This document shows, piece after piece, positions 1-64,000 of a stretch of DNA of 64,000 nt (within the stretch, counting starts at the first letter, position 1; every line of letters begins with the position of its first letter). Location of the stretch: NCBI GenBank assembly GCA_030698625.1, contig JAUYMS010000003.1, positions 83,471 to 147,470 of the forward strand. Direction: 5' to 3'. The translations under genes were made by a program, and so were the position numbers. The notes below the pieces were generated by a model, which was given only the letters and a program-made list of their open reading frames with translations, had not been told where the DNA came from and made no database searches. This DNA is from Candidatus Omnitrophota bacterium (lineage in GTDB: Bacteria; Omnitrophota; Omnitrophia; Omnitrophales; Aquincolibacteriaceae).

Positions 1-210
1 TATCCTCAGCTATTAGGCATAGCCGCCTTCGTTGTCGGCTATGCTATGAATGTTTATTTGCCCCTGTTTATGGATGAGTCCGGCAGTGAGGCAGAGGGCC
101 TTATCCCCCTGAGTCTTGCCTTGGCGAAGTTACTCATGATCGGCGGGTTTGCCATGATTATTGCGAGCGGAATTAAGCGGATGCGGAATAAGAAAAAGAA
201 GCAAGGTTGA
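1..210 (+). CDS. 3' end of a membrane protein CDS (partial; start lies upstream of the window)
   Basis: Frame +1 is open from base 1 to TGA at 208-210. The translation YPQLLGIAAFVVGYAMNVYLPLF...LALAKLLMIGGFAMIIASGIKRMRNKKKKQG shows two hydrophobic helices and a basic tail. No family recognised. Confidence 0.4.
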   Translation, partial: YPQLLGIAAFVVGYAMNVYLPLFMDESGSEAEGLIPLSLALAKLLMIGGFAMIIASGIKRMRNKKKKQG

Positions 211-217
211 CCGGTTC

Positions 218-703
218 ATGTATGGCAAAATAGGAGCGGTTTCCGCCCGTTTTCTTATAATTGCGCTGATGCTGGGAGCTCCTTTTGTCGCTGCCGAGGA
301 AGGGCCTCAGACAGCATTGGATAAAGCGCTTCAGGCGGCTTGGGATGATCCCGAGCATCAGCTCGAGTACTACAACGTCTTCCTCAATTCCCAGATTCTC
401 ATACCTACCGTAGACAGGCCGGAAACCACAGGGGTTCGTTTAGCCGGCGACGATGAGACCATTTCTCCCGTTATTATCGAGTCCGAAGGGGTTCAGTACC
501 TCATGCTTTTCGACACAGAAGAGAGACTTGCCGATTGGGCACGCCGGCCGATGGGTTTTGCCGGTGTCCCCGGTCATGCCATTGTGAGAACCATGAAGCC
601 GGACTTTTACTGGCTCTTAAATGTAGGAACCGACTACACTAAACGCTTCGTGCCGGAGGAGATTAGCTGGCTAAAAAGTGAGATTGTAGCGCTAGACGAG
701 TAG
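218..703 (+). CDS. SseB-like protein with N-terminal signal peptide
   Basis: The tracked ORF is 161-703, but ATG 218 (MYGKIGAVSARFLIIALMLGAPFVAAEEG) gives a clean signal peptide and avoids overlap with the upstream CDS ending at 210. The body (YYNVFLNSQILIPT...GVQYLMLFDTEERLADWAR) resembles the SseB N-terminal domain family. Confidence 0.55.
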   Translation: MYGKIGAVSARFLIIALMLGAPFVAAEEGPQTALDKALQAAWDDPEHQLEYYNVFLNSQILIPTVDRPETTGVRLAGDDETISPVIIESEGVQYLMLFDTEERLADWARRPMGFAGVPGHAIVRTMKPDFYWLLNVGTDYTKRFVPEEISWLKSEIVALDE

Positions 704-744
704 CGTTTTTCCCCCATTGGCCATCCGGCCGCCGCCTGTCGCAG

Positions 745-776
745 TTGTCAAAATGACACATATAGCGTGTTATAGC
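745..776 (+). promoter_or_regulatory. Possible sigma-70-type promoter of the giant gene (TTGTCA ... TGtTATAGC extended -10)
   Basis: TTGTCA lies at 745-750 and TGTTATAGC at 768-776. The spacing to TATAGC is about 20 nt, which is long. This is the only promoter-like pair in the 200-bp gap upstream of 903. Confidence 0.25.
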
Positions 777-855
777 ATTTCGCCTCATAGCGTCGCACCA
801 TAAGGTGAAAATCTCCCCAAATTTGTGACCTGAAAAAACTGCGGGTAATCTTTAC

Positions 856-880
856 TAACTTATTATCTCTTAATAAGTTA
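856..880. promoter_or_regulatory. Perfect 10-bp inverted repeat TAACTTATTA-tctct-TAATAAGTTA, operator or 5'-UTR hairpin candidate
   Basis: Read directly: 856-865 TAACTTATTA, 866-870 tctct, 871-880 TAATAAGTTA. It is AT-rich and sits 14 nt upstream of the AGGA Shine-Dalgarno (894-897) of the giant ORF. Confidence 0.45.
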
Positions 881-902
881 ACCCAAATACGACAGGATCA
901 AA

Positions 903-1022
903 TTGATGCGGAAAAAGAATTTCAAAAGGGGATTTTGCATCTGGCAAAAACTAACGGCCGCCTTTGTATCGGTCTGCATGATCCTCTTGAGTGTTGTCGA
1001 ATACGTGCCGGCCGCTTATGCC
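903..1022 (+). other. N-terminal Sec-type signal peptide or signal anchor of the giant protein
   Basis: MMRKKNFKRGFCIWQK (basic n-region), LTAAFVSVCMILLSVV (h-region), then PAAYA/ST (AxA-like site), covering aa 1-40. Confidence 0.6.
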
Positions 1023-4000
1023 TCGACCGCCGCCATCTCCGCAGCCCAACCGAACTTATTTTCACTCCAACTGCCCTCAGCCCTCGGAAACGTAGAAGAG
1101 TCGTTTCGCGGACTCAGTACAAAGACAGTCATTCTCATCCAGGACGCACATGATTCTCTCGAAGCCCAAGAACATATTGCGGAACTCGTCGACCACCTGG
1201 TGGCAGAAAAGGGAATAAAAACCGTTTACGAAGAAGGTTATGAGGGAGAGGTCCCAAGCGATGAGCTTTTTGGTTTTATCGAGGACAAGGATCACCGGGA
1301 AAAGGTGTCCTACTTTTTTATGGATCGCCTAAGAATCGGCGGCGCCGAATATGCCCACATCAACCGTAAAAAAGATTTTCGTCTCATCGGTGCCGACAAT
1401 ATTGACCTGCACATCGAAAACGTATCACGGTATCAGGATCTGTCCAAGACAAAGCGGGAGACGGTTGAAGACCTTCGGGCCCTAATCGGGCAGGTGACAT
1501 CTCTGGCGCACAGGTATTTCCCCCAGCCCCTTAAGGAGTGGATGAAACTCAAGGAGCGCTTTGAAGCGGGGAAGTTGGGCCTTACCGACTATCTCAAGCG
1601 GATGATGGCGCTCAGCGACGGAGTCGAGGAATCCGAAAGCATTACGGTCGGGCCTATTATCACGCTTCTTGTGGCCGCCGAAGCCTCGGGCGACGACAAG
1701 CTCCTGGAGCAGATCCGTGATCTCGATCCCAAAGCGGTATACCGTGAAATCGCCGACCTCGAAGACCGGCTGGCCGGCATCTACGTGGAGACGGACCGCG
1801 ATCGTCATATTTTCCGCTTCTACCGGGACCTGACCCTGCTCGGACGCTTGAGCGACATCGCGGTGACTCAGACCGAGTATGGTGCTGTTCAGAAGGCCCT
1901 GGCACGATTTGATACCCAAGGGTTGGCGGAATTTATCACCAAGAATACCGGGAAGTCGGTCGTGCTTTCGCGGCAGTGGGAGCGTAATATCCGCAATGCG
2001 GTGCGCTTCTACGATGTGGCCCATGCCCGGCACAAGGCCCTGCGCCGCCGCCTTGAAGAATTTAAGTCCGATCCCGAAGAGGAGACTGCCGCGCTCGTCT
2101 TCGGAGGTTTCCACACCGAAGATATTCGTGAGATCCTCAAAGAACTGGATATATCCTTCCACGTTGTTTCACCGCGGATCACCGAGATGAGCGAGCGGCA
2201 TCAGAAATATTACAAGCGCTTGATGTCGGCCGGCTATCATGACTTTGAATTAAACGACAAGGTTCGTAGGGCGTCGCGCGCCGTGACTTACTTTGAGCTC
2301 GATGGCAGCGCCGCAATCATCGCGCGTGCTCATGATTATGTGCGGAGTGAATTGCGGGATTTGCCGCGCGAAATTTTGAATACCAATATTGAAAAGCATT
2401 TGGGCGGCGAGGCGGTCTTACAAGCGGGCGTGAAGCCGGAAGCACAGACGGACGCGGATTTGCTTGGTCCGGCGCCGGGCATCGAGAGCGTTGTCGGTTC
2501 TGAGCGCTCCGAACTTAGGCGTCTGGAGTATGGGGGGACAACGCTGTTATTCACCGCAGCGGCCGGAAGTGCGGCCGCAGGTGCGGTCCTCGCATTCCTC
2601 CTGCCGTGGATGGGGCTGAAGGCTTTGGCCGCTGCAATCGGCCTCGGGGCGGCAATCGCCTTTGCGGGCAGCGCCCGCAGCCGTATCGCCCTTGCGTCCA
2701 AAGTTCGGGCAGCCCTCGGGGAAGTCACCGTCATCGGCAAGGGTTCCTACACCAATGTCATGGGACACGAGTCCCTCACCAACAGCCTTAGGCCTGAAAG
2801 CACAAAACTCTCACGCGGTTGGGTAATCCTGCAGAAACGCGGCGCAAAAGCGCTCAAAGACCTTGAGGAATCCGTCAAAGGACCGCAGAACCGCGATGCC
2901 GAGGAAAAGGCTGTCTATCAAGCGCTGTATAAACGGGGATTGGTTCCGAAGACCGTCTATCTTGGGCTCATGCCGATACGCGACATCAAGATCAAACCCA
3001 CCGACAGAAACATGCGCGGCATTTACGACGATGCCGAAGGTCAGTTCCGTAAGGACCGGAAGGACAAGGACAGCCGGCTGCCGGATCACCGCAGCGCCGA
3101 TATTGTTCGCATTGCCATTCAGGAAGAGGGCCTGCCCCTGCATGAATATTTCAAGCTTGTCACCGCGAAAAAAGGCACGGCCATCACAGCGCTCGTAGAG
3201 TTTACCCAAAAGCTTTGGGGTGAGGGGTTCATCGACCTTGACCTGCGCATTGATAACTACATGGTGAAGCTGAAAAATGGAAAGCCCGTCACGGATGCCG
3301 ATGGCAGCCCGGTCATTCTCCTGCATGACTTCGGGGCCGTTTTTAAACTTCCGCGCTCGAGAGAAGGCATCGAGTCCTTTCTGAAAAGCACGATCAATAA
3401 GTCCGACATCTCAGCCGGATTTTTTCTCCTTAGAAATCTGATCCACGTCAACCGCAGCTTTGAGCAAGCCGGCAAAAAAACTATCAAGGTGTACAGCCCC
3501 ATCGCAGACTCCCATGAGAATGCCATTGCGAAGAAGCTTTTCCCCGGCATGAGCCTCAAGGGCATTGCCGAGATGTATGTGCTGGGCCGCAACGAGGCGA
3601 ATCACGTTTCGACGGGCTTAAAGACCTATCTGTTGGAATTCTTTCAGCGCGACGGGCGAGGAGAAGTGATCGAAGGTCATATCGAGGAACTGGCGCGTCG
3701 TATTTTCTTGGCGCTTACAGAAGCAAGCGGCGATCGTGACGACCGCACCCGCTCGGAATTAAGGGCGGCGGATGCGGGGTGGATGGCAGAGCTTGACGAC
3801 GCGTCGGCGCATCAGCTGGCCGTCGACGTGATGCGCCGCCTGGAGCACGTGAGTCCGGAGACGCCTTACGAAGCCAAGTTAGGGGCGGGCAGTGTCTTTA
3901 AAATGGGCGAACAGAATATTGCGGTCGAATACGGCACAGCCAAAACAGGCGGTTGGTTTAGTAAGGACACCGCGGTGATGCGCATTGGCGCGCTGGTTTT

Positions 4001-7000
4001 TGTTCAGCTGCAGCGCGGATCAGCGCGCTCTCTTACGGCACAGCTAAAAAAGCACATGATAAATCTGGGGGATCTCTATCAACAGAACCGAGGCAACATC
4101 ATTTTCATGCCGCCCGCCGACTACTCACGGCCTTCAGCCCAAGACCCCGTGCACATGATTACGCAGATTGCGGTTGCCGCCATGCTGGCAAGCCGTGAGT
4201 CTTTTCCGGGTGCCGTTGTCACGGATCTGGGCGCCGGAGACGGGTTGCTTTCGCAGATTGCCCTGCGGTTGGGGGCCAAGCGGGTCGTCTTAGTCGACAG
4301 GAAGTACGGACAGCTGAGGAAGGCCGAAAAACTCCTTCGAGGCCAGGGCTATGACCAATTTGAATTACTCGAAGCCGATCTGACCGATACCCGCTTTATC
4401 AAACGCATCCTGGAAGAAAATCTCGACCGGGAATCTACGATTGCGCTCGTGAATATCGGACCGCATAAGCGCCTCTACGGCGACGCGAACCGGATCGTTA
4501 TGGAGCGAATCATGCGGTGGACCGGCTTGGGGTTGATTATCAATGCGGGATACTATGGCTCCGGGTGGATCTTCCCGGAAGCCCACGACGAGGAAATTAA
4601 GTATCTCGAAGAATTGCTTCCGCACCATGGCTTTGAAACGACGGTCTATGAAGACGGTATGGGTTGGCGCCGGGCCCTGACCGCGAAGCGCGGCGCGCAA
4701 CGCTCTGAGTTAAGAGCGGAAGAAGGCAAGGCTGAATTTATCGCGCGTATGGAACAGATCTTTGCCGGCGTGAAGCAGTCGGGAAAAAAGCTCGGCACGG
4801 AAGAGTTCGCAGAGCGCATGGGTTATCCGGGGCGCTGGGTCACGGCAAGAAATCGCGCCAAGCGTCTGGGTTATCCGCCCGCGACCTTGCAGCAATACGT
4901 TGAAACCGGGGCCGGAAAGGGCAGGGCCAGGGAAACCAAACAGGAATTCGCGGCGCGCCTGGAAAAGATTTTTGAATCCGTCAGGAAGTCGGAGAAAAGA
5001 GAAAAGATCTCGCGCAAGCTTTTCATGCGCTTAACGGGTTATACGAATAAGTGGGATGCCTTACTGCAGCGCGCGCGCAAGGCCGGCTACGCGTGGGAAG
5101 CCATCAGTCCCTATGTGGAGGCAGACGAGGCCCCGTCAAAGATTGAATTCTTGAAGCGGCTCCGGGCGATTGCCGACGCGGTGAAGCGCCATAAGAGACG
5201 CGACAAGATTTCGCGTGATTTCTTCATGCGCCTCATGGGCTATCCTGAAAATTGGACTGCGCTTATTCAGCGTGCACGCACAAGCGGCGTTACCCTGGCT
5301 GACATTAGTGAATTTGTTGAGAGTGCCGAAGAAACGGGGGTCGATGACAGAGGCCGCATACGCGAAGAGCAGCTTCGCGATGCCGTCACGACGGCCAAAG
5401 AAGAATTCGGTATAACGGGTCAAAGCATGCAAACCCTGAACCGCGCAAGGCGCGCCGAGTATCTGAACCGCGTTGCCGCACTTGTCGGTTACACGAACCG
5501 AAATAACTTCCTTCACCTTACCGAAAAAATGGGCGTGAATCTCGCGGCATTCGACATTCACCGCCTGGAGCGCCTCGTTCCGTATACGCTGACCGAAAGC
5601 CGCCAGTGGTTGATTGACAATCTGCCGAAGCCGGAGGATACGGAGGGCCGAAGGAAGTGGATCAGCACGATCATGCATCTTACCGGTATGGGGATGCTCG
5701 GCAGGACGGCCGCTTATACCTTGCTGCGCGCTGTAAGCTCGGGAGAATCCGGATTCAGTGAACTCGACAAGCCGGTGGCTGAAGAACTCGAACTGGATCT
5801 CTCGACCGTCTCCTCGTCGCTGCTTGGTAAAGAGCCCGTATCCATGGACCGTTCCCCGAATCTCCTAGACTTTTTTGTCACGGCGGCCAATCGCAAACTC
5901 GAGATCGAGCGGCTCAACCCATCGGCCCGCAGCCGTCAGATTACGATGACCCCGCTGCTCGATAATCATCTCTTTCCGTATCACTTGGAGCAGATGCTCA
6001 CAACACAAAGAACGAGCACAAGGGCAGGGGTGCTGGTCGAAGAAGTGATCGGGGAGTTGGGGAGTGAACTGAATGCGGAGGAGCGTACGTTGCTGCGGGC
6101 CGTTGTGCGGGCCCGTGCCGCGGGCACGCGCTTGCGTTATCAGACACATCGAACCGTTACCGCCGCCAATGAAATCTTGTTTGGGACCCGGGAGACTCTT
6201 GGGAGTACCGGCGTGTATCACAAAGTCAAAGCTGCCGTTGAGAACAGCGAAAAGCTCCGCGCAGCATTTGAGGCTTTGCGGGGTGATCTGGATCTTTCCA
6301 CGGACCGTTTTGACCGCGGCTTTTTCGAGTGGCTTCATACCGGGGGGTATCTCCATGACGCCGAGATTCATGGCATTACGCGGCTTATGGTTTACGACAT
6401 CGAAAACGTACCGTCGCCGCATCTCTTGCCGAAACTATCGCCTGAAAACAAACAAGCCTTTGCCGTCGCCTACTTTAGAAACCATCACTTTCAGCAGATT
6501 GCCGAGAATAGCGCCGCAGTCCTCGATGACCCGGGCCTTCCGGTGCATACGCTCTCAGCCGGGTCTCTGCGGGGATGGATTCAGGGGCGCCGGCCCCGAA
6601 AGATTGTGGGCGGCATTCGCAGGCTCGAAGCCGCTCTGAAACCGGGGAGTCCGGTTCAAGAGGTGCGTGAAAGTTCTACGGAACACGAACGTGAAACAGG
6701 ACAAATACTCGCGGGCGGGGGGCACAATAAGGATCTGTTGAGTTTTATTAACGGCCTGCATATGCGAAGGGCGAAGGTTGTCGCATTCTTTAATTTGGCG
6801 ACAAGGATTTCAGAGTCGGTAACGGGTCCGAAGGCCCTTGAGCTGAAGCATGCCTATCAAACTTTGCTTCTTGGGGTACTCAAGAACCCTGAATTGGAAG
6901 TCGACTCAACGCCTGTCCATCTCATGCTCATGAGCACGATTGTTAACCACCGTCACGACGAGGCGTTTTTAAGAAAATTCTTCGAGACCTTACTCGTGGC

Positions 7001-10000
7001 GGCCCATGGCATGAGCGCGCGAGTTTCGAACAGAGAAGCGGCGAACATGTTGGCCCGGACAATTCAGGGTTCGGCTGTCTATCTTGCGGCCGGCCCCAAG
7101 GGACCGATTACGCGCGAGGGTCTGGTTCACGCCTATCAGCGATCGGCGGCGGAGAAAAAACGTTACCTCAAAGTGCAGACGGTGCGGGACGACGCGGAAT
7201 TTCGTCTCATGGGCAGCTTGGCGGTCCCGGTTGGCTTGCGCCCCGATAATGTTTACTTCTCGAAGCTCTACAATGCGGTCATTGCAAAGGTCTATGCCCC
7301 GGTCCGCGTTATCTCTGACGAAGATGCCGCCGGTCACAAGGTCCGGAACAGATCACCCAAGACGTTGCGGCATGTCCGTGAAAGCCAAAAATTTGATCTC
7401 GCAAAAATTCGCAGTGAAGCCGACGAACACCGCCGGCGCCTGCGGCAGGCAGAGCGGCTCGCCTATGACTTTTGGGGCACCCAAGGCGAGCCGGGGTATT
7501 GGCCGGAAGAGAAGGTGAAGGGCTACATATGGACCCACTACCGAAGGTGGGTTCGCGAGGTCGTGTGGGAAAACGGACGCCGCGACATGGGCAGTCACGA
7601 CGGGGTCGATATGGAGGACCTCATGGATCTCGCGCGGGATTCAGTCGCCTATGTGGGTTACACCTACAATGCGCCGGAAGAATTCACGCTCAATCTCGAC
7701 GACCCGGGCTCCCCCGAGGAGCGTCACGCAATGATCACCGGAGTTGAAGCATTGGTGCAGGAAAAGGATGCGACCCTTAAGGAATTCGAACTCATGGTTA
7801 AGGACAAAGACAAAGATGCGACGGAGCTAAAAAGAGCGGGGTTCGGTTTGAAAAAGGCGGAGCGCGCAAAGGCTTATGTGGAATCAGTGCTGACGCTGCA
7901 TCGGCATTATCTGGAAGGGGATGCCGAAAAGGCAGCTAATGTGTATTTCGACCTCGCCGAGCAGCGTGAGACGATCGAGCGGAATATTATGCGAAGTCTG
8001 TTCACGAGTTATCTCAGGCCGAGTATTTTGCATTACAAGTCACGCCGGGCGGTCAAACAGGCGTTTTTTGAATTGAAGGCCATATCTCTGGATCAGCCGC
8101 TTCCCGACGGTGACGGTGAGCTTATGGACATCGCGATCCCCGTTTTGAGATCGCGGGATGAAGAGGCGGTTATCGTTGATGACCCGAGGCTTGCCTCCTT
8201 CCGCAGCATTGCCATTAAACAGCACTTTGCACAAGTGAGGACATCAGCCTTAAGTGATACGGATCGGGATCAATACATCATGCGGCTTTATTACGGACTC
8301 GAGCCGGCGTATGCGGGTGTTGACCTGACGCAGACAGACATCGCGACTATCGTCGCCTTTCATGGCGGGGCCCTCATTACCGATGAGCGAATCCGGCAGA
8401 TTATCGCCAGGCACGACAAGGATATTTTCCGGAGAGTGGTGCACCTGGCCCAGGCGGATAACCTGAAGTCCTGGGACACCTTTATGCTTCAACTCGGAGT
8501 TAAGGAGCCTGATGACGCTCCGCCGCCGGTTGTGATTCCGATCGAAGAGAACGAGTCTAAGATCTGGCTGGGCTCACACATTTGGATTGCCACATTGGGG
8601 GATCATGCGGGCAAATATCTCTCCTTCAAGATCATCGCCTATGACCGTTACAATCCGCGCTCCGCCGATGCAGGCTACAACAACGTCGAACTGCAAAAGA
8701 GAATCTACCCTTATATGCTCGAGATTGTCGTCAGGGATCCGACAAAGCCGGAAAAGGGCAATGAAAATCTGGTCGCCGTTTTTCACGTGCATGTGATTCA
8801 TCGGCCCACCGGATCCGTACAGCAACTACCCATCATCGCGGTTCGCGGAAAGCCGCATTACTTCCTACGCGTTGATAGCGGTGCGCATGACAGTACACTT
8901 GAGCCGGCGGCCGAGAAGGTCGACCGGGATCAGGGCGAGAGGCCGGAGCCTACGGAAGTTCCCGAAGAGCCCGTTCGGGAGGCCGCGATAGAAGAGCCTG
9001 TCGACCGCTTTAAAGATTGGCACGAGTCGGCGATCCCGCATTTGCAAAGACAGCTGAAGAGCGCGCAGGCGACGTCACTGGGGCACCCCGATTTTGAGGA
9101 ACTGGCACCGGTCGGGGAACACGGAAGAATCTGGGTAGCGTATCAGAAAGGGAACGTCGAACGTAAGGCCTTCTTCCATACCGGTATTGCAGGCGAAGGT
9201 CAGGCATGGGTGGGGCGGCGGTATGATCTGAGTAAGTCTCTTTATGTCTATCGAATCGTGCGCGTCAGCGACACCGGCGAGGCCGAATCCACTCGCTACT
9301 ACAGGCTGGATCTTGACGACCATGGCCAGCCCACCGCGATGGGCTTCCGTGAATTTAAGTACGACGGCAGTGTCTGGGAAAAAGTTTCCATTCCCGGCCC
9401 GTTTTGGCTGAAACAGCGGAGTGAATTGAGATCGGCGTCAAACACCGATGATTTTGATCCCCGATTGATCGATACCTACAGCCGCCTATTTGTCGAAGGC
9501 CTCCTCAATACAGTTGAGTCGGAGGGGTATCCGGAACCTTATCAGGGTGCGGTCAAGGAAGCTCGCTCCCGTCTTAATGCCGTCGATATGCCGAGCCTTG
9601 CGGATGTTCTTCAGCCGGTTGAAGCGGCATTGAAAATTCCGGTCACGCTCGACGGTTTAAGCGGTGCGGCAGACGAAACTAAGGTTTACGAACTAGCGAG
9701 ACTCCAATATAAAGTCCGCGCCCTAAACAAGTTTCGCGTACCTATTCGGGAATTTATCAAGAATCTAATGGAGCGGGCGGAATTTGCGGCAAGGATTCAA
9801 TCGTCGACCGAGGGCCCGGTCCGGATGGGACTCATTCATTTTGAAGAGGAAGGACACAAATCGGGTCAATACAGCAACGGATTGGCAGACATTGTGATTG
9901 ACTGGATGAGCACGTGGGACGCCTCGGTCAACGCGATTGTGTTCAGAAACATACGTTTCGATTACTTCTTCAACATCGTCGGGTTGGCAAACGCACTGCA

Positions 10001-13000
10001 ATCCAAGTTTTTCCCGGATGCCCCTGATCCCGACGCCTTAGTTGTTCTCTTGCGGGAATCCTTGAGAAATGCCGTTGTGTGGGGCAACAAGAGCCGGCCG
10101 GACAATTTAGCGGCAATACGCTGGCGGTTCGAGGGAGAAGAGCTTGTCATCGATGTCATTGACCGGAACCGGGAAGAGATTGATTTCACTAAAAAACCGG
10201 AACCCCCGCGGGGCGTCAAGCCGATCTACTATAGCCCGCGTACGGATCCTGCCTCGGGCGGGTATCCGGGGGACATCAAACCCTTTATCGATCCCGCTTT
10301 CCTGACGGGTGATCGCTACGATTTTCCGATTCTCGATAAATCCGGCCGGCGTCTAGGCCAGGTCCTGCACCTGCGTTACCCCTATCCTCAACGATCCGAG
10401 TTACGGGACGAAGACGATGAAGAAGTACTGGGTTATGTGGCCGATCATGCCGACTTCGATACGACGGGATTTATCACGAGCCGGTTTTCCGGAGGTTCTA
10501 ACGTCGTCGGTTTGGGGGATCTCCACACGAATCTGGCGGTCAAGGCGCAGACGATCGATCTGATACGGTCGGGGGAAATTACGCATCTGGTTATGGAGCT
10601 GAACGGTGAGGATCTGAACAAGGCGCTCAAGAATCGGGAATCATTGCGCGAAGCGATTCGGCGTCATTTTGAAATCCTTGTCATTAATGACGAAGACATC
10701 GAGAGTTTCGTCGACGTGATCCTTGCGGCCCAGACAGCCGGCGTTGAGTTGGTCTTCCCTGATCCTCGCAAGACGAGCCGGCCGGACGATCCGGGCCAGG
10801 AGACGGTCGACATGGAAGCGGCCCTGGCAATCGGGTCTATTGTCAGATCTGATCAGGATGCGAAAGTGCTGGTTCTATTCGGAGCCGAGCATACGCGCCG
10901 CGGTCTGCGCTGGCCGCGCAAGGAAGGCCGGAGCCGCCTTACCCTGGGAGAAAATCTCAAAACCGAAGAGGGTGTGCGCTACTATTCGGTCTATCTTGAA
11001 TCGCCGGACCGCAGGGATACCTCGGATTACACCCTGGTGAGAGGCGATAAATACCGCCAGCAGGGATTCGCCCTTACAAATATGGCGTCCTTCCCGCGGC
11101 AGATGCTGGACAGGGCAGCCGATACCGACTTCTTTCGACCTGAGGAAATCGATGCCTACGTTCAACTGCCTCTCCTTAGTTACGAAGACTACCGGACACT
11201 CGTCGCTGCGGGAGAGGATCTACCCAAATTTGTTTTGCCGGAGTTTACCGAAGACTTGGCGGTCAAAAGCAGTGTCGGCGAAAATGAACCGGAGCGCCGC
11301 CGTGCCATCCGTGAAAAAGCGGCTAGGCTGGTGGCCTTGTTGAGAACACAACCGGACGCCGATTGGCCGATCGAAGAAATGGTTGAGGAGTTTAACGGGT
11401 TCCGTCTTGATGTGAGCGAGTACGCGCCGGAGATCGGAGTCATTTATCTCTGGCTCAGCCCGACCGACTCGTTCACGATATCCGTCCCTACTTATTTCGC
11501 CGTCCCCTCACAAGGGATCGTCGTTCACGCCCCGGAATTCAGCGATGACCGCTATGAGGATGAAATCATTCAACTGCCCATCGAGATCGCGAAACTCCTG
11601 AACGGTAATGAGATTGAGAAAGACTCCAGCGGAATCTTTAGCCCGGCGGGGTCTGATATCTACTGGAAGGAATGGAGACAGCGGCATGCCTATCAATACT
11701 ACCGGACCCTCGTGGGCCCCATTGGGGCGGGTGCGGTGCAGGCGATTCTAGCGCGCGAGAGCGGCAGGAAGTGGAGAGTTGTCGACTTCTTCGCCGGAGA
11801 CGGGAGCTTCTTGCGGTATTTAAGTAAACACTTAGCAACGGTGCAGCCGGACACGGATGTTGATTACGCGATGGTGGAGAAGTTCAGCGAACTCATCGAT
11901 CAAGCGCCGCGTACTTTAGCAGGCACGGCGGTCGAAATTCATCAAGCGGATATTCGACACCTGCAGGACGTTAAAGCGATTATCGGTAAGAAGCCGGTCA
12001 TCGTGACAGCCTTCGGCGGGTTGAATTCCGGAGTCGTCAAGCAGGACGACGCCGAGGCCATTGCGAAAAGAATCTACGCAGCCTTGCCGGCCGGCAGTTA
12101 TCTCGTGCTCGGCGGCTACAGCGCGATGATGGTCAATGCGAAGGAGCTCGCTGCAATGGGCTTCGAGGTGCTCAATACGGGACTGCCGCATTACATGGTG
12201 ACCGAAGACAGAGAAGCTCCCAACCAACTTTATATCCTGCGCAAGCCCTATCCGTGGTATCGCGGCGGATTGTGGCGCTCGGAGTTAAGGAGCGCTTTTG
12301 ACTACGATGCCTACAGGAAGCGTCAAGAAGCCGGTCTTGAGGTAATCCTTGAAGAGATCGATGCCCTGCGCACCGACGGCCGCTGGGAAAAGATGCCGCT
12401 TAGTGCGCGGCTCCAACTGATCGGTGAGCGGGCCGACGTGGTTCCCCTCGACTGGGGCGCTTGGCTTGAGCTCCTCGAAAAAACCGGCATGTGGTTCGGG
12501 CCTGAGCGTGAAAAGATGGAGGACCCCACCGATCAGGTCGAGGCTACGATGACGGGTGACTACCAAATACTTCAGGCGCCCAGCATGCGCCAGCCGCAGC
12601 AAGGCGAAACCTACTCGCGCTATCTGACCTCCTATGGCGCTTGTGACTGTCTTGTGTTGACCCTTTATCATCCGGGTACCAAGGTCGGCATGATTGATCA
12701 TCTGTATCTGGAGCGAAAGAAGAATCCCGCCGAGCGCATCGCCGGTGCGCTAAAGACGATGCATGAGGAGTACGGCATCGATCCGCGCGAAGTCAGGGCC
12801 GAGATTTCCGGCGGTCAGATGGACCTATCGAACTTCAAGGCCATTCAGATTCTCGAAGCGCTCGAAACGCATGAAGTGCCGATCTACTTCTTCCAGGCCC
12901 TGGACTTCCCGCTCGTTATGCTGGACGGCTATTATCCGTATGCCGAGGGTGACGGCCATGTCGCCCTGGATTTAGAAACGGGCCGCCATTACCGGCTGCA

Positions 13001-16000
13001 CGATATTATCCCGCCCGCACAAAAACGACGGCATCGGTCTGAGCTCAGAAAGGGGAAGCCGATTGAGGATTATCTGAAGGAGCTCGAAAACGAGAAGGCC
13101 GTATTCGGACCGGACAACGCAGGGGAATTTTCAGAGAGCCACCGTTATGTGGACGGTATTCTTAAAAAACTGATCCTTACAGCGGGTTTTGATCCCGCAG
13201 AGTACTCTCTATACCTGGTCGATGACCCGGAACCCAAAGCCTGGATTCAGGGGCGCTATCCCGCCGTATTTATCTCGCTCGGCCTGCTGCGCTTTTTCGG
13301 GCGCCATCGGCTTTCACAAGACGCCCTGGCCCACCTCCTGGCGCATGAAGTGCTGCATCTCCGCCAGCATAAAGAGGACGAGCACTATAGCGGGCCGTCA
13401 AGCTGGTCTGAATACTACGCGGAGTACTATGCGAATGAGTACGACGCCGATGTCCGGGCACTCAGGCTTATGGCTGAGGCAGGATTTTCCATTCAGGACG
13501 CCGAATCGACTTTCGAAAAATTACGCGAGGGAATGGGCAAGAATGATTACTCGCCTCTCGGCTCCTACCCGCAGATGCGCACGCGCAGCGACCGCATCAA
13601 ACAGATCCGTGATTACGGGCGCTGGCCCGACAGCGCGCGCGCCGCGCCGCAGGCCATGCCTCAGGAGGTTCTTCGCGAGGCCATGCGTTTCTCGCTCAGG
13701 CGGCAGAAATGGCATCGCGCCAACCGCATTAATCAGGTGAAGGAGCTTTCCGAATTGATCGAGACGGCTGATGCGCTCAATGACCTTACGTTTATCCTAT
13801 GGTCGGGTCTCGGACGGCTCAAGAAGCGCCGGGTCCTGAAGTCGGCAAAGGTGCCGCATGCCGTCGAGTCCGCGCTCGTGACCCGGCTTGCTGCATTACC
13901 GATCTGGCCCGAATATCTCTCGGCCGACACGCGTGACCTCGCCGCGAAACTACTCGGTAAATTCCTGGCGGCGACTGTCTACGGAAAGTTTATGGAAAGA
14001 ACGGTGCTGATCGACCATGAATTGTTGAATGAAAAGGCATTGCTTGACGAGCTTTCGGAGATTTTTCACTCGGCAAAGAACGCGAAAGATGTGCTCGACC
14101 TGATCTCGGCGGCGATCTTTGTGACGATGCCGCAGCGCATCGCGCTCGGGCGTGAGACGGCCGGCGACGCTCAAAAATCCTATGCCGCATACCAAAACCG
14201 GTGGCATGCCGAACCGCGGCGGGGCGGTGACACGGTGGGATGGGTCTATACGTGGGAGCAGTTTCTGGGACGGGCGCTGCTCGAAGAAGTACCGTACGTG
14301 CCGATAGCCGGCCGGCAGGTCCGGTGGGGCCCTTTTATCCGCGTCGTCGGCTGGATTCAAGGGGCCGTCCGGTTCGTTCTCGGCCGGTTCGTAAGTATCG
14401 ATTGGATTCAGGTGCGTGACCCGCTTGCCGGGTGGACGGCGGCAGACCTCGGGCGCGTGTACGAAGCGGGCGCGGGGCGTACCTGGGGCGGGTATCATAT
14501 CGGTCCGATGCGTCATTCCAATGTGGTCGGCATCGACCACTGGTTGTTTCAGGCGGCGATCAATCATCCCGAACTCGTAAAGGCCATGGACACCGATACC
14601 TTCCGCCGTTTTGTCAAAGACGCCACGAAAATCGCGGTGGCCAAGGGGCCCGGCCACAGTGATGATCCCGAGACACAGGAAGCCAAGATGCGCAACATGA
14701 TTTATGAAGCGGCGTCTTTGGATGCCGCCAAGCGTGAGGTGATCCAAAATCTTCTGGGTAATGATTATGATGTCTTCGGCTTCTTCAGAACGGGGATCGA
14801 ATCGTTTCCCGATACCTGGATCTTCGGTGAAAACGCACCGGGTACCGGATATGCATACGCAGAAAAGAGAATGGATGATCTCATCCGGCAGCTGCACGCG
14901 CGGCGCGGGTCGATCAGCGGTATGGTGCTCCACCACTCGGAAGTGCTTCATGCAAGCGATCGTCTTGCGGAGAGCGCGAAACTGACGCAGACCGAACACC
15001 TGCGCCTCATGGCCCACCTTGCGAAGACCGAATGGTATTCGGCTGACATGATGTGGCACAGCCTGCTCGGCTGGGAATCGGGTCGCGTTCAGTGGATACC
15101 CTCTTTTCTCGGACAGGCCGACGACGAGCTGAACGCCTTCATCGACCTCGATTTGAGGGCGCGGCTCGGTGACGGCGTCTGGGAAAGCCTGCCGGTGACG
15201 GGACGGTTCATTTTTTATGCTTACCTGAACGATATCTACCAGTTGCCCGCCGACTGGGAAGCTTGGGACCGGGAAGTACAGTCGTGGAGCACGGAACAGA
15301 TCCGGTTGCTGCACAGGGTGGTTGCACAGAGTACGAACCGGCCCGTCTTCGACACGGATGCGAGGCTTGACCGCGAGGCGATCGACCGCCGGCCGCCGCT
15401 TCCTTACCGCCGTTCGCGCGAAGAGCTCTTGTTGCGCTTGAGTGTGCTGGGCCTTTTGAAGGAACAGGGCGTTTCTCTAAAGAAGTATTTGCCGCCGGTG
15501 GAACTCGGAAGGTCGGCGCCGAGCGGGGCCTTTGGTTTTGCGGATCAGCTGGCTGATTTGCCGCGCGGAAGGAAGGAGGACAATCCGCGCGTCAGGCGGG
15601 CGATGGATCACCTCTTTCACATGTTCCGGCTTGAAAAGGGCCGCTCGCCGTGGATTAACCGAACCGATATCGAAAAGAACGGTGAGCAGGGGATGACCGC
15701 CATCCTGGGTTATGTGTTCGCGGAAACCGGCGAGACTCCCGCAGACATGGCCGATCGTATCGCCCACTGGCTGCCGGCCACGGCTTATCGTAACTGGGTG
15801 CTCTATCTGATTTTCATGCACCACTACCTTGGCCGAACACTCGGCGTTAAGATAGACCGGAAACGGCTGGGGGATACGAGCTATATGGCGGAGGTGTGGG
15901 CAAGCGTGAGTGATAACCAGCGTGAATCCGCACGTCATTTTATTCGGGAAAAGATCGCACCACTCATGGTGCAGGATGCGCGATTGGAAGGCTTGAATCT

Positions 16001-19000
16001 CGCCAGGGTTTTTGACCATTTTATTCATGAGAAACTCCATGAGGTTGACGAAGCCGCTTACGAAAAGGCATTGCCGGGTTTTCAGGATGTAAGGTATTTC
16101 GTTCCGGGCACCGTGTTGACTCAGCTCGACCTCATGATGGGGGGCGTATTCTCCCCGGGAATTTCAGAGCAAATCGCCGATGCGGCAAGCGATCCTCAAG
16201 ATATTCTCGAACAGATCAGTACGGCCTATCCGCGTGCCTCGGCTGAGCGCGACCGTTTGTTGGTCGAACTTGCCGACCACGCGCGTGCCGATAGCGGCGT
16301 CCTCAAAGACATCATGCCGCTGCTTGACGGCCCGTGGTATAAGCAGGAAATCGGAGTGCGGGCACTTAGAAGCATTCGTGCTTCGCAATCCACAACGTCT
16401 GTTGACGATTCCCTGAAGCTCATCGAAAACTGGCTGCCGAGCGCGACGCCGATACGTGACGGGCTCCTTCACGAGGTCATTCAGGAAGAGGTCGGCACGC
16501 TTCCGGAACTGAATGCGGTGGAAGAAAAGCTCTTCGCACTGCAGCCGAACGAACAGAGGCGCCTGCGCGGAAACCAGGCCGTGGCGCTTATGGGCCTCGA
16601 GTTTTTTCAGGCCATATTCGGGTACGGCACTCCGATGGCCTCCAAGCTGGACCTCTTGGATTGGTTTTTCTTTGAGGGCGGCAAGCCGGACATCCTGCGG
16701 CGCTATGAATTTCATTTCCGTATTTCCTTTGAGGGTTTTATCGAGGAATCCGGCGATCTCGCCAAAAACGAACCTGAGGTTGCGCGCGAGGTCAGAAAAC
16801 GGCTTCTCGCGTTTGTGTTGGACGGCGACCAGGGTATTCTTTCAGACGACGATGCGACTGACGAACTTTTTAATCGGCTGCTGGCCCGCTGGCTTCCGGA
16901 AAACACCGAATTCGACATCGTCATCCGCACGGTTCTCGAGAGTTTGATCGGGCTCTCCGACCGTTTGCGAAAACGTGAAATCCTCATGCACCTGTTGGCA
17001 GGCCCCGACGATCTCAGTGCACTCGGAAACGACCCGGAACTCCGGCAAGCCAAAGTGGCGAAGCTCATTCTCGAAGCCAACGGCTTAGTCGGTATCAAAG
17101 TCGGACAGGTGCTCGCGAACTCGGCACTTGTGACCGATATGCCGGTGCCGATGAGGACGGAATTGGCGAACCTGCAGGACCGCGCCGACCCGATGGACCG
17201 CGCCGTGAGCTTGCGGATTCTCGACCAGATCCACAACGGCAAACTGCACGACCATTATCCGCGAATCGGCCGCGTGCTCGGGAGTGCATCCACCAGCGTC
17301 GTTTATGACGCATGGCACCGCAGCGGGCGGCACGTGGCGCTTAAGCTGCTGCGGCCGACCGCGCGAAATCGTACTGTCGGTGATCTCGCGATGCTGAAAC
17401 TCATACCGGCCGATGTCATCGAGCGGCTGAATGCGAAGAATATCGCAATTCCGGAGTGGCTTGAAAACTACCTCGGTCTGCTTGTCGGGCGCGTCGAACG
17501 TCTCGTGATGCCCGAACTCTTTTATACGGTGGAGGCACAAAGCATGGACCGGTTCAGGGTGCGTCAGCTGGCGCGGGGTTCGGCGCTCCGTATTCCCGAA
17601 GTCGTGGAAAATCCGGGTGACGATCTGATTGCGATGGAACTCATCGAAGATGCCGTGCCGGTTTCAGATGAAGCGGGCATCAATACCCGAGGGCGGCAGA
17701 TGGGTGATGTGCGGCGCGACATTGCGCAGGAGATGATCGTCGAAGTTCACGAAGGGGAATATCACGGTGATCCGCATCCCCGAAATTTCCTGGTCGACAA
17801 GGACGGCCGACTCTGGATGATTGATCTCGGTGCTGTCTACGAGGTGAGTCCGAAGAGTGCCGCATTTCTCATCAGCCTCGTCGCCGCCTTGCACATGGGC
17901 GCAGATATACGGCCCATTCTCGCGGACCTGCTTACGGCGAATGCGGATCCGGCCGCTCTTGAGTCGGCGATTTCAGAAGCGGCGCGAGTCGAAACAATTC
18001 CGGAAAAGATTGCCCAGATTTTCCTCACGCTTGACCAGCAGGCGCTATTGCCCGAAGACCTGGCGCTGACACAGCGGCTTTTCCTGCAGGGCGGTCACAT
18101 CTTCGAAGGCCTGAGTCTCTGGGACCTCATGCAGATCGGCGAACAGCTCAAAGACGGGCCTCAACGCTCCGAGCTCGGATCCGAAACCCCCGTCGTGCGG
18201 GAAGGTCTGCGGCCGGATTTGACACCGTTCATCGGTATCGGCGTACACCGTAAGGACCATCTGTCTTATGGGAACTCGGCCGCAATTGAAGGCGCGGAAA
18301 AGTTGACGGACTTTCTTCGGGACCGCGATTTGCTGCATGAGATACAGCTGACCGTCGAGACTGAGGCCCAGTCTCAGATCGGCCGCGAGATTGCGTCCAA
18401 ACTAGACCGGGTTCCCGACGCAACAATGCGTTTGATTGTGGACGGAGCGTTCATGCAAAAGTGCTGCTCCGAGGCCGTGCTGGGTATCTTTGACCACTTG
18501 GAGGCTAAACCCGGGCGTTTCGCGGAGCTCCATCTGCCCCTGGATCTTATCCTTTACTGGGACGACCGCCAGATGCGGGACTCTCCGCCCGAAGAAAAGG
18601 AGGAATATATTGCGATGCAGGTTCTCCCGAACCTTGAGCGCCGTGGTTTTGGATATAAGGCTTACGGTGTCAATCACCAGATCCTGGCCGAGCGCGACCC
18701 GCCCAAGGGAGGCGAAACCCGGCTGGTCGTCAAACTCTGGCATTCCGCCAAGGAAATGGAGAACTGGGCCGACAGCCTCGCGGCAAAACCCCTGAGGTCG
18801 GAGCTGAGGGCGCTCGAGCCGGTGATGCCGGTGAAGAAGGTGCTTGTCATGACGGGCGAATATTCTTATATGCCGTTTGACAAAGAGCGTGAATGGGAAC
18901 GGTACGTGGTCGATTACCTGCGCAAGGCCGGTGTCGAAGCAGAGTTTGTGTACGCCAACGGGGCGGGTGGAACCTTGCGGCGATTCGAAGAGGAGTTCGA

Positions 19001-22000
19001 TGAAATCGGTCTCGTGATCGCAACCGATGACGTCCTGCGCGGCGTCCGCGAACGGGAACGTCTGATCGGGCGGAATCCGGTGCCTTATATCTTAATGAAG
19101 ACGACCTATCTGCGAATGGACGAACCGGAGCTCGAAGAGCTCGGCAATGCGGTTTATGTGCATAGTGGGCTTGGGACATTGGACGAACTCAAGGAAATCA
19201 TTCCCGAGATTGTCGGCAACGCCGAAGGGGCGGTCTATGAGCCGTTTTGGACAGGAGAAGGCATTGAGGCGAAACCGGCGCGGGAAGGGGTCGAACATCC
19301 GGCCGTCGAGTTGCTTGAGGAATTACGGCAAGACCTCACAAATCCCACATTCCTGAAAAAGATTTACCGCGACACGACCGACTACGATGCCGAACCCCTG
19401 ACAGCGCGCTTCACGTTGATTCCCGGATACAGTCTACCGGCTTTTCCGATGACGCCCGCGAGTTTTCGTGACGACGTCCACCGCCGCATTATCAAGGAGG
19501 TTTATTCCATCCTGCCGCATGTCATCGAATTTCCCGTGGAGGCTACGGGCCGCGCGCCCGTGGTCATCGGAGCGGACTCCGATGAAGGCATCGCCCGGTG
19601 GGCGAAGACAATGAGGGTCGGCAGCCGTTTCGATCAGTGGATCAGCGATAAAATGCCTCTGGTCCATATCGAGCAAAGCCTCAACCGGATCATGACCGAA
19701 ATCGACGGAAAAGAACGTGCGAACAAGGCATTGAGGCGTAGTGTTTACAGGAAACTCGGATGGCGTGTCCACGATCTTGAAATCAAGAGCGAAGCGGCAG
19801 GCGATGAGGCGGGGCAGACGATATTTAATGTTATGGGAACGTGGCTCCTTGCGAACCCGGAGGCCGTCACTCGCGCCTGGGTGGCCGAAGACGAAGACGG
19901 CGCAGCGGCCGGTATGCTGGTACTCAAAAGAACGATTGCGAACGAAACCTTCGGTGAGCACCGGGAGATGGTGAATTCAGCGATCGCAATCGCATCGGAT
20001 GCGGCAACTCGCGGCAAGGGAATTGCGCCGCGTATGATTCGCGAGAGTTTCGAAGCCATGCGACAGAGGGGCATACGCTATTACTTCGCGGATATTGATT
20101 ACCGCAATAAACCGTCTTTCCGCACTTTTATAAAAACAGCGGCCGCGGCCGGGGCTACGGTGACTCACTTCCCCGAAATGACGACTAGCCGGGAAGAGGA
20201 ACGGCCGTTTCTGATCGACCTTTTTTCCGACCAACCCGCGCCGCGCGATCTTCCGGAAGCGCTGCCCTCCGATCCCGATGAGGCCTGGGCTTATGTTCTG
20301 GCGCAGGGATTGATGCAGGAGCCGAGCGATGAGTACTCGTGGACGCCACCGGCCGCTGACGGGGACCGGGCGGTCCGCGAGTATCGAGTCAAAGATGTGA
20401 CCGAAGAGATTGAGGCTGACGAAGATGCGGGGACCTGGATTGATTTTCAGGAACTTTATGACGACAAAGTGCATGCAAAACTTAGGGATATCACGGAATA
20501 CCCGGACCCGGCCGGCCATGAAGCAATGATGAGAGGATTTGAAGTCCAACCCGACGGCAGTTTTGATACCGTCAAACTTGAGGATGGGGCCTACTCTGCG
20601 ATTGTCCGCATTGCGGACCGCGCCGCCGTTCAGGATACCCAACAAGCCTTCCGCAAGTTTGTTGATGCGATTGCTAAGGTGTTTCCGGCGGATGTGCGTG
20701 ATCAAGTGCGCGTGTGGGAAACCGGCGAGGACAACCCCCATATCGGAACGGCGGTCTTTCAGGTGCCCGAAGTACTCTTGGGCGGAAAACAGCCCCGCTT
20801 GCAACCGCGGCATATCGAACCTCTGCAGGAACTTGTCCGTGAAATGACTCAGGACGAAGAAACAATTCCGCTCACTTTCTTGGGCTACGGCATCGGAGCC
20901 GACGGCGGCTTTGTGCGGCTCTACAGCGACCCGGCCGGCCGGTTCATGAAACTGCGCAACGCCCTTCTCCTCAAAGGCCACAAGGTGAGCCAGATGTACG
21001 CTTCGGGGCGGGGAACGAACATTATTGCTATGACCGGAGGCCGCATTTTGCATCTGCCCTATTCCGCCGATGCCGCGATTGCGGCCCGGCAGAAGGACCG
21101 CGTTCTGGAAATTGTGCGCGACAGGGCGCAGGCCTTTCAATCGCAGTGGGAACAGAACCTCGCAGAGCCTCAAATTCTTGATGTCGACGGCCTTACCTGG
21201 GTCTTGGAAGACAAGTGGCTGACCGAACGCAACGAACAAGGCGTCGAAGACGTCTTCTTTCCTTTTGGCGGCCGTTCGGAGCTGCGGAGTTTGAGCGAGG
21301 ATCTGTTAGCTGAGTTGGCTGCGGAGTACGCGGTATCACGGTTGACGAGCGGCAGGAATTCGGCCGAAGAGCAGGAGCTGATGCTGAAAACCATGCGGTC
21401 CGATGTCCACAAGGCAATCCTCTGGCGGTACAAGGGCCTTGAGTTTGAACTTCGCGAGCGTATCGAAGAGGTTGTCTTCGAAGCCGTTCAGGCTGCGGTG
21501 AGAACCTATGACGGAGTACGGCTGAGCTATCTCGATTATTTTTACGCGACGGCACAGGAAGCTATTTTGCATTTTTTCGCAAAATCCGTGCCGGCGGCAA
21601 AGCGGCCCTATCTGCTTTCGGAGCCGCTTGAGGCATATCTGAGGTTTCTGAGTCTCGAGAACCGCCGGCCGGAGCTCGACGAGTTTCTCGGTCTGACCGT
21701 AAATGATATGAAGAACGAAGATTACCTCGTCCTGCAGAGAGAAACGGATGCCGCTAACTACGAAGATTCGATTTCGGTGCCGGTTCGTGCGGCGGCGCCG
21801 GAGAATCAACTGCCGAAGCCCGTTCAGATCGCGAACGCGGGAATGGTGCGGCTTGCGAAAGCATTCGGAATTCAGGCGGCCGACATCACGGCAGCCATGA
21901 TCCACAGCGTGCCTAACACCGAATGGGCCGTGCTCTCCTTATTTTTCGGCATCGATGGCGAACTCATACAGGATCCCGAACAGATCGCCCGAAGGCTCAC

Positions 22001-25000
22001 CGAACTGGGTTACCGCGATGCGAATAATGAAGCGTTACGGGGCGAGAAAGTTTCCGACTACGTTGTCCGGGGTTTGAACCGCTTGCAAAATCGCGAAACC
22101 GGGCGCACGCGCCTTGCCGATGCGTTGGGCAAAAAGCCGACCGAAATTACGCCCGATCTCCTGCAGGCCTTGACCTCGCGTGAAGAGGCGCTCATCCGGT
22201 ATAAGTTTGGTATCGGTAAATCGCGTCTCATGACTCATCTTGAGATCGCCGAGAAGTTGACGAAGGAGGGCTTCAGCTTCAACGACGGTGTTCACGTGAC
22301 AAAAACACTCTACCGCATTTTACAAAAGCTGAAGACAGCTCAGACAGGGTGGCAACTGCTCGCCGCCGATCTCGGGAAGCCGGAAGAAGAAGCGAGACGT
22401 GATTTCGAGAAAAATGCGGCAAAAATGACCCAATTGGAAACATTGGCCGTCACCCATTATTACGGTCTCGGGGTCAACCGGATCAAAGACAAAACACGCC
22501 TGGCCAAGCATCTGAGTGATCTGACTCATGAGACCATCCGAAGGAATCGCCTTTACCGTCTGCTTGCGCGAGGCCTTGCCGTGCTGCGCGGCGAAAAGAA
22601 ACGCGTCCGCGTCAAATCCGCCTACCAACCGCCGATCATTTCGGAGATCCCGGAAGAAGTGGGCGTGACTGGCGACGAACTCCTTCAAGTCATGCGCGCC
22701 GCCGCAGGCGATCAATCTCTGGCGGAGGCATTGGTGCCCGTCCGGGATGCATGGTATGCGTTGCATCCGCTCGGGCGGGAAATCCTGATCATCAACTTCG
22801 GCCTCGGAGTTACGGCCGCAAAATCGCTTCCTGAGATCTCCAAACGCCTGAAAGAAAGTCCTTACTGGGTTGAGAAAAGTGATCCGGCAAAGACAACACT
22901 CACACGCCATCGCCGGTTAGCGCTTGCAGATCTAAAACAACGCGTGAGCGGCCTTAACCGCCTTGCCGAAGACACGGGTGTTTCCGAAGAGTATCTTCCG
23001 GGAATCATTTCGCAGGGACTCGCGCTTGAGCAGAAACGTGTTCTCAAGATGACTTTCGGACTCGATACCGAACGAATCGTGCCGGATAAATTAATCGTTG
23101 ATATCTTTCGTGATGCATGGAGCGAGGAAATCAATGCCATGCGGGTGCGGACAGTGCGCAGGGACGCACTGCAGAGGATCCGCGAATTTGCCGTCAACGC
23201 GGGTTATGCCGACGAGTCGGTTCTGACGAAACGGAAAAAAGACATGTCGAAACGGACGCCGCGGCCGCCCAAATGGACGCGCGAACGAGTCGACCAACTC
23301 ATCGCCGAGTCTGCGGACGAAAAGTTGCGCGCTACGATCCTGCATCGCCAAGGCCTGGGCGGGCTTGTCAATGCGGCGTCGGGTTTCTACGGGTCGTGGC
23401 AAAAGGCTCTGGAGGCGCATCACCGCGATATTACGAAAATCAACATACGAAAAACACCGCAGCGTTCGGAACTGCGGGCAGACAGTCCGGAGTTATCGGA
23501 TTCCCGAGATGCGGAATACAAAAAGAGACTGACGGACATTCTCGAACAGCGCGCTTTGATCATGGAGTTAAGAGAGCTTGAGCCCGCGAGCGATGAAATG
23601 GTAGCGGTCATCCTGGAGCGGTTGGGAGAATACGCGGCTTCCGCGAAAGCGAGCCTGGTTGATGTCGAGGATTTTAAGTTCGTCCTGCGCCTTGTGACGA
23701 ATCCCGCTTGGAGGACGGGTAAATTTAGTGAAAAGATGAAGGCGCTTACTCACCTTTGGGGATATGTGGTGTTCACAGCTGTACGGGAACATCGCATGAA
23801 TCCGCAACTCCGAAGCTCGGTAGACCACCTGATCACAGACATGCTTGGTGCGGAGTTTGAGAATAGGGCCCCTCTCCGCAGGATTCTAATTAACACCGAG
23901 GTTGGAAGCCCGTATCACGAAAAACCCCTGCACGGTGAGGAGCAAATGCTGGGCTCCGACTTTGTGTATTTGATCAAGAGTTTGGCTAAGAATCTGAATT
24001 TATCCGGCCGTCTGGCTGAGAGGAACGACCGCCTTGTCGGGCCCATCCTGCGGGCTTTCGAGGGCCGGTATGATTTTACGCTGACCGAGGCGGAGCGGGG
24101 CAAAATTCTGCAGTTGATGGAAGGCAATGACCTCCTGGCCATTTTTGTCTCGGCGATGGACAACGGGCTCACCCGGCCGCCTTCCAGAGAAATGACGCTT
24201 GAAGACATCCGCAAGATCCGCGGGAAATTCCGCGAGGTTGTGGCGGATTCGATAGGGTCGTATCCGGTCTCCGCGAGGGACCGGATCCTCGTTCGCATCC
24301 TGCAGAAGCAGCCCGAGCTTGGCCGTGAGTTGATGGCTGAGGCTCAGGCGGCTGTGAGTTACAGCCGTAAGCCCATCGACTTTGAGGCAGCCGGGGCAAG
24401 TACTGTGAAGAGGCGAAAAGGTGTGAATGTTGCCGATACCGAAGGTTTTGGTGACTTTGCAGTAAAGCACCCCGACCTTCATGCGGTTTTGACGTCCCGT
24501 GAGAGTCTGCTCACGCTCATGCAGACGGCTGCGCTTGTCCGCGACTTCTTTCCGTATACACTCACGGCCCCCGACAAACTGCAGACCCCGGTTCAGTTTG
24601 CCATTGAATACGGAATGTATCTGCCGTTGGGGCATGGCTATTATCTGACACCGATTTCCGGCTCGTTCAAACGTCACCTGCTCTTTACGATGGATGACAA
24701 GAACCGGCCGGTCATGACGGTGCCGATCAAGATTCCCGGAAAGATCCCGGGCCGCCGGCCCGCTCTAAACGGTGATCTCGACCGCTACCGCGATGCCCGT
24801 GAAGTCTTTGGCGACGATATGGAGATTGCCGGAGCGATGGGAACCGTGGAGCCGGCGGGACTCGAGTCCGTTATGCTCTATGGCGAAGAGCGCGAAGTCA
24901 CAGAGAAGGATCATCTGCGTGTTCTGGTCTTGGAAGGGCCCGAAGCCGGGTGGCGCGTCGAATATCTGCGCCATAAAGACCTGCAGCGGATCTCAGACCA

Positions 25001-28000
25001 TTATCCCAAATACCATGGTGATGCCAGCCTCGTTGCCGACGATATTGCCAGAAGTATTCTTCGCGGCGTGGCCCAGTGGCATGCTCTGAACTATTTAGGA
25101 AAAGGCCCGGGAGAGGGATCCGGCACGGACCTTCACACCGGCAATTGGGAACTCCTCACGCCGCCGTTAAACGGAGACCCCGAGCAGGGTATCTCAGTCC
25201 GCAATATCATCGATCTTGCTTCCCTGCATCAATATGTAGAGGACCGGGCGGCGTTTGATGGGCAGCGCATGTGGGATCTCAAAACGGTCATTGATGCCAG
25301 AGATGTCCTGACGGGCCCCGGAGTCACCTTCAGTCTTTTGGCGCTGCACCTCAAGGAGAACGAACACGATTTTCTCGAAGACCCTCACGACCTCTTCGAA
25401 AAGTACACCGCGATCTATTCGGAGGAGTATGAAGCGGTCAAGCAGATAGCCAAGCGGCCGCCGCCGATGAGTTACAGGGAAATCTATACGACAATCCTCG
25501 GAGAGACGCATGAAGCACCCCTGATCATTACGGGGCTTACGGGCGCGGGAAAAACGATCTTGGCAGAAAACTATGAGAAGTATCTGCGGGAAGGGGAGGT
25601 GGAGGTGCCGGCCCACCTCGTGCATAGTGATGGTTTCTTACGGTACTCGGTAATGGCCCTGCTCATTCGCTTGCTGATCACGCTCGGCTGGATCAAAGTT
25701 GATGCGCTTACGAAGGAAGGCTTCATTCAGCGGCATTACTTCGATTTGGAGAAACGCGACCGATTCGTCGATGAAGTCAAAGCCGGAAAGTACGAAGGCA
25801 AGCAGCTCGTAATCGAAGGCATCTTCTCAGACATCCTTTTTGCGCAGGCCTTAAATGCAAAGACGCTTCTTATAGAAGCGAACAGCGCATCGGTCTATGA
25901 GGAGCGGTACGTCGACCGGTCCATGAAAGACAAAAAACGCCTCAAGCTGCCGGCCCAATTCCTGGCGCGTACGCTGATTTCAAATCGCTTAAATCAACAG
26001 CTCCTTGATTCAAGGGAGAATCATGACCTTGTCTTGAACCTTGATGACATCTTTAAGCCGAAGCTGACCGTCAACCGGCCTCCTAAAAAAGCAGAATTAC
26101 GCCGCTCGGGACTTCTTAAAGTCATAGTCGACGCTCTGACTGCCCCGGCGGGAATTCGCGAGCGTCTTACCGCCGACGGGGTGAAGTTCGGCAGCGTGCC
26201 GGAACCCTACGTATCGACATTCGACCTTGAAGGCCTGCCCTGGGTTTTTACGCAATACCGGAATGAGGACAAGGATTCTCCGTTGCTATCGCTTGATGAA
26301 CTCAAGGAACAGGCTTTGACATTGACCGGCACGCTGGAGGTGAAGTTCGACGGCGGTGCGAGAAACGCCGGGGTCTTTCTCGGCTATGTCCAAGAAGTCC
26401 CGCATCCAGTTGTTATCAAATACTTCCAGGCAGGCGTCAGCGATATGGATGCTTATGATCGGGCACTTGAACTTTATATGGCGCAAATAGTCGCGTTCAG
26501 CGGGGTCGGGCCTGAATTTTACGGGGTGCTCGTCGAGGACGGGGAGATTGTCGGGTACGCCATGCAGGCGGCCCCGGGTGCGTTCGCGACCCAGACAAGC
26601 GACCTGCTTTACCTCATGCGCTATCTGTATCAATCGGGTGACGCCGACAACAAGGCCGTGCAGCAGAACGTGATGCGAATCGAAGAGACGATGGCCCGCT
26701 ACGCCATGGTTCCCGTAGACGGGCATTTGAATGTTCTCCTTTCCCGGACCGGGCACATATCTTTGATTGATGCGGGCAATGTCCGGCCGGCTTCCGAACT
26801 TGCGGAATTTCGCATGCCCTCGTGGATGAGTTCCGAAGAAAAAGTCAAGCAGCTGTTCCAACTTATGCAGGCCTACCTGCAAAAACGACGGCCGCTAATA
26901 ACCCGTCGCGGCGCTATTCATACGTTGCTTGATCATACCCAAGCGGAGCACGCAGCACCTCTTGTATCGGTAACAACACGGGAGATGATGAAAGATGGTT
27001 TGCACGAAAGCCTGGTTAAGTACGTAAGGCAGGGAGGGCATCTGGTATTGACGACTCCAGCCTTCAAAGAAGAGGCCTTCCTGAGCGCGATCGACGGCAT
27101 CCACCGAAATTTTGCGGAGACCGGCGAAATCGAATTGCTGGGCCGCATCCACTTCATCGCAAGCGACAATAATCTTAAAGACATTTTTGTCTACGAATCC
27201 GATGCGGGCGGGTACCGGTTGTTGCCGGACGATCCGATGGAACCGGATCCCCTGCTCAAACTCGTTCGCTATCTGAACACGGCAGGCCGCAAGGTGCTGC
27301 CCTTGATGTCCTATGACTATGAGTCTGCCAGCGTACCCCGTCGTGCCTATTTCGATACTGCCCATCGCGTGTTTTCGCAAACCCCACATGCCGGCAAATA
27401 CGTTGCGATATGGGATATCGAAGAAATCACCGAGCGGCTTGCCGAACGCGCCCCCGAAGAACTCGAAAAGGGCAGGAAGGAACTACCGGCTCAGCAGGAC
27501 TTTATGGAATGGACATTCGAAAGCACCCCGTTCGAGGTGCCTGCCGGAAATCAGGTGAAGGTGATCGTCGGGGAAAAAGGACGGGGCGCACCGGGTTTCG
27601 TTTGGGCCGGTGTCAACGATTGGGAAAAGACCTATCTGATTCCGTTGGTTCAAAACCCGGCGACCGGCAGACACGAAGCCGTGCTCCCGGCCGGCACGAC
27701 CGCATTCACGTTCTATTGGCGCGATTCCCCGAAGGCCGCCGGCGAGCGATGGGAAGGCCGCGATTTTCATGTGCGCTCTGCTGAGCGCTCGGAACTACGG
27801 GCAGCCGCGGTCAATATCACGGAAACCGTATTGCCGAATGCGGGGCTCAAAGGAATGGCGTCACAGGATGCAAAGGTGCTGATCGCCGAACTGGACGGCG
27901 ATTTCCTACTGGAAAGTAAGACCTGGCCCGAAAGGAATGCGCGCACGTTTACCGCCGCCGAACGGAAGATCTTCGAAACGGGTGAGGGGCTGACGCCGTT

Positions 28001-31000
28001 TTCGGAATTCGACCTCACGCACGACGACGTTGCTTCGGTTACGCACAGCATCTATGACCGCACGAGCGGTATTATCGGCATACGGGCGGCCGTCGAGGAC
28101 AAAGCGGGAACGGTCCGCTATATCCGGTTTTCGGGCGCAGGCACGAACGAAATGGAGAAATTGAAAACTCTCATGCCACCCATTTCTGAGATGACCGCAG
28201 AGGGGACGGTCCTGCGCGTTTCGGCCGGTAATCAGGGTGACCTGGCCGGGAATTTTACCGTGCACTCACGCAAAGAACGGGGCTGGGAGTTTTTCGGGGC
28301 CAATGACGAGCCTTGGCGGGGAGCGAGATATAAGGCTTTTGTCCAATTGGAAAATGGGAAAAGGATGTTGGGCGAGGTCGAGCTTGTCGGCGAAGCTAAG
28401 GACAACCGCATTAAACAGGTCTTTATCACGCCTGTCGGCGGACGTGAACGAGTCGAGCTCGATGCGATGCAAACGCGGTCGGTCATTGTTGCCTATACGC
28501 TGGGTTGGGGCGAAACGCCGGCGGACGAGTTACTGAGGAAAAATTACGCCATGAGTTCCGATATCCGGCACCTGCTGGCCTTTCCCTTCTTCCGAGGCGG
28601 TCCGCAATTTTACAATCAGACGGTTTTGACCCGCGAGCGCTATAAAGCCGCGATGAACTTCCGGCCGTTGGATTTTGATATTGTCGACATGACCGGTAAC
28701 GCCATTCCCGTCGCAGAGCTTCTCGGCCAACTTGATAAATACGGTTATGTTGCTAAGGATACCGCTGACGAAGTCGTGAAACCGGGCGATTATTTTATTG
28801 CGGACGAAAACAACATTCGTCTTATTTTTCATCCTGCGGTTTATCCCGTCAACATTCTTGTGACGAGTCAGGACGGCGAAAAGGCGGCTTTCGTCAGCAT
28901 CCAGGGTGTTTCCGGAAATCTTGGCGCGAACTATTGGAATGTCTTTGAGTGGATTCAGGAACAGCTGCCCTGGGCCTTTGCCGCCTTTGCCCTCGACAAC
29001 GGCAAGGACCCGTCATGGCAAAGCTACAATGAGGACGGAACCGAAGCGGAGCTGCTTGTTACAGGCCGCGACCTCGTCAATGCGACCGTGCTTGTCACAA
29101 AACGTGACGGTTTTCAACGGTCAGAGTTAAGGCTCCCGGCACGGACCGCTGAGGAAATGATGACGCGCCGGGAATTTATCCCGCGGGCGGCGTTGGCGGT
29201 TGCTGCCGGTCTCGTTGTTCTTTATGAATCGCCCAATATTGTTCTTGCCGCCGACGAAGAGAAGGGAGAAGTGACACTCTTTCTCCTGAGTCACGGCACG
29301 GTTGAGGACTTCGAGACAGTAAAACCGCATGTGGAAGCGGTCATCAAGCGGCTGCTCGATGCGGGTAAGACCGTGCATTATTTTGTTGAAGCCGCCGATC
29401 TCGAAGCGGAATTATCACTGACATCCCTCATTTACGCGGCGCTTGCGCCCGATCAGTCCGCCGACTTGCGCGAGGTCTTTGGCAACCTCTATACGGAGCC
29501 GCTCCCCGAGGCCTTTCTCGAAACCTCTTTTGAGCAAGATCAGCTATTTGTGCCGCTCCTTCAGGGGGTCGAGCGAGGACTTCAATATATGAAGGATCAC
29601 AACGAGATTCCTGCCGACCGTATTGCCGATTACGAGCTGGTCCTCAAGCTTCTGCCTGTCTTGCGGAAGATCAAGGAGAAGTTCCGGGGAATCGTGCGCG
29701 GCACGGCATCGCCGGACTCCGACGACGTCACTCGCGAAGTCGCGATCGAGAGGCTTACGAAACTGTTTGATGAATTTTATGATGCGACCGACCATTCTTA
29801 TGAGCCGGATGGGTTAGCGAAGGCTCCGTTCGCGCATCGATTGCACTATGCCCTTAACCGGGATAAAGACGGAAAGCCCTGGGGATTCTGGGGCGCGCAG
29901 GAGATGTACCTTAGAGAAGGCACGTTTGCCCCGGAACTGGGAACACGACTGCTTGTTCACAGGGAACGCCTGCTTACGCCCGGCCAGCTTGATGCGTATA
30001 CGACAGCGTCGGTGCAATACTCGAAACTATTTGAAGCGCTCGGATTTCCGGGAAATCCCAAATCAGTTATCGAGATCGAAGGAAAATTTCCGGAAGCGGT
30101 TTTCTATGCGACGCAGGGTACCGCGGAGGAGAGATTGGCCCTCGTGCGCAAAGCCTACTACGAGGCCGGCGCCCGATTTGAGAGTGCCGTCATGGGTGGC
30201 CGCGACAGAGCGCTATCGCAAGAGGCGGTCCGTTTAACACCGGAGGACAAAGACGCATCGGTGATTACCCGCGGTTTGGCTCACGTGGCGGCGGGAAGGC
30301 TTCTGGCGGATAATGCCGCGACGGATGTCAGGGACATGAAGCAGATTCAGGGAAGGGCGCAGCCGGCAGTTGACGCGCCCAATACCGAAGCGGAGCTCAG
30401 AGAAATGCGCGGCGGCAATCCGGGCGACGCCATAAAATTAAAGGTTGGGCAGCATATGGTGGTCGGTTTGATCTCCGATCTCGTTCGCGAAGTCCACAAG
30501 GATCATTTGAAGGCGTATCGAGAGCGCTACGAGAACCTCGCGGCCGGAATCCCCGATACCCTTCAAGGTGAGGACCGGGAAAAGGAAATTGAAAAACAGA
30601 TGAATCAGGCCCCTTACTTCCGCGCCATGGATCCTGCACCGCTTCCGAAACGGCTTGAGAGGTTTTTTGTCGAAGACAGACGCAGTATCTGGAACGCAAT
30701 GGCGGACCACCCGGAACAAGTTGAGGAATTCCTGCTTCAGGCCTTTAGGATTCATGCGGCATACCAGCGGGTCGTTGCTGCAACGCTCCGGAAGAAAAAA
30801 GAGACGGAGCCGGAGGAGGATCCTGTGGAAATGGCGGGGAGAATCTATGCGACTTATCTGGCGATGCTGAAGCTGCGGTCTGCCTCGATCCCCACGCCGC
30901 TTGAAGCCGAAGAGCTGCCGTTCAAGTTGATCACAAAGGCCGTTGCCGACGGAGTGTATGAAGGGGATGTGAAGACTTTCCTCGATACCTTCGAAGCAGA

Positions 31001-34000
31001 AGCCGAAAAAGTCATGGATTTCAAACCTTCGCTCCTGCGCCGCGAACGCTATCGCTCCGAGCTGCGGGATGATGAGCCTGTAAAGGAGATTCCTCTTTAT
31101 ATGGCTTATGCGCGGCATTTAAACGCGGCGGACACCTTTGATTTCGCAAAGCCGTTTTTTGATGAGGCAATTCAGAAAACATCTCGCAAAGACGGCCGCC
31201 CGAACGGCATTATGATTATCGAGCATGTGGATTCCAATCTTGCTGCTATGTTCATGAACGCGATGCACCGAGTCGTTGATCCGGTGCAGTTTCCGGACTC
31301 GGTCGTGGGCGCTTGGTTCAGACAACAACTTACTATTCCCAAACAATGGACACCTTATGAAAAGATGGAATCGTTTCTCGTGCAGTACCGGCAAGATCAG
31401 CCGTTCAGGACTGAAGTGGACAACCAGTATCAGGCCTTTCTCAAACATATTGGCGTCGAGAGAATCTATGGCATCTATGACCTAAAGCAAAGGATCGGGC
31501 CGGCCTCTGTTTTACAGCATGCGGAGCTCGACTATTTTATCGAAAAGGGGATAGGTCAGGCCGCGTTGGAGCCCGCCCGCTTTGAAACGGCCGCGACGGC
31601 GTATCTTTTCGGGGAATTGGATAAGGAGATAAGGCAAGCGCTTACGCAAAGGAGATATGACGATGCGGCCAACTTGCATTTAAAGTCGATTGATTTGCTT
31701 GAGGACTCGGGCAAAGTCCGCGACAGGATAATGAATCAATTCGTAGGTGAGCTCATCCGGGAAGATCCTGAGCGTGCCATCTATCACTTTCGCGGTTTTA
31801 ATCATGAGAGAAATCACGATCTCCTTACGGGTGACGGGCAAAAGGCCGCAGGTGTCTTGGTCGGCAGCAGGCTGGGCCAGAGGCCTGTCTTTTCGACAAC
31901 CACCTTTCAAGCCATGGACGGCGCAGAAAAAAACCTTCTCCTCATACATTTTATGAATGAGGTCCTGGATCATTTACTTCATGAAGAGAAACTCAGCTCG
32001 CATCGCAGCATCCAGGAATTCCTGGCTTTTCACCTGAGTCTGACACAGGGGCTTGAGCGGGAATTTAAAAGCCTGGAACAACCTGAAGACTACGATGCTT
32101 GGTTTAGGGAAATCTTTGATGCCGCAAACGAAACAGTACAAAGGAAGAGCCTGTCCCTGGGTCTCGCGCTGCTTGAAGTTTTGGAAGAAAGAAATATCCT
32201 GTCTCGTTCCGAGCTCAGGACCGAAGGCGGCGATAAAGAAAAGCCTCGCGGGCAAATTACGCGAAGGACGTTTTTGGATTGGATGGTGAAAGCCGCCAAT
32301 GCGGCCGCGGCGGCATCGGGGGTTTCGCCCGGGGCATTGCTCGAGGCCGCCGTCTCCATCCCCGCCGAGAAACCAGACTTGTCGCTGGCGGCGTTGGCCC
32401 GGCGATTTGCCCATAATCCCGATTCCCTGAAGGAACTCGAACAGGGTGTTGCTTGGCTTCAGGCATTCACTATCCTATACGGAACTGACAAGAAAGAGGA
32501 AGACTATGAGCTGGGCTTGATAAACCTGAAGCTCGCCGTACTGGACGGCGTGCGCACACGCAAAGAAAGTGAAGGCGTGACCGCGCTTTCCGAAGAGGAA
32601 GCCGCTTCACGGCTTGAGACGGCCCTGAATTCGCTGGAATCCATTGCCCAGTCCGAGGGCCTGAAAAAGGCCCCGCATCTCTTGGAGCGTCTGCGGAGCC
32701 TGATGGCCGAACCGTTCAGCTTCAAAGCTGCGCTGTCTGCACGAACGGCTCTGATACGGCACGCCTGGGGCACCGTACTTGGACCCCGCAGCGAGCTGTC
32801 GAGGGTCGCCAAAGACGTTGCCGAATGGTATGGCCGCGATCTCCGGGCCGCGCAAGCCGTAATGGCGGAGATCGCCGAACAGCTCACGCCGGAAGGATTC
32901 CGAAAAATACGGCAGCGGGAATTGATCTTCGAAAGGAATATGGACAACTACTTTGATCGTTCACTCCTCCCTGAGATTGCGCGCGGCGAGGCCGAGATCG
33001 ATTGGAGCAACCTTTTGGAAGACGACTACCGCGCTCGCATGTCGCGGTTTAAGGATCTGGCCGGTCAGTTGCCGGCAGCGGTGCGCAAGCAGGTGTTTGC
33101 CAATCCTAAAGTGCGGGAGGCTGAACGCAGTTACCGGCAATGGCAGCGCGAAAGCTGGAAACGAAAGGAGGAGCGGGAAACCTCCGCCGATCCCGAATCG
33201 CTCAAGATGATCATCGTCGGCGGCAGGTTCGACGACGAAGGCGGCAGGCCGTCATCATTAGTCAATCAGATTCATGCCGCACTGCCCGCGGGCACGAAGC
33301 GCGTCAACGGCGGCCGCTTTGACGCAATTCCGGGCCTCGCAAAGACCCTCGCCGATTATGACGTGATCATCTGGTTTCCCGATATTCCCAATGACAAGGC
33401 GAAATACCGGAATCTGAAAGCGCGGTATCCCGACAAATTGCTGGTGACCTCGAAGCGCAACCACGAAGGCAGTTATAGCGACCTCGAAGTCGTCGATCAC
33501 GCGCTCAAACTCAAAAGCAATCTCGTCATCGAATTTTCGGATACGATTCCGTTTAATATGAGGCTGCTGGATCCCTTGGGAAATGTCTACGAAGATACTC
33601 AGGACGCGTCATCGCTCGCCAAGTCGATGACAAGGCGCCTCAAGGTGATCGCGAAGGTGCGTCGGCAGGGGACAAAACGCGTCGCGGTCGCCTCACCGGT
33701 CAAGGTACCGGATGAGCCCGAGTTTTTCGATATTATCCGCGATCAAGCCGCGCGATTTCACGAGATCATGAGTGAACGTCGGCCGGAGACGGAAGAAAAC
33801 GAGGAGTTTTGCTTCCGTTGCGAAAGGGGATTCCCGAGTATGCGCGAGGGCGATTTCGCGTTCGTCTCGAAGCGGGGTGCCGCAAACACGGAGCGGCATT
33901 TTACGCGCAAAGATATGGTTCCCGTGGATTTGGCGAGTTTCCGCGAGACGGGCGAAATTAATTTCTACGGCCCCAACAAACCGGCGGTGGATACGCCGGT

Positions 34001-37000
34001 CCAGGTAAGACTCTATAATCAATATCCGGAAGTAAAATATATCATGCATTCGCATGAGTACGTGGAAGGCGCGCCGTTTACCGATGAAGTGTATGCCAGT
34101 GAGGCGCTTCAGGAATTTGACGAGATCGTGAAGGTGGTCGGAAAGGAGCCGGGCGTTAAGAATGTTGCCGTCAATCTGAAAGGGCATGGCAGTGTCGTGC
34201 TTGCCGCCGATCCGGAATATTTGCGCAATACCAAATATGTCTCCCGGACTTTTATCAGCGAGAGGACGGAAATGAACGCTATCCTCGTAGGCGGCCGATT
34301 TGACGGCGAGGGCGGGACGCCGTCGGCACTCATCCAAGAACTTCACGGGGCGTTCCCGCCGGGCGTGACGCTGCACAATGGCGGATCTATCGAAGAGTTG
34401 ACTGCGCTATTCAGCGGGTTGAGCGAGTATGAGGTCATTATGTGGTTCCCCGAGATTCCGCGGGGAGAAGATACCCTTACGTCGAAGATTAAGCTGGTCT
34501 ATCCCTTCAAGAAGCTCATCACGGCGGCCCACAACCGAAGCGGCGACCGCCCGTTCCAGGTGATAATGGACAAGGCGCTCGGCGTGCGGAGCAATTTGGT
34601 TGTCGAATTTTACGACGGCGAGAAGCCGGGCATGCGGCTCTTGGACCCATTATCCAACCAATACGGTGATACTACAGACCCGGCGCTATTTGCCGCTGCC
34701 ATCAGGGAGCGGCTTGAGATCATGAGGAAGTTTACGCGCCAAAGAACGGTTTTGGCGGGTGAAGCCAAAGTGCCGCCGAGGAATGCAGAATTTGAAGAAT
34801 ACCTCGGAATCATCCAGGCGTACGGCGAGAAAGTGCATGAGTTGATTCATCCGGCCGAAGGTGTCAAACGGTTCCTCGGCAATACCTCATTCCGCGCTTC
34901 CTATATGTATCCCGACGCTGGCTACGACGACCTGGTCTACATCTCAAGACGGAACGTCGATAAGCGCAATCTCGATGAAACCGGCTTTATCGCAATCGAG
35001 AAAGACTCGTTTAAAAATAGGCAGATCGGCTACTATGCGGACCGGGATCCCATCACGGGCGAAGAGCAGAAACCGAGCGTAGATACCCCGACCCAGGTGC
35101 GGTTCTTTTCGAAACTGCCGAACGTGAATTTTATCCTGCATTCCCATGTGTATATCGACGGCGCACCGTTTACTGAAGCCCTGTGCCCGTGCGGTTCGCT
35201 CGAAGAAGTCGAAGATGTTCTAAAACTCATCGGTCATGACTACAGCAGGACGAATTTCGCGATCAACCTGCGCGGGCACGGCAGCCTTCTCTTCGCACAA
35301 AGTCTTGATTATCTAAAGGAAGATCACCCGTACACGGCCCGCCCGCTTCCCGAGCTTCTCAATACCGACGGATCCAAGGCGAGAGCCGCTGACTACTTGA
35401 AGAGCCCGTATATTCGCGAAGCCCGTATCGTCGGTGACGGAGAAACCGTTACGGCCGAAATCTTGCCGAACTTCGAAACCCTCGAAGCCTTTGCCCGGGA
35501 GGAAGGGCTCTACACACTGCGTGAAGTCGATCTTCGGAACGATCCCGCAGTTTATCAACTCTTTATGGATATCGCCGGCGGTGTCAACCGGCTGCTCGAT
35601 GAGTCCGAGCATATCCGTAACATTGTCCTTTTAAGTTCTCCGCCGGGCGCGGACAGGCAGCAAATGATCGATACCGCGATAGCCGAAACCGCTCTGGAGG
35701 AGACAACGTCGGCGTACTTCGAGAGCGAAGAATTCGCCCGGGAGATTCTCGCCGTGCCGGGCCGCGAATTGCCGGAAGCCTATGTCAACGTACTGCGCCG
35801 CGATTTTCGTGCCGGCCGGTCGGGGCATTATAAGCGGCTTTTAGGTTTTACGGGTTCCGGCGAAGCCATGTTCGAAAGCATGGAAGAGTATTTCAATAGT
35901 GATGCGGCGGTTAAGATCTATAAAGTTCTGTTTAAAGGGCGCGTGGCGGGCAGAATTGTCGTCAACGAGAGGACTAAGACACTCATTGATGCGATCGTTC
36001 TCGAGCCCTACCGCGGAAACTATCTCGGCGATGCCGTGATCGGGCTGCTCGATCAAAAATACGGCGAATACTCGATCGTGATCCCGACCGGTGTTCCTAT
36101 CTATAATTTTCTCATCAAGCGGGGCTTCAAGGTCCTGCACTCGGAGTCGTTCGGCGCCATTGACCTCGATATCATCAGCCGTACTTCGCATAGCGAAGAG
36201 GATTTGGCGCCGGTAAAGGATGTACACCGTACGATATTCGCGCTTTATGCAAATGCCAAGATGGCTGATTTATCGGCTGCGGCGAAAGACCCGAAAGAGA
36301 GCGGCCTTTACAGGAATTTTCCCGAAGTCTACGATCTGCTCTATCAAAGGTTTTCCAGGCGTTTAGGGGATTACCTGGGCCTTGTTAAGGAGAATACTCC
36401 GGATGGCGGTGCCATCATGGACGCCGCTGCGGGAACGGGCGAGGTATCGGTGCCGCTGCTTCAGGCCGGCTACCGGGTCCTTTCAGCAGACCTTAATGCC
36501 GGAATGCTCGAACAGTTGCAGAAAAAGGCAGGCGAGGGCAGCGTTACGGCAAATACGGCCGTCGCAAGCTTCCATGAATTAGGCGATAGGGAGGACCAAT
36601 TTGATACGGTCAGTGTAAGGCAGGCAATCAATTATCTGGTTGGTGAAAAAGAATTGGTCAGCGGCTTAAAGGCGTTACGCAAGCGGATAAGAAACGGCGG
36701 TAAATTCGTGTTCAACGCGCCGAATTACAATCCCGCGACTTTTACGCCGCCCGAGAGAGGGCCGGATCATATCAAACTGGGAACGATGAATGCGATTGTG
36801 TGGGAGAGCAATGCCATCGATGAAAACGGCATACTAACGCACCATCAGCGCGCTCTCGTGTGGGACGACAACGGCCGTGACGATGTCCGTTACTATCATG
36901 ATAAGAATACGTTTCAGATGTATACGAAGGACGAACTCGACTCCGCTTTGAAAGACGCGGGTTTCTCCGAGATCTCGTATTACTCCGAGCACGGCAAGGC

Positions 37001-37655: not shown

Positions 37656-37738
37656 GCGCCCCCTCGAGGCAAAAGCAAGCCTGCCCAACGCTACCGAAGG
37701 ACGGCCAGGAAACGCTCCTCCTCCGGCATCTGCGCCAC

Positions 37739-37767
37739 GAGGTGAAAACAAGGCTGTCCGAAACGCT
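37739..37767. repeat. 29-nt intergenic repeat, copy A (GAGGTGAAAACAAGGCTGTCCGAAACGCT)
   Basis: Read directly. Its reverse complement recurs at 38056-38084 (28/29 identical) and, shortened, at 37861-37884. Confidence 0.7.
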
Positions 37768-37860
37768 TCAGATTTCTTGGCCTATCTTGCCCATCAAAGT
37801 CTCGCAGAAAACCGGTGACTTTGATAATCGCTGATACGGCCAGAGAACTCCTCCGCATGT

Positions 37861-37884
37861 TTCTGACAGCCTTGTTTTCACCTC
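37861..37884. repeat. Intergenic repeat, copy B (inverted and truncated)
   Basis: TTCTGACAGCCTTGTTTTCACCTC is the reverse complement of copy A over 20 contiguous nt plus 3 more. Confidence 0.65.
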
Positions 37885-37973
37885 TTGGGTCGTGCGGCGC
37901 TAAGGCAAAAGGAAGGGCGGACGGGGAATACTCCGGAAAAACAATTAGCGCTGTTTGCGGAGTCGAGGTGATA

Positions 37974-38001
37974 AATTTTTGGGGCGACAGTCCCAAAAAT
38001 T
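37974..38001. other. AT-rich hairpin AATTTTTGGG-gcgacagt-CCCAAAAATT in the convergent intergenic region
   Basis: 10-bp perfect inverted repeat read directly. The GC core is weak, so it is at best a weak bidirectional terminator. Confidence 0.3.
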
Positions 38002-38055
38002 AACTCCGAGCGAAGCAGCGCGTTTTGGTGGTGTGTTTCCTGTCCGTCCTTGTCG

Positions 38056-38084
38056 AGCGTTTCGGACAGACTTGTTTTCACCTC
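38056..38084. repeat. Intergenic repeat, copy C (inverted)
   Basis: AGCGTTTCGGACAGACTTGTTTTCACCTC is the reverse complement of copy A with one mismatch. It ends 16 nt before the nuoI stop codon. Confidence 0.7.
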
Positions 38085-38100
38085 AGCGGAAGCGGATCTG

Positions 38101-38655
38101 TTACGGGCGTTTGGGGTCGATCTGGACGGTGTAGTTGGGGTTGGGGTCGAGAAGCTCATTCATGTTGAGCTTCATGCCTTCGCGGCTGTAAGCCGCAAGA
38201 TTCAGGATGTGAGTATCCATCCGAATGGCATCTTCAGGACAGGCCTCCACACAGAATCCGCAAAAGACACATAGCCCAAGATCAATATCAAAACTCTTGG
38301 GGCGCTTCTCGATCGTAGGATCGGGATGCTCTTCTGCCACAATATAAATACACTTTGCCGGACAAACGGTCTCACACATCATACAGGCGACACATCGCGC
38401 CGAACCGTCTTCGCGTTTTGTGAGCCGGTGGCGGGTACGCGAGCGGGGAGCGAGCGGGCGTTTGTGTTCGGGGTACATAATCGTTACGGCGGCCCGAACG
38501 GCTTTGAAAAGCCCGAAGCGGTGCATGGTGTGAAAAAAGAGATTGCGCCAGAAATGGCCCCCGGTAATACACACCCCGCGGATGATTTCCGGGATGTAGA
38601 TCTGCTGCCAGAATGTCATCTTCGGGCGTTTAATGATTTTTGTCGTAATAGCCAT
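38101..38655 (-). CDS. nuoI: NADH-quinone oxidoreductase subunit I (2x[4Fe-4S])
   Basis: Two ferredoxin motifs, CVACMMCETVCP and CVFCGFCVEACP. The N-terminal IIRGVCITGGHFWRNLF is typical of NuoI. Confidence 0.9.
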   Translation of the reverse strand: MAITTKIIKRPKMTFWQQIYIPEIIRGVCITGGHFWRNLFFHTMHRFGLFKAVRAAVTIMYPEHKRPLAPRSRTRHRLTKREDGSARCVACMMCETVCPAKCIYIVAEEHPDPTIEKRPKSFDIDLGLCVFCGFCVEACPEDAIRMDTHILNLAAYSREGMKLNMNELLDPNPNYTVQIDPKRP

Positions 38656-38670
38656 AATTACCTTTTGTGC

Positions 38671-40098
38671 TCAGAATAGGGCATGAACGGCGGTACGCGT
38701 AAAAGAAAGGACCGGTTCCTGCCAGAATCCGACCAGGATGATCGACGCGGTCAAGATCACCAAGAGAAAGCGCGAGACCGGGGATACGCCGATAGCCTGC
38801 TCACTGGACGACTCCTCAATATACATCATTCTGACAAGGCTCAAATAATAAAAGAGCGATATTGCGACGGCTAAAGCGCCGAGGAGAGCGAGCCAGCCGA
38901 GGCCTCCGCGCACCGCCGCAAGCAACACGAGAAACTTTCCGAAAAATCCGGCCAGCGGGGGAACGCCTGCCAGTGACAGAAGCGCGACAAAAAAAGTTCC
39001 GGCTAGAAACGGTGATCGCTTGGCCAGGCCCCGGTAGGCGTCGATCTTATCGCTGCCCACTCTCCTGCCGACTTCCGTGATCACGATAAATGCCGCAATA
39101 TTAGTGAGGCCGTAAGCCACGAGATAATAAAGCAGGGCCGAAGTTCCCGCTTCACCTCCCACGGCAATGCCGATCAAGAGATAACCCGCATGCCCGATAC
39201 TCGAATACCCGAAAAGCCGTTTGATATTGGTTTGAACCAGCGCTCCGAGATTGCCGTAGAGGATGGTCATGGCCGCGAGCACCGAAAACATCAGGGTACG
39301 CGCTGCTTCGAAAGGGATAAAGACCGTGAACAGCAACTTAAGGAGAATGGCGAATCCGGCCGCCTTCGAAGCGACCGAGAGGTAGGCCACGACGGGTGTC
39401 GGCGCGCCTTCGTAGACGTCAGGGACCCAGAACTGAAAGGGAACTGCCGCGACCTTAAAGCAGACTCCCGAAAGGATAAAGAGAATTCCGAGCAGGATGA
39501 GCGAATGGGTCGTTCGAAGCGCGAAGACCTCGCGGATCACCGGAAAGCTGGTAGAACCGCATGAGACATAGATGAGACTAATCCCGTATATCATGAAGGC
39601 CGAGGCCAGAGACCCCAAAATGAGGTATTTCAAGCCCGCTTCGATCGAGAGGAGCTCATGCTTAAGATAGGCCGCCATGATATAGAGAGAAAGGGTAAAT
39701 ATTTCGAGCGCTATAAATAGAAGCAGGAGGTCATTGGCCGAGACCAGGAAAAAGAGGCCTAAGAGCGAGCTCCACAACACCAGGTAAAATTCCCCCGGGT
39801 TTTTCAGACGCCGGTCAAAAAACTCGTGACACATGGGCACGACACCGATGAGCGTGATCGCAAAGAAAATCTTAAAAAATGTCGCAAGGGAATCCACCAT
39901 GAAGCTTCCCCCGAAAGTCGAGTCGGTCACACCCAAAACGGAGAAGCAGGCGATGAGCGTGACGAAAGAACCGAGAAAAGTGACCTGTGAGGCCAGCTTG
40001 CCCGAGAATTCCCGCGAAAACATCTCGCCGAAAAGCAGAATCATGAGGAACGCGAATACCGTCCATTCCGGAATTAAGAGGGACCACATGATGTTCAT
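38671..40098 (-). CDS. nuoN: NADH-quinone oxidoreductase subunit N
   Basis: 475-aa polytopic antiporter-like protein (LLLLFIALEIFTLSLYIMAAY, FQFWVPDVYEGAPTPV). The 4-nt overlap with nuoM suggests coupling. Confidence 0.88.
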   Translation of the reverse strand: MNIMWSLLIPEWTVFAFLMILLFGEMFSREFSGKLASQVTFLGSFVTLIACFSVLGVTDSTFGGSFMVDSLATFFKIFFAITLIGVVPMCHEFFDRRLKNPGEFYLVLWSSLLGLFFLVSANDLLLLFIALEIFTLSLYIMAAYLKHELLSIEAGLKYLILGSLASAFMIYGISLIYVSCGSTSFPVIREVFALRTTHSLILLGILFILSGVCFKVAAVPFQFWVPDVYEGAPTPVVAYLSVASKAAGFAILLKLLFTVFIPFEAARTLMFSVLAAMTILYGNLGALVQTNIKRLFGYSSIGHAGYLLIGIAVGGEAGTSALLYYLVAYGLTNIAAFIVITEVGRRVGSDKIDAYRGLAKRSPFLAGTFFVALLSLAGVPPLAGFFGKFLVLLAAVRGGLGWLALLGALAVAISLFYYLSLVRMMYIEESSSEQAIGVSPVSRFLLVILTASIILVGFWQEPVLSFTRTAVHALF

Positions 40099-41549
40099 GA
40101 CAGGATCGCCTCTACGGTAGGTCCGATAATCCGGAGGAGGCCCTGTGGCCAGAACCCGAACAAGAGCAGCGCGCCGAGCAAGAGCAGAAAAGGGAACTTT
40201 TCAAAAAGGGTTACGGCATCTTTGATCTGGCTCCAGCGGGGGTTCGGGGGGCCGTAGCAAACCTGCTGGACAGTGCGAAGGAGATAAATGGCTGTGATCA
40301 GAATTCCGAATACGGCCAAACACACAATCAGCGGATAGCGCGGCCAAGTCCCGATAAAGACTACGAGTTCGGACGCGAAATTAGAAAATCCGGGCAAACC
40401 GAGCGACGCCATGCAGGCCATCACAAGACACATGCCCACAAAAGGGATCTGTTTGGCGAGGCCGCCAAAATCTGCGATGCCGCGCATATGCGATTGTTCA
40501 TAGATAAAACCGACGAGTGCAAAAGTGCAGGCGGCCATGACGCCGTGCGAAAACATGAGGAAGACGGCGCCCGAGAGCGCGACCGGCGTTAGCGCCGCAA
40601 TTCCCAGCAGGACGTAGCCCATGTGACTGACACTGGAGAAACCGATGATGAATTTGAGATCCTGTTGGCGAATAGCGGCGTAGCCCGCATAAAGAATTCC
40701 AATTGCGGCCAAAACGGCAAGGGGTGTTGCCCAATGCGCAACGCCATCGGGCAGTAAAGTGACCGCCACACGCAGGATCATATACGGGCCCATCTTTTTC
40801 AGGACTCCGGCGTGAAGCATGCTGACCGAGGTCGGGGCAGCGGCATAACCGATGGGCGACCAGCTGTGCAGGGGCCAGAGGGATGCGATCACCCCAAAGC
40901 CGATCAATAAGAACGGTGCAATCCAGTTCTGGATGCTCTGATCCAACGGCGCGGCCTTAAGGGTGTCGGCCATGCGGATAAGGTCAAAACTGTTTGCTCC
41001 CATCCGGTGGTACAAAACGAGCAGGCCAAAAAGCGCGATGACGGCACCGGCCGTGATAAACAACGTCAGCTGCATCGCGCCGTACTCCTTGTTCTTGCTG
41101 CCCCAGATTCCGATCATCGGATAAAGCGGAATCAGGGTCATTTCATAGAAGAGGTAAAGGAAGAAAAGATCCAGCACGGTGAAGACACCGTAAATCGCGC
41201 CTACAAGCAGAAGGAAAAAAATGTGGTATTCCTTGGCTCTTTTGCTTACCGAGCATGACATAAACGCACCGGCGAGCGAGACCAGTGCGTGAAGCAGGCA
41301 CAGGGTCATGTTGATGCCGTCCAAACCGACCTGATAGGAAATGCCCAGAGACGGAACCCAATCGAAACGCTGCACGTATTGATAGCCGGCATTTCCGATT
41401 TCAAAATTTACGAGAAGGGAGACGGTAATCGCAAAACAGACCGAACATGCACCCAGTGTCAAACGGCGAATCAGGCGGTCCTGAGACTCCGGGACAAAGA
41501 GCATGAGAAAGGCGGTTGCGATCGGGATCCATGGAAGATAAAGGATCAT
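40095..41549 (-). CDS. nuoM: NADH-quinone oxidoreductase subunit M
   Basis: 484-aa antiporter-like subunit (LFFLYLFYEMTLIPLYPMIGIWGS, WSPIGYAAAPTSVSMLHAGVLKKMG). Confidence 0.88.
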   Translation of the reverse strand: MILYLPWIPIATAFLMLFVPESQDRLIRRLTLGACSVCFAITVSLLVNFEIGNAGYQYVQRFDWVPSLGISYQVGLDGINMTLCLLHALVSLAGAFMSCSVSKRAKEYHIFFLLLVGAIYGVFTVLDLFFLYLFYEMTLIPLYPMIGIWGSKNKEYGAMQLTLFITAGAVIALFGLLVLYHRMGANSFDLIRMADTLKAAPLDQSIQNWIAPFLLIGFGVIASLWPLHSWSPIGYAAAPTSVSMLHAGVLKKMGPYMILRVAVTLLPDGVAHWATPLAVLAAIGILYAGYAAIRQQDLKFIIGFSSVSHMGYVLLGIAALTPVALSGAVFLMFSHGVMAACTFALVGFIYEQSHMRGIADFGGLAKQIPFVGMCLVMACMASLGLPGFSNFASELVVFIGTWPRYPLIVCLAVFGILITAIYLLRTVQQVCYGPPNPRWSQIKDAVTLFEKFPFLLLLGALLLFGFWPQGLLRIIGPTVEAILS

Positions 41550-43465
41550 GATGCCCCCGACAAAATGAGCATGTAGATGCAGACCGTGACGCCTAGGGTG
41601 AATATTAAGGCATAGAACTGAATGATTCCCGTCTGTAGACGCCGGAGTAGATCCCCGGTTCCGCGGGTTAGCTGCGCCAGGCCGTTCATGCCGATTTCGA
41701 CTACGACGTAACGCTCGAATAAGTCCGACAATCTCGCAATGTTTTCCTGCACGAACCGGATGATGAGGTCATAGAAGTCGTCGAAGAAATACTTTCTTTC
41801 CAGAATCGAAACCGGGCCATGCCAAGCTGAGTCGAGGCCGAGAAGACTTGAGCCGCGATTCCGGTACAAGTAGAACGCCGACGAAAATCCCGCGGCAGCA
41901 AGTCCGAGCGAAATAGCGGCAAGTGCCGCCGGCCCGTGCCCGGCGCTATGAGCCTCACCAGTTGCAAGAAATGCGTCCAGCGGTAGATATCCGCCCACCA
42001 CCGATAGAACGGCCAGGGTCACAAGCGGAACGAGGATTCGCCAATCGGGTTCGTGTATATGCGGAGCCGGTGCGCCGCCCGTTTCCTGCCCGTGTCCGGT
42101 CAGGAACACAATGGTAAAAAGCCGCCCCATATAAAAGGCAGTCAGAAAAACAGTGACAAGAGCGATCACAAAAAGAGGCGCCGGGCCGTGGCTGGCCTGG
42201 GCCAAAATGGCCTCCTTGCTGAAGAAGCCGCTCAAAGGCGGGATCCCCATCAGGGCCAGCGTACCCAAAAGAAAAGTCCAACTCGTGACGGGCATTTTCC
42301 TCAAGAAGAGGCATCCCTTTCTTCGGCTATCTTCATGGGTGCGTGCCAGTGTGGACATCTCCCAGATATTCTGAGTATGAAGTACGTGGATGAGACTGCC
42401 GGCGCCCAAAAAGAGAAGCGCTTTAAAAAAGGCATGTGTCGTAAGGTGGAACATGCCCGCGCTTACACTTCCGAGCCCCAGGGCCATCACCATGTATCCG
42501 AGCTGACTCAGTGTGGAATAAGCCAGGATCTTCTTGATGTCCGTCTGCACAATGGCGACGGTTGCAGCTAAAAGTGCCGTGATGCCGCCCGTCCATGCAA
42601 TAACGCCGAGTGCGGTCTCGCTCATGTGAAAGAGAAAAAAGACCCTCGCGAGCAGGAACACACCGGCCACAACCATGGTGGCTGCGTGGATAAGGGCGCT
42701 GACCGGTGTCGGGCCTTCCATGGCGTCGGGAAGCCAGACATGGAGAGGGACTTGTGCGGATTTGCCGACGACCCCGAGAAAAATAAGAAGGCTGATGCCG
42801 CACATGAAACCTTCCGAGATGCCGGCCTGGGGCAGCACTTCCTCGAGTTTAGCAAAATTGAAAGTGCCGAGCCCCTTGTCGGTAAGAAAGCCATAGAGTA
42901 AAAGGATGCCGATCATCATGCCCACGTCGCCGACACGTGTCGTGAGAAAAGCCTTTTTTCCCGCGGTGCTTGCTTCCGGCTTCTCGAACCAAAAACCGAT
43001 GAGGAGGTAAGAGCTTAGGCCCACGAGTTCCCAAAATATAAAAATTTGAATGAAATTATTAGAGAGGACAATGCCCAGCATGGAAAAGACGAAAAGGGAG
43101 AGGCTCGCGAAATAGCGCGCAAGCGAGGCATCTTTTTCCATGTAGGCGGTGGAGTAAAGAAAGATGAGGGTTCCGACTCCCGTAACGATCAACAGCATGA
43201 TGAGGCTCAAGCCGTTTAAGGAAATCCCGAACTCGATATGAACCGCTCCCAGGCGAATCCATGTCAGTGCCGACTCGATAACCGCGGGATGAGCGCTCCC
43301 CGCCGCGAAAAATTGCAGGCATACTGAAACGCTTGCCAAAAATGCGAGGAACATGGCGGCCGTGGCAAGCCACGCGGCAATCCGCGGACGGGTCATGAAT
43401 AAGCACACGATGAGCGTTGTCGTAAGAAACGGAACCCAGAGAATCATCCACGCAAGCGAAATCAC
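41546..43465 (-). CDS. nuoL: NADH-quinone oxidoreductase subunit L
   Basis: 639 aa, with FIFWELVGLSSYLLIGFWFEKPEA, HVWLPDAMEGPTPVSALIHAATMV and a long C-terminal extension typical of NuoL. Confidence 0.9.
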   Translation of the reverse strand: MISLAWMILWVPFLTTTLIVCLFMTRPRIAAWLATAAMFLAFLASVSVCLQFFAAGSAHPAVIESALTWIRLGAVHIEFGISLNGLSLIMLLIVTGVGTLIFLYSTAYMEKDASLARYFASLSLFVFSMLGIVLSNNFIQIFIFWELVGLSSYLLIGFWFEKPEASTAGKKAFLTTRVGDVGMMIGILLLYGFLTDKGLGTFNFAKLEEVLPQAGISEGFMCGISLLIFLGVVGKSAQVPLHVWLPDAMEGPTPVSALIHAATMVVAGVFLLARVFFLFHMSETALGVIAWTGGITALLAATVAIVQTDIKKILAYSTLSQLGYMVMALGLGSVSAGMFHLTTHAFFKALLFLGAGSLIHVLHTQNIWEMSTLARTHEDSRRKGCLFLRKMPVTSWTFLLGTLALMGIPPLSGFFSKEAILAQASHGPAPLFVIALVTVFLTAFYMGRLFTIVFLTGHGQETGGAPAPHIHEPDWRILVPLVTLAVLSVVGGYLPLDAFLATGEAHSAGHGPAALAAISLGLAAAGFSSAFYLYRNRGSSLLGLDSAWHGPVSILERKYFFDDFYDLIIRFVQENIARLSDLFERYVVVEIGMNGLAQLTRGTGDLLRRLQTGIIQFYALIFTLGVTVCIYMLILSGAS

Positions 43466-43468
43466 TGC

Positions 43469-43774
43469 TTATCCTTTTAAGTGGCGAATGTCATTGGTAT
43501 CCACGGAGTCCATTTTTCGGAAAAGCAGTACTGCGATGGCAAGTCCGATCGTTACCTCTGCGGCGGCAATAACCATCACAAAGAAGGCCGTCAACTGGCC
43601 GTTGATTTCCCCGTGTAAGGCCGAGCCCGCAATAAAGTTCAAATTTGCGGCATTCAGCATGAGCTCGATAGACAATAAGATAAGGAGAATATTGCGGCGT
43701 ATCATTAAGCCGAATAGGCCGATCGTAAAAAGGATGCCGCTTACGATGAGATAATGGCTGAGCGGGATTGTCAT
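43469..43774 (-). CDS. nuoK: NADH-quinone oxidoreductase subunit K
   Basis: 101 aa, with LSIELMLNAANLNFIA and a conserved Glu in TM2/TM3. Confidence 0.9.
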   Translation of the reverse strand: MTIPLSHYLIVSGILFTIGLFGLMIRRNILLILLSIELMLNAANLNFIAGSALHGEINGQLTAFFVMVIAAAEVTIGLAIAVLLFRKMDSVDTNDIRHLKG

Positions 43775-44271
43775 GCCTCACCCTTTTCTTTTTTTGCGAG
43801 TGCAACCGCAGCAAAGACACTGACAAGGAGTAAGAAAGACGTCAATTCAAAGGGCAAAATATAATCCGTAAAAAGGAGCTTGCCCACGGCTTCAACGGTT
43901 CCGGAAACCTCGCGGGCGGGAGGGGATATCAGACCCGAGATAATATAGGTCATTCCCGCCAGCAGAACCATCGCCGCAATGGGGGCAAAGAATAAAAAAA
44001 GAGGATGAAACCGTTGAAGCACGCTGCTGTCTTTTGCTCCGATGCCTTGCAGCATGATCACAAAGAGAAATAAAACCAAAACAGCTCCCGCATAGACGAT
44101 CAGGTTGGCCATGGCAACGAAATGGGCGCCGAGAAGCACGTAAAGGACCGAAAGTGAAAACATGGTGAGCACAAGTGACAGAAGGGCGCGCGTAGGCTCG
44201 GGGAGCAGGATGACGAACAGGGCTGTAAGAATGGCGAGACCGGAAAAACTATAAAAGAGGACTACGCCCAT
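43771..44271 (-). CDS. nuoJ: NADH-quinone oxidoreductase subunit J
   Basis: The tracked ORF extends to 44367, but that extension overlaps atpC. ATG at 44271 (MGVVLFYSFSGLAILTALFVILLPEP...) gives a standard 166-aa NuoJ that starts 4 nt after the atpC stop. Confidence 0.85.
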   Translation of the reverse strand: MGVVLFYSFSGLAILTALFVILLPEPTRALLSLVLTMFSLSVLYVLLGAHFVAMANLIVYAGAVLVLFLFVIMLQGIGAKDSSVLQRFHPLFLFFAPIAAMVLLAGMTYIISGLISPPAREVSGTVEAVGKLLFTDYILPFELTSFLLLVSVFAAVALAKKEKGEA

Positions 44272-44275
44272 AAAG

Positions 44276-44560
44276 TTATTCGAGGGGTTTGTCGCCGCCC
44301 TGAAAGGACTGCGTAAAAAATATAGCCTGATTATGGGCGACTTCAAAGAAGCCGGGACCCACCTCAAAGGTTTTCGCTTCTCGTTGATCCTTCTCGCTGA
44401 CTTCGAAACGACCGCCGGGAGAAGACGTCACGTAGGGCGCGTGATTCGCCAATACCCCGACAAAACCGCGTTCCCCGGGAATGAGACAATGACTTGCCTC
44501 TCCCGTGTACGAGACTCCCTGAGGAGTGATAACTTTAACTTGATAGAACGCCGGCATCAA
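44276..44560 (-). CDS. atpC: F1 ATP synthase epsilon subunit (short, beta-sandwich only)
   Basis: Located just after atpD. VKVITPQGVSYTGEASHCLIPGERGFVGVLANHAPYVT is the epsilon N-terminal domain. At 94 aa it has no C-terminal helical hairpin. Confidence 0.8.
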   Translation of the reverse strand: MMPAFYQVKVITPQGVSYTGEASHCLIPGERGFVGVLANHAPYVTSSPGGRFEVSEKDQREAKTFEVGPGFFEVAHNQAIFFTQSFQGGDKPLE

Positions 44561-44567
44561 AAACGCC

Positions 44568-46032
<1,465 letters not shown>

Positions 46033-46036
46033 TGCT

Positions 46037-46918
46037 TTACCTGAGTTTGAGGGCTTGAGAGCCCGACACAACCTCAATGAGTTCTTTTGTAATAGATGCT
46101 TGCCGCGCCTTATTGCGCAACAGCACTAAGGACTCAATCATTTCTTTTGCGTTTTTTGTCGCCTGATGCATCGCGTTCATGCGGGCGATCTGCTCCGAGA
46201 CAAAAGCTTCCAAAAAAATCATGCGCGTTTTCGCTTCGAAGAAAAGGGGGATCAACCTGTCAAAGATTTCGTCCGTTGACGGTTCAAAAATATAGTCCGT
46301 GCCTGCTCCCGGCGCGTCCTCCTGGGCCGCCTCAGGCTCTTCCAAGGGCAGGACTTTTTCTAACACGGCCTTGTAAGCCGTGCGAGTAAGAAAATGACAA
46401 TAAACAACATAGACCGCGTCGACTTCGCGGTCAAGATACAGCTTTTCGAGGGTCGCTTGAAACTCGCGCAAAACAGGTTCGACCTGGCTCGCACGAGTAT
46501 CGGTAAAACCTCTATGAAATCGGTGGCCTTTGCGCTCAAGGGCACTAATGCCGCTCTTGCCGACCCCGACGAGCAGGCAGCGCTCCTTTTTTCCTGCAAG
46601 AAACGCGTTCGCCATGTTGATGAGCTCCGTGTTATAGGTCCCGCAAAGTCCCGCGTCTGAGGTGATGAGTACCAAGGCGATACGATTTTCAGTCTTTTTC
46701 TCGAAGAACGGGTGCAGCTTCCGCTCGGCGTCACCTTGCGCGCCGTTCAGCCGCTTCAAAAGTGTTTCGATTCCCTCGGTGAAGGGTTTTGCATCCTGCA
46801 TCATGGTCTGAAAGCGCCTGAGTTTGGCGGCGGCAACCATCTCCATGGCGCGCGTGATCTTCTTAGTGTTCTCTACGCTGCGAATTCGATTTTTAAGGAC
46901 TCTTAATTGACCGGACAT
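46037..46918 (-). CDS. atpG: F1 ATP synthase gamma subunit
   Basis: 293 aa. N-terminal LRVLKNRIRSVENTKKITRAMEMVAAAKLRR and C-terminal ITKELIEVVSG are gamma signatures. Confidence 0.95.
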   Translation of the reverse strand: MSGQLRVLKNRIRSVENTKKITRAMEMVAAAKLRRFQTMMQDAKPFTEGIETLLKRLNGAQGDAERKLHPFFEKKTENRIALVLITSDAGLCGTYNTELINMANAFLAGKKERCLLVGVGKSGISALERKGHRFHRGFTDTRASQVEPVLREFQATLEKLYLDREVDAVYVVYCHFLTRTAYKAVLEKVLPLEEPEAAQEDAPGAGTDYIFEPSTDEIFDRLIPLFFEAKTRMIFLEAFVSEQIARMNAMHQATKNAKEMIESLVLLRNKARQASITKELIEVVSGSQALKLR

Positions 46919-46924
46919 CCTGGT

Positions 46925-48427
46925 TTACTCGAAAGTGGCTTTAAATTTAGTGACCGCGGAGGTTAATTTCTTTTTTAGGTCATCGCTCAAAGCCTTTTTT
47001 TCACGAATCTCATGCAGGATGTCGTGGTACTGTGCGTCGACAAACTCGAGCAGACGCCGCTCAAATTCTGCGCACTTTGCTAAGGCGACATCGTCGAGAT
47101 GGCCTTCGTTACCCGCGAATACGGCAACGACTTGTTTTTCAAATGGGATAGGAACAAGAATGTCCTGTTTGAGGACTTCGACCATGCGCGCACCGCGCGT
47201 CAGCTGATCTTTGGTTGCCTTGTCCAGATCCGTAGAGAGCTGCGCAAAGGCGGCGAGTTCGCGGTACTGCGCAAGGGCTAAACGTAATTGACCGGCCACC
47301 TGTTTCATGGCCTTGGTTTGTGCATTACCACCGACACGAGAAACCGACAAGCCGACGTTAATGGCCGGACGCACGCCGGCATAAAAGAGATCGGTCTCGA
47401 GATAAATTTGCCCGTCGGTAATGGAGATAACGTTGGTCGGCACATACGCCGAGACGTCACCGAGCTGGGTTTCGATAACCGGCAACGCTGTCAGTGAGCC
47501 TGCCCCTAGATCATCGCGAAGTTTTGCGGCGCGCTCCAGCAGGCGGGAGTGAATGTAAAAGACGTCACCCGGATAAGCCTCGCGGCCCGGCGGGCGCTGT
47601 AAAAGAAGCGAGAGTTCGCGGTAGGCAACGGCGTGCTTCGAAAGGTCGTCGTAAACGACCAGCGCATGCTTTCCGGAATGCATAATCTCTTCACCGATCG
47701 CGCAACCGGCATAAGGCGCCAGGTATTGCAGCGGTGCCGGATCTTCCGAAGAGGCGCACACGATCGTGGTGTATTGCATCGCGCCGTGTTTTTCGAGCGT
47801 TTGTGCCAGGGCTACGACACTTGAGAGCTTCTGCCCGATCGCGACATAGATACACTGAACACCACTGTCCTTCTGGTTGATGATGGTGTCGATTAGGATT
47901 GCCGTTTTTCCCGTTTGACGGTCACCGATAACCAGTTCGCGTTGTCCGCGGCCAATCGGAATCATCGCGTCGATGGCCTTGATGCCTGTCTGCAGAGGTT
48001 CCTTCACCGGTTGACGTTCGATCACCGAAGGCGGAACCGTTTCCATGGGACGTTTCTTATCGGCGGCGATGGCACCTTTGCCGTCGAGCGGTTCGCCGAT
48101 CGGGCTGATGACGCGGCCAACGAGGGCTTTGCCGACGGGAACTTCAGCAATGCGGCCTGTGCGCTTGACCTGATGGCCTTCTTTGATACCCGAAACGGGA
48201 CCGAGAACGACGACACCGACATTGTCCGGTTCCAGGTTCAATACGAGGCCGGTGGTTCCGTTGGGAAAGGTGACAAGCTCGCCGGCCATCACCTCATCGA
48301 GACCATAAACGCGGGCAATACCGTCACCCACCTGGAGCACGTAACCGACCGACTCCATCTTCAGCTTGGTTTCGTACTTTTGAATTTCAGTCTGTATTGC
48401 CTGTACGACTTCTTCCGGTTTTAGCAT
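46925..48427 (-). CDS. atpA: F1 ATP synthase alpha subunit
   Basis: Walker A GDRQTGKT, 500 aa, position in the operon. Confidence 0.97.
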
Positions 48428-48442
48428 GATTACAACCTCTTC

Positions 48443-48991
48443 CTAACGTGGAATGGACGCCTTGAGTTTCTGTTTCACTTCCGCAAGACGGCTCTGATAG
48501 CTAGCATCGATTTCAGTACCATTAAAGCGAACAATAAGGCCCCCGATGATCCGGGGGTCCACTTCTTTAACCAGACGAATCTCGGCTTTAAGCTTCTTTG
48601 CGAGCATCTCGACCAATCTCTTTTCATTGGCGTCGCTCATGGTTTCGACAGTCACGGCGACGACTTCCTGCAAGCCCTGCTGTTTTTCATAGAGCTTGCG
48701 GAAATGCCGTTGAATCGCCACCAGTTCTCGAAAGCGCTTCTTCTTGATCAGGATCTTGATGAAGTGAAGGACGAGCGATGATGTCTTCGGAGGAAGGATC
48801 TTGCTGATAAAGTCTTCCTTTTCCGGCCGCGAGATGGTTGAGTTCGCAACCAAATTGGTGATTTCAGCATGTTTTTCAACCAGCAGGCACACGGCTTCGA
48901 GATCCGCATCCGTCTGCTTTAAGGCAGCAGCCTTTTCGGCCAACCCGAAGAGGGCGCGCGAATAACGGCCTGTGGCGCGGTGGTCGATCAT
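48443..48991 (-). CDS. atpH: F1 ATP synthase delta subunit (OSCP)
   Basis: 182 aa. RYSRALFGLAEK... and C-terminal IGGLIVRFNGTEIDASYQSRL are typical delta sequences. Confidence 0.9.
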   Translation of the reverse strand: MIDHRATGRYSRALFGLAEKAAALKQTDADLEAVCLLVEKHAEITNLVANSTISRPEKEDFISKILPPKTSSLVLHFIKILIKKKRFRELVAIQRHFRKLYEKQQGLQEVVAVTVETMSDANEKRLVEMLAKKLKAEIRLVKEVDPRIIGGLIVRFNGTEIDASYQSRLAEVKQKLKASIPR

Positions 48992-49491
48992 CGGGCCTTC
49001 TCAAGCTCCTCTATAATTCCGAGCACCTTGGCTTCCTGCTTTTTGGTGTCGGACATTTCTTCTTTGAGAATCCGCGCGGACACGTTGATGGCGAGATCCG
49101 CGATCTCACGCCTCAGCTCCAGACGGGCCTTGGCAAATTCAACTTCCAGATTCTCTTTTGCTTTTTGAAAGGTCTGTTCCGACTCTTTGCGGGCACCGTC
49201 CTGAATTTCGCGGGCGATGCGCCGTCCTTCATCGACGGCCTCCTGCAATTTGGAGCGGGCCTCGTCATCGATTTTCTGAAGATGAACCGCATATTCCGCC
49301 TTTAGAGTCTCGATCTCTTTCTTCGCGGTTTCAATCCGGTCGAATTCTTTCTTGATTTGGTCTCGGCGCTCCTGGAGCGCCGAGAGGATCGGTCCCCAGG
49401 CCATTTTGCGCAAGGCCCAGAAGACGATCAAAAAAGCCAAGAGTTGAACAATGACCTCTCCCGGAATAATGTTTTGCTTAAAAAAATCCAT
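48988..49491 (-). CDS. atpF: Fo ATP synthase subunit b
   Basis: A single N-terminal TM followed by a long charged coiled coil. Located between atpE and atpH. Confidence 0.88.
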   Translation of the reverse strand: MDFFKQNIIPGEVIVQLLAFLIVFWALRKMAWGPILSALQERRDQIKKEFDRIETAKKEIETLKAEYAVHLQKIDDEARSKLQEAVDEGRRIAREIQDGARKESEQTFQKAKENLEVEFAKARLELRREIADLAINVSARILKEEMSDTKKQEAKVLGIIEELEKAR

Positions 49492-49509
49492 CGGGATCCT
49501 TTCGCAAAA

Positions 49510-49740
49510 TTAGAGTTTGCCTAAAAGGGAAAACCCGAAGACAAGCGCGTACAGAGTAAGCGCTTCGATTAGGGCGCAACCGGCCATCATATTGACAAGA
49601 ATCTTCGTTGCGGCTTCCGGTTGACGCGCCGTGGCATCCATCGCCGCGGCGACGGCTTTGCCCAAAGCAAGGGCCGAAGCGAAGGCCGTCAAAGCTAATC
49701 CTAAAGGTGCTCCCAATGCAATTGCGGTTTGTACATCCAT
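49510..49740 (-). CDS. atpE: Fo ATP synthase subunit c
   Basis: 76-aa helical hairpin with an ARQPE loop and the carboxylate in CALIEALTLYALV. Confidence 0.93.
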   Translation of the reverse strand: MDVQTAIALGAPLGLALTAFASALALGKAVAAAMDATARQPEAATKILVNMMAGCALIEALTLYALVFGFSLLGKL

Positions 49741-49761
49741 CCTGAAACTCCTTCCTTGGTG

Positions 49762-50625
49762 TTAATGAGCCGGAGCAGTTTCTGCTTCGTGCTCGTGGTC
49801 TTCGTGAGGTAATACCAGTGAAATGTAAACAGTCGACAGCAGCATGAAGACGAAGGCCTGAACCAGGCTAAAGATGATCGCCAGCATGTTGCCAAACAAC
49901 TGGAAAAAGAATCCGATATAAAAAGGTGAACCGAGCGTGAGTTGAGCAAAATTTAAGAGCAGTCGGTCTTCACTTGAGATATTGGCAAAAAGACGTAATG
50001 ACAGACTGAACGGCACGGCGCCGAGCTCGAGAATGAGATTGATTACGAGCATGAGCGGGATCAAAATAATACCGAATATGTTCTGCGGATTTCCGGCCAG
50101 GTGCTTGAGGTAATGCCAGACACCCTGTTCGCGTATGCCGGTAATCTGGACATAGACCATGGTGACAAGGGCAATGGCCACGGTTGTCGACCAGGCTGAA
50201 GTGGGCGACTTCATGAAAGGGACGAGGCCTAACCAATTCTGCAAAAGGACATAGAAAAAAAGCGTTCCCAAAAAAGGAGCATGTTTTGTGCCGTGGGGGC
50301 CGAGGATGCCGGTGACAAAGGCCTCGATCGCTTCAAAGAGCACTTCCACGAAATTCCGAATACCCATGGGAATAAGCGTGTCTTTCTTCGCGGCGCGAAT
50401 CGCGACAAGACTAATCAGGCAGGCGATGGCTCCCGAGAAGATGACGTTCTCCCACTGGTGCAGAAAATGGGTCCAGCCCGTGTCGAAGTGGTCGTTTAGG
50501 AGCGTGATCCAGTTGGGGAGCTCATGCGCCTCATGATGCTCCGCCGCATGTTGCACAACTTCATGCACGGCCTCGTGAATGGCCCCGGTAGCGTGGGTTG
50601 TCTCGTGATGAATGGGATCTGCCAT
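49762..50625 (-). CDS. atpB: Fo ATP synthase subunit a (His-rich termini)
   Basis: LSLRLFANISSEDRLL carries the essential Arg, and LLSTVYISL is typical. The N- and C-termini are unusually His-rich. Confidence 0.92.
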   Translation of the reverse strand: MADPIHHETTHATGAIHEAVHEVVQHAAEHHEAHELPNWITLLNDHFDTGWTHFLHQWENVIFSGAIACLISLVAIRAAKKDTLIPMGIRNFVEVLFEAIEAFVTGILGPHGTKHAPFLGTLFFYVLLQNWLGLVPFMKSPTSAWSTTVAIALVTMVYVQITGIREQGVWHYLKHLAGNPQNIFGIILIPLMLVINLILELGAVPFSLSLRLFANISSEDRLLLNFAQLTLGSPFYIGFFFQLFGNMLAIIFSLVQAFVFMLLSTVYISLVLPHEDHEHEAETAPAH

Positions 50626-50634
50626 GAAAGTCGT

Positions 50635-50883
50635 TTATGGTTTGTTGTGGGATTCGTAATTCCGGATTCTCTGAATCAGTTTAACGGTTTGCATCCCGGC
50701 GGCAACAAAGCCCAGCCCAACCGAAACCGGAAGACAAAACTCACCCCAGCCGAACTTGTCGACAAGAACGTACTGGCCGATCAGATACCCAACGACGGGC
50801 CCGCCAAAGAGAATAAGCGGAAGCATCATGACTGCTCCCAGCATCCATAGCTGATGATTGGAATTTCTCTTTGGGTCGGCCAC
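50635..50883 (-). CDS. AtpZ/AtpI-like small membrane protein (GTG start)
   Basis: 82 aa with two TM helices (LWMLGAVMMLPLILFGGPVVGYLIG...), first gene of the atp operon. The start codon reads GTG (plus-strand CAC at 50881-50883). Confidence 0.55.
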   Translation of the reverse strand: MADPKRNSNHQLWMLGAVMMLPLILFGGPVVGYLIGQYVLVDKFGWGEFCLPVSVGLGFVAAGMQTVKLIQRIRNYESHNKP

Positions 50884-50928
50884 AAATCCAAATATGACAA
50901 ATAGTTACAGCGATTTTTGTAAGTCCTT

Positions 50929-50957
50929 ATTATCCAAAAACATGCAAGAGATGTCAA
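50929..50957 (-). promoter_or_regulatory. Sigma-70-type promoter of the atp(-nuo) operon: TTGACA-17 nt-GATAAT
   Basis: On the minus strand, -35 TTGACA corresponds to plus 50952-50957 and -10 GATAAT to plus 50929-50934, with a 17-nt spacer. The -10 lies about 45 nt upstream of the atpZ-like start. Confidence 0.55.
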
Positions 50958-51880
50958 GCAGATAAGGAAAGGACTGTACGGACGACACCTTCGGTGACCC
51001 GGGTGAGAAAATCGAGGTCGAGGGTATCAATTCGGTCTCCAGGGCCGTGATAATGCGGGTTGCGAAAAAAAGAGGTGTCGGTGACCAAAAGTGCCGGATA
51101 ACCGGCATCCCAAAAGGGAGAATGATCGCTTAAGCGGCATTCGGGGATCAACCGGCCTTTGGCGGGCACCTTCAGGGCCTCGACATGCAGTCCTTCAACC
51201 GTTTTAAATGCGGCCTTGGTCTGTTTTAAGAGCGCAGAAGCACGGTTGTCGCCGACCAGGGCAATAAAGGTCCCCGTGCTGGGGTAGAAGGGTTTTAAGA
51301 AGATCGGCAGTTTCTGACTATTGGGTTCGCGGCTTGTGTATCCGATCATTTCCAGCGATAGCATGCCGCGCAAGCTGGTTTTATTTTCCTGCAATTGACG
51401 GACATAGTGAGAACTTCCGACCATCCCGTACTCTTCAGCATTAAAGGCGATAAAATCGATGCCGGCAACCTCGTCGAATGTCGCAAGGAGTCGAGCGGCT
51501 TCTAACAAACCTGCGACACCGCTGGCATTGTCGTCCGCGCCGGGGGTTGAGGGAACGGCATCGAAATGCGCGCCGATGATAAAACGCGCCGATTTGGGAT
51601 CGGCAGTACGGGTCCGGGCTAGAAGGTTGTGAAACGTTCGGCCTTGAAACTCGAAAGGGATCGGCCGCGTGTCGTACCCACAAGAAATTAACTCTTCGCG
51701 AATGTAGGTTTCGATTGCCGCTAGACCTTCAGGGTTTTCAAACAGATCGCGCGGTTGCGAAATATTTTCCAGGTGTTTCTTCAGAAGGGAGGTATCCGCT
51801 TCAACGATTGGCATGTTGGACATGAGTCCATCATAGAAGGTATACGTGGATTTTTCCAGAAAATTGGGATAGATTAACAT
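50954..51880 (-). CDS. M28 family metallopeptidase (aminopeptidase-like)
   Basis: Zinc ligand blocks IIGAHFDAV, ADDNASGVAGLLE, FNAEEYGMVGSSHYV and the C-terminal HYHGPGD. Confidence 0.85.
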   Translation of the reverse strand: MLIYPNFLEKSTYTFYDGLMSNMPIVEADTSLLKKHLENISQPRDLFENPEGLAAIETYIREELISCGYDTRPIPFEFQGRTFHNLLARTRTADPKSARFIIGAHFDAVPSTPGADDNASGVAGLLEAARLLATFDEVAGIDFIAFNAEEYGMVGSSHYVRQLQENKTSLRGMLSLEMIGYTSREPNSQKLPIFLKPFYPSTGTFIALVGDNRASALLKQTKAAFKTVEGLHVEALKVPAKGRLIPECRLSDHSPFWDAGYPALLVTDTSFFRNPHYHGPGDRIDTLDLDFLTRVTEGVVRTVLSLSA

Positions 51881-51882
51881 CC

Positions 51883-52701
51883 ATGAAGTCCCTCCTCCGC
51901 ATCTCCCTGATTTTTGTTCTGGGCGTCGTTATTCTTCTTGGGGGTCTGTATTACTGGCGCAACCAGCTGATCGAAAAGCTGTTCGTAAAATTTGTTGCCG
52001 GCAAGCTTCAATGCGAAGTGACGCTAACCGAAGCGCAACTCGACCTCTTCGCGGCCAAGGCCACTTTTAAGAACATTAAAATTTCCAACCCCGAAATCTT
52101 CAGCCGCGGCACACTGACTGCCATTCGTGAGCTTTACCTGGATTGGGATTTTCCGGCCTTGTTGGAAGGAAGACTGCATTTCTTCGCGGTAAAACTGGAA
52201 GTCGGGACCCTGCGCATTTTGCGCAACAAGCAGGCGCTGATTAATATATTGGAACTGAACGTTTTTAAGGAAGCGGACGGGGCAGAAGGCGAAGAAGCGC
52301 AGCCGAAACGCGATATCAACCTGCAGGTGGACGAGTTTATCCTTATTCTAAATCACGCGACTTATACCGATTTGTCGGGCATCGTACCGCTGCAGAGAAG
52401 CTTCAATTTACACATGAAGGAAATCGCATTTAGTAACCTGACAGACCTCAAGATTCTTGTGAAGATTGTCGGTTGGGAGACGCTCAAGGCAATGGGTATT
52501 GAGGACATGACCAACCTCAACCCCAACCTCCGGGCGCAGCTTGAAAAGATTCGTCCAAGCGCGTCGGAAGGCTTCGTGACTAAGTTTGTGGAGAAGGTGA
52601 AACAGATTGGTGAACCGGGAGCCGTTATCACTGACGAAGCGACTGCTGTTCAAGAGGTGTTGGAGAAGAGTAAGCGGGCAGAGGGAATCGAACCCTCATA
52701 A
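51883..52701 (+). CDS. Hypothetical membrane-anchored protein
   Basis: 272-aa ORF with an N-terminal anchor (LLRISLIFVLGVVILLGGLYYW). No family recognised with confidence. The last 29 nt overlap tRNA-Gly on the opposite strand. Confidence 0.55.
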   Translation: MKSLLRISLIFVLGVVILLGGLYYWRNQLIEKLFVKFVAGKLQCEVTLTEAQLDLFAAKATFKNIKISNPEIFSRGTLTAIRELYLDWDFPALLEGRLHFFAVKLEVGTLRILRNKQALINILELNVFKEADGAEGEEAQPKRDINLQVDEFILILNHATYTDLSGIVPLQRSFNLHMKEIAFSNLTDLKILVKIVGWETLKAMGIEDMTNLNPNLRAQLEKIRPSASEGFVTKFVEKVKQIGEPGAVITDEATAVQEVLEKSKRAEGIEPS

Positions 52702-52743
52702 CGAGCTTGGAAGGCTCGGACTTTACCATTAAGCTATGCCCGC
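52673..52743 (-). tRNA. tRNA-Gly (anticodon UCC)
   Basis: Folded by hand from the minus strand: GCGGGCA-TA-GCTT-AATGGTA-AAGT-C-CGAGC-CTTCCAA-GCTCG-TTAT-GAGGG-TTCGATT-CCCTC-TGCCCGC-T. It has a 7-bp acceptor stem and a TTCGATT T-loop. CCA is not encoded. Confidence 0.9.
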
Positions 52744-52758
52744 ATGGCGGTCCGTGTT

Positions 52759-53604
52759 TTACGAGTACGTGTTCGCTATAGCGCGTTCAGTCGGGACTTT
52801 GACAGCTTTCGCTAAGCGAAAAAATTCTAACACCTTGATCATCCAATAAGTCGTATCAATTTCCCACCACTTCAACCCGTGCCGCGCCGAAGTCTGGAAA
52901 GCATGATGATTATTATGCCAGCCTTCCCCGTAGGTCATTAACGCAACCCACCAGAGATTTTTCGACCGCTCTCCGGTCTTGAAGGTTTGATATCCCCAGA
53001 CGTGAGCGGCGGAATTTACAAACCATGTGGAATGGTAAACGAACACCGTTCGCGCAAATATTCCCCATGTCAGAAACGGCAACCCCCCCCACGCGTAGAG
53101 CGCAATAGCTAGCAGAAGGGTGCTCAGCATGTGATAACTGTTGAGGAAACGATGAACCGGATCCTTGGCTAAATCCGGGGCGTATTGCTTGTATTCATTG
53201 TAATCATCAATCGTCTTATTCCGGCTCATGCACCAACCCATGTGGGCCCAGAAGAAGCCGTGAACCGGGCTATGCGGATCGAGCTCTTCGTCGGAGTTCG
53301 CATGGTGTAAGCGGTGGGCTGCAACCCAAGATATAGGCCCGCCCTGGCAAGCTAGAGTTGCAAAAAAGGTAAGGATGTATTCCACGAATTTAGAGGCCTG
53401 AAAACTGCGATGCGTTAGGAGGCGGTGATAGCAGAGGGTAATTCCCAATCCGCCGGTCACCCAGTGAAGTGCGACGCACAGAAACAGTGCTGACCAGGTA
53501 AAGTTAAAGATTGCCCCGATTGCCAGAATGTGGATGGCTGCAATAAAGCAGAGGGGAACCCAATGCGGTTTGGCGGATTTTTTTACCAGAGCCTGCCCTG
53601 ACAT
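52759..53604 (-). CDS. Acyl-CoA/acyl-lipid delta-9-type fatty acid desaturase
   Basis: Three histidine boxes (HRLLTH, HRLHHANSD, HNNHHAF) with the TM topology typical of membrane desaturases. Confidence 0.88.
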   Translation of the reverse strand: MSGQALVKKSAKPHWVPLCFIAAIHILAIGAIFNFTWSALFLCVALHWVTGGLGITLCYHRLLTHRSFQASKFVEYILTFFATLACQGGPISWVAAHRLHHANSDEELDPHSPVHGFFWAHMGWCMSRNKTIDDYNEYKQYAPDLAKDPVHRFLNSYHMLSTLLLAIALYAWGGLPFLTWGIFARTVFVYHSTWFVNSAAHVWGYQTFKTGERSKNLWWVALMTYGEGWHNNHHAFQTSARHGLKWWEIDTTYWMIKVLEFFRLAKAVKVPTERAIANTYS

Positions 53605-53824
53605 TTCCGTAACTTATTCTCCCATATAGACTTAAGTGTAATCGGCTAGTCTTTAATCCTTACATAATAGAGGATTCTGGCTTCCGTGGCCAGCTATTTT
53701 TAGCCGGTTGTCCACATGGATTAGCATCTTTGCGACTATTTATGATCAATAGGGTAATGCGAGTTAACAATTTCTATCAGCCAGAGGAGCCCCCCCATCG
53801 GCAAATAGGTCAAGGGGGCCTCAA

Positions 53825-53853
53825 TTGACATACGACCTATTCTGCCCTATAAT
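53825..53853 (+). promoter_or_regulatory. Consensus sigma-70 promoter TTGACA-17 nt-TATAAT upstream of nusA
   Basis: TTGACA at 53825-53830 and TATAAT at 53848-53853, with a spacer of exactly 17 nt. Both hexamers match the consensus perfectly. Confidence 0.7.
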
Positions 53854-53889
53854 GCTGACACTTTTTTACGACGGGTGTGCGCGATGATG

Positions 53890-53918
53890 AAGTGGGCCTA
53901 TTTGTAGCCCACTTTTTT
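53890..53918 (+). terminator. Intrinsic-terminator-like hairpin in the nusA leader (attenuator candidate)
   Basis: AAGTGGGC (53890-97), ctatttgta, GCCCACTT (53907-14), with a run of six T at 53913-53918 whose first two T lie in the stem. It sits about 35 nt downstream of the predicted TSS and 30 nt upstream of the nusA ATG. Confidence 0.55.
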
Positions 53919-53948
53919 GTTTCTTAAGAAGGCTATGCGAAAAATACT

Positions 53949-55073
53949 ATGAACGAAGAACTCCTATCATCACTCGAATATATTGAGAAGGAAAAGGGAA
54001 TCGGGAAGGCTGTTCTCATCGATGCCCTTCGCCAGGCGCTTCAGTCTGCCTGCCGTAAGACCTTTCCTCAGCGCGCGGAGATCGACGTTCGTATCGATCC
54101 CGATACCTGCAGCATTCATCTCTTTGATGGTGAAGAAGAGCTTCACGACGCCGATTTTGGCCGCATTGCGGCGCAAACAGCCAAGCAGGTCATTATTCAG
54201 AAGATCCGCGAGGCAGAACGCGAACATATTTTCGACGATTACGCTAAGAAAATTGGCGACATCGTATCGGGGACAGTTCATCGCGTCGAGCGAAAAGCGC
54301 TGATCGTTGATTTCGGCAAGACGGAAGGTATATTGCCGGCCCGCGAACAGTCTCCGCAGGATTTCTTTCGTCAGGGCGATCTCATCCGATCCTATGTCCT
54401 GGAAGTCAAAAAGACATCAAAGGGCCCCGAGATTATTCTTTCGCGTGCGCATGCCGGTTTGGTGAAGCGACTCTTCGAGCTTGAGGTTCCCGAGATTCAC
54501 GACGGTATCGTTCAGATCAAAGGATCAGCGCGAGAAGCGGGTTCGCGCACCAAGATCGCTGTTATTTCGTCCGATGATAAAATCGATTGCGTCGGGTCTT
54601 GCGTTGGCGTGCGCGGTCAGAGGGTAAAAAATATTGTACGGGAACTGGGCGGTGAGAAGATCGATATTATACGGTACAGCTCGGATCTTGAGACGTACAT
54701 GAAAAATTCCCTGGCCCCGGCCCAGATCGCCGAGATCAAGATGGACGAGAAAACCAGGTCCGCCCAGGTTCTGGTAGAGGATGACCAACTGTCGCTGGCC
54801 ATTGGTAAGAAGGGGCAGAACGTGCGCCTGGCATCCAAGCTCCTTGGCTGGAGGCTTGACGTGCGCAGTGTTCACAAAAAGATTCAGTTGGCAGATCTTG
54901 ATGGTATTGGTGAGAAGACCGAAGCTATCCTGAAAGAGGCCGGCATTAAGACGCTCAAAGACATCATCAAGACGACGGCCGAGGAGTTGAAAAAGATTCC
55001 CGGCATCGGAGATAAAACTGCCGAGAAAATTATTATCTCAGCCCATAAAGCCATATTGGAGAAGTCGGACTAA
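53949..55073 (+). CDS. nusA: Transcription termination/antitermination factor NusA
   Basis: N-terminal domain, S1 (GDIVSGTVHRVERKALIVDFG), two KH domains (IDCVGSCVGVRGQRVKNIV; LSLAIGKKGQNVRLASKLLGW) and a C-terminal HhH. Confidence 0.96.
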   Translation: MNEELLSSLEYIEKEKGIGKAVLIDALRQALQSACRKTFPQRAEIDVRIDPDTCSIHLFDGEEELHDADFGRIAAQTAKQVIIQKIREAEREHIFDDYAKKIGDIVSGTVHRVERKALIVDFGKTEGILPAREQSPQDFFRQGDLIRSYVLEVKKTSKGPEIILSRAHAGLVKRLFELEVPEIHDGIVQIKGSAREAGSRTKIAVISSDDKIDCVGSCVGVRGQRVKNIVRELGGEKIDIIRYSSDLETYMKNSLAPAQIAEIKMDEKTRSAQVLVEDDQLSLAIGKKGQNVRLASKLLGWRLDVRSVHKKIQLADLDGIGEKTEAILKEAGIKTLKDIIKTTAEELKKIPGIGDKTAEKIIISAHKAILEKSD

Positions 55074-55078
55074 AGACC

Positions 55079-57124
55079 ATGAGAGTTCACGAATTAGCCA
55101 AGGTGCTGGGAATGACAAGCAAGGATCTGATGGCCCGCATTAAGCAGCTGGGCGGCAGTGTGAAAACGCATATGTCCGTGGTTGACGAGGAACTCTTGAG
55201 CCTGATTCAAGGCAAGATTGAAAGCGGTCAGCAGACAGGCGGGCAGGCCGGAGAGGCTGTAGAGAGTACCGGAGCTAAAGCGGGCGCCGCCGAAGCAGGC
55301 CCGGGCGAAGAGCACAAAAAACAGATTGCGGCCGCAATCAAGGAAGAGGAAGCGACCGTCGAAGGCGGTGCGATCCGGATCAAATTCCCTATCACCGTCG
55401 GGAATTTCAGCAGTGAAATCAAGGTCAGGGTTCCCGAACTGATCAAGGCTTTAATGGGGATAGGTATCTTTGCCAACATCAATCAGCTCTTAAATGAAGC
55501 AATCGGTGCCGCGGTGGCCGAGAAATTAGCCATTAGTATAGAAGGAATTCCGGACGAAGCCGATGCCATCCTCAGCAGAAAAGATAAGGATGAGTTGCAC
55601 GAGAATCTCAAGCCGAGACCGCCGGTCGTGACCATGATGGGTCACGTCGATCATGGTAAGACCTCGCTTCTGGATGCGATTCGCAAGACCAATGTAGCCG
55701 GGGGCGAGAGGGGCGCGATCACGCAGCATATCGGTGCTTATAATGTCGAGATCCCGGGAAAAGGTCAGGTTACGTTTCTTGATACACCGGGCCACGAGGC
55801 CTTTACCGCCATGCGCGCTCGCGGAGCAAATATTACCGACGTTGTGGTTCTTGTGGTGGCCGCCGACGATGGTGTCATGCCTCAAACCATTGAGGCTATC
55901 GATCACGCGCGTGAAGCCCAATGCCCCATCGTTGTTGCCATGAATAAATCCGATCTTCCAACCGCAAATCCGCAAAAGGTGCTTCAGCAATTGCAAAAGC
56001 TAGATTTGGTTGCTGAGGAATGGGGCGGAAAGACTATTATTGTAAAGGTCTCAGCCAAGACGGGCGCAGGCCTGGATAAACTTCTTGATATGTTGCTGCT
56101 CGAAGCCGAAGTTCTGGAACTGAAGGCCAATCCGGACCGGGAGGCCATTGGTACGGTTATCGAAGGGCATCTATCGAAAGGTGCCGGTCCGGTAGCAACC
56201 GTGATTGTGCAGAGGGGAACGCTCAGGCAGGGCGAAATGGTTGTTTGCGGACAGCACATGGGCCGTGTCCGCTACATGAGAAATGACCAGGGGCGAAATC
56301 TAAAAGAGGCCGGGCCGTCCGTTGCCGTCGAGTTGAGCGGTCTTAGCGGAGTTCCGGGCTCGGGCGATATTGTTTACGCCGTTCCGGACGAAAAGACAGC
56401 GCGCAAAATTACTACTAAGAAGGCCCTCGAGATTCGCGAACGTGAGATGAGCGGCGCGGCCAAGCATCTGTCGCTAGCTGAACTCTACGACCGGATCACA
56501 GAAGGTAACTTTAAAGAGTTAAAGCTCGTGATCAAAGCGGATGTGCAAGGGTCGGTAGAGGCCTTGACGCAATCGCTGGAAAAGGTGAGCTCGGAGCGTT
56601 GCCGCGTTCGTGTTATTCACGGCGGCACCGGAGGTATTAATGAATCCGACATTATGTTGGCGGCGGCTTCTGATGCAATCATTATTGGGTTTCATGTAAA
56701 GGCCGATTCGCAGGCCGAGCGCCTCGGCCAAAACGAGGGCGTCGACATTCACTATTATCACATTATCTATGAAGCCGTTGAAAACGTTCGCTTGGCTATG
56801 GAAGGGCTTTTAGACCCGACCCTGAGCGAGGTGACCGAAGGCCGGATTGAAATCCGTCGTATTTTCACATCCTCCAAAGTGGGCACGATTGGTGGCGGCA
56901 TCGTTATTAAAGGAAAGGTGACGCGCACCCATCCCGTACGTGTCCTCCGCGACAATGTGGTTGTGCATGAAGGAAGACTGGGAGCCCTTCGCCGGTTTAA
57001 GGACGATGTGCGCGAAGTTGCCGAAGGTTATGAGTGCGGTGTGTCTTTTCCGAAGTTCGACGATCTCAAAGAAGGTGATGTCGTTGAATCCTATCGAATA
57101 GAAAAAACCGCCACTAAACTTTAA
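55079..57124 (+). CDS. infB: Translation initiation factor IF-2
   Basis: G-domain motifs [13 protein letters not shown] and NKSD. Follows nusA. Confidence 0.97.
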
Positions 57125-57148
57125 AAAAGGGTGCAAAAGCCTTTTTGA

Positions 57149-57199
57149 ACGAGACACCACAGGGATTCGAATAGTCTTGTCGGGCAGTCTCGTTTTTTT
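57149..57199 (+). terminator. Possible terminator or processing hairpin after infB
   Basis: ACGAGAC...GTCTCGT arms (57149-55 / 57187-93) are followed by T7 (57193-57199). The loop is long (about 31 nt) and only partly self-complementary, so the call is weak. Confidence 0.3.
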
Positions 57200-57228
57200 A
57201 TCTCCGCAGAGGGGACAGAGGTCAGCGG

Positions 57229-57600
57229 ATGCAAGGAAAAAGATTAGACCGTGTTGGTCATTTGATTCAAATGGAGTTAAGCCAGCTTGTGCTGACGCGC
57301 GTTAAGGATCCGCGCCTTGGATTTGTGACTGTGACGCATGTGGATGTCACACCCGACGTGCGATCGGCCTGTGTCTTTTATAGCGTGATGGGTGACGACA
57401 AGGCCAAAAAGGAAACGCAGGGTGTTTTAGAGCGTGCGGCGGGCTTTCTCCAAAGGGAGATTGGCAGCAACTTGAAGTTGCGTTTCACGCCGAAGCTGAT
57501 CTTCCGCAGGGATGATTCCATTGATATGGGCATAGAAATCGATTCGGTTTTGCGCAGTGCTAAGGGACAGGGAAGTACATCAAGTGAGAAAAAACAGTAA
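57229..57600 (+). CDS. rbfA: Ribosome-binding factor A
   Basis: RLDRVGHLIQMELSQLVL.RVKDPRLGFVTVTHVDVTPDVRSACVFYSV is the RbfA signature. Confidence 0.93.
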   Translation: MQGKRLDRVGHLIQMELSQLVLTRVKDPRLGFVTVTHVDVTPDVRSACVFYSVMGDDKAKKETQGVLERAAGFLQREIGSNLKLRFTPKLIFRRDDSIDMGIEIDSVLRSAKGQGSTSSEKKQ

Positions 57601-58582
57601 TACGAGCCTAAAAACATTCTGTCAGGCATTGAAGCGTTATGACCGCTTCCTGCTTTCCTGTCACGTAACTCCGGAAGGGGATGCGATCGGAAGCATGCTG
57701 GCCATGGATTCGCTGCTGCACCGTCTCGGAAAGCAGACAACGGTTGTTTGCCAAGATGAGTTTCCGAAGCGGCTGCCGTGTTTATCCGACAAGCGCTGGA
57801 AGCAGGTCGAAGAGGTTCGCAAACCGTTGGGCCACTATCAGGCTTTGGTGGTGACTGACTGCCCGACCATCGAACGTATCGGAAAAGTAAGGACGCTGCT
57901 TACCCCCGAGACCGTGATTTTCAACATCGATCACCACATCAGCAATCTCTATTACGGCCATTACAACTACGTTCGCCCCGAGGGTTCGGCAACCGCCGAA
58001 GTCGTTGTCGATATATTCAAGGGTTTGAAGCAAAAGCCTACAAAAGAAGATGCGCTGAACCTTTATGTGGGGATTACGACAGACACCGGTTCGTTCAAGT
58101 ACAGCAACACGACGGTGCGCAGCCATCAGGTCGCAGCGGAGCTCATTAAGACGGGTATCGATATTGCGAAGATTAACGATCAGCTTTACAGCACTTATTC
58201 ACTCAATAAAATTAATCTCTTGAGCCGTCTTTTTTCACGCGTGCGTACGACGGCTAACGGAGCCGTGGCGTGGGTGGAGATGCGGAATCAGGATCTCGTG
58301 CACTCCGGGGCAACCTATGAGGATGCCGAAGGTTTTATCGATTATCTTCGCTATATGAAGGAAGTGCAGATTGCCTTTTTTATGATTGAGATGCCCAAAA
58401 GCAAGACGGTCCGGGTTTCGTTTCGTGCGAAGGGTGACTATGATGTTAACAATATCGCGACCTGTTTTGACGGGGGCGGTCACAAAAAGGCATCGGGATG
58501 CGTTGTGTCGGGATCGCTGAAAGACGTGGAGCGTGAGATCTTGCAGCGCGTCCGCCTCGAACTTAAGACACCGCAGAAATAA
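57557..58582 (+). CDS. nrnA: DHH/DHHA1 phosphoesterase (NrnA-like oligoribonuclease/pAp phosphatase)
   Basis: HVTPEGDAIGS, FNIDHHISN and FDGGGHKKASG motifs. The start is uncertain: ATG 57557 overlaps rbfA by 44 nt, whereas GTG 57584 overlaps by 17 nt. Confidence 0.8.
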   Translation: MLRDREVHQVRKNSNTSLKTFCQALKRYDRFLLSCHVTPEGDAIGSMLAMDSLLHRLGKQTTVVCQDEFPKRLPCLSDKRWKQVEEVRKPLGHYQALVVTDCPTIERIGKVRTLLTPETVIFNIDHHISNLYYGHYNYVRPEGSATAEVVVDIFKGLKQKPTKEDALNLYVGITTDTGSFKYSNTTVRSHQVAAELIKTGIDIAKINDQLYSTYSLNKINLLSRLFSRVRTTANGAVAWVEMRNQDLVHSGATYEDAEGFIDYLRYMKEVQIAFFMIEMPKSKTVRVSFRAKGDYDVNNIATCFDGGGHKKASGCVVSGSLKDVEREILQRVRLELKTPQK

Positions 58583-58583
58583 C

Positions 58584-59306
58584 ATGAACCAAATAGACGG
58601 CTTTCTTATTGCAGACAAACCCCAAGAATGGACATCGCACGATGTCTGTGCCTTTGTGCGCAAGCACTTCAAGATTAAGAAAGTGGGGCATGCCGGTACG
58701 CTCGACCCGATCGCGACCGGTGTGTTGGTGCTGCTCCTCGGACGCGCGACGAAGCAATCGATTCCTCTGAGCTCCTGCGAAAAGGAATACCAGGGAGTTA
58801 TGGAACTAGGAATAAAGACAGATTCGCATGATCGCTCCGGAAAAGTCATCGGTGAAGCCCCGTGGGAGTCTGTAACTCTGGAGGATGTACGCGAACGAGC
58901 GAAAGATTTCACCGGCGAAATTATCCAGGTCCCGCCGATGGTATCAGCGCTTAAGCACAAGGGTGTGAGACTTTACAAACTGGCGCGGCAGGGAAAAGAA
59001 GTTCACAGGGATGGCCGCAGTGTCACCGTCCGCGAATTCAATATTGTAAAGAAAGAAGGTGCACGGGTCCATTTTTCCGCTACCGTATCGAAGGGAACTT
59101 ATGTGCGGACACTGGTGCATGACCTCGGCGATGCCTTGGGCTGTTTTGCGACGCTTGCCGCTCTTGAGCGCATTCGCAGCGGGACTTTTCACGTGAAGGA
59201 TAGCGTGAAGGTCGACGCCATGAAGAAAATGAGTTTCGATGATCTGTGCGGGCGTATGATCCCGATTCATCTATCCCCCGTGTATTCCTTCTCTCTGGAA
59301 TCTTAA
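58584..59306 (+). CDS. truB: tRNA pseudouridine-55 synthase
   Basis: GFLIADKPQEWTSHDV and KVGHAGTLDPIATGVL (catalytic Asp). ATG 58584 lies just after the nrnA stop (58580-82). The tracked start at 58533 is a spurious 5' extension. Confidence 0.93.
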   Translation: MNQIDGFLIADKPQEWTSHDVCAFVRKHFKIKKVGHAGTLDPIATGVLVLLLGRATKQSIPLSSCEKEYQGVMELGIKTDSHDRSGKVIGEAPWESVTLEDVRERAKDFTGEIIQVPPMVSALKHKGVRLYKLARQGKEVHRDGRSVTVREFNIVKKEGARVHFSATVSKGTYVRTLVHDLGDALGCFATLAALERIRSGTFHVKDSVKVDAMKKMSFDDLCGRMIPIHLSPVYSFSLES

Positions 59307-59312
59307 TCCCTC

Positions 59313-60335
59313 ATGCAAATTCTAAGCAATATTGATTCTTACCAGCGTAGTTCTGATTGCCCGCTTATTCTGGCGATCGGTAATTTCGATGGTGTGCATC
59401 TCGGTCATCAACTCATTCTGAAACGGGTTACCCAGAGGGCACATTACCTGCGGGGAAAGGCGGCTGTCCTGACCTTTGTCGAGCATCCTCAGCGGGTGCT
59501 GCATCCGGGATCGAAGCCCCTGATGCTTAATTCTCTTGAGCAACGGCTCTGGCTTTTGAAAAAGACGGGTTTAGATATATGTTTTCTAATTCATTTTACA
59601 GAATCGTTCTCACAGCAGGAGCCGGCTGACTTTGTGAAAAATGTTTTGGTCGATCAACTCGGCGTGTGCGAGCTCTATTTAGGGTCCAACGCAAGGTTCG
59701 GAAAGAACCGCGTTGGCGACGCGTCATTGATGCAGAAGATCGCTTCAAAACTGGATTTTGCGTTTGAAGAGGTCGGTCCCGTGATGGTTGGCGAAGAGGT
59801 CGTTTCAAGCTCGCGTATTCGTGAGTTGGTGCGTGAGGGGCAGATCGAGAAAGCCTCGGCTTTTTTGGGAAGACTGATGACGATTCTCGGAATGGTGGTT
59901 GCCGGCGACGGCCGGGGCAGAGAACTCGGTTTTCCGACCGCCAATCTGAAAATAAGAAGTGACGTGTTGCCCCCGGAAGGGGTCTACCCCGTGCTGGCGC
60001 GGCCCGTAGAATTGTCCATCGAAGACTCTTGTGCCGAGGCCTCCAAGCTTCATGCAAAGCGCGAGCCCACCTGGCATCAAGGATTGCTCAACTATGGCCG
60101 AAGACCTACCTTTAAGGAGGGAGAATCCGGTGCTATCGCTGAGGTCTTTATCCTGGATTTTGAAGGTGATCTATACGGGCAAACCTTGGAGTTGTGCCTT
60201 TTTGACCGCCTGAGGCCCGAAAAGGCCTTTTCGGGAGCCGAGGACCTCAAGACGCAGATCTCTGCGGACGTCCTGGAATGCCGAAATTTCTTTAAAAACA
60301 GGGAAAATAACAACTTTACAAGCCTCGTGGATTAA
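59313..60335 (+). CDS. ribF: Bifunctional riboflavin kinase / FMN adenylyltransferase
   Basis: IGNFDGVHLGHQ (FMNAT), then GDGRGRELGFPTANL and EVFILDFEGDLYG (riboflavin kinase). Confidence 0.93.
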   Translation: MQILSNIDSYQRSSDCPLILAIGNFDGVHLGHQLILKRVTQRAHYLRGKAAVLTFVEHPQRVLHPGSKPLMLNSLEQRLWLLKKTGLDICFLIHFTESFSQQEPADFVKNVLVDQLGVCELYLGSNARFGKNRVGDASLMQKIASKLDFAFEEVGPVMVGEEVVSSSRIRELVREGQIEKASAFLGRLMTILGMVVAGDGRGRELGFPTANLKIRSDVLPPEGVYPVLARPVELSIEDSCAEASKLHAKREPTWHQGLLNYGRRPTFKEGESGAIAEVFILDFEGDLYGQTLELCLFDRLRPEKAFSGAEDLKTQISADVLECRNFFKNRENNNFTSLVD

Positions 60336-60396
60336 CGTATACTAACAAACTAAAAATAGTCTAAATAGAGACGAGACAAGGAGTTAGGTAAGGTTT

Positions 60397-60666
60397 ATGG
60401 CTCTTGCGAAAGAAACGAAGACAAAAGTTATCGCAGATTATAGGCGCTCAAAAACGGACGCGGGTTCACCCGAAGTACAGGTTGCTGTTCTGACGGAACG
60501 AATCAACGGGCTTTCGCCGCACTTTGAGGCCAATAAGAAGGATCACCATTCCCGTTATGGGTTGATCAAAATGGTGAGCCGGCGTAAACGTCTTCTTAAT
60601 TATCTTCGAAAGATTGCCCCGGACCGCTATCAGGATTTGATTAGTCGCCTGAATTTGAGGAAGTAA
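60397..60666 (+). CDS. rpsO: 30S ribosomal protein S15
   Basis: 89 aa, with GSPEVQVAVLTERINGLSPHF..NKKDHHSRYGL and RRKRLLNYL. Confidence 0.97.
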   Translation: MALAKETKTKVIADYRRSKTDAGSPEVQVAVLTERINGLSPHFEANKKDHHSRYGLIKMVSRRKRLLNYLRKIAPDRYQDLISRLNLRK

Positions 60667-60700
60667 CTCCTTCCAGAACCCCCCAGACAAGGATCCGACC

Positions 60701-62887
60701 ATGGCCATCGAGAAAGTAACCGCTCAAGTAGGAAATTCCGAATTTATTTTTGAAGCAGGACATATAGCTAAGCAGGCTCACGGTTCTGTGACTCTACAAT
60801 GTGGGGGCACTGTCATTTTGGCGACGGCCGTGGCCAAGATGGAGCTCGACATAGGCAAAGACTTTTTCCCTCTTATGGTTGATTACCGTGAGAGAACATA
60901 CGCCGCCGGTAAGATTCCCGGAGGATATTTCAAGCGCGAAGGCCGGCCGACCGAACGTGAGATTTTGACCTGCCGTTTGATTGACCGTCCCATACGTTCT
61001 CTTTCCAATAAAGACTGGAAATACGACACCCAGTTAATCATTACGGTACTCTCTTCGGATGGTGTGAATCCGCCCGATATCCTTGCCATGAACGGAGCCG
61101 CTGCCGCTCTCTTTATTTCTGACATCCCCTTCGAAAATGTGATGGGTGCCGTACGTGTCGGATTAATTGACGGTGAGTTCATTATCAATCCAAGCTTCCG
61201 GGAGGTGGAAGAAGGCGATCTGGATCTAATCCTTGCCGGTACTGACGAAAGAATCGTCATGATTGAAGCGGGCGCTAACGAGCTTAGTGAAGAAAAGATG
61301 ATGGAAGCGCTGAAGTTCGGTCATGAACATATCAAGAGCCTTGTGAAGGCCCAGAAGGCGTTGCAGGCCAAGGTCGGTAAAGCGCGTCGCGAAATTCCGA
61401 AGGTTGAAATTTCGACGGAGATTCAAGAGAAGGTGGCGTCTGCCATCAAGGGAGAGTTCGACAAGATCTTCAAGCTTCCCAGCAAAGAGGAACGGGAAGC
61501 AGCCACAGAGGCGCTTAAGGCAAAGGTCCTGAGCCAGTTCGACGAAACCGCAGATGGTTTTAATTCCGGCCATGTAAAAGCAGTCTTCGGTAAACTTGAA
61601 AAGGAACATGTCCGCGAGATGATTTTAAGCGAGGGCAAGCGCCCCGACGGCCGTGGCTTTGGCGACTTGCGTAAAATTACCTGTGAAGTCGGGGTTCTGC
61701 CTCGGACCCACGGGTCAGCTGTTTTTACCCGCGGTCAGACGCAGGCCCTTGCCGTGACCACGCTCGGAACAGGCGGTGACGAACAGCGCATCGATTCTCT
61801 GGAAGGCGATATAACGAAGCGTTTTATGCTTCACTACAACTTCCCCCCCTTCAGCGTTGGCGAAGTCGGTAGAACGGGCGGTCCCGGACGGCGTGAAATC
61901 GGTCACGGAGCCTTAGCCGAGCGTTCCTTGAAGCCCATCATTCCGCATCAGGATGATTTTCCGTATACCATCCGCCTTGTTTCCGATATTTTGGAATCCA
62001 ACGGTTCCAGCTCTATGGCCTCGGTCTGCGGCGGTACTCTTTCTTTGATGGATGCCGGCGTTCCTATTAAGGCCCCGGTAGCCGGAATTGCGATCGGTTT
62101 GATCACTGGGGGAGACCGCTGGAAGGTTCTCACAGACATCGCAGGCATCGAAGATTATCTCGGCGATATGGATTTTAAAGCTGCCGGAACCGCCAAGGGA
62201 TTGACGGCTCTTCAGATGGATCTCAAGATCGCAGGTGTTACCGATGAGATTCTCTTGGAAGCATTCAAGCAGGCCAAGGATGCGCGGTTCAAATTACTCG
62301 ATTGCATCAAGGAGACCATTGCGGCGCCACGTGAAGACCTATCGCAATATGCGCCTCGAATTACCACGATCCGCGTCAACCCCGAGAAAATCGGCATGAT
62401 CATTGGCCCGGGCGGAAAAGTCATTCGCAAGATTTGCGAAGACACGGGTGCAGAGATCAATATTGAAGACGATGGTCGCGTGCATGTCTCCTCTGTGGAT
62501 GCCGATGCCGTTAGTGAAGCGCTTGCGCAGATCGAGCTCATCACGCAGGATGCCGAAATAGGCAGGATCTATGAAGGAAAAGTGCGTAAGCTGATGGGTT
62601 TTGGAGCCTTTATCGAAATCCTTCCGGGCAAAGACGGCATGTGCCACGTATCTGAAATCGCAGACGGCTTTGTGAAGAGCCCCGGCGACTTTATGCGTGT
62701 CGGCGATATCGTGCCTGTCAAAGTCATTAAGGTCGAGGATAATGGCAAGGTCAGTTTGAGTATTAAAGAAGCCAAGGAAGGCGGTCTGTCCCCAATTCCC
62801 GAAGGTGAAGAGAAGGGGGTTGTCGAGGAATCAGCCGGCCGCGGCGGAGGACGCGATCGTGGCAGCAGGCCGCGCTCGCGCAGGTAG
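60701..62887 (+). CDS. pnp: Polyribonucleotide nucleotidyltransferase (PNPase)
   Basis: Two RNase PH domains, a KH domain (IGMIIGPGGKVIRKI), an S1 domain (GRIYEGKVRKLMGFGAFIEI) and a short Arg/Gly-rich tail. Confidence 0.97.
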   Translation: MAIEKVTAQVGNSEFIFEAGHIAKQAHGSVTLQCGGTVILATAVAKMELDIGKDFFPLMVDYRERTYAAGKIPGGYFKREGRPTEREILTCRLIDRPIRSLSNKDWKYDTQLIITVLSSDGVNPPDILAMNGAAAALFISDIPFENVMGAVRVGLIDGEFIINPSFREVEEGDLDLILAGTDERIVMIEAGANELSEEKMMEALKFGHEHIKSLVKAQKALQAKVGKARREIPKVEISTEIQEKVASAIKGEFDKIFKLPSKEEREAATEALKAKVLSQFDETADGFNSGHVKAVFGKLEKEHVREMILSEGKRPDGRGFGDLRKITCEVGVLPRTHGSAVFTRGQTQALAVTTLGTGGDEQRIDSLEGDITKRFMLHYNFPPFSVGEVGRTGGPGRREIGHGALAERSLKPIIPHQDDFPYTIRLVSDILESNGSSSMASVCGGTLSLMDAGVPIKAPVAGIAIGLITGGDRWKVLTDIAGIEDYLGDMDFKAAGTAKGLTALQMDLKIAGVTDEILLEAFKQAKDARFKLLDCIKETIAAPREDLSQYAPRITTIRVNPEKIGMIIGPGGKVIRKICEDTGAEINIEDDGRVHVSSVDADAVSEALAQIELITQDAEIGRIYEGKVRKLMGFGAFIEILPGKDGMCHVSEIADGFVKSPGDFMRVGDIVPVKVIKVEDNGKVSLSIKEAKEGGLSPIPEGEEKGVVEESAGRGGGRDRGSRPRSRR

Positions 62888-62917
62888 TCTCGCCGTTCTG
62901 GTGCCCCTCGTTTTTTC

Positions 62918-63373
62918 ATGCCAGAACTCGAAGTTCTAATTAAAGTCCATCCTCATTTTGAAGGCCTGAGTCTGCCTGAATATAAGACACACGGCTCCAG
63001 CGGAATGGATCTATTGGCTGCTTGCACGGAGCCTATTGTTCTCCATCCCGGCGACCGTGCTCTCATACCGACTGGCCTGTCGGTTGCCATCCCCGAAGAT
63101 TATGAAGCGCAGCTCCGGCCGCGTAGCGGACTTGCCCTTAAATTTGGCGTTGGGCTTCCCAATAGCCCGGGAACGATCGACTCCGACTACCGTGGCGAAA
63201 TTAAGATAATCCTTATCAACTACGGGCGTGAGGATTTTACGGTAACCCGGGGTATGCGAATCGCACAAGTAGTGATTGCGCCTGTGGTTAAGGCGAGGTT
63301 ACTTCCGGTCGATAATCTAGACGAAACTCATCGCGCGAGCGGGGGGTTTGGCCACACCGGCTTGCATCACTAA
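62918..63373 (+). CDS. dut: dUTP diphosphatase
   Basis: SSGMDL, RPRSGLALKFG, GTIDSDYRGE and GGFGHTG motifs. Confidence 0.95.
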   Translation: MPELEVLIKVHPHFEGLSLPEYKTHGSSGMDLLAACTEPIVLHPGDRALIPTGLSVAIPEDYEAQLRPRSGLALKFGVGLPNSPGTIDSDYRGEIKIILINYGREDFTVTRGMRIAQVVIAPVVKARLLPVDNLDETHRASGGFGHTGLHH

Positions 63374-63379
63374 GAACTC

Positions 63380-64000
63380 ATGCGCAAAGAACGAATCAAC
63401 GAGATATGGGGTGTGCTTTTTTTGCTGCTAGGGCTGTTCACTCTCGCGAGTCTCGTCTTCTATCATTCCGGCGATCTTAGTTTCTATAGCTCCCATCCCA
63501 ATCGGCCGGTGCTCAATTATACAGGGCTTACAGGTGCGTACCTGGCCTTCGGTCTGTTCCTGACCTTCGGCGCGAGCGCTTTTCTGATTCCGCTTATATT
63601 CCTGCTCTGGTCGAGCTGTTTTTTTATGCAGCGCATTCCGGAACGAAAGTTTTTTAAATTTCTCGGCCTGGGTATCGCGATGTTTTCCGCAGCGACGATT
63701 ATCGCAATTTCCGTAAACCCGGAGTTGCGCCTGGAGCGCGGCGGCGCGATCGGCTATCTGGCTGGGACGCAGCTTCTACGCTATTTCGGGCACTTGGGCA
63801 GTTTTATCCTGGCGGCATCGTGTTTACTCTTATCGATGTTACTGGCGACCGATTTTCTTTTGTACCCGCTCTTTAAGAATGCTATGAAGCGGCTGCAGAA
63901 AATGACGCGCGGGTTTTCGGACTTCAGAGAAAATTTTCAGGAACTCTTCGCTGGGATCCGGATTCCCAAGCAACGCCCCACGATGGAAAATCTGGCTGAG
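63380..64000 (+). CDS. ftsK: DNA translocase FtsK, N-terminal membrane domain (partial; runs off the window)
   Basis: ATG at 63380, open in frame to base 64000 (207 codons). MRKERINEIWGVLFLLLGLFTLASLVFY... shows the four-TM pattern typical of the FtsK N-terminus. No motor domain is in the window, so identity rests on the TM pattern only. Confidence 0.6.
   Translation, partial: MRKERINEIWGVLFLLLGLFTLASLVFYHSGDLSFYSSHPNRPVLNYTGLTGAYLAFGLFLTFGASAFLIPLIFLLWSSCFFMQRIPERKFFKFLGLGIAMFSAATIIAISVNPELRLERGGAIGYLAGTQLLRYFGHLGSFILAASCLLLSMLLATDFLLYPLFKNAMKRLQKMTRGFSDFRENFQELFAGIRIPKQRPTMENLAE

Follow-up and report, generated by a model that had tools for sequence, protein, structure and literature searches.

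Whether the very long proteins of Omnitrophota work as one chain or are cleaved is a question that has already been raised, and the missing cleavage points have blocked structural and functional analysis (10.1101/2023.11.21.568195). In that work, West-Roberts et al. suspected cleavage of such giants without giving cleavage points. The same question is posed by a 36.7-kb gene in the stretch of DNA analysed here, a window of 64,000 nucleotides from contig JAUYMS010000003.1 of a Candidatus Omnitrophota assembly (GCA_030698625.1). All features of this gene given below lie on the + strand.

The giant ORF extends over 903..37655, with 12,250 codons plus a stop, and an in-frame stop lies upstream at 879, as expected from the original prediction of a single open frame of 12,250 aa. 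The likely start is ATG 906, because it directly follows TTG 903, an AGGA precedes it by approximately 9 nt, and the alignments with homologues begin at residue 1-2. The GC1, GC2, and GC3 values were approximately 0.62, 0.40, and 0.65, respectively, and this pattern was uniform in 12 of 12 3-kb bins, which indicates that the frame is coding throughout, as had been claimed, and is not a chance ORF. Tandem Repeats Finder reported 0 arrays in the gene and there were 0 direct repeats of at least 40 nt, so the earlier view that it is not built from nucleotide repeats was right; at the protein level, only aa 10767-11108 and 11124-11472 are duplicates of each other. The giant gene is therefore confirmed as real.

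The PNPase encoded in the window shares 100% identity with MDP3919306.1, which belongs to a Candidatus Omnitrophota MAG, and the next-best matches, at 60-68% identity, were Omnitrophota wherever named, except one record labelled Verrucomicrobiae. Named relatives of the N-terminal module are likewise Omnitrophota, with one Planctomycetales-labelled MAG excepted, and the lineage had been guessed correctly. An SseB-like gene (161-703) lies upstream of the giant ORF and a nuoI-like gene (38101-38655) lies downstream and convergent to it, both as predicted, with nuoN/M/L and the F1Fo ATP synthase operon further downstream; the nuo, atp, nusA-infB, and pnp genes make the surroundings housekeeping in character. 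The claim that no secretion-system, chaperone, or immunity gene flanks the giant in the window also holds, and secretion genes were found neither in the window nor in 80 related loci. The SseB-like gene was ruled out as a conserved chaperone partner since it is present in 0 of these 80 loci. No conserved neighbour gene was found across them; the top neighbour clusters were antisense shadow ORFs of the N-terminal domain, and among the genuine neighbours an ABC-F ATPase did best, at 10 loci.

Long multi-enzyme ORFs in Omnitrophota are already well documented, and the giant gene as such is of a known kind. Studies have described an 'Archaeovorin' type of protein (West-Roberts et al. 2023; 10.1101/2023.11.21.568195) and a 'multi-enzyme metabolic cluster' class, with 5,761 proteins of at least 10 kaa counted in the phylum (Nielsen & Lui 2026; 10.64898/2026.06.07.730766), so the rarity first ascribed to such genes was overstated. 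The giant matches this class in its phylum, its length above 10,000 aa, its N-terminal signal or anchor, and its mosaic of methyltransferase, GNAT, peptidase, kinase, and aldolase-type parts in a mostly unannotatable chain without nucleotide tandem repeats. It is also a near-singleton, as these are: an exhaustive search with aa 9411-10600, a stretch of 1,190 aa, among 1.84 billion representatives returned only 4 relatives. The long-stretch homology search covered the first 1,199 aa of the giant. Metagenomes were scanned for segment 6-8 orthologues and for an exact 30-mer of the gene; neither scan gave a match, and therefore neither an independent assembly of it nor an orthologue suited to dN/dS analysis was found. 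In other respects, the giant differs from published cases. With 12,250 aa it belongs to the 'large' proteins (at least 10,000 aa) and not to the 'giant' ones (at least 30,000 aa) sensu West-Roberts, and it is much shorter than the Omnitrophota giants of 30-147 kaa. It has approximately 4-5 hydrophobic segments, compared with a mean of 22 for Omnitrophota proteins of at least 10 kaa, and SecA-DEAD, C39, S8, HEAT, glycosyltransferase, and dockerin domains were not detected in it, unlike in the published giants, whose neighbours are type II secretion, pilus, or glycoside-hydrolase genes instead of housekeeping ones. Neither West-Roberts et al. 2023 nor Nielsen & Lui 2026 mention the features described below, namely a TIKI-like head, a tail that is also conserved, and punctuation by R-S-E-Φ-R, and this grammar appears to be undescribed so far.

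For more than 85% of the giant protein, neither Pfam nor PDB sequences gave a match, and the catalytic signatures first read from it were supported to different degrees. Segment 9 carries an M48-type HExxH metallopeptidase motif region (13140..13367, aa 4080-4155), above the Pfam cut-off, and an ABC1/UbiB atypical kinase-like domain (17091..17900, aa 5397-5666; Pfam E 1.7e-25, PDB 5yjz 6e-11); segment 10 carries a GNAT acetyltransferase domain (19860..20180, aa 6320-6426). The HExxH, UbiB, and GNAT motifs had all been named correctly, and so had the aldolase-like motifs, which belong to the duplicated unit (33201..35318), each copy of which has a class-II-aldolase-like motif region, at approximately aa 11000 and 11320, and a CxxC or CxC pair. 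The expected three methyltransferases came down to one clear domain at the end of segment 16 (36309..36968, aa 11803-12022; E 4e-11) and one weak motif region in segment 4 (4215..4412, aa ~1105-1170; match at aa 1106-1165, below the Pfam cut-off), and the third was unsupported. The kinase motifs stood within ABC1 and were unsupported elsewhere, and the Walker A lies in a P-loop/AAA-like region of segment 12 (25509..25940, aa 8203-8346) that is weak and below the cut-off. The regulatory modules were likewise unsupported, with Sigma70_r4, HATPase, and SinI all at E of approximately 1e-2 to 1e-3, below the cut-off. Ig, cadherin, RTX, YD, NRPS, and PKS domains had been declared absent, and Pfam found none in the giant.

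What the modules have between them is a short peptide. RSELR occurs 16 times in the giant versus 0.04 expected, with a maximum of 1 in 2,000 shuffles, whereas every other pentamer occurs at most 3 times, and the remaining frames and genes of the window contain no RSELR. Sites 1 and 2 lie at 2343..2357 (aa 481-485) and 2505..2519 (aa 535-539), the latter at the end of the head region and immediately ahead of a hydrophobic pair. Site 3 (3750..3764, aa 950) is at a border common to the paralogue L022, and site 4 (4701..4715, aa 1267) aligns with a motif in L080. Sites 5 to 9 are at 9417..9431 (aa 2839), 10392..10406 (aa 3164), 12276..12290 (aa 3792), 13035..13049 (aa 4045), and 18795..18809 (aa 5965), respectively. 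At site 10 (21273..21287, aa 6791) the homology with P0042 stops, and site 11 (23463..23477, aa 7521) aligns with a motif in L047. After sites 12 (27786..27800, aa 8962) and 13 (29118..29132, aa 9406) comes site 14 (31053..31067, aa 10051), where the homology with P0059 begins 4 aa later; in P0059, the homologous region is preceded by RSEVR and a Tat/lipobox signal. Site 15 is at 32205..32219 (aa 10435), and site 16 (37050..37064, aa 12050) stands immediately ahead of the tail. The RSELR codons vary synonymously among sites, and therefore selection acts on the peptide. For the same reason, and because there are no nucleotide repeats, a DNA-level repeat or recombination site behind RSELR was ruled out.

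The giant is one member of a family, for which we used 80 head-bearing ORFs from 51 Omnitrophota MAGs. The commonest pentapeptide pattern in these ORFs is R-[S/A/T]-E-Φ-R, enriched approximately 60-fold, with RSEVR, RSELR, and RSEMR as the top three pentamers. At least 2 motifs were present in 70 of the 72 family ORFs of at least 1,000 aa, and the motif density was 1.95 per kaa versus 0.032 expected, so that the family, the motif, and its enrichment are established. The motif is sharply defined (RSE.R 386, KSE.R 9, RSD.R 3, RSE.K 8), and its flanks are unconserved, poor in hydrophobic residues, and rich in residues that promote disorder. A small residue (S/T/A/G) follows the motif, and the share of L/F/W/Y/R/K at that position is 16%, compared with 33% in the background. 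Variants are specific to genomes and common to their paralogues, namely L in the window and CAYSSX01, A in CAYGIT01, RAExR in several MAGs, and RTEMR in JACKFM01; the same-residue fraction within a protein was 0.40 versus 0.19±0.01 in shuffles. The motif also coincides with the borders of shuffled cassettes. Paralogue homology blocks start or stop at a motif in both partners, and the matches from the search of 1.84 billion proteins begin 4-9 aa past a site. The median inter-motif distance is 296 aa, which is the size of an ordinary protein. The motif was found nearly exclusively in head-family ORFs, and the exceptions are a few fragments with N-termini off the locus.

The motif is further coupled to targeting signals that follow it. 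Three aa after site 2, a hydrophobic pair, which may be a membrane anchor or hairpin, forms the N-terminus of segment 3 (2529..2675, aa 543-591); it is not conserved in the family. Segment 14 starts with an internal Tat-type signal, TRREFIPRAALAVAAGLVVL...VLA|AD (29133..29258), 15 aa after site 13, and the same arrangement was found in the homologues P0057 and P0056, while segment 14 has a homologue that is a free-standing gene (P0058). A second internal Tat-like signal, ITRRTFLDWMVKAANAAAAASG (32220..32342), follows 18 aa after site 15, and its hydrophobic region is weaker. Segments 14 and 16 both have the S/T-R-R-x-F-L consensus with a hydrophobic region (TRREFI..., TRRTFL...), and these are the only two twin-arginine motifs in the giant. 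Judged from their sequence, such signals would become N-terminal only if the RSELR 15-18 aa upstream were cut. Across the family, 5 of the 6 convincing internal Tat signals follow a motif, an association that emerged only once the search demanded a hydrophobic region and admitted motif variants; the loosely defined twin-arginine pattern showed no significant enrichment behind the motif (2/19, p=0.3). Among first-of-cluster hydrophobic segments, 30 of 90 begin within 40 aa after a motif versus 7.8% expected (P≈3e-12), and only 7 of 148 hydrophobic segments end within 40 aa before one.

Both ends of the giant are common property of the family. The N-terminus reads MRKKNFKRGF, followed by a 16-aa hydrophobic core and AYA|S, so the predicted Sec-type signal peptide or signal anchor (906..1022, aa 2-40) is plausible; hydropathy points to it, the model places a helix at residues 7-30, and the family consensus keeps it. 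Behind it lies the head (1050..2237, aa ~50-445), a predicted TIKI/TraB/erythromycin-esterase-like hydrolase domain of approximately 400 aa, which stands N-terminally in at least 291 genes of Omnitrophota. Of the 291 loci, 80 were retrieved, many of them from records labelled 'uncultured bacterium' only. The residues D81, H83, E111, R376, and H404 (ORF codons) are invariant and correspond to D80/H82/E110/R375/H403 in alignment A1 of 48 sequences. This D-x-H…E…R…H pattern has the order and spacing of E3900/H3902/E3930/R4001/H4030 in RRSP, with Asp in place of the first Glu of the TIKI set. The head model, with pLDDT >90, matched the folds of Bcr135, EreC, TraB, RRSP, ChaN, and HopBA1.

By its predicted fold and its invariant residues, the head thus resembles the TIKI/TraB/erythromycin-esterase/RRSP hydrolases. 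It is predicted to have the same α/β core as the TIKI superfamily (Tiki, TraB/PrgY, erythromycin esterases, Bcr135/136, ChaN, RRSP, HopBA1), with residues of catalytic type at the C-terminal ends of parallel strands, and its (D/E)-x-H, E, R, and G-x-H follow the order of RRSP and Bcr135 at near-equal spacing. Within this superfamily, Wnt proteins are cleaved by Tiki, and RRSP acts as an endopeptidase with sequence specificity; the head might have esterase instead of peptidase activity. Unlike its TIKI relatives, it has a helical insertion of approximately 260 aa between its two halves and no sequence-profile match: searches against Pfam (TraB, Erythro_esteras, ChaN) gave no match even at E up to 10, and the head profile found nothing among PDB sequences. 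The head HMM found no extra head copies within the cargo, and no literature was found that links Omnitrophota with TIKI, TraB, or erythromycin esterase. At the other end, the predicted Rossmann-like tail (37065..37652, aa 12055-12250) is a family-wide C-terminal module of approximately 190 aa, common to most complete members. It ends in ...SIAA-COOH, and its final Ala is invariant. The tail model had a pLDDT of 79 and gave only a generic HAD/Rossmann-like match in the fold search; a word-indexed search with the tail alone had no match, and the family was recovered only by local profile.

The head and tail modules, the 16 RSELR sites, and the internal Tat signals, which the original prediction had missed, suggest that its 'unrelated modules' are likely separate proteins in one precursor. 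We lean towards the view that the giant is a polyprotein cut at its RSELR sites, where the cleavage, its place and time, and the enzyme are what we infer. The precursor would run from the Sec-type signal or anchor through the TIKI-like head and a variable, unrelated cargo to the Rossmann-like tail, with R-[S/A/T]-E-Φ-R, here RSELR at 16 of 16 sites, separating every unit. Cutting at or beside the motifs would turn the product of approximately 1.35 MDa into approximately 17 pieces of 54 to 1,920 aa. These pieces would then be sorted by their own targeting, the head via Sec, segment 3 to the membrane, and segments 14 and 16 via Tat, while the ATP-, SAM-, and acetyl-CoA-dependent enzymes would remain where their cofactors are. 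That the giant is cut by its own head is a more tentative proposal; the head would be the leading candidate for the processing enzyme, as it keeps the TIKI catalytic set and the motif was found almost exclusively in ORFs of its family. We hold just as tentatively the wider idea that R-[S/A/T]-E-Φ-R may be the cleavage code of a large class of long and giant Omnitrophota proteins, each cut by its N-terminal TIKI-type protease, with products sorted individually (Sec, Tat, lipoprotein, anchor). No literature was found that links Omnitrophota with a polyprotein.

The proposed topology contains a tension. The Sec-type signal implies that the head should be periplasmic, whereas, going by the internal Tat signals and the cargo's need for cofactors, cleavage should take place on the cytoplasmic side. 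Therefore, the protease may be something other than the head, or the predicted topology may be wrong.

Some observations speak against a polyprotein. Two family members, L029/P0022 and L040, have no motif, although L029/P0022 keeps the invariant residues of the head; L040 is outside the 48-sequence alignment. Double sites less than 60 aa apart make up 20% of the inter-motif distances. The loose Tat pattern on its own shows no enrichment after the motif, and a linker or docking motif could also occupy module borders.

The last point belongs to the strongest alternative, which we consider rather unlikely, namely that the giant stays uncleaved as an intact, membrane-tethered multi-enzyme scaffold, in which the motif is a linker element or docking site and the hydrophobic segments are ordinary transmembrane passes. 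Published topology surveys describe long membrane-anchored chains, current Omnitrophota papers mostly assume an intact chain, the giant protein of V. archaeovorus was detected by peptides, and the flanks of the motif are indeed linker-like. However, a mere linker would not call for an invariant code of five residues whose variants are specific to genomes, and docking would not account for the small residue right after the motif. In both Tat-type signals the positively charged side is the N-terminal one, and no stop-transfer segment separates them, so that one continuous topology cannot accommodate the two, and signal-like segments stand downstream of the motif and not upstream of it (30/90 versus 7/148).

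A comparison with the MARTX toxins leads to another alternative. MARTX proteins also have conserved ends and shuffled, variable, unrelated enzymatic modules, their effectors are freed by an embedded protease that cuts the inter-module linkers, and the fold of the head is close to that of the MARTX effector RRSP. The whole chain might then be exported via its N-terminal signal to a host or prey, where the head or a host factor would free the cargo enzymes, namely the kinase, methyltransferases, GNAT, and peptidase, to work in the cytoplasm of the target, and the ends would serve export or translocation. The hypervariable cargo between conserved ends, which also recalls polymorphic toxins, the cytoplasm-type enzymes behind a secretion signal, the head's further match to the type III effector HopBA1, and the idea that Omnitrophota are host-dependent or predatory would fit such delivery. 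We regard it as improbable. No linked secretion system, immunity gene, or toxin domain was found beside the housekeeping neighbours, and unlike MARTX, the giant lacks RTX and A/B/C repeats as well as a CPD-like cysteine protease domain, and type I secretion genes are missing. It has a strict pentapeptide instead of a Leu-X site, and its gene is chromosomal and multi-copy in a housekeeping context, with up to at least 5 family copies per MAG. The cargo of its relatives looks housekeeping, with sigma-factor, glycolytic-type, and WD40 domains, and the internal Tat and lipoprotein signals suggest sorting within the producer cell.

Separate products could also arise from internal translation starts or internal transcripts, with the motif marking the ends of upstream units, and a Met-Met right ahead of the Tat motif of segment 14 (MMTRREF) would suit this. 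We give this explanation very little credence, because zero stop codons occur within the 36.7 kb, most post-motif signals of the family have no Met/Val/Leu start in place (RSEIR-SASRREFL, RSEVR-DETTRREWL, and the giant's ITRRTFL), and the conserved peptide motif would be left without a reason. Least credible of all is an artificially long ORF made by a chimeric join or collapsed frameshift, for although the contig comes from a short-read-type MAG and no second assembly of the gene was found, the coding statistics are uniform, a family-typical head and a family-typical tail ending in -AA stand at the exact N- and C-termini, variant L is used at 16/16 sites over the full length while other genomes use other variants, and relatives of 3-4.5 kaa and longer show the same grammar.

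If the giant is a polyprotein, as we favour, its nearest parallels would be viral polyproteins, with which it shares one ORF, many proposed mature proteins, a short motif whose flanks are not conserved, and a small residue behind the site; the precursor may include the protease, and the motif variant co-varies with the genome. Among bacteria, the gingipains RgpA/Kgp of Porphyromonas are polyprotein precursors and serve as a comparison case. By contrast, the giant is encoded by a 36.7-kb cellular gene that has 16 predicted sites, and its cargo carries its own Sec, Tat, or lipoprotein signals.

The enriched boundary motif and a candidate protease domain make the cleavage question experimentally concrete, and the motif gives an immediate computational rule for splitting giants into units for structure prediction and annotation. 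Should cleavage not be borne out, the gene would simply add to the large Omnitrophota ORFs, with a conserved linker motif as its unusual feature. If cleavage is true, dozens of normal proteins would be encoded as a few polyproteins, and gene counts, regulation, and sorting in these reduced genomes would have to be reinterpreted. Such 'operons in a single ORF' would be a form of cellular gene organisation that is so far known chiefly in viruses.

The original prediction described one uninterrupted reading frame, and we found it at window positions 903–37655 on the forward strand, with 12,250 codons. An in-frame stop lies upstream at 879, the TTG at 903 is directly followed by an ATG at 906, and an AGGA stands approximately 9 nt upstream of this ATG, which is likely the start of the giant ORF. 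The codon-position GC values (approximately 0.62/0.40/0.65) were identical in all 12 of the 3-kb bins, which indicates that the whole frame is coding, as had been proposed. The gene is also not built from nucleotide repeats: Tandem Repeats Finder returned no arrays, direct repeats of ≥40 nt were absent, and the sole protein-level duplication was aa 10767–11108 with aa 11124–11472. The protein has only 10 cysteines among its 12,250 residues (0.1%), at aa 12, 25, 3914/3916, 5854/5855, 10970/10973, and 11428/11430. Those outside the signal peptide are all paired (CxC, CC, or CxxC), and two pairs lie in the duplicated aldolase-like units.

We checked the unrelated enzymatic and regulatory modules claimed for this chain by scanning Pfam in tiles and searching PDB sequences. 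ABC1/UbiB (aa 5397–5666), an M48-type HExxH region (aa 4080–4155), GNAT (aa 6320–6426), two class-II-aldolase-like regions, and a SAM methyltransferase (aa 11803–12022) were confirmed, a second methyltransferase motif and the P-loop region were weak, and the Pfam matches of regulatory type all fell below threshold. These searches gave no match for over 85% of the chain.

The first 1,199 aa of the giant found 55 proteins, all of which matched aa ~7–540 only, always by their own N-termini. The conserved N-terminal domain (the head, aa ~50–445) is followed by different cargo in each relative, including APH, HEAT, M23, methyltransferases, sigma-70, amylase, CAAX, NUDIX, glycosyltransferase, transglutaminase, SecA-DEAD, and WD40. 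A scan of one genome per species gave 291 head-encoding loci. Among the 80 loci retrieved, the named records were all Omnitrophota except one Planctomycetales-labelled MAG, and many were labelled only "uncultured bacterium"; the head always opened its ORF (528 to >3,900 aa), with up to five copies per MAG. In some MAGs, head-bearing genes form same-strand tandem pairs, as at loci L013 (17931–21740), L047 (3086–6862), and L020 (11341–18490), and in L020 a family ORF is split into overlapping frames by a frameshift or assembly error.

Several complete relatives matched the last ~200 aa of the giant (the tail, aa 12055–12250) with their own C-termini. A local tail profile placed this domain 10–80 aa from the C-terminal end in approximately 35 complete family members and had no match elsewhere among the ORFs of the loci. 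The C-terminus reads x-[A/S]-A-COOH in all 18 aligned tails, and its last Ala is invariant; the giant ends in ...SIAA (last two codons, window 37647–37652). This ending is reminiscent of C-terminal "AA" degrons of the ssrA type or of Tsp/Prc recognition, and it could mark the tail or the unprocessed precursor for degradation or recognition. The tail model is a generic Rossmann/HAD-like α/β domain (pLDDT 79). Tail HMM positions ~54–103 also gave weak secondary matches to head aa ~300–390 in several proteins (L002, P0018, P0049, P0007, P0029, P0011, L010, P0015, and L055), which hints that the tail may be distantly related to part of the head.

Between head and tail, the giant carries 16 copies of RSELR, at aa 481, 535, 950, 1267, 2839, 3164, 3792, 4045, 5965, 6791, 7521, 8962, 9406, 10051, 10435, and 12050, compared with a mean of 0.04 and a maximum of 1 in shuffled sequences. 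Every other pentamer occurs at most three times, and RSELR is absent from all other frames and genes of the window. The sites differ in synonymous codons, which indicates that it is the peptide, not the DNA, that is under selection. In the 80 head-bearing ORFs (225 kaa), the three commonest pentamers were RSEVR, RSELR, and RSEMR, ahead of the head's own motifs. At least two copies of the general motif R-[S/A/T]-E-Φ-R were present in 70 of 72 ORFs of at least 1,000 aa, and its density was 1.95 per kaa, where composition predicts 0.032. The few matches counted as background lay mostly in a second head-bearing ORF, in the continuation of a frameshifted ORF, or in the C-terminal piece of a long ORF nearby; a few were single matches in short ORFs.

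The motif logo reads R100, S81/A19, E100, L/V/M/A/I, R100, and then a small residue; the flanks are uninformative. Conservative substitutions were nearly absent (KSE.R 9, RSD.R 3, and RSE.K 8, vs. 386 for RSE.R). Hydrophobic residues are depleted and disorder-promoting residues enriched around the motif, and the frequency of L/F/W/Y/R/K is halved just after it. The median distance from the head's GGFH motif to the first copy downstream is 105 aa, and the tail is usually preceded by a copy at 2–40 aa. Within-protein uniformity at position 4 was 0.40 vs. 0.19±0.01 expected, and paralogues of one genome share the residue: L occupies all 16 sites of the giant and is the only residue in three paralogues of the MAG CAYSSX01, and CAYGIT01 uses A. 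Several MAGs use the form R-A-E-x-R, and in JACKFM01 RSExR is almost absent and replaced by RTEMR (RTE.R ten times). Judged from these sequences, such genome-specific variants are the pattern expected if the sites co-evolve with a recognition factor. In JACKFM01, the members L036, L075, and the ORF upstream of L075 carry repeated RTEMR, often as SLDRTEMR, and the head of the upstream paralogue is divergent (IIQDAHAIPDAQ).

The segments between motif sites behave as independent units. For segments 3, 4, 11, and the tail, matches between the giant and paralogues start or stop at the motif in both proteins, with differing neighbouring cargo. In an exhaustive search of 1.84 billion representatives, aa 9411–10600 had only four relatives, whose matches begin 4–9 aa past sites 13 and 14. 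In the head-bearing protein P0057 (4,466 aa, 20 motifs), RSEVR is followed by 12 aa, a Tat signal, and then the segment-14 homologue, and in P0059, RSEVR and a Tat/lipobox signal precede the segment-15 homologue. The complete 682-aa protein P0058, encoded by a free-standing gene (locus L083, Logan ERR10503139, 257–2305), shares homology with segment 14 beginning at the Tat region; a hydrophobic segment lies at its N-terminus, and a twin-arginine motif occurs at residue ~70. The only two twin-arginine consensus motifs of the giant lie 15 and 18 aa downstream of RSELR sites, and across the family six internal Tat signals are convincing, five of which lie directly behind a motif. First-of-cluster hydrophobic segments started within 40 aa after a motif in 30 of 90 cases vs. 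7.8% expected (P = 3e-12), and only 7 of 148 hydrophobic segments ended within 40 aa before one. Many of the former look like textbook signal peptides, e.g., RSEMR-GFNSSLRKSILYVLAAGGLLISSTVGFA↓AD. The median inter-motif distance was 296 aa. The start of segment 7 (window ~10500–10892, aa ~3200–3330) carries the triplet GLGDLHT ... VMELNG ... VLFGAEH, similar to IQDAH / EEGYEG / FGGFH of the head but with a far smaller insert. This region, which the head HMM did not detect, may be another TIKI/ChaN-like domain, of compact form, within the cargo.

We firmly believe that the motif is a functional unit boundary. Proteolytic cleavage at the motif, by which the gene would encode a polyprotein, is the simplest account, and we lean towards it. 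Processing at R-[S/A/T]-E-Φ-R would give approximately 17 predicted products of 485, 54, 415, 317, 1572, 325, 628, 253, 1920, 826, 730, 1441, 444, 645, 384, 1615, and 196 aa; some of these would present a Sec, Tat, lipoprotein, or anchor signal at their new N-terminus, and others would stay soluble. The leading candidate for the cutting enzyme is the head itself, because the TIKI catalytic set is complete in it, site-specific endopeptidases are known among TIKI members, head and motif co-occur almost exclusively, and no conserved gene adjoins the head genes in the 80 related loci. We propose this only tentatively, and it is the weakest step: the head bears a Sec-type signal, whereas the Tat signals and the cargo that depends on cofactors favour processing in the cytoplasm, and two head- and tail-bearing members, L029 (=P0022, 1,591 aa, WD40 cargo) and L040 (3,467 aa), have no recognisable motif, the former still keeping the invariant head residues.

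Alternatively, the chain could be an uncleaved scaffold in which the motif is a linker or docking motif. We consider this unlikely, because both Tat-type signals are positive-side N-terminal with no stop-transfer segment between them, and the signal-like segments are strictly downstream of the motif. A precursor of several effectors that is exported in MARTX-like fashion and processed inside a host cell seems less probable still, and internal initiation is very improbable. Misassembly, despite the fact that metagenome scans, including one for an exact 30-mer from the gene, found no independent assembly of the giant, is the least credible, given the family-typical head and tail exactly at its two ends, the single motif variant along its entire length, and its uniform coding statistics.

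The SseB-like gene and nuoI reported as flanks are both present, among housekeeping genes. The SseB-family gene (161–703, forward strand) lies 200 nt upstream of the giant on the same strand and was next to none of the 80 related genes. Downstream follow nuoI/N/M/L, the F1Fo ATP synthase operon, an M28 peptidase, nusA, infB, nrnA-like, truB, ribF, pnp, and dut. At 50954–53604, the M28 peptidase is accompanied by a DUF748-like ORF and by a fatty-acid desaturase; this stretch separates the ATP synthase operon from the nusA-infB-truB-ribF-pnp-dut cluster and is ordinary chromosomal context. In the related loci, the head gene has an ABC-F type ATPase gene upstream in 10 of 80 (e.g., L074, 3906–5843) and a FabI-like reductase in 7 of 80; local synteny of related MAGs is the probable cause, and not a functional link. 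The suggested Omnitrophota-type lineage agrees with the window PNPase, which is 100% identical to NCBI MDP3919306.1 (Candidatus Omnitrophota MAG, 151.5-kb contig). Further relatives were 60–68% identical, the named ones being Omnitrophota except one record labelled Verrucomicrobiae, and Logan assemblies of SRR13727534 contain pieces of the same genome.

The association of giant multi-domain genes with lineages such as Omnitrophota is, according to published surveys, a known hallmark of the phylum. ORFs >20 kb occur in most Omnitrophota classes (Seymour et al. 2023, PMC10066038). West-Roberts et al. 2023 (10.1101/2023.11.21.568195) called proteins >10 kaa "large" and >30 kaa "giant", described an "Archaeovorin" type rich in methyltransferase/GNAT/peptidase/NUDIX, and stated that cleavage points are unknown. 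Nielsen & Lui 2026 (10.64898/2026.06.07.730766) reported 5,761 proteins of at least 10 kaa, with a "multi-enzyme metabolic cluster" class. As a multi-enzyme ORF, the giant is thus an already known phenomenon, and modest in size. In contrast to published giants, it has few hydrophobic segments, has no SecA-DEAD, C39, S8, HEAT, or glycosyltransferase domains, and neighbours housekeeping genes instead of type II secretion, pilus, or glycoside-hydrolase genes. The giant-protein papers of West-Roberts et al. and Nielsen & Lui mention no conserved N-terminal TIKI-like domain, conserved tail, or recurrent boundary motif, and our literature search found no paper joining Omnitrophota with polyprotein, TIKI, TraB, or erythromycin esterase. 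The giant is an ordinary representative, yet it exposes the family architecture and a candidate cleavage code, with which the question "one chain or many proteins?" becomes directly testable.

Follow-up and report, generated by a model that had tools for sequence, protein, structure and literature searches.

Whether the proteins encoded by the giant open reading frames (ORFs) of Omnitrophota, which range from 10,000 to more than 100,000 aa, function as single chains or are cut into many products is a question openly stated in the field, and its analysis has been blocked by a lack of cleavage-point information (West-Roberts et al. 2023). The question is raised directly by a 12,250-aa ORF in the stretch of 64,000 nucleotides analysed here (the window). 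The ORF lies on a cellular bacterial chromosome, among the nuo and ATP synthase operons; the adjoining nuoN is 64% identical to that of a Candidatus Omnitrophota MAG, and homologous giants are annotated as Candidatus Omnitrophota. An ATG at 906 is more likely to be its start than the listed TTG at 903. The giant contains 10 Cys residues (0.08%) and no internal repeats (0 self-HSPs at E<1e-3), and its Pfam content comprises two MTase matches, ABC1, M48, GNAT, Aldolase_II and a weak HATPase match. In size, Pfam diversity and Omnitrophota origin, it belongs to the class 1 multi-enzyme giants, defined by at least 10,000 aa and many distinct, unrelated enzyme Pfams, none of them dominating (Nielsen and Lui 2026). 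With the Omnitrophota multi-enzyme giants described before, it shares phylum, size class, signal peptide and TM content, and cargo matches (methyltransferase, HATPase, GNAT and others); neither description mentions a separator motif, a linker, a conserved head or a TIKI/TraB domain (West-Roberts et al. 2023; Nielsen and Lui 2026). Our literature search found no prior description of an RSELR separator or of an Omnitrophota polyprotein.

A first-pass annotation of the window had singled out the pentapeptide RSELR as a reiterated cleavage or recognition site. All 16 in-frame copies that it listed were confirmed in the giant (Table 1), against 0.035 expected from composition; in 200 shuffles of the sequence, RSELR appeared at most once and any 5-mer at most four times. 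The motif is absent from every other frame and ORF of the window. Codons differ at every position of the motif, so conservation acts at the peptide rather than the DNA level, as had been proposed. The four one-off variants listed with it fared less well: AELRR and AELRE are at the level of chance (AELR, 2 observed versus 0.84 expected), and RSELG and RSELS are marginal (2 RSELx beyond RSELR versus about 0.4 expected), with one-mismatch variants overall occurring as often as by chance (3 observed versus 2.1 expected).

Table 1. Features of the giant ORF and its separators. Positions are those of the window; aa numbers refer to the giant.
Feature	Position	Strand	Remarks
Giant ORF	903..37655	+	12,250 aa; listed start TTG
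Signal peptide	906..1022	+	aa 2-40; MRKKNFKRGF, hydrophobic core, AYA then S; read from sequence
Head domain, predicted TIKI/TraB/ChaN/erythromycin-esterase-like fold	1059..2231	+	aa 53-443; N-terminal in all punctuated giants
D81-A-H83 of IQDAH, putative catalytic acid/His pair	1143..1151	+	Invariant in alignment A1; conserved in 30+ heads
E111, putative catalytic Glu	1233..1235	+	28 residues past H83
GGFH, second GxxH-type motif	2103..2114	+	aa 401-404
RSELR 1	2343..2357	+	aa 481; directly after head, behind a tail disordered in the structure prediction
RSELR 2	2505..2519	+	aa 535; pairs with site 1, a post-head pair recurring across the family
Hydrophobic hairpin, about 2 TM segments	2538..2672	+	aa 546-590; opens module 3
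RSELR 3	3750..3764	+	aa 950; start of methyltransferase module
RSELR 4	4701..4715	+	aa 1267; end of methyltransferase module
RSELR 5	9417..9431	+	aa 2839
RSELR 6	10392..10406	+	aa 3164
RSELR 7	12276..12290	+	aa 3792
RSELR 8	13035..13049	+	aa 4045; M48-like HExxH region about 36 aa downstream
RSELG, possible degenerate separator	18165..18179	+	aa 5755; statistically marginal
RSELR 9	18795..18809	+	aa 5965
RSELR 10	21273..21287	+	aa 6791
RSELR 11	23463..23477	+	aa 7521
RSELR 12	27786..27800	+	aa 8962
RSELR 13	29118..29132	+	aa 9406
Tat-signal-like N-terminus MMTRREFIPRAALAVAAGLVVL	29157..29246	+	14 aa past start of RSELR 13
RSELR 14	31053..31067	+	aa 10051
RSELR 15	32205..32219	+	aa 10435
Tat-signal-like segment ITRRTFLDWMVKAANAAAAASGV	32256..32324	+	17 aa past start of RSELR 15
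RSELS, possible degenerate separator	32787..32801	+	aa 10629; statistically marginal
RSELR 16	37050..37064	+	aa 12050; extrapolated C-terminus of PDB methyltransferase 3d2l_A is the preceding residue

The residues around the motif are largely unconstrained. The polar, Gly- or Pro-rich context ascribed to every copy is weak: positions +1 to +5 are less hydrophobic than expected (z about -3.4), and the upstream side equals the protein average. A preference for Q or E upstream, also suggested earlier, is slight in the giant and disappears in pooled data. The sole robust flank signal is S, A or T at +1, found at 43 of 65 pooled sites (1.06 bits versus a 99.9% null of 0.52), while flank information is otherwise at the null level; such a constraint, confined to +1, is as expected of a P1' position. 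All sites are internal, and a hydrophobic helix is absent downstream of 14 of the 16. The sites thus lack the combination of motif, TM helix and basic tail at the C-terminus that characterizes sortase, exosortase and rhombosortase substrates, and they show no similarity beyond the motif of the kind that defines tandem or interspersed repeats.

An exhaustive search showed that other Candidatus Omnitrophota giants carry RSELR or a related dialect of it. RSELR itself occurs 16 times in P0008, 11 times in P0025, 8 times in P0012 and 6 times in P0002, as well as 5 times in a SecA-type protein that neighbors P0114 in the same genome. The related dialect is R[SA]E[VLMAI]R, and further afield [AG][AS]SLG, ASSP[AV] and RASASG are found. 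In 69 distinct head-bearing metagenomic ORFs, R[SA]ExR was observed 327 times versus 9.9 expected; of the 47 such ORFs that reach 1,500 aa, 43 have three or more copies, whereas ordinary ORFs at the same loci lack it. The separator is linked exclusively to Cys-poor ORFs that bear the head. Pairs of separators 15–40 aa apart are frequent (30 cases). RSELR is the version used by one genome of a conserved separator, R-[S/A]-E-[V/L/M/A/I]-R, behind which a small residue stands. The dialect is a property of the genome as a whole: two adjacent head proteins use one dialect, RSELR in L082 and [AG]ASLG in L083. No giant in a syntenic position was found by a nuoN-based search; a word-based homology search with aa 2800–4100 returned 0 matches, and scans for close relatives, with aa 8940–10460 in genomes and aa 5965–7525 in metagenomes, returned none.

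The separators fall at the boundaries of whole proteins. At least 12 stand-alone methyltransferases terminate at the position of the RSELR at aa 1267, other stand-alone methyltransferase homologs begin near the one at aa 950, and other giants have a separator of their own dialect at both of these boundaries. The last site likewise borders a methyltransferase, as extrapolated from a PDB structure (Table 1). Features resembling N-termini lie past some sites: aa 535 is followed by TM helices, and aa 9406 and aa 10435 each by a Tat-like RR signal. The median module between separators is 278 aa in the head-bearing ORFs. Each module corresponds to a complete ordinary protein (methyltransferase, kinase-like, GNAT, UDPGP, SecA-like and others); modules are shuffled between giants, and SecA-like modules are among the cargo of relatives. 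The claim that RSELR is a functional, reiterated recognition site dividing the giant into modules is therefore strongly supported by its conservation in orthologs and paralogs, its position at boundaries and its replacement, at the same boundaries, by equivalent motifs in other lineages. Four modeled sites are outside domain cores, and some modeled sites are predicted to be helical rather than disordered.

Every punctuated giant opens with a signal peptide, the pattern of which is also present in homologous heads, followed by a previously undescribed head of ~400 aa. The architecture of the family is thus a signal peptide, a TIKI-like head and then a separator plus cargo module repeated from one to at least 18 times. 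Structure modeling places the head in the fold class of the TIKI/TraB/erythromycin-esterase superfamily, with a central parallel β-sheet as in Ere, ChaN, TraB and RRSP. Site-specific endopeptidases are among the members of this superfamily; we know of no member that heads a polyprotein. The putative catalytic residues D81-x-H83, E111 and the GGFH motif (H404) are retained in more than 30 heads. The catalytic motif of the superfamily is of the 2His/2Glu type, with E-x-H, a Glu about 28 residues further on and a distal His. The putative pair D81-x-H83 corresponds to E3900-x-H3902 of RRSP, and the His-to-Glu spacing of 28 is the same in the head (H83/E111) as in RRSP (H3902/E3930) and Bcr135 (H85/E113) (PMC6254334). 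The head differs from the superfamily in a ~220-residue helical insertion between its halves and in its first acid, which is Asp instead of Glu. None of 17 heads matched Pfam even at E<=1 (including PF01963, PF04187 and PF05139), and the head had no match among NCBIfam or PDB profiles. As for the M48-like and CheD-like modules that the first-pass annotation had considered, the former was rejected as the shared protease, since the other RSELR proteins lack it and have in common the N-terminal TIKI-like head, which that annotation had overlooked; Pfam detects no CheD-like module in the giant.

We hypothesize that the giant is a processed polyprotein or multi-effector protein, with RSELR↓[S/A/T] as the cut site and its own head as a possible protease, a reading to which we assign a probability of roughly 0.5. 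The giant would be synthesized as a single, nearly Cys-free polypeptide that starts with a Sec-type signal peptide. A sequence-specific endopeptidase would cut at the separators, most probably past the second Arg, so that each module becomes a protein or effector in its own right. For this protease, the best candidate would be the head itself, a predicted TIKI/TraB/RRSP-fold hydrolase domain with a D-x-H / E / GGFH signature, and the separator would have co-diverged with the lineage into dialects. This reading is plausible given the invariable protease-fold head and the depletion of Cys behind a signal peptide. The Cys content is 0.08–0.15% in the family versus about 1% in neighbors, and most members lack TM segments beyond the head; together, these traits fit a joint export of head and cargo. 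Several observations count against the polyprotein reading. If the hairpin past RSELR 2 in effect works as one stop-transfer segment, the head would end up in the periplasm and most of the cargo in the cytoplasm. ATP, SAM or acetyl-CoA is required by the cargo enzymes, which would make little sense outside a cytoplasm unless delivered into another cell. The predicted helical state of some modeled sites also speaks against this reading. About half of the more distant large homologs show no obvious reiterated motif, and one head (L110) lacks any cargo. More broadly, Omnitrophota might make large parts of their proteome as polyproteins, with a genome-specific pentapeptide code read by a new TIKI-fold head endopeptidase that releases dozens of enzymes or effectors from single genes whose length can exceed 100 kb; we put this forward tentatively and regard it as doubtful.

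Five invariant residues with free flanks would equally well mark a short linear binding motif, and the separator might stay uncleaved, serving as a docking site for the head, a chaperone or an export or SecA-like machine; binding would organize the chain, keep it unfolded or thread it one module at a time. Genome-level dialects fit co-evolution with any recognizer, and the SecA-like cargo of relatives and the predicted helical sites are compatible with docking. However, docking does not account for the match between the sites and the ends of stand-alone proteins, for the Tat-like or TM N-terminal signals directly past some of them, for a constraint limited to +1 or for the frequency of close pairs; moreover, the only universally linked domain, the head, has a hydrolase fold with catalytic-type residues kept. 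We consider this alternative unlikely. Sites of the signal peptidase I type (AxA) were rejected: they match the ASSLG and RASAS dialects, but RSELR does not conform to them.

Other explanations would place the function of the motif in the gene or its translation. It could be a mainly historical junction from gene assembly, in which genes recombined or modules were shuffled at a short common sequence, as the shuffling of modules between giants and a nucleotide-level bias toward CGC TCC GAG nTG CGG might suggest (AGR accounts for 10% of Arg1 codons versus 26% in the background, and AGY for 4% of Ser2 codons versus 31%). Yet the third position varies in every codon of the motif, whereas the encoded residues stay the same at the 16 sites here and at hundreds elsewhere, which requires purifying selection on the peptide, and dialects are uniform within a genome and differ between lineages. 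The TCN bias at Ser2 follows from the permitted exchange between Ser and Ala (TCN to GCN), and critical residues would be expected to use preferred codons; we judge such an origin highly improbable. Still less probable, in our view, is a translational pacing or nascent-chain signal that pauses ribosomes at module boundaries for folding or targeting. The location of the motif would suit it, and within the window the motif is enriched for the rare codons TTA and AGR, but this enrichment was not reproduced in the 327-site set, the upstream side is featureless in the giants although known arrest peptides require a longer conserved upstream context, and very different dialects (ASSLG, ASSPA) occupy the same boundaries. 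An SD-like RNA signal was rejected because it is missing from dialects such as ASSLG, and a hidden start codon at position 4 was rejected because CTC and CTT are common there. Finally, nothing beyond an Arg/Glu/Leu-rich composition suggests that the motif is a product of chance or composition or borders a repeated domain, a reading that is refuted by the counts and shuffles, the absence of self-HSPs, the uninformative flanks and the recurrence of the motif amid unrelated modules across dozens of proteins, and to which we give practically no weight.

The processed-polyprotein reading invites comparison with known systems. The analogy with MARTX toxins drawn earlier holds as a concept: both are very large proteins with several unrelated enzymatic modules, and the MARTX effector RRSP is of the same fold class as the head of the giants. 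It does not extend to the components, since the giant lacks both the glycine-rich RTX repeat regions that MARTX toxins have at either end and their inositol-hexakisphosphate-activated C80 cysteine protease domain (no Pfam matches to HemolysinCabind/RTX or Peptidase_C80). In MARTX toxins, a built-in protease is known to cut between modules, at loose Leu-X sites, whereas the giants, in which cutting would be analogous, have a strict five-residue code with lineage-specific dialects. The TIKI-fold domain is the constant N-terminal head in the giants and one cargo effector in MARTX toxins, which carry a C-terminal T1SS signal instead of an N-terminal Sec-type signal with possibly 18 or more modules behind it. 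Viral polyproteins (potyvirus NIa, picornavirus 3C) are alike in a near-invariant short site that borders whole functional proteins, a small residue after the site, covariation of the site with lineage and a candidate protease in the same chain. In contrast to their chymotrypsin-like proteases, the candidate of the giants is TIKI-like and the gene is chromosomal, and we infer the cleavage from sequence.

The separator code provides the first candidate cleavage points for Omnitrophota giants, which are testable, as well as a rule for splitting giants into modules for structure prediction and annotation, and the head supplies a candidate enzyme together with specific residues for mutagenesis. 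Should cleavage be confirmed, the giants would be the first case of a cellular system in which many unrelated proteins are expressed from one ORF by a strict, lineage-tuned site code, and the heads would form a new sequence-specific protease family with naturally diversified specificities and possible use as tools. The polyprotein code, if true, would amount to virus-like gene expression in a cellular organism and would resolve the question of one chain or many.

Two smaller observations concern the cargo. An apparent dialect, LK.LG of L141, was discarded because it is a 31-aa tandem repeat within the cargo. Module 3 of the giant is kinase-like in appearance (IDLDLR..NY, HDFG).

The giant gene encodes a 12,250-aa protein in a single ORF of the window, and the 16 in-frame RSELR copies listed by the first-pass annotation were all recovered at identical coordinates. 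The claimed rarity of the pentapeptide was borne out: composition predicts 0.035 copies, and in 200 residue shuffles RSELR reached at most one copy and the top 5-mer at most four. No RSELR was found in the remaining frames and ORFs of the window, and self-BLASTP of the giant ORF detected no internal repeats (no HSP at E<1e-3). Within 25 residues on each side of the motif, information is at the sampling null except for weak signals at −1, −5, and +1. Codon choice differs at all five motif positions, as had been noted; because the five residues are invariant, the contexts unrelated, and the codons variable, selection on RSELR acts at the peptide level. The variants AELRR and AELRE, previously counted with the motif, are at chance level (AELR, 2 observed, 0.84 expected), as are the pooled one-mismatch variants (3 observed, 2.1 expected); RSELG and RSELS lie slightly above expectation, with a marginal excess only. 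The proposed polar/Gly/Pro contexts were not recovered, as the flanks show no notable enrichment of any of these, and hydrophobicity is below average only in the five residues downstream of the motif. The listed start of the ORF is a TTG, followed directly by an ATG (MRKKNF…), which is the likelier start, as homologous N-termini indicate.

An exhaustive HMMER search with residues 440–1300 as a query, encompassing four RSELR sites, retrieved 113 proteins, many of 2–7 kaa, and the named homologs are all annotated as Candidatus Omnitrophota. The motif is conserved: RSELR is the commonest 5-mer in several homologs (16 copies in P0008, 11 in P0025, 8 in P0012, and 6 in P0002), the relaxed form R[SA]ExR occurs at 28 sites in P0013 (chiefly RAEVR or RSEAR) and also in P0006, P0010, P0004, and P0024, and remoter homologs contain another, equally reiterated motif, RASASG (eight copies), [AG][AS]SLG, or ASSP[AV]. 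We refer to these motifs as separators and to the form used by each lineage as its dialect. P0114, which uses RSELR, precedes a 2,465-aa SecA-domain protein at locus L082; the latter contains five further RSELR copies, and the ten ordinary neighbors contain none. At L083, two adjoining proteins both use [AG]ASLG. Since neighbors share a dialect at both loci, the dialect is a trait of the genome rather than of a single protein. The 2,465-aa protein (L082, 18034–25431) carries SecA_DEAD, SecA_PP_bind, and P-loop_SecA cargo behind its N-terminal head domain, an arrangement that links the ‘divergent SecA’ giants of the literature to the punctuated head-and-separator architecture. At L141 (aa 2100–2650 of the head-bearing ORF), and also at L140, the cargo contains an array of at least 13 units of a 31-aa tandem repeat (…EGSHIAAIVSSSRTE..I..LI.TLKDLGI…) flanked by RSEVR separators.

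A metagenome scan with an alignment of the head (aa 53–443, behind the signal peptide) identified 269 relatives, and 80 loci of these were retrieved. In 69 distinct head-bearing ORFs (156,516 aa), R[SA]ExR was observed 327 times against 9.9 expected (33-fold), compared with 39 against 6.6 in the remaining ORFs of ≥250 aa at those loci, where the excess was confined to six additional large, Cys-poor ORFs. Cys accounts for 0.15% of residues in the head-bearing set and 0.98% in the comparison set. At least three motif copies are present in 43 of the 47 head-bearing ORFs of 1,500 aa or longer. Position 2 is occupied by S (246 sites) or A (81) and position 4 by V, L, M, A, or I, and the motif is followed by S, A, or T at 139 of the 327 sites; among the 65 pooled RSELR-only sites, this following residue is the sole significant flank position. 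Consecutive separators are spaced by a median of 278 aa (IQR 118–489), close to the length of a typical bacterial protein, and proteins range from a single cargo module (L083; 1,173 aa, composed of the head, AASLG, and UDPGP) to at least 18 in the giant ORF. Thirty separator pairs are merely 15–40 aa apart. A pair right behind the head with a short 20–55 aa spacer recurs in the family, in the giant ORF and likewise at L092, L115, L116, L125, L134, L102, and L128. If separators are cleaved, such paired sites would free a small peptide; the spacer might serve as a hinge or pro-peptide.

Separators also mark the borders of whole proteins. Matches to the 440–1300 query cover residues 535–950 or 950–1267, and none spans the motif. 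At least 12 stand-alone methyltransferase homologs (272–366 aa) terminate at the position of RSELR 1267, and other giants have their own dialect exactly at this border: RSELR in P0002, RAEVR in P0013 and P0024, ASSLG in P0022, ASSPA in P0021 and P0075, ASSPV in P0036, VSSPL in P0034, AQSLG in P0032, AASLG in P0030, and RASASG in P0011. Stand-alone proteins start at the residue 950 border, where the separators are RSELR (P0008, P0025), RSESR (P0010), RASASG (P0011), and AASLG (P0005). The C-terminus of the PDB methyltransferase 3d2l_A, extrapolated from its alignment, coincides with the residue preceding RSELR 12050, the M48-like region begins ~36 aa downstream of RSELR 4045, and hydrophobic helices begin 13 aa downstream of RSELR 535. 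Two Tat-like segments begin 14–17 aa past an RSELR start, with RR at 16–19 aa; RRx[FLIV] strings number six in the entire giant. These segments look like kept signal peptides of once-independent exported proteins, and they would require a free N-terminus to work. A second AF2 model, of residues 440–1300, agrees with the proposed location of the motif between domains: none of the four modeled RSELR sites is predicted inside a confident core, two being in low-confidence segments, one ~10 residues ahead of the methyltransferase fold, and one at a helix start directly after the last β-strand.

Positions of the giant ORF and of features within it
Feature	Window coordinates	Strand	Residues of giant ORF	Context
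Giant ORF	903–37655	+		
Separator pair	2343–2519		481/535	right behind head
Module 3	2505–3749		535–949	
Sigma-70 region 4 match	~22155–22260		7085–7120	segment 12, residues 295–329
Tat-like signal 1, TRREFI + h-region	29157–29246	+		follows RSELR 9406
Tat-like signal 2, TRRTFL + h-region	32256–32324	+		follows RSELR 10435
Divergent duplication	~33200–34700		10773–10890, 11130–11250	last large module

The first ~460 residues of the giant are 38–45% identical to the N-termini of other RSELR proteins and 21–30% identical to those of other-dialect proteins, and comprise a signal peptide followed by the conserved blocks IQDAHDSLEAQ, VFEEGYEG, GGAEYAH, LIGAD, and GGFH. A dedicated search added 16 heads. 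The head had no match in Pfam (17 members, even at E<=1), NCBIfam, or PDB sequence profiles. Its alignment-based AlphaFold2 model is confident (pLDDT 81, pTM 0.72); the fold stops at about residue 442, and a disordered tail then runs to the first RSELR. The TIKI superfamily includes sequence-specific endopeptidases (RRSP, Tiki) with a 2His/2Glu motif, formed by E3900-x-H3902, E3930, and H4030 in RRSP and including H85/E113 in Bcr135 (PMC6254334). Invariant in the head are D81-x-H83, E111 exactly 28 residues past the His, and GGFH404, and over 30 heads, covering all dialects, keep this signature. The fold match is moderate. Assignment of the head to the TIKI fold class is reasonably supported, and within that class it is a new sequence family; we infer that it acts as a peptidase, in a superfamily that also holds non-proteases. 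One 431-aa stand-alone head (L110, 9887–11182, contig Ga0315338_1000074) has a signal peptide and 0% Cys and is terminated by a stop codon, without cargo; about 5 kb away is a 1,670-aa ORF that contains neither Cys nor R[SA]ExR. This head could act in trans or belong to a decayed locus.

We favor putative processing of the giant at RSELR↓[S/A/T] by a sequence-specific protease, for which the head would be the first candidate. The pattern matches that of polyproteins processed by a sequence-specific protease that co-evolves: the five-residue site is strict, free on its upstream side, and followed by a constrained small residue; sites stand at whole-protein termini and are tolerated in tandem; the dialect is uniform genome-wide and divergent between lineages; and sites are tied exclusively to a hydrolase-fold head with catalytic-type residues. 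Docking, the other role suggested for RSELR by the first-pass annotation, is an unlikely alternative to cleavage at these sites.

The chief datum for a historical or DNA-level component, as in a recombination scar, is the codon bias at 342 motif sites (the window and L084–L163) toward CGC TCC GAG nTG CGG, with C preferred at −1. Arg1 is chiefly CGC or CGT (AGR 10% vs 26% background), Ser2 is rarely AGY (4% vs 31%), and GAG and CGG are favored. Every third codon position is nevertheless variable and the peptide invariant, and we consider a scar improbable and a translational pacing signal more improbable still. The bias could stem from common ancestry, from mutation between Ser (TCN) and Ala (GCN) codons, or from codon preference where residues are critical.

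Joint export of head and cargo is suggested by the sequences, because 46 of 59 family members have no TM segment after the head, the signal peptide looks cleavable, and Cys is nearly absent. More speculatively, the cargo enzymes may function inside a host or prey cell, because they require cytoplasmic cofactors; this would suit an episymbiotic or predatory way of life, which the literature proposes for the phylum. One objection to the favored mechanism is that the giant ORF has a TM hairpin behind the second separator, which may split head from cargo. Further objections are that the Tat-like signals would be sensible only if processing were cytoplasmic, and that a cargo-less head exists (L110).

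The literature searched contained no description of the motif, its dialects, or the head, and West-Roberts et al. explicitly name absent cleavage-point information as a limitation. MARTX toxins and viral polyproteins are closest in concept; the MARTX analogy drawn earlier holds at that level, but the defining RTX repeats and C80 domain are absent from the giant (Pfam). By analogy, we rate the separator/head system as a probable form of autoprocessing multi-module protein, with a substantial chance that it is something more unusual, the general use of polyproteins for gene expression by a cellular lineage.

The neighbors of the giant gene are housekeeping genes (nuo I/N/M/L/J, the ATP synthase operon, nusA-infB, and pnp), and the adjoining nuoN is 64% identical to that of a Candidatus Omnitrophota MAG. 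The same organism was detected in run SRR13727534; a short Logan contig ends just short of the giant gene. Pfam domains in the giant include two class I methyltransferases, ABC1 kinase, an M48-like HExxH region, GNAT, class II aldolase, and a weakly matching HATPase, a mosaic of unrelated enzyme domains that fits the “multi-enzyme” class Nielsen and Lui described for Omnitrophota giants. Cys makes up 0.08% of the giant (10 residues) vs 1.16% of neighboring proteins; besides residues 12 and 25, it occurs only in CxC, CC, or CxxC pairs (3914/3916, 5854/5855, 10970/10973, and 11428/11430), and Cys depletion (0–0.2%) extends throughout the family of head-bearing giants.

Module 3, to which Pfam assigns no domain, shows kinase-like FIDLDLRxxNY and HDFG motifs downstream of its TM segment(s) and has stand-alone homologs of 377–405 aa (P0007, P0041); the FIDLDLR heptapeptide is seen again at residue 4746. 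The 35-residue sigma-70 region 4 match (NCBIfam TIGR02997, E 5e-8) suggests a helix-turn-helix inside an otherwise unannotated module. The last large module contains two divergent copies of GGRFD..GG.PS....Q.H.A.P.G......GG, each followed by MRLLDPL and ~360 aa apart; their similarity is below the BLAST self-hit threshold.

Follow-up and report, generated by a model that had tools for sequence, protein, structure and literature searches.

Polyproteins of the flavivirus type yield many proteins from one chain, and in them a short basic protease site on the cytoplasmic side is followed by an internal signal sequence that sends the next product across the membrane. MARTX toxins are multi-effector proteins whose built-in cysteine protease cuts between effector domains at a loose X-Leu-X site. 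The giant proteins of Omnitrophota, among which a 'multi-enzyme' class has been described (bioRxiv 10.64898/2026.06.07.730766), are suspected of being cleaved, with the cleavage points stated to be unknown (10.1101/2023.11.21.568195; 10.64898/2026.06.07.730766), and internal signal-peptide calls were discarded as chunking artefacts in the 2026 study (10.64898/2026.06.07.730766). Dual Sec-Tat membrane proteins carry a twin-arginine (RR) signal close behind Sec-inserted helices and before one C-terminal cofactor domain (PMC5449189).

The locus described here, from an uncultured Omnitrophota bacterium, resembles the Omnitrophota giant proteins (West-Roberts et al. 2023, 10.1101/2023.11.21.568195) in its Omnitrophota genome and its ORF of more than 10,000 aa, and likewise in the signal peptide at its start, its few domains and its mix of methyltransferase, kinase and acetyltransferase functions. 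We consider it on balance probable that this ORF encodes a polyprotein that is cut at a repeated motif, and that its products are then targeted independently (Sec, Tat or membrane anchoring).

Results

A giant ORF divided by exact copies of RSELR

The window, by which we mean the whole 64-kb stretch of DNA that was analysed, contains a single giant ORF at 903..37655 on the + strand, which has 12,250 codons if the TTG at 903 is taken as the first. AGGA lies upstream of the ATG at 906, 8 nt away.

906..37655, + strand: giant ORF, probable start ATG at 906, divided into 17 segments by 16 RSELR copies
906..1022, + strand: Sec-type signal at the N-terminus of segment 1 (MRKKNFKRG, hydrophobic core, PAAYA/S); the relative P0002 begins likewise

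The neighbouring genes are chromosomal (ATP synthase, NADH dehydrogenase, NusA/IF2), and the best match to the nuoN of the window is from a Candidatus Omnitrophota MAG at 64% identity, other MAG matches being lower. Few domains are recognisable in the giant protein overall, and these include methyltransferase, ABC1/UbiB-type kinase, GNAT and P-loop domains; segments 1, 14 and 15 match neither the family profiles nor the fold of the TIKI/TraB/ChaN/erythromycin-esterase superfamily. Cys accounts for 0.08% of the protein versus 1.09% in neighbouring genes, a 13-fold depletion that includes the enzyme-like parts. The polyprotein relatives introduced below are also depleted, and their stand-alone homologue is not.

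The pentapeptide RSELR is present in 16 exact copies in the translated ORF, compared with 0.035 expected from amino-acid composition. All 16 are in the frame of the giant ORF and none occurs in the other frames of the 64 kb.

2343..2357, + strand: RSELR copy 1
2505..2519, + strand: RSELR copy 2, 54 aa past copy 1 and ahead of hairpin (i)
3750..3764, + strand: RSELR copy 3
4701..4715, + strand: RSELR copy 4
9417..9431, + strand: RSELR copy 5
10392..10406, + strand: RSELR copy 6
12276..12290, + strand: RSELR copy 7
13035..13049, + strand: RSELR copy 8
18795..18809, + strand: RSELR copy 9
21273..21287, + strand: RSELR copy 10
23463..23477, + strand: RSELR copy 11
27786..27800, + strand: RSELR copy 12
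29118..29132, + strand: RSELR copy 13, ahead of signal (ii)
31053..31067, + strand: RSELR copy 14
32205..32219, + strand: RSELR copy 15, ahead of signal (iii)
37050..37064, + strand: RSELR copy 16

The codons differ among the copies, Ser being encoded by AGT as well as by TCN, and Arg and Leu each by both of their codon families, so selection acts on the protein. The flanks are unconserved and only weakly linker-like in composition, and this combination of 16 exact copies, varied codons and unconserved flanks looks like a short protease site, not a domain or a DNA element. All 16 matches to R-x-E-[LIV]-R in the window protein are exactly RSELR, with zero variants; near-misses of the forms.SELR, R.ELR or RSE.R are absent from it, and only RSELG, RSELS and RSILR occur. 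No published description of the motif was found in the literature.

Motif and modules in relatives

Four relatives were found, and conservation is judged here from these few sequences: two Omnitrophota-type polyprotein ORFs (P0002 and L086), one fragment and one stand-alone gene (P0003). P0002 has 4,466 aa and 20 copies of R-[S/A/N/D/P]-E-[L/I/V]-R, and the L086 ORF has at least 3,346 aa and 10 copies. Shuffles of these two independent sequences give 0.5-0.6 matches to R-x-E-[LIV]-R, and a control made up of the ORFs of 150 aa or more in the rest of the window (37656-64000) contains 2 in 10,623 aa. Because the motif Ser is swapped for Ala, Asn, Asp or Pro in relatives, a role as phosphorylation site or nucleophile is unlikely. 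Blocks of homology start and stop at motif copies, the order of modules differs between ORFs, and the two polyprotein ORFs and the fragment repeat the succession of motif, RR signal and same module.

The stand-alone gene P0003 (682 aa) matches segment 14 (645 aa) and residues 2761-3366 of P0002 from one end to the other. It corresponds to exactly one inter-motif segment, its C-terminus aligning with the next motif copy, and the sequence upstream of it is AT-rich and non-coding, with stop codons. A recurrent site at module boundaries and a module equal to an independent protein, both of which mark a polyprotein, are found in this family.

Signal-like sequences behind motif copies

Three segments of the giant protein begin with signal-like sequences.

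2538..2675, + strand, aa 546-591: two-helix hydrophobic hairpin (i), start of segment 3
29157..29252, + strand, aa 9419-9450: twin-arginine signal (ii), start of segment 14
32256..32351, + strand, aa 10452-10483: Tat-like sequence (iii), start of segment 16

The initial annotation had placed all three correctly, except that hairpin (i), TTLLFTAAAGSAAAGAVLAFLLPW-MGLK-ALAAAIGLGAAIAFAGSA, begins 6 aa past RSELR copy 2 and not 7. Basic residues after its second helix (SARSR...K.R) fit an N-in/C-in membrane anchor. Signal (ii), MMTRREFIPRAALAVAAGLVVLYESPNIVLAA, begins 8 aa past copy 13 and consists of TRREFI, the h-region AALAVAAGLVVLY and the c-region IVLA/AD; the h-region is uncharged over 13 residues (mean Kyte-Doolittle value 2.41), and the small-x-small signal-peptidase site V-L-A/A comes after it. 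Sequence (iii), ITRRTFLDWMVKAANAAAAASGVSPGALLEAA, begins 12 aa past copy 15 with TRRTFL and continues in the Ala-rich stretch AANAAAAASGVSPGALL; it is uncharged over 17 residues (mean Kyte-Doolittle value 1.10), and its signal-peptidase site is not clear-cut.

The expression [ST]RRxF[LIVM] matches exactly twice in the 12,250 aa, at (ii) and (iii), where shuffles give a mean of 0.074 (P(>=2) = 0.002). A looser expression, RR.[FGAVML][LITMVF], which we take to be the TatP pattern, matches at 14 sites, and only at (ii) and (iii) do 13 or more uncharged residues in a row come next; these two sites lie 11 and 14 aa past an RSELR copy. Signal (ii) scores 17.0 bits with NCBIfam TIGR01409 (TAT_signal_seq, curated cutoff 16.7 bits), and scans of the whole protein with this model gave a sole match, at aa 9421-9440 within (ii). 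Sequence (iii) passes the Tat-type expression and the uncharged-stretch rule but does not match TIGR01409. Overall, the interpretation in the initial annotation is supported in part. No homologues of (iii) were found. Segment 16, which carries it, has class II aldolase and SAM methyltransferase domains, which are odd Tat passengers and typical of cytoplasmic enzymes. Approximate E. coli TatA/TatC queries gave no tblastn match in the 64-kb window or the fetched loci, which is uninformative about Tat in the genome.

Signal (ii) is conserved in the segment 14 homologues P0001 (annotated as Candidatus Omnitrophica), P0002 and P0003, where the RR pair is invariant, the h-region is kept and the RR regions read TRRDFI, SRRDFLK and TRRQAIK. 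A (V/L)-x-A site occupies the same column in all four segment 14 sequences; the h-regions of P0002 and P0003 are weakly hydrophobic and Gly/Thr/Ala-rich. All three homologues exceed the TIGR01409 cutoff, P0001 with 18.4, P0002 with 19.7 and P0003 with 18.5 bits. It had been foreseen that a stand-alone homologue might lack the RR region, to the detriment of the polyprotein reading, and P0003 retains it; in this gene as called, about 70 aa, a further hydrophobic stretch among them, precede the region. The embedded homologues have a copy of R-x-E-[LIV]-R 9-15 aa upstream. The embedded copies of (ii) come from lineages with DNA of 47-56% G+C, and the sequence surrounding them is 25-38% identical. 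Segment 15 has no signal in the window, and its L086 homologue has an RR and lipobox-like signal.

Placement and topology of the signals

When the giant ORF and the two related polyprotein ORFs are pooled, 6 of 17 internal hydrophobic stretches start no more than 20 aa past a motif copy (binomial P = 7e-5), a zone that makes up 2.6% of the giant protein. Hydrophobic and RR signals cluster 0-15 aa past motif copies in all three polyproteins. In the giant protein, too, all three sequences come non-randomly just after motif copies, and the observation in the initial annotation is confirmed.

Along the chain the order is N-terminal Sec signal, hairpin (i), signal (ii) and signal (iii), with about 8,800 aa from hairpin to (ii) and no hydrophobic stretch between (ii) and (iii), where the maximum 19-aa Kyte-Doolittle mean is 1.12. 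Since two N-in/C-out-type signals follow a Sec signal and a hairpin with no reverse helix between them, the signals are not all usable in an uncut chain. As encoded, the RR signals come after 9,420 and 10,453 residues of the ORF and not at the chain N-terminus, and only a cut at the preceding RSELR would bring them to an N-terminus. In an uncut chain, domains that depend on ATP, SAM and acetyl-CoA would end up outside the cell, and the positive-inside rule would be broken. This topology is a better argument for separate chains than the mere presence of internal signals.

A candidate protease in segment 9

The N-terminus of segment 9 contains a metallopeptidase-like motif.

13140..13502, + strand: M48-like zinc metallopeptidase motif, HEVLH then NEYDAD, N-terminus of segment 9

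It scores marginally above the cutoff of Pfam PF01435 (22.2 versus 20.3 bits) and weakly with NCBIfam HtpX. The AF2 model of the region is uninformative at a pLDDT of 40, a PDB search gave no match, and P0002 has no HExxH and no detectable M48-like motif. Judged by its sequence, the motif is a candidate for a built-in protease and nothing more.

Discussion

We propose that a sequence-specific endopeptidase cuts at or next to each RSELR (R-x-E-[L/I/V]-R in relatives), presumably just after the last Arg of the motif. Cutting would free about 17 gene-sized products, each then sorted by whatever address its new N-terminus carries. Segment 1 would use its Sec signal, segment 3 would be anchored in the membrane by the two-helix hairpin at its N-terminus, its globular part remaining in the cytoplasm, and segment 14 would be exported folded via Tat, as segment 16 probably would be too. 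The remaining segments, with methyltransferase, ABC1/UbiB-type kinase, GNAT and P-loop domains, would stay in the cytoplasm.

It is unlikely that the chain is instead never cut and forms one giant 1.3-MDa multi-pass membrane protein, with the hairpin and the RR stretches as internal TM/Tat signals and RSELR serving either as a flexible linker or as a place where a partner such as a chaperone, scaffold or regulator docks on or recognises the chain. The initial annotation went too far in claiming that buried signals need a free N-terminus to make sense, as internal twin-arginine signals function after Sec-inserted helices with no cleavage (Tooke et al. 2017, PMC5449189); Omnitrophota giant proteins have been treated as single membrane-anchored chains (10.64898/2026.06.07.730766), and the protease is only a marginal candidate here. 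However, a Sec signal, hairpin, (ii) and (iii) with no reverse helix would impose an impossible or rule-breaking topology on an uncut chain, the long span from hairpin to (ii) is unlike known dual Sec-Tat proteins, one segment equals a free-standing gene, and a motif that is exact in 16 of 16 matches is more than a linker needs. Decidedly unlikely is a history in which the signals are unused relics of former genes fused in frame and RSELR serves another role. The correspondence of modules to free-standing genes would suit it, as would the weakness of (iii) as a signal and the occurrence of the same module with or without a signal in different ORFs (segment 15 and its L086 homologue). Yet an unused signal should decay, and the RR pair, h-region and c-region of (ii) are kept in three embedded copies despite their divergent surroundings; the post-motif enrichment in all three ORFs also speaks against relics.

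Omnitrophota have been proposed to live as predators or parasites and to use their giant proteins against target cells (PMC10066038; 10.1101/2023.11.21.568195), and the chain or its pieces could be delivered into prey or host, cut there or earlier, and have their Tat, Sec or TM-type addresses read by the machinery of the victim and not of the producer. The Sec signal at the chain start and the Cys depletion, shared by the polyprotein relatives and not by the stand-alone homologue, accord with such delivery, which we nevertheless judge very unlikely: no secretion or injection system is linked to the giant gene within the 64-kb window, and P0003, which stands alone and bears the same Tat signal, is most simply read as a normal Tat passenger of the cell that makes it. 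Ribosomes initiating internally, past the motif, could also create free N-termini, as the initial annotation had allowed, and at (ii) the ATG of M9420 has a GAGG 5 nt upstream and would yield a product starting MTRREFI... This Met is not conserved in the homologues, though, (i) has no in-frame start with a Shine-Dalgarno (SD) sequence, and the sole candidate start at (iii) falls after the RR pair. An SD sequence with a start follows 5 of the 16 copies versus 2.5 at random positions (P = 0.09), and initiation leaves the invariant pentapeptide unexplained; we regard this origin as extremely improbable.

Comparison with known systems

The polyprotein that we favour is like those of the flavivirus type in having a separator closely ahead of the signal for the next product, and differs from them in being encoded by a cellular chromosomal gene, in its motif and in having one twin-arginine-type signal. 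With MARTX toxins it shares very large size in a bacterial protein, unrelated enzyme modules and defined, here putative, inter-module sites, but profile searches found no RTX repeats or CPD domain in the giant protein, its separator is an exact pentapeptide and not a loose X-Leu-X site, and its modules bear bacterial export signals. Dual Sec-Tat membrane proteins (Tooke et al. 2017, PMC5449189) likewise have a twin-arginine signal that is not at the chain N-terminus, whereas 8,800 aa separate (ii) from the last helix before it, and a second RR signal comes next with no helix between. Both (ii), T-R-R-E-F-I, and (iii), T-R-R-T-F-L, conform to the Tat consensus S/T-R-R-x-F-L-K, and (ii) and its three homologues resemble Tat signal peptides (NCBIfam TIGR01409, Pfam PF10518) in exceeding the TIGR01409 cutoff, although (ii) as encoded is far from the N-terminus that such peptides occupy. 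Compared with the published Omnitrophota giant proteins, the one described here is without C39/S8 peptidase, dockerin and SecA-like domains and without many TM helices, and it has a defined, exactly repeated separator with signals behind it, which makes the RSELR copies the first concrete candidate cut sites for giant bacterial proteins of this kind.

A recurrent pentapeptide divides the giant protein

Omnitrophota are known for giant genes, and the one considered here is a single ORF. Apart from a small ORF upstream, the other genes of the window serve ordinary housekeeping functions of bacteria: nuoL/M/N, the F-type ATP synthase, NusA, IF2, PNPase and dUTPase. Its start is likely the ATG at 906, 8 nt downstream of an AGGA. 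The closest matches of the window nuoN protein come from Candidatus Omnitrophota MAGs (best 64%), and none of the 80 loci returned in the nuoN synteny comparison had a giant or motif-rich ORF adjoining nuoN. Sequencing run SRR13727534 includes a contig whose atpD is identical to the window copy. The giant protein shows few recognizable domains, and they are of diverse types: SAM methyltransferase, ABC1/UbiB-type kinase, GNAT, class II aldolase and, in addition, an M48-like zinc-peptidase motif.

Features of the giant gene and its product
161-703, small ORF with an SseB N-terminal domain (PF07179, E = 1e-16), directly upstream of the giant gene
903-37655, + strand, giant gene, a single ORF of 12,250 codons
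N-terminus of the product, classical Sec-type signal, MRKKNFKRG-h-PAAYA/S
903-2357, segment 1
2358-2519, segment 2, a short spacer of 54 aa
aa 546-591, signal-type sequence (i), a hairpin 6 aa after motif copy 2, two hydrophobic helices linked by MGLK
13140-13502, M48-like zincin motif directly behind motif copy 8, where segment 9 begins, with HEVLH at 13344-13358, then NEYDAD
29133-31067, segment 14
aa 9419-9450, signal-type sequence (ii), 8 aa after motif copy 13, MMTRREFIPRAALAVAAGLVVLYESPNIVLAA
31068-32219, segment 15
aa 10452-10483, signal-type sequence (iii), 12 aa after motif copy 15, ITRRTFLDWMVKAANAAAAASGVSPGALLEAA

The pentapeptide RSELR occurs 16 times in the giant protein, against 0.035 copies expected from amino-acid composition, and is absent from every other reading frame of the window. 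The copies delimit 17 segments of 54 to 1,920 aa. Their codons vary, Ser being written by both AGT and TCN and Arg and Leu by both codon families, on which ground we rejected a DNA-level explanation of the motif. Residues flanking the copies show no conservation, and the near-variants.SELR, R.ELR and RSE.R do not occur in the protein, where the other partial matches are RSEL. (twice) and RS.LR (once). Because the codons are free to vary while the flanks are unconserved and the near-variants absent, selection acts on the bare pentapeptide at the protein level. The composition around the motif has a linker-like character that is weak and inconsistent. We rejected a role for the motif Ser as phosphorylation site or nucleophile, since relatives replace it with Ala, Asn, Asp or Pro.

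Targeting-type sequences follow the motif

The initial annotation had proposed that segments downstream of RSELR copies carry N-terminal targeting signals of their own, and all three of its signal-type sequences were found where it placed them. Their occurrence is clearly non-random. The pattern [ST]RRxF[LIVM] matches the giant protein only at (ii) and (iii), whereas shuffled sequences gave a mean of 0.074 matches (P = 0.002 for two or more). A looser twin-arginine expression, which we take to be the TatP pattern, matches 14 sites; only at (ii) and (iii), 11 and 14 aa downstream of an RSELR copy, do 13 or more uncharged residues in a row follow the match. The 12,250-aa chain contains only a handful of strongly hydrophobic stretches, three of which are the N-terminus, (i) and (ii), and the basic stretch behind the helices of (i) fits an N-in/C-in membrane hairpin.

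As a predictor-type check we used curated Tat-signal HMMs, with the sequences submitted as N-termini. Sequence (ii) scored 17.0 bits with the NCBIfam Tat-signal model TIGR01409 (cutoff 16.7 bits) and additionally matched the Pfam Rieske Tat-signal model weakly; over the whole giant protein, the sole TIGR01409 match was at aa 9421-9440. Sequence (iii) had no TIGR01409 match, and a formate-dehydrogenase Tat model matched it far below threshold. By these scores (ii) ranks as a good Tat signal and (iii) as no more than Tat-like. A search for TatA and TatC genes found none in the 64-kb window, a small part of the genome, or in the fetched loci, a negative that carries little information. The proposal of separate targeting signals is supported in part, strongly at (i) and (ii) and more weakly at (iii), and cleavage itself is inferred.

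The motif and the signals in relatives

With aa 9380-10500 as the query, a full HMMER comparison against 1.84 billion representative proteins returned four relatives.

Relatives of giant-protein region aa 9380-10500
P0001, partial Candidatus Omnitrophica protein with RNELR, 9 aa, TRRDFI, h-region, VVA/AESETGK
P0002, 4,466 aa, 96-kb contig, begins with a Sec-type signal of its own plus a homologue of window segment 1
P0003, locus L087 257-2305, free-standing gene, 682 aa
P0004, within the ORF at locus L086 1-10038, which is incomplete at the contig end (3,346 aa or more) and has 10 motif copies

In P0002 the motif takes the form R-[S/A/D]-E-[L/I/V]-R and occurs 20 times, where 0.5 copies would be expected. 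Ahead of its segment-14 module come RSEVR, 14 aa and then SRRDFLKLAGAG, which shows the Tat consensus in textbook form, and at a second site RSEVR and 14 aa lead into RRRVLWIFGGIAAVGSAG. In the L086 ORF, an anchor-like or lipoprotein-like hydrophobic stretch begins 0-7 aa after 3 of the 10 motif copies; in one of these cases, at aa 2122-2160, RSEVR-DETTRREWLLTVGFFGAGAIGICGAGGC, an RR and lipobox-like signal, stands ahead of a homologue of window segment 15. Unlike this homologue, segment 15 of the window has no signal, so signals are gained and lost module by module. Homology blocks between the polyprotein ORFs start and stop at motif copies and, with the three polyproteins pooled, 6 of 17 internal hydrophobic stretches begin within 20 aa after a motif copy (P = 7e-5).

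The pieces between motif copies are sometimes mere short spacers, as in window segment 2 and in P0002, where two or three copies 15-40 aa apart cluster at residues 1421-1460, 2696-2760, 3367-3391 and 4086-4130. A P0002 spacer ending in (T/M)FAVQGSQ(E/K)PA-R(S/A)EVR is present three times.

The RR pair is invariant in a four-way alignment of segment 14, and so are four residues of the mature part (His, Asp, His and Glu), as might be expected if the passenger were folded and bound a metal. P0004 links segments 14 and 15 as distant relatives. A suspected resemblance of segments 1, 14 and 15 to TIKI/TraB/ChaN-type proteins gained no support from searches.

P0003 aligns to segment 14 from the RR region through its C-terminus, which coincides with the position of the next motif copy in both polyproteins. 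It retains TRRQAIKAITAGTATVLF...VLLA/QDKETGK, scores 18.5 bits with TIGR01409 and lies behind an AT-rich upstream region with many stop codons. As called, it begins with a Sec-like hydrophobic stretch (residues 6-27) ahead of the RR pair at about residue 71, and a clear ribosome-binding site is lacking ahead of its second Met (residue 38). The RR region is thus retained in this stand-alone homologue, a check that the initial annotation had proposed, but depending on the start codon used it may lie some way behind the extreme N-terminus.

Further searches added little. A word-indexed protein search with segment 14, its alignment and its conserved block gave no matches, though the collection contains two of the relatives; a 4,725-aa portion of the giant protein matched no relative among GTDB genomes; JGI metagenomes gave a single marginal match (26%), and IMG/VR none.

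One chain or many products

The simplest account, and the most likely, is a polyprotein cut at the motif whose products are addressed separately. A specific endopeptidase would cut the giant protein, after which segment 1 would follow the Sec route, segment 3 would be anchored in the membrane through its hairpin, and segment 14, perhaps also segment 16, would follow the Tat route; the remaining segments would be cytoplasmic. We would place the cut after the last Arg of RSELR, because the residue directly following it is mostly Ala, Ser, Thr or Asp and the signal n-regions would then have a normal length of 0-15 aa. The M48-like motif of segment 9 is a marginal candidate for a built-in protease: it scores 22.2 bits with Pfam PF01435 (cutoff 20.3), a PDB search found no match to it, a structure model was of no help, and P0002 contains no HExxH.

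The initial annotation went too far in holding that a buried Tat signal makes sense only with a free N-terminus: twin-arginine signals also serve from internal positions in dual Sec-Tat membrane proteins (Tooke et al. 2017, PMC5449189). The strongest argument for separate products is, in our view, topology. An uncut chain would run from an N-in/C-out Sec signal through the hairpin and 8,800 aa carrying ATP-, SAM- and acetyl-CoA-dependent domains to an N-in/C-out RR signal, and then to a second RR signal 1,000 aa further on with no hydrophobic stretch between the two (maximum 19-aa Kyte-Doolittle mean 1.12). All signals would be usable in such a chain only if the cofactor enzymes were extracellular and the positive-inside rule were broken. 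Internal initiation, also proposed earlier, finds no support as a general route to free N-termini; start-site enrichment is not significant. At 29146-29162 an SD-like GAGG does lie 5 nt upstream of an ATG at 29160 that would give MTRREFI...; the Met of this would-be start is not conserved among homologues.

Cysteine is 13-fold depleted in the giant protein, which has 10 residues among 12,250 aa (0.08%), whereas the other window genes together encode 85 among 7,792 aa (1.09%). All 10 are paired; the signal peptide contains two, and the others form CDC, CC, CFRC and CPC. Depletion extends to the polyprotein relatives (0.02% and 0.11%) but not to the stand-alone homologue (0.88%). It is conceivable, though we think it very improbable, that the gene encodes a delivered effector polyprotein of predatory or parasitic Omnitrophota, in which a nearly Cys-free chain would exit the producer and be cut at RSELR, the pieces using their Tat, Sec and membrane addresses to spread through the compartments of a prey bacterium via its hijacked export machinery.

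Relation to known polyproteins

It is not yet settled whether the giant proteins of Omnitrophota function as one chain each or are cut into many products; West-Roberts et al. (10.1101/2023.11.21.568195), the main paper on them, state that cleavage points are unknown and that this blocked analysis of the products. Another study of such proteins, with a catalogue of 916, discards internal signal calls as artefacts (10.64898/2026.06.07.730766). Our full-text literature search for RSELR returned only unrelated matches, such as the software varSelRF, and we found no description of the motif in the literature on polyproteins and giant proteins. An exact, countable separator yields concrete predicted products and makes the question testable. 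We favour products defined by this separator because relatives conserve it as R-x-E-[LIV]-R, its copies fall where modules meet, and addresses of the Sec, Tat and anchor types come after it. If cleavage occurs, a site-specific bacterial protease not yet described is implied, and internal signal-peptide calls in giant proteins should not be dismissed as artefacts.

Viral polyproteins with protease sites adjoining internal signal sequences are well known, and multi-effector bacterial toxins are processed between modules. The giant protein would be a related case: a multi-enzyme polyprotein encoded on a bacterial chromosome, its separator an exact pentapeptide and its addresses a mixture of Sec, Tat and anchor types. 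If cut as proposed, it would parallel, in a cell and from a chromosomal gene, the way viruses express polyproteins.

Follow-up and report, generated by a model that had tools for sequence, protein, structure and literature searches.

What is a bacterial polypeptide with several phosphotransfer-type modules, and do those modules form a payload destined for other cells? The question is raised by a locus of a Candidatus Omnitrophota bacterium (the window, a 64,000-nucleotide stretch of contig JAUYMS010000003.1), for which a sequence-only reading had proposed four such modules of different ancestry in one apparently secreted giant protein, as a set of host- or prey-modifying enzymes. Its observations prove mostly correct: every motif quoted lies where it was placed, and several ATP-dependent modules do share a single open reading frame (ORF) of 12,250 codons. 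Its interpretation is supported in part. The ORF product is, we consider, probably a ‘cassette-array’ protein: a membrane-associated giant that carries kinase modules as cargo.

A giant reading frame punctuated by a pentapeptide

The ORF (906–37655; all features described here are on the forward strand) is a single stop-free frame of 36.7 kb that opens at 903. Its 12,250 codons are counted from a TTG at 903, from which amino acids (aa) are numbered throughout; translation probably starts at the ATG at 906, which has AGGA upstream. Self-BLASTP found no internal repeats. An artefact, in which misassembly or sequencing errors would have fused several genes, is very improbable: although this is metagenomic DNA, and a search with a neighbouring gene turned up nothing but an 11-kb contig, the frame is uninterrupted, composition is uniform along it, and the N-terminal domain, delimiter and C-terminal ending described below recur in giants from independent assemblies.

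The protein begins with a Sec-type signal or anchor (906–1022), in which MRKKNFKRGF is followed by a hydrophobic core (hydropathy peak at aa 11–35) and a putative cleavage site, AYA|S; comparable signals, also with AxA sites, occur in homologous giants. Next comes a conserved N-terminal ‘cap’ domain (N-cap; 1023–2342, aa 41–480), with QDAH...GGFH motifs that are invariant in the alignment. The N-cap has no match in Pfam or NCBIfam, and its relatives occupy at least 215 loci in metagenome contigs. At the other end, the segment after the last delimiter, also named a ‘cap’ (37068–37652, aa 12056–12250), ends in ...SIAA; an [SA]A ending was also seen, by unscored inspection of C-termini, in giants P0001, P0004, P0005, P0006, P0008 and P0012.

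Between these ends the pentapeptide RSELR occurs 16 times (15 nt each, spanning 2343–37064, with starts at 2343, 2505, 3750, 4701, 9417, 10392, 12276, 13035, 18795, 21273, 23463, 27786, 29118, 31053, 32205 and 37050), compared with about 0.035 occurrences expected from composition, and splits the protein into 17 segments. All 16 copies sit between recognised domains and none inside one; the six frames of the window contain no others. Many different synonymous codons encode RSELR, so selection acts on the peptide. The marker or a lineage variant is also found in homologous giants (RSELR, RSEVR, RAEVR, RSEMR or RSEIR, depending on lineage). Among 45 metagenome N-cap ORFs of at least 1,500 aa, R[SA]E[LVMIA]R was observed 263 times (2.9 expected), with three or more copies in 39 of the 45.

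Under the cassette-array reading, the N-terminal signal, the conserved cap and the C-terminal [SA]A segment would flank variable, autonomous enzyme cassettes, each bounded by RSELR. The enzymes do resemble an unrelated collection rather than a pathway, as had been suggested. Outside the kinase-like regions we identified two class I S-adenosylmethionine (SAM) methyltransferase modules, one at 4206–4418 (aa ~1102–1172; Methyltransf_25, E = 1.4e-7) and one at 36414–36707 (aa 11838–11935; Methyltransf_25/11, E about 1e-11 to 1e-9), the latter generic and faintly UbiE-like, with every NCBIfam match far under its cut-off. The others are an M48/HtpX-like metalloprotease module (13137–13487; HEVLH at aa 4148–4152, EYDAD downstream; PF01435, 24.5 bits against a cut-off of 20.3), a GNAT acetyltransferase (19860–20123, aa 6320–6407; PF00583, 22.6 bits against 20.7) and a class II aldolase/adducin-like module (34863–35147, aa 11321–11415; PF00596, E = 7.7e-11). 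Cargo in homologous giants also includes methyltransferase, GNAT and PPDK domains.

Kinase-fold and nucleotide-binding modules

Four cassette-borne modules would bind or use ATP. The first, kinase 1 (2679–3749), has a G-loop (G612-K-G-S-Y616), K645, E667/E668, D780-x4-N785 and D809-F-G811, and its structural model matches protein kinases only. The kinase-like domain read at 2721–3400 from its G-loop, D-x4-N and DFG is thereby upheld as a protein-kinase-like fold, of a family without database description: no profile matched it, including those of all Pfam kinase families. D-x4-N and HDFG are invariant in the family at an overall identity of ~30%, a signature of purifying selection on the catalytic site; the β3 Lys is Tyr or Arg in two members. 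A complete gene (P0003) encodes kinase 1 as a free-standing membrane protein of ~400 aa. Elsewhere the domain lies within giants as a cassette with delimiters on both sides (P0004, P0005, P0006 and L120) or with looser bracketing motifs (P0002 and P0007; RSEAR/RSEVR and ARTELR/AELR). On its sequence features, kinase 1 is probably a membrane-anchored, active phosphotransferase with a full catalytic set.

The second is a UbiB/ABC1 atypical kinase module (17046–17951, aa 5382–5683), previously placed at 17082–17850, in which KVGQ, ELANLQD, the Ala-rich loop GSASTSVVY, VALK, ELFYTVEA, HGDPHPRN and IDLG are all present. Pfam PF03109 matches aa 5424–5663 well above its cut-off (E = 1e-25; 90 bits against 22.9), and ABC1 proteins of solved structure (5yjz, 7cy2) match at E = 3e-12. 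The NCBIfam UbiB match is significant (E = 8e-35), but its 120 bits fall far short of the 487.55-bit equivalog cut-off. Alignment with seven stand-alone UbiB proteins gave 38 invariant columns that take in every named motif. Identity to the stand-alone UbiB proteins found reaches 29% at most. The module thus has the features of the UbiB/ABC1/COQ8 family (KxGQ extension, Ala-rich loop, Lys, Glu, HxDxHPxN and DxG), but it sits between RSELR delimiters inside the 12,250-aa chain, the membrane helices found at the C-terminus of ordinary UbiB are missing, and no quinone-pathway context is evident. Its setting, flagged as unusual by the sequence-only reading, is indeed not that of a stand-alone protein; it is not unique, however, as an unbiased sample of related giants contained another UbiB module (L116, flanked by RSEVR) and a truncated one (L088). 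The ABC1 cassettes of other giants are highly diverged. In characterised UbiB/COQ8 proteins the KxGQ extension occludes the protein-substrate cleft; its presence here argues that the module is more probably an ATPase or a small-molecule or lipid kinase than a protein kinase.

Kinase 3 (26160–26882, aa ~8420–8660) has a compact protein-kinase-like fold and represents a second family without database description. An APH/kinase-fold domain had been proposed at 26330–26800: the kinase fold is supported by the model, whose well-predicted part (pLDDT 85–95) matched protein kinases alone (E = 5e-6), but no APH, Pkinase or other kinase profile matched. Key residues are K8506 (HPVVIK), E8523, FYG, YAMQ and D8623-A-G-N. 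Across its relatives (12 proteins, 13 domain copies) the ATP-binding Lys and the IDAG Asp are kept and the αC Glu is mostly kept. The family has no conserved HxD...N loop; at the catalytic-loop position (D8606-G-H-L-N8610 here) the Asp is not conserved, which makes catalysis doubtful. With putative nucleotide- and metal-binding residues (K8506, E8523 and D8623) and no family-conserved catalytic base, kinase 3 probably serves to bind ATP or to regulate, or else catalyses in an atypical way.

In the same cassette lies a probable P-loop NTPase or nucleotide-kinase-like region (25485–26012). Its Walker A motif, GLTGAGKT (G8211-LTGAGK-T8218), sits exactly at nt 25533–25556, as had been reported, and a candidate Walker B-like LVIEG follows. 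Profile support is sub-threshold, from AAA_18 (E = 4e-4; 21.3 bits against a cut-off of 29.4; profile positions 2–118 of 128) and AAA_22 (E = 7e-4). BLASTP aligned the region (E = 0.002) with the P-loop N-terminus of P0018, which itself has a kinase-3 domain; AlphaFold (AF2) gave no reliable model here (pLDDT <50). We take the region to be probably a nucleotide-kinase-type NTPase. The weak GHKL-like N-box proposed at 10045–10180, flagged as such from the outset, could not be confirmed: the possible region (10002–10211, aa 3034–3103) matched HATPase_c_2 below its cut-off (E = 7e-4; 20 bits against 27.4) and has no visible G1 or G2 glycine boxes.

Ancestry proves less diverse than was claimed. 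Kinase 1, ABC1 and kinase 3 are three separate sequence families, but these three of the four modules share a protein-kinase-like fold; hhalign placed kinase 1 and kinase 3 in the right register with ABC1, at weak E values (0.003 and 0.001). Word-indexed searches of 5.8 billion proteins returned no relatives of the kinase-1 or kinase-3 domains, so the alignments behind their models are shallow (11 and 15 sequences). The nearest solved folds are eukaryotic-like or atypical kinases (haspin, AceK, CK1, FIKK, IRAK and OspG; FGFR/KIT for kinase 3), at 8–19% identity and with low Foldseek TM-scores (0.2–0.4) that place both families at a distance from any solved kinase. Kinase 1 differs from solved kinases in being anchored to the membrane at its N-terminus and in carrying an insertion between β4 and β5; kinase 3 differs in its minimal C-lobe and in having no conserved catalytic Asp.

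Such divergence, with two modules that no profile matches and a UbiB module at 29% identity at best, would suit degenerate pseudoenzyme scaffolds in a fast-evolving structural protein, as would the unconserved Asp of kinase 3 and the missing glycine boxes of the GHKL-like region. We nevertheless regard mostly dead domains as unlikely, because ABC1 keeps all of its invariant residues and the kinase-1 family has held its catalytic motifs unchanged.

Topology and fate of the protein

A hydrophobic stretch (2535–2675, aa about 545–591; one or two membrane helices) opens the kinase-1 cassette, and an equivalent segment precedes the kinase in all relatives. Strongly basic residues (SARSRIALASKVR) follow aa 546–590, the only hydrophobic region in the first 8,000 residues. 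Free-standing relatives of kinase 1 have two N-terminal hydrophobic segments (candidate transmembrane), each followed by basic residues, which by the positive-inside rule would leave the kinase in the cytoplasm. All recognisable enzyme modules need cytoplasmic cofactors: ATP, SAM or acetyl-CoA. Set beside the Sec-type signal, these features leave the description ‘apparently secreted’ unsupported.

They accord with an uncut, inner-membrane-anchored cytoplasmic mega-enzyme, in which the signal and cap would be periplasmic, aa 546–590 would form a single pass, ~11,600 residues of regulatory and metabolic enzymes would work on the cytoplasmic face and the delimiters would be flexible linkers or recognition elements. 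The MRKKNFKR N-terminus, together with the basic residues after the hydrophobic stretch, fits the positive-inside pattern, and a 2026 survey of Omnitrophota deems methyltransferase, HATPase and GNAT content compatible with anchoring on the cytoplasmic face (10.64898/2026.06.07.730766). Yet the 45 residues may instead form a hairpin of two helices, like that of the free-standing homologues, which would put the remainder of the protein outside, and a strict pentapeptide in place of a loose linker is left unexplained. We rate this possibility somewhat short of even.

The other possibility is a polyprotein or effector payload. If the giant were exported and cut at R[SA]ExR by its own M48-like protease or a separate one, the freed kinases, methyltransferases and acetyltransferase would work inside a prey or host cell, which supplies ATP, SAM and acetyl-CoA; this adds a mechanism to the sequence-only reading. 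The Sec-type signal is conserved in full-length homologues, the delimiter is under protein-level selection and always between domains, its variation by lineage would be expected from co-evolution with a protease, delimiter-bounded segments equal free-standing genes in extent, and the metalloprotease cassette is intact (HEVLH...EYDAD). Moreover, the organism's PNPase groups with those of Omnitrophota MAGs in a single-gene neighbour-joining tree, a weak taxonomic link at 56% identity, and some members of the phylum are reported predators whose giant proteins are suspected of being cleaved (10.1101/2023.11.21.568195). Against this, neither a secretion system nor any conserved partner gene adjoins the giant gene or two homologues, and the basic residues past the membrane stretch and the topology deduced for free-standing kinase 1 favour the cytoplasm. 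We therefore hold the payload reading tentatively, as a minority possibility.

A family of giant proteins and its cargo

Viral polyproteins and polymorphic toxin systems similarly have conserved termini around variable cargo, short peptides between units and a protease encoded in cis; this is an analogy without homology, and cleavage of the window giant is hypothetical. Closer likenesses are the giant or ‘very long’ multi-enzyme proteins of Omnitrophota, which exceed 10,000 aa, are membrane-associated and are tiled by many unrelated, highly diverged enzyme domains (methyltransferase, GNAT, HATPase-like, aldolase and peptidase, with PPDK in homologues). The multi-enzyme class was described in a 2026 bioRxiv preprint (10.64898/2026.06.07.730766), and the archaeovorins, giant Omnitrophota proteins whose cleavage points were stated to be unknown, by West-Roberts et al. 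in 2023 (10.1101/2023.11.21.568195). A text search of both papers found no mention of the delimiter pentapeptide, the N-cap or the [SA]A ending. Unlike those giants, the window giant has no SecA_DEAD domain detectable by profile search and few hydrophobic segments (two or three, where those have many), and it is far shorter than the archaeovorins (>30,000 aa).

The window giant belongs to a widespread family, as N-cap giants are common in metagenomes. Within the cassette-array reading, the kinase modules would be interchangeable cargo rather than the core of that family, because kinase 1 also exists free-standing and between delimiters elsewhere, and ABC1 cassettes recur. Kinase 1 and kinase 3 represent two kinase-fold families without a description in any database.

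A giant reading frame among ordinary chromosomal genes

A stop-free frame on the forward strand (window 903-37655 (+)) extends for 12,250 codons, probably from the ATG at 906, with an AGGA upstream; amino acid positions are counted from 903. Composition is uniform along the frame, and self-BLASTP found no internal repeats in the protein. The flanking genes are ordinary chromosomal genes. An SseB-family gene (window 161-703; PF07179, E 1e-16) lies directly upstream on the same strand, and NADH-dehydrogenase-type antiporter subunits, F1 ATP synthase alpha and beta, nusA, infB, a DHH phosphoesterase and pnp are found 3′ of the frame. The SseB-family gene was not seen beside the two homologous giants examined, and their neighbourhoods have nothing in common with that of the window. 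A few kb upstream of one homologous giant (P0001), the same contig carries a second very long gene (locus L083, 1-1996; product of 4,052 aa), so these genomes can hold several giants.

An exact match to a neighbouring gene of the window was found only in metagenome run SRR13727534, and a scan of species-representative genomes returned no relative of aa 4800-9700. The closest PNPase in these genomes (56% identity) comes from an Omnitrophota metagenome-assembled genome (MAG), and in a neighbour-joining tree the PNPase of the window clusters with two Omnitrophota MAGs and one unclassified MAG, which gives a weak indication of an Omnitrophota-related origin.

Three kinase-fold modules and a probable P-loop NTPase

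The sequence-only reading had described several phosphotransfer-type modules of different ancestry in this protein. Domain HMM searches, which it had proposed as a check, placed an ABC1/UbiB module above its curated cut-off and returned no kinase-family match for the two other kinase-like regions. In Pfam tile scans of the whole protein, ABC1/UbiB was the sole strong kinase match (aa 5424-5663, E 1e-25). The module (window 17046-17951) scores 90 bits against PF03109 (cut-off 22.9), has an E value of 8e-35 against the NCBIfam UbiB model and matches mycobacterial ABC1 structures (E 3e-12). We aligned it with seven stand-alone UbiB proteins, all that were found, to which it is 21-26% identical in the alignment (≤29% by local BLASTP). 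The module retains all 38 columns that are invariant across this set, which cover KxGQ, LQD, the Ala-rich loop, the β3 Lys, the Glu pair, HxDxHPxN and the Asp of DxG. In the module, the N-terminal extension and loop, all in invariant columns, read KVGQ, ELANLQD and GSASTSVVY (the Ala-rich loop that replaces a Gly-rich one), and the catalytic motifs read VALK, ELFYTVEA, HGDPHPRN and IDLG. The claim of a UbiB/ABC1 kinase therefore holds, with every family-invariant column kept.

The module is nevertheless not UbiB proper, which is a stand-alone protein (about 500-650 aa) whose C terminus carries membrane helices: the seven stand-alone proteins (P0023-P0029) have such helices, whereas the module stops without a hydrophobic tail, and its score against the equivalog TIGR01982 (120 bits) is below the cut-off of 487.55. 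From the retained KxGQ extension and from what is known of COQ8/UbiB, we infer that it acts in the manner of the UbiB family, as an ATPase or a small-molecule or lipid kinase and not as a protein kinase. A quinone pathway formed by UbiB and a UbiE-like methyltransferase was also considered and rejected; the methyltransferase is of a generic type, and no UbiE/MenG model comes near its cut-off.

Kinase 1 (window 2679-3749), which the sequence-only reading had placed at 2721-3400, has no match in Pfam, NCBIfam or PDB sequences: no Pfam family was returned at E≤10, and among the 11 members of its family no kinase family was matched at E≤0.05, except for one match to YrbL (E 0.018). Searches of PDB sequences, with single sequences and with profiles, gave nothing significant for kinase 1 or kinase 3, and word-indexed homologue searches gave nothing for kinase 1 or for the P-loop plus kinase 3. 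When 1.84 billion cluster representatives were scanned exhaustively with HMMER, only ten relatives of kinase 1 emerged; these are segments of other giants or complete free-standing proteins of around 400 aa with N-terminal membrane segments (P0003, P0010 and P0022). The predicted model has a bilobal fold that superposes on solved kinases. Its motifs comprise a Gly-rich loop (G612KGSY), the β3 Lys (K645), the αC Glu (E667/668), D780-N785 (D-x4-N) and D809FG. At about 30% overall identity, D778, L779, D780, N785, H808, D809 and G811 are invariant in the alignment; most members keep the β3 Lys and αC Glu, the Lys being substituted in two of the nine that cover its column. A regular-expression count of kinase-motif spacing was not significant against shuffled sequences and was excluded as evidence. 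On account of the invariant catalytic residues, kinase 1 is predicted to be an active phosphotransferase, probably tethered to the membrane.

The region at window 26330-26800 had been read as an APH-type kinase fold, of which the fold stands and the APH assignment does not. Kinase 3 (window 26160-26882) has no match to APH (PF01636) or to any other profile; its model is confident (pLDDT 85-95), and the top 50 Foldseek matches to it are protein kinases only (E 5e-6). By its model, kinase 3 has a kinase fold; by the profile searches, it is not a member of the APH family. Exhaustive HMMER scanning found twelve related proteins, one of which has two copies, giving thirteen aligned domains. They share HPVVIK, a largely kept αC Glu followed by a near-invariant AQ, FYG, YAMQ and IDAG(N); K8506 is invariant, D8623 is present in at least 90% of members and E8523 in most, but in less than 90%. 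No Asp is conserved at the catalytic HxDxxxxN loop position, which in the window protein is D-G-H-L-N, with non-canonical spacing. The catalytic competence of kinase 3 is doubtful on this alignment. Catalytic residues are thus complete in the ABC1 module and, in kinase 1, invariant for the Asp, Asn and HDFG and mostly kept for the Lys, whereas kinase 3 lacks a conserved catalytic Asp. Kinase 3 is immediately followed, within its cassette, by a match to GLMA_2nd, a class I glutamine-amidotransferase-like family (window 26946-27053, aa 8682-8717; E 1e-5, just under the cut-off).

Upstream of kinase 3, the P-loop region (window 25485-26012) contains GLTGAGKT (aa 8211-8218), the single Walker A motif (GxxxxGK[ST]) of the giant protein. 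The motif is exactly as first read, but profile support is under the cut-off: alone, the region covers nearly the whole of AAA_18, a nucleotide-kinase-type profile, at E 4e-4 and 21.3 bits (cut-off 29.4). It resembles the P-loop N terminus of P0018, another kinase-3-bearing protein (E 0.002), and its model, built from few homologues, is unreliable (pLDDT <50). The sequence makes a P-loop NTPase module probable. We propose that kinase 3 and this adjacent P-loop of the same cassette bind nucleotide, their chemistry being uncertain.

A weak GHKL-like N-box had also been noted, which we could not confirm. Judged by N-box, G1 (DxGxG), G2 (GxxGxG) and profile match, the region reaches 20 bits against HATPase_c_2 (cut-off 27.4), reads DRNRE at the G1 position and has no clear G2. 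Three phosphotransfer-type modules are supported beyond chance and a fourth is probable. In profile-profile comparisons, kinase 1 and kinase 3 each align to ABC1 in the right register (E 0.003 and 0.001) and do not align to each other, which indicates one common fold and three distinct families; the fold of the P-loop region differs. The proposed difference in ancestry is thus not established as a whole: the three kinases differ in family and have the same fold.

A conserved pentapeptide delimits variable cassettes

The giant protein contains 16 copies of the pentapeptide RSELR (sites in window 2343-37064), against about 0.035 expected from composition. The pentapeptide recurs between all recognizable domains and never inside one, and the six frames of the window contain no further copy. 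The 16 copies have 15 nucleotide spellings, which indicates selection on the peptide and not on DNA, and rules out a DNA-level repeat or palindrome. A phosphorylation site is unlikely, as many lineages have Ala in place of Ser (RAEVR and RAELR). Homologous giants carry 16 (P0004), 11 (P0006) and 8 (P0005) copies of the delimiter, and others use RSEVR. In three kinase-3-bearing proteins of another lineage (P0013, P0014 and P0020), R[SA]ExR is replaced and [AST]GLEE is repeated at apparent module boundaries.

Homologous giants share with the window protein an N-terminal signal and an N-terminal domain of around 440 aa (the N-cap; window 1023-2342, aa 41-480 here), in which QDAH and GGFH are invariant and which matches nothing in Pfam or NCBIfam. 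This motif pair may resemble that of the Tiki/TraB/ChaN/erythromycin-esterase superfamily, a candidate likeness. A search with the N-cap only, which samples giants without bias with respect to kinases, found at least 215 related loci among metagenome contigs. The 45 N-cap reading frames of ≥1,500 aa contain 263 copies of R[SA]E[LVMIA]R, where 2.9 would be expected (about 90-fold enrichment), and 39 of the 45 frames have at least three.

The kinase-1 cassette, a membrane segment plus the kinase, is bracketed by delimiters in P0004, P0005 and P0006 and by looser motifs in P0002 and P0007 (RSEAR/RSEVR and ARTELR/AELR); its extent is that of the free-standing genes. In the N-cap sample, one frame (L120) has a kinase-1 cassette (aa 719-1009, delimiters at 671 and 1025) and one (L116) an ABC1 cassette (aa 3102-3362, RSEVR at 2954 and 3635), which is as distant from that of the window as either is from free-standing UbiB; L088 has a truncated ABC1 match. 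Other cargo in homologous giants includes methyltransferases, GNAT and PPDK domains. Together, the recurring kinase cassettes and other cargo indicate that the kinases are variable cargo in an array and not a fixed set, which bears out the cargo-rather-than-pathway part of the earlier suggestion of a payload. Boundaries and free-standing homologues show that each cassette is an autonomous unit.

P0002 (aa ~100-130) and P0007 (aa ~1990-2020) share a module with an H-x-G-N...DLGGW signature, about 130-250 aa upstream of the kinase-1 cassette and missing from the window protein, which may be another kinase-like cassette. Around 70% of the giant protein matches no family at E<0.5 (window 4719-9416, 13500-16800, 21291-25400 and 27804-34500), and several delimiter-bounded segments are wholly unannotated (for example, aa 1273-2839, 6797-7520 and 8968-10435).

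Location, possible processing and relation to described giants

The protein had been called apparently secreted, which the evidence does not establish. A conserved Sec-type signal argues for export of at least the N-cap. Three features favour a cytoplasmic position for most of the chain, or an action in the cytoplasm of another cell: basic residues that follow the hydrophobic stretch at aa 546-590, the topology inferred for free-standing kinase-1 proteins, and the cofactors that the enzymes require. A 2026 survey of giant proteins discusses secreted and cytoplasmic-face topologies (10.64898/2026.06.07.730766).

The R[SA]E[LVMIA]R motif is a candidate site for processing or recognition. It is possible, if on balance somewhat doubtful, that R[SA]ExR motifs are processing sites and that the giant family consists of bacterial polyproteins, in which shuffled enzyme cassettes are cut apart after translation. 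An N-terminal export or cap domain, and possibly a C-terminal one, would then flank kinase, methyltransferase, acetyltransferase and protease cassettes. The segment of around 195 aa after the last delimiter (window 37068-37652) ends in ...SIAA, and homologous giants, as well as L116, likewise end in [SA]A (WSA, SAA, LSA, RSA, RAA and TSA). An M48/HtpX-like metalloprotease cassette (window 13137-13487), whose start immediately follows a delimiter, retains HEVLH intact and has a downstream EYDAD; if the delimiters are cut, this could be the protease responsible.

Giant multi-enzyme proteins have been described for Omnitrophota (10.1101/2023.11.21.568195; 10.64898/2026.06.07.730766). The window protein differs from archaeovorins, which exceed 30,000 aa and combine many membrane helices with a divergent SecA_DEAD domain (10.1101/2023.11.21.568195): it has 12,250 aa and two or three hydrophobic segments, and tile scans found no match to the SecA family. 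It fits the multi-enzyme class of the 2026 survey, defined by ≥10,000 aa and many distinct enzyme families that tile the chain with none dominating, and with methyltransferase, HATPase and GNAT content (10.64898/2026.06.07.730766); eight families in the window protein pass curated cut-offs or E<1e-4, without internal repeats. Neither ABC1/UbiB, a recurring inter-domain motif nor polyproteins appear in the text of these two studies, and literature searches for the pentapeptides returned nothing relevant. New here are two undescribed kinase-fold families that neither Pfam nor NCBIfam contains, the recurrence of the UbiB module as a cassette, and a delimiter-bounded cassette architecture across a widespread giant-protein family.

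Giant multi-enzyme proteins from uncultivated bacteria have for the most part no annotation, and they may work as single chains or as separate pieces; West-Roberts et al. proposed cleavage and stated that the cleavage points are unknown (10.1101/2023.11.21.568195). Our results identify two stretches of unannotated giant sequence as bona fide kinase folds and indicate that a kinase of UbiB type can serve as a portable cassette. The conserved pentapeptide lets cassette boundaries be read directly, which provides defined expression constructs and defined sites for proteomic data. If the polyprotein reading is true, R[SA]ExR sites would supply the cleavage points called missing in studies of giant bacterial proteins, and the two new kinase-fold families would be mobile cassettes.

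Follow-up and report, generated by a model that had tools for sequence, protein, structure and literature searches.

Divergent transferase domains as cassette cargo of a giant Omnitrophota protein punctuated by RSELR

Five transferase motifs had been recognised from the letters in a 64,000-nt stretch of Omnitrophota DNA (hereafter the window), and they are best explained as cargo domains lodged in four of about 16 cassette modules of one membrane-anchored protein. The family plan of this protein runs from a signal or anchor through a Tiki/TraB/EreA-like module and variable cassettes to a C-terminal module whose last residues are -AA or -SA. Most of the cassettes are lineage-unique enzymes, and between them stands R-[S/A]-E-x-R, a pentapeptide that in the window always reads RSELR. 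The sequence-only reading had proposed that the transferases resemble the repertoire of a multi-effector toxin more than a metabolic pathway. We concur that they are cargo-like domains of a modular giant and that together they make up no pathway that we recognise; the likeness to such toxins extends to the MARTX-like architecture and stops short of toxin and secretion domains, none of which is found by Pfam on the ORF. We see an even chance that the five divergent domains are the cassette cargo of one anchored polyprotein that would be cut at R[SA]ExR.

Results

The giant ORF and its surroundings

All five motif strings are in frame with a single ORF, taken from the ORF listing:

906..37655, + strand: giant ORF of 12,249 aa, start ATG

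An AGGA lies ~10 nt 5' of ATG 906. The ORF lister itself placed an alternative start, TTG, at 903. Antisense ORFs within the giant ORF are without credible Pfam match. The upstream flank in the window amounts to only 900 bp; the flanking genes that are visible, including those downstream, are an SseB-like gene, nuo, atp, and nusA-infB-pnp, and no T1SS or T2SS genes are among them. The AtpD, NusA, IF-2, RibF, and PNPase of the window are identical to NCBI MAG proteins of Candidatus Omnitrophota bacterium (MDP3919288-MDP3919306), a label also carried by two relatives of the giant protein. In two relatives examined for gene context, no conserved neighbour gene was found.

Methyltransferase domains

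The modules and domains concerned are as follows.

3765..4715, + strand: module 4 (aa 955-1271), carrying MTase1, bounded by RSELR at aa 950 and aa 1267
4206..4427, + strand: MTase1 (aa 1102-1175), class I Rossmann methyltransferase-like region, by sub-threshold Pfam matches
10407..12290, + strand: module 7 (aa 3169-3796), an orphan with MTase2 at its C-terminal end, RSELR bounds
11760..12197, + strand: MTase2 (aa 3620-3765), probable class I methyltransferase, by marginal Pfam matches
36309..36968, + strand: MTase3 (aa 11803-12022), complete class I SAM methyltransferase, by Pfam and PDB

The three motif I strings named earlier are all present and in frame: VVTDLGAGDG at 4215-4244 (aa 1105), VVDFFAGDG at 11778-11804 (aa 3626), and IMDAAAGTGE at 36414-36443 (aa 11838). 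A strict motif I pattern finds exactly these three sites against 0.00 expected (300 shuffles), and a looser pattern also finds three, against 0.13 expected. As domain calls, the three class I methyltransferases fare unequally, with MTase3 above the Pfam threshold and MTase1 and MTase2 probable but below it. Common to all three, as in class I SAM methyltransferases generally, are the GxGxG of motif I and an acidic residue that ends strand beta2; MTase3 has in addition the full domain of ~220 aa, and all NCBIfam scores are far under the curated cutoffs.

MTase3 matches Methyltransf_25 over positions 1-97 of 97 (6.6e-12, 46.4 bits against a gathering score of 27), Methyltransf_11 (4e-10, 40.6 bits against 21.2), and Methyltransf_12 (8e-9, 36.6 bits against 30). 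Among PDB sequences it aligns with positions 4-216 of the 243 of 3d2l (E 2.6e-8), followed by CypM and N-methyltransferases of the TylM1/DesVI type, while its best NCBIfam match is a daptide RiPP methyltransferase (7e-11, 42 bits against a cutoff of 175). Motif I and the acidic end of beta2 (IMDAAAGTGE ... YRVLSADLN) are kept in a stand-alone homologue, P0001.

MTase1 has the class I motifs in sequence (VVTDLGAGDG, post-I VVLVD, LLEADL, and ALVNIGP), and it matches six or seven methyltransferase models at E 2e-5 to 7e-3, all under their gathering scores. The best is Methyltransf_25 (1.8e-5, 25.8 bits against a gathering score of 27), and Methyltransf_31 (3.7e-5), FtsJ, _11, PrmA, and MTS are likewise sub-threshold; these profile matches span only the N-terminal half of the models. 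Its NCBIfam matches are mixed, both PrmA and SDR Rossmann, and among PDB sequences it finds a PRMT at E 0.011. The homologue of module 4 in the relative P0005 retains GAGNG and ANIGP, and it likewise closes with RSELR.

The sole Pfam matches of MTase2 are Methyltransf_19 (0.0094, 15.9 bits), _23 (0.029, 14.5 bits), and _25 (0.065, 14.4 bits), against gathering scores of 26-27, and its best PDB match, 3giw (DUF574/Methyltransf_19), has E 0.12. By pattern inspection only, its motifs follow in the right order (VVDFFAGDG, DYAMVE, IHQADI, VIVTAFGGL, LPAGSYLVLGG). DUF574/Methyltransf_19 is thus its closest class I group. For the other two, the nearest relatives are amine or peptide-N-terminus N-methyltransferases (MTase3) and PrmA/PRMT-like enzymes (MTase1), which we offer as leads, not assignments.

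Acetyltransferase domains

The module and the two domains concerned are as follows.

18810..21287, + strand: module 10 (aa 5970-6795), an orphan that carries GNAT1, RSELR bounds
19857..20123, + strand: GNAT1 (aa 6319-6407), motif A RGKGIA, by Pfam and PDB
35745..36140, + strand: GNAT2 (about aa 11615-11746), divergent GNAT-like fold, by a low-confidence AF2 model and Foldseek

Both GNAT strings of the earlier reading exist in frame, RGKGIA at 20010-20027 (aa 6370) and RGNYLG at about 36012-36029 (aa 11704). GNAT motif A patterns are not enriched in the giant, however (13 against 15.2 expected, and 7 against 10.8), and the GNAT calls therefore cannot stand on the strings. The first call is sustained by other means: GNAT1 passes PF00583 (24.7 bits against a gathering score of 20.7), its RGKGIA conforms to motif A (Q/R-x-x-G-x-G/A), and it matches PDB 1vhs at E 2.9e-4. 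The second has a degenerate motif A and a low-confidence fold model in its favour. GNAT2 gives no Pfam, NCBIfam, or PDB sequence match, even at E 5-10; its AF2 model, with a pLDDT of only 52, has GNAT topology (beta1-alpha1-alpha2-beta2-4-alpha3-beta5-alpha4), and in a Foldseek search with this model against the PDB the best 50 matches are all GNATs, at E 4.7e-4 to 4e-3 and TM 0.35-0.47. RGNYLG falls between predicted strand beta4 and helix alpha3, and R-G-N-x-L-G-D is kept in P0001. Still, the pyrophosphate-binding loop R-G-N-Y-L-G is non-canonical and sets GNAT2 apart from GNAT acetyltransferases, with Tyr at the Gly that Q/R-x-x-G-x-G/A requires, and from the model it is uncertain whether GNAT2 would bind acyl-CoA. 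The nearest relatives are GNATs of the RimI/AAC/phosphinothricin type, with SpeG also in the comparison set; these too are leads and not assignments.

The RSELR motif and its sites

RSELR occurs 16 times in the giant ORF, in this frame only and without degenerate variants, where we estimate ~0.03 copies from composition; the motif does not occur in the other 7,792 aa encoded by the window. At the 16 sites the codons are free to vary at all five positions, which points to selection at the protein level. Among 152 family members R[SA]ExR is observed 851 times against 28 expected, as compared to 6-39 matches for permuted control patterns, and its flanks are unconserved save for small residues at -1 and S/T/A at +1. 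The sites in the window, all on the + strand, are:

2343..2357, + strand: RSELR aa 481, within the conserved N-terminal module
2505..2519, + strand: junction aa 535
3750..3764, + strand: junction aa 950, 5' of the MTase1 module
4701..4715, + strand: junction aa 1267, end of the MTase1 module
9417..9431, + strand: junction aa 2839
10392..10406, + strand: junction aa 3164, start of module 7
12276..12290, + strand: junction aa 3792, end of the MTase2 module
13035..13049, + strand: junction aa 4045
18795..18809, + strand: junction aa 5965, start of the GNAT1 module
21273..21287, + strand: junction aa 6791, end of the GNAT1 module
23463..23477, + strand: junction aa 7521
27786..27800, + strand: junction aa 8962
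29118..29132, + strand: junction aa 9406, followed by a Tat-like signal
31053..31067, + strand: junction aa 10051
32205..32219, + strand: junction aa 10435, start of module 16
37050..37064, + strand: junction aa 12050, end of the GNAT2 and MTase3 module, where P0001 stops

The site at aa 481 may not be a true junction, as N-terminal HSPs cross it.

Module 16 and other cassette contents

Contents of further cassettes, and segments that follow junctions, are listed here.

13140..13367, + strand: Peptidase_M48-like segment (aa 4080-4155) in module 9, by Pfam PF01435 (3.3e-5, 24.2 bits against a gathering score of 20.3)
17172..17891, + strand: ABC1/UbiB-type atypical kinase domain (aa 5424-5663) in module 9, by Pfam and PDB (PF03109 1.7e-25; PDB 5yjz 6e-11)
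29157..29255, + strand: Tat-like signal MMTRREFIPRAALAVAAGLVV...VLA/AD (aa 9419-9451), 8 aa past an RSELR junction
32220..37064, + strand: module 16 (aa 10440-12054), with a Tat-like RR segment, duplicated aldolase-II-like units, GNAT2, and MTase3, by RSELR bounds and Aldolase_II matches
32256..32318, + strand: twin-arginine-like segment ITRRTFLDWMVKAANAAAAAS (aa 10452-10472), 12 aa past a junction, which failed a stricter Tat filter

GNAT2 and MTase3 had been placed together in one module at 35915-37030. They do share a module, because the stand-alone homologue P0001 has both, but its bounds are much wider, 32220 to 37064. P0001 (990 aa, 53-54% identity) covers the aldolase-II-like units, GNAT2, and MTase3, is the only homologue of the GNAT2 and MTase3 region in 5.8e9 proteins, and has its stop codon 4-5 residues ahead of the RSELR at aa 12050. 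In the same 5.8e9 proteins, no homologue was found at E<=1e-3 for either module 7 or module 10.

Terminal modules, anchor, and topology

The ends of the protein and its membrane segments are the following.

933..1016, + strand: N-terminal hydrophobic segment (aa 11-38), signal peptide or anchor, by hydropathy scan
1017..2357, + strand: conserved N-terminal module (aa 39-485), Tiki/TraB/EreA/ChaN-like fold, putative hydrolase
2544..2666, + strand: hydrophobic stretch (aa 548-588), membrane anchor that opens module 3, by hydropathy scan
37065..37652, + strand: conserved C-terminal module (aa 12055-12250), ending ...VSIAA, to which 15 relatives align

The N-terminal hydrophobic segment includes a possible cleavage site (AYA/ST). 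The module that follows has no Pfam or NCBIfam match, and a profile search against PDB sequences gave nothing relevant; it differs from the Tiki/TraB/PrgY/ChaN/erythromycin-esterase superfamily by a helical insertion of ~200 aa. An equivalent of the anchor in module 3 can be read as a single TM helix in the relative P0003, and beyond the anchor ~11,600 aa of the giant lack strong hydrophobic segments. The hydropathy pattern predicts nearly all modules to be cytoplasmic, on one side of a single membrane anchor, and it places the Tiki-like module and most RSELR junctions on opposite sides of the membrane. At the other end, the C-terminal module is ~190 aa long, and in the family 117 of 151 members terminate in -AA or -SA, with the final Ala invariant. 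Cysteine makes up 0.08% of the giant and a median of 0.10% of 90 relatives, as compared to 1.09% in neighbouring genes, a depletion of ~10-fold across the family. Such scarcity of cysteine is met with in exported proteins.

Cassette boundaries in the family

The best 150 library matches all align to the N-terminal module, and most of these proteins are 2-6.7 kaa. Internal homology blocks tend to stop and start at the motif: 33% end in the 10 aa ahead of one, where 4% of random positions fall, and 23% begin in the 10 aa behind one, where 5% of random positions fall; 34 of the 298 internal blocks cross a motif. The homologues of module 4 (P0005) and module 3 (P0003) have RSELR bounds at equivalent places. 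Tat-like signals lie just past 8 of 739 junctions, against 7 of 8,580 random positions, and 5.5% of junctions lead into a hydrophobic segment, as compared to 1.7% of random positions. In relatives, the cassette positions hold metabolic enzymes, with 3-dehydroquinate-synthase-like, ROK, and NAD-epimerase domains.

Discussion

Recurrent, conserved inter-domain sites that coincide with the bounds of independently evolving units are what one looks for in a polyprotein, and the giant has them. In the mechanism that we propose, a site-specific protease would cut the chain at R[SA]ExR, probably after the second Arg, and would set the cassettes free inside the producer cell, where the methyltransferases and acetyltransferases would act as separate SAM- or acyl-CoA-dependent enzymes; cassettes whose first residues form a Tat-like or hydrophobic segment would be routed to the envelope. 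Slightly short of an even chance is what we give the broader proposition that Omnitrophota giants are true bacterial polyproteins, with R-[S/A]-E-x-R a phylum-wide cleavage code and Tat signals exposed by cleavage. The obvious candidate for the protease is the conserved N-terminal Tiki-like module, which would be of the right fold class with a doubtful topology. Indeed, hydropathy would put this candidate on the wrong side of the membrane for most junctions, which weighs against a polyprotein. So do the homology blocks that cross a motif, the finding of no shared neighbour gene in the two relatives, and the cysteine depletion, which is more to be expected of an exported protein than of enzymes in the cytoplasm. 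Moreover, an arrangement in which the modules stay fused, with a conserved linker between them, would account for the boundary statistics just as well.

That last arrangement, an uncleaved membrane-anchored mega-enzyme or scaffold in which R[SA]ExR would act as a conserved linker or as the place where a common partner docks, seems to us the less favoured but still a credible minority reading. Tat signals work at a free N-terminus, and the Tat-like signals right behind the motif could not function in an intact chain. Nor would a passive linker need five near-invariant residues over hundreds of junctions with unconserved flanks, and the stand-alone P0001 terminates at the motif. On the other side, the predicted topology of one anchor and then a long stretch free of strong hydrophobic segments suits an intact chain, as do the blocks that span motifs, and a cognate protease was not found. 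A 2026 Omnitrophota preprint (10.64898/2026.06.07.730766) offers an uncleaved anchored reading for such proteins, prefers to see them as TM-anchored and cytoplasmic, and assigns methyltransferase, HATPase, GNAT, and HAD domains to one signal-transduction or regulatory module.

We judge it unlikely that the giant is a delivered multi-effector toxin. By analogy with MARTX, the cassettes would be exported to prey or host and freed there, where they would covalently modify prey molecules with the SAM, acetyl-CoA, and ATP of the prey. The plan seen here matches that of MARTX: the ends are conserved, the cassettes between them vary and are shuffled, and the short motif resembles a processing site. 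The strong depletion of cysteine speaks for a toxin as well; the fold of the N-terminal module recurs in RRSP, an effector of MARTX, and in HopBA1, a type III effector, and Omnitrophota include a predator, with a role of their giant proteins in predation having been proposed. Yet Pfam on the whole ORF finds no RTX or glycine-rich repeats, CPD (Peptidase_C80), Rhs/YD, CdiA, or other toxin or secretion domains, and the visible flanks hold the genes described above in place of T1SS or T2SS genes. Relatives use ordinary metabolic enzymes as cassettes, the Tat-like signals suggest the producer's own envelope as a destination, and hydropathy leaves nearly all modules cytoplasmic to one anchor. Furthermore, for Omnitrophota proteins of at least 10 kaa, methyltransferase and GNAT are already listed with the most frequent Pfam families.

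That the ORF is an assembly or frameshift fusion of distinct genes, or that the motifs are chance matches, is a reading to which we give almost no credence: although the GNAT strings by themselves are at chance frequency and two of the three methyltransferase calls are under the Pfam threshold, a stop-free frame of 36.7 kb is not attainable by chance, the strict motif I pattern far exceeds its expectation, the flanking genes are recovered exactly in the NCBI MAG and an independent Logan assembly, the junctions are in-frame pentapeptides with varied codons and no stop or start scars, and the plan is common to thousands of proteins, many of several kaa. The sequence-only reading had named close housekeeping paralogues as the sign of a mere gene fusion, and this is not what we see; modules 7 and 10 are orphans in 5.8 billion proteins.

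Anyone annotating the giant should note that three of the five domains are less well supported than their motif strings suggest. The more general result is that cassettes are bounded by a near-invariant pentapeptide across a family of thousands of representatives. R[SA]ExR supplies concrete, testable candidate cut sites and lets any such giant be divided by computation into pieces of a size that structure prediction can handle.

Comparison with known systems

The protein belongs with the Omnitrophota giant multi-enzymes: it is encoded in an Omnitrophota genome, is at least 10 kaa long, and combines many unrelated enzyme domains in one chain. It shares with the giants described as ‘Archaeovorin’-type (West-Roberts et al. 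2023) or as ‘class 1 multi-enzyme’ the phylum, a length above 10 kaa, a signal or TM anchor, and a sparse, diverse, and mostly sequence-unique Pfam content. PF08241 methyltransferase, PF00583 GNAT, and HATPase-like domains are among the commonest families in Omnitrophota giants (10.1101/2023.11.21.568195; 10.64898/2026.06.07.730766). The payload of methyltransferases and GNATs, already catalogued there as frequent, is therefore of a known kind and is expected. We could not find a prior description of the cassette architecture, with its terminal modules and R[SA]ExR spacing: in term searches of these two papers, the R[SA]ExR motif, the Tiki-like N-terminal module, and the -AA C-terminal module are unmentioned, and one of the two states that the cleavage points of giants are not known. 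In the papers on these proteins, whether they are cut at all is likewise described as not known.

In the strict sense the protein is not an Archaeovorin. Archaeovorins are at least 30 kaa with many TM helices, whereas this protein measures 12.2 kaa and has one or two hydrophobic anchors; Archaeovorins are reported to adjoin a T2SS-like locus upstream and pilZ downstream, whereas the visible flanks here lack both and have nuo and atp genes downstream. The glycosyl hydrolase/transferase, NUDIX, and C39/S8 content of Archaeovorins was not found in the giant, nor were C39, S8, or SecA-like domains in its ORF.

With MARTX toxins (Vibrio RtxA family), the likeness lies in conserved terminal regions around variable, shuffled cassettes and in short sites between cassettes, which are processing sites in MARTX and here a processing-like motif. 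The MARTX processing site is Leu-X, as against R[SA]ExR in the giant. RTX repeats, Peptidase_C80, and an adjacent T1SS are all absent (Pfam on the ORF and visible neighbours), and the giant differs further by its predicted cytoplasmic topology and by the metabolic enzymes in the cassettes of relatives.

The comparison with viral polyproteins of the picorna-, poty-, and flavivirus type concerns the proposed mode of expression. Like these, the giant has one long ORF with many unrelated enzymes and a short, near-invariant candidate recognition site with a small residue at the following position; unlike them it is encoded on a cellular chromosome, in the company of nuo, atp, and nusA genes, and no chymotrypsin- or papain-like protease was recognised. 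If the polyprotein reading is true, dozens of enzymes would be obtained from one translation product, a virus-like expression strategy in a cellular organism, and the motif would supply the missing cleavage points for giant proteins that reach up to 147 kaa in this phylum.

Locus and domain content

The interval 4100-37030, in which the sequence-only reading had placed three SAM methyltransferases (MTases) and two GNAT acetyltransferases, lies entirely within a single ORF, 903..37655 (+), of 12,250 codons, whose likely start is the ATG at 906, with AGGA ~10 nt upstream; we refer to its product as the giant protein. The longest antisense ORFs within the gene had no credible Pfam match, and a search of both ORF ends for a sigma-70-like promoter or an intrinsic terminator came up empty. 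Housekeeping genes flank the ORF, and an Rfam search of the window returned one tRNA and nothing else.

Genes around the giant ORF
Upstream: SseB-like gene
906..37655 (+): giant ORF from its likely ATG
Downstream, opposite strand: nuoI/N/M/L/J and atpD/G/A/H/B
Beyond the nuo/atp genes: M28 peptidase, tRNA, desaturase, nusA-infB, ribF, pnp
52673-52743 (-): the tRNA gene, flanked by a DUF748-like ORF and the fatty-acid desaturase gene

All five motif strings that had been taken to mark transferases are in the frame of the giant ORF: VVTDLGAGDG (aa 1105), VVDFFAGDG (aa 3626) and IMDAAAGTGE (aa 11838) for MTase motif I, and RGKGIA (aa 6370) and RGNYLG (aa 11704) for GNAT motif A. The three MTase strings are borne out and are informative by themselves, as a strict motif I pattern matches these sites only (expected 0.00 from 300 shuffles) and a looser one gives 3 matches versus 0.13 expected. 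The GNAT motif A patterns, in contrast, are not enriched (13 observed versus 15.2 expected, and 7 versus 10.8), so these two strings need domain-level support, and the RGNYLG loop departs from the canonical motif A.

Transferase domains of the giant protein
MTase1: aa 1102-1175; six to seven Pfam MTase families, E 2e-5 to 7e-3; probable, sub-threshold
MTase2: aa 3620-3765; three marginal Pfam MTase matches, E 0.009-0.065, and PDB 3giw, E 0.12; probable, sub-threshold
GNAT1: aa 6319-6407; PF00583, 24.7 bits against a gathering score of 20.7, and PDB 1vhs, 3e-4; predicted GNAT
GNAT2: about aa 11615-11746; two-sequence AF2 model, pLDDT 52; probable divergent GNAT fold
MTase3: aa 11803-12022; Methyltransf_25, 6.6e-12, full model, and PDB 3d2l, full-length, 2.6e-8; predicted complete MTase

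Classification with profile HMMs, which that reading had proposed as a check, thus leaves two members of the payload solid (MTase3 and GNAT1, above threshold), two probable (MTase1 and MTase2, below it) and one, GNAT2, unmatched and backed by a low-confidence model only. MTase3 is predicted to be a complete class I methyltransferase: Methyltransf_11, Methyltransf_12 and UbiE likewise exceed their gathering scores, and PDB matches extend to amine and peptide-N-terminus N-methyltransferases (CypM, TylM1/DesVI and glycine-sarcosine MTases). Its top NCBIfam model is a daptide RiPP methyltransferase, with a score far under the curated cutoff. GNAT1 passes the threshold as a predicted GNAT domain, and its PDB match 1vhs is phosphinothricin acetyltransferase-like.

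MTase1 is probably a class I methyltransferase, with motif I, an acidic post-I residue and a conserved NIGP; its Pfam matches each fall just under threshold and cover the first half of the fold only, while PDB searches reach PRMTs at E 0.01 and NCBIfam a mix of PrmA and SDR Rossmann models. MTase2 probably belongs to the same class: motifs I to IV are readable by inspection in the correct order, the three marginal MTase matches are its only Pfam matches, and 3giw is a DUF574/Methyltransf_19 structure. Neither was recruited by an iterative HMM seeded on MTase3. For GNAT2, no sequence or profile match was found in Pfam, NCBIfam or PDB sequences. The AF2 model, at its low pLDDT, arranges strands and helices as in GNATs and places RGNYLG between beta4 and alpha3, and the best 50 matches of a Foldseek PDB search are all GNATs (top E 4.7e-4), which suggests a divergent GNAT fold in which cofactor binding is uncertain.

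A pentapeptide delimits the cassettes

An Omnitrophota giant multi-enzyme protein carries the transferase domains as cassettes, which are delimited by a conserved pentapeptide. RSELR occurs 16 times in the giant protein, in this frame only and with no degenerate copies, against an estimated expectation from composition of ~0.03 copies, and divides the chain into 17 pieces.

RSELR sites of the giant protein (n = 16; window span 2343-37064)
aa 481, 535, 950, 1267, 2839, 3164, 3792, 4045
aa 5965, 6791, 7521, 8962, 9406, 10051, 10435, 12050

Codons vary freely at all five positions across the 16 sites, so the constraint is on the peptide, and a motif at the DNA or RNA level is ruled out.

With the pieces numbered in order, MTase1 fills module 4, MTase2 lies at the end of module 7, GNAT1 lies within module 10, and GNAT2 and MTase3 together close module 16. 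Module 9 (1,920 aa) holds an M48-like zinc peptidase segment (13140-13367) and an ABC1/UbiB-type kinase domain (17172-17891) that is the top Pfam match of the entire ORF (E 1.7e-25); module 12 has weak P-loop matches, module 16 contains aldolase-II-like units, and the greater part of the chain is without a Pfam match. The modules are not paralogous copies of one another, and a self-BLAST of the giant protein found no internal repeats, even at E 10. Within module 16, a ~360-aa unit composed of an N-terminal alpha/beta part and a class II aldolase-like part is duplicated (~33186-35700, aa 10762-11482; copies 33% identical).

Protein searches detected no homologue of module 7 or module 10. The sole homologue of the GNAT2 and MTase3 region in 5.8 billion proteins is a stand-alone protein of 990 aa (P0001; 53% identity), which also spans the aldolase-II-like units, in fewer copies, and ends 4-5 residues short of the RSELR at aa 12050. 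When GTDB representative genomes were scanned with the GNAT2 and MTase3 alignment, no relative of the unit came up; the matches were generic methyltransferases only, at 22-52% identity over the core. RSELR also bounds, at aligned positions, the homologues of the MTase1 module and of module 3 in two relatives of the giant protein (P0005 and P0003, respectively).

Across 152 family proteins (424 kaa), the general form R[SA]ExR is observed 851 times versus 28 expected (permuted controls, 6-39). The family logo reads R, then S (0.82) or A (0.18), E, one of L/V/M/A/I, and R, with a fourth residue typical of the lineage (RSELR, RAEVR, RSEVR, RSEMR or RSEAR); the flanks are unconserved except for small residues at -1 and S/T/A at +1. 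Of the blocks of internal homology shared among the family, 33% have their end no more than 10 aa ahead of a motif (random positions, 4%), and 23% have their start no more than 10 aa behind one (random positions, 5%).

Conserved ends of the family

With aa 1-1200 as query, a full HMMER scan retrieved 6,051 representatives at E<=1e-3, and the best 150 of these (E<=6e-92), mostly of 2-6.7 kaa, all align to aa 10-540; among ten relatives looked up, the two with a name are both labeled Candidatus Omnitrophota. The sequences inspected share a plan of a conserved N-terminal module, variable cassettes split by R-[S/A]-E-x-R, and a C-terminal module of ~190 aa that is likewise conserved.

Conserved ends in the giant protein
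1017-2357 (+) (aa 39-485): N-terminal module, conserved in thousands of relatives
37065-37652 (+) (aa 12055-12250): C-terminal module, ending ...IAA

No Pfam or NCBIfam family covers the N-terminal module, and a profile search of PDB sequences returned nothing relevant. A confident AF2 model gives it a Tiki/TraB/ChaN/erythromycin-esterase fold, shared with the MARTX effector RRSP and with HopBA1; D-x-H, EE, E..H..R and GGFH are invariant. Copies of this fold had been suspected by eye at the openings of modules 7 and 14, and an HMM search found none in the window or the family. The first RSELR (window 2343-2357, aa 481) sits within this module, and relatives often carry a motif-like string at the aligned place (HSELR, RAELR or RSEIR); this copy might be cut first or act as a pseudo-substrate. 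At the other end, 117 of 151 family members terminate in -AA or -SA, the last Ala being invariant, which as a sequence resembles an ssrA-like or tail-specific-protease recognition end.

No conserved neighboring gene, such as one for a dedicated protease, is apparent beside the giants of two relatives, whose upstream genes are unrelated. In the relative P0096 (L018:1-5727), a second long ORF (>2,636 aa, without Pfam match) immediately precedes the giant gene in the same orientation; giant genes may occur in tandem.

Polyprotein, scaffold or toxin

The reading we favor, with about even confidence, is that the giant chain is made as a polyprotein, and that cleavage at the pentapeptide would free the enzymes to act as separate proteins. 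Tat signals function at a free N-terminus. Tat-like twin-arginine signals directly follow junctions at 8 of 739 sites in the family versus 7 of 8,580 random positions (~13-fold enriched), one of them after RSELR in the giant protein (window 29157-29255, aa 9419), which argues that junctions become N-termini. A second Tat-like segment of the giant protein that directly follows an RSELR junction (window 32256-32318) falls short of the stricter filter for such signals. Hydrophobic segments likewise follow junctions more often (5.5% versus 1.7%). An uncleaved scaffold, with the pentapeptide as a conserved linker or docking site, is possible though unlikely.

We rank lower, as doubtful, the delivered multi-effector toxin first proposed from the sequence. 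That reading is partly supported, by a MARTX-like plan, by the predatory biology described for the phylum, and by cysteine depletion: cysteine makes up 10 of 12,250 aa (0.082%), ~13-fold below the 1.09% of the window's other 22 ORFs, with all ten residues in close pairs (aa 12/25, 3914/3916, 5854/5855, 10970/10973 and 11428/11430), and the depletion is family-wide (median 0.10% in 90 relatives). Yet Pfam finds no toxin or secretion domains, the neighbors are housekeeping genes, the Tat-like signals suggest targeting to the envelope of the producer itself, and relatives carry dehydroquinate-synthase-like, ROK and epimerase cassettes. An artefact is extremely improbable: five flanking-gene proteins match, without a difference, those of an NCBI MAG (MDP3919288-MDP3919306, Candidatus Omnitrophota bacterium; 151.5-kb contig) and AtpD is also present in an independent Logan assembly, so the locus is a real chromosomal Omnitrophota gene.

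Comparison with known giant proteins

Giant ORFs are an established trait of Omnitrophota. A literature search did not find RSELR, RSEMR, RAEVR or similar strings described as a motif, nor any Omnitrophota polyprotein. West-Roberts et al. (bioRxiv 10.1101/2023.11.21.568195) suspected cleavage of Archaeovorins, at cleavage points then unknown; a 2026 preprint (bioRxiv 10.64898/2026.06.07.730766) defined a multi-enzyme class; and a term search of both found no junction motif, linker or polyprotein processing in the relevant sense. The giant locus differs from the strict Archaeovorin description in size, TM count, C39/S8/SecA content and neighboring genes. Methyltransferases and GNATs were listed in Archaeovorins by West-Roberts et al., and of the 916 proteins of at least 10 kaa tallied in the 2026 preprint, 137 contain PF08241 and 93 contain PF00583. 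The transferase payload therefore belongs to a known kind and is ordinary for Omnitrophota; the feature worth pursuing is the junction code that frames it.
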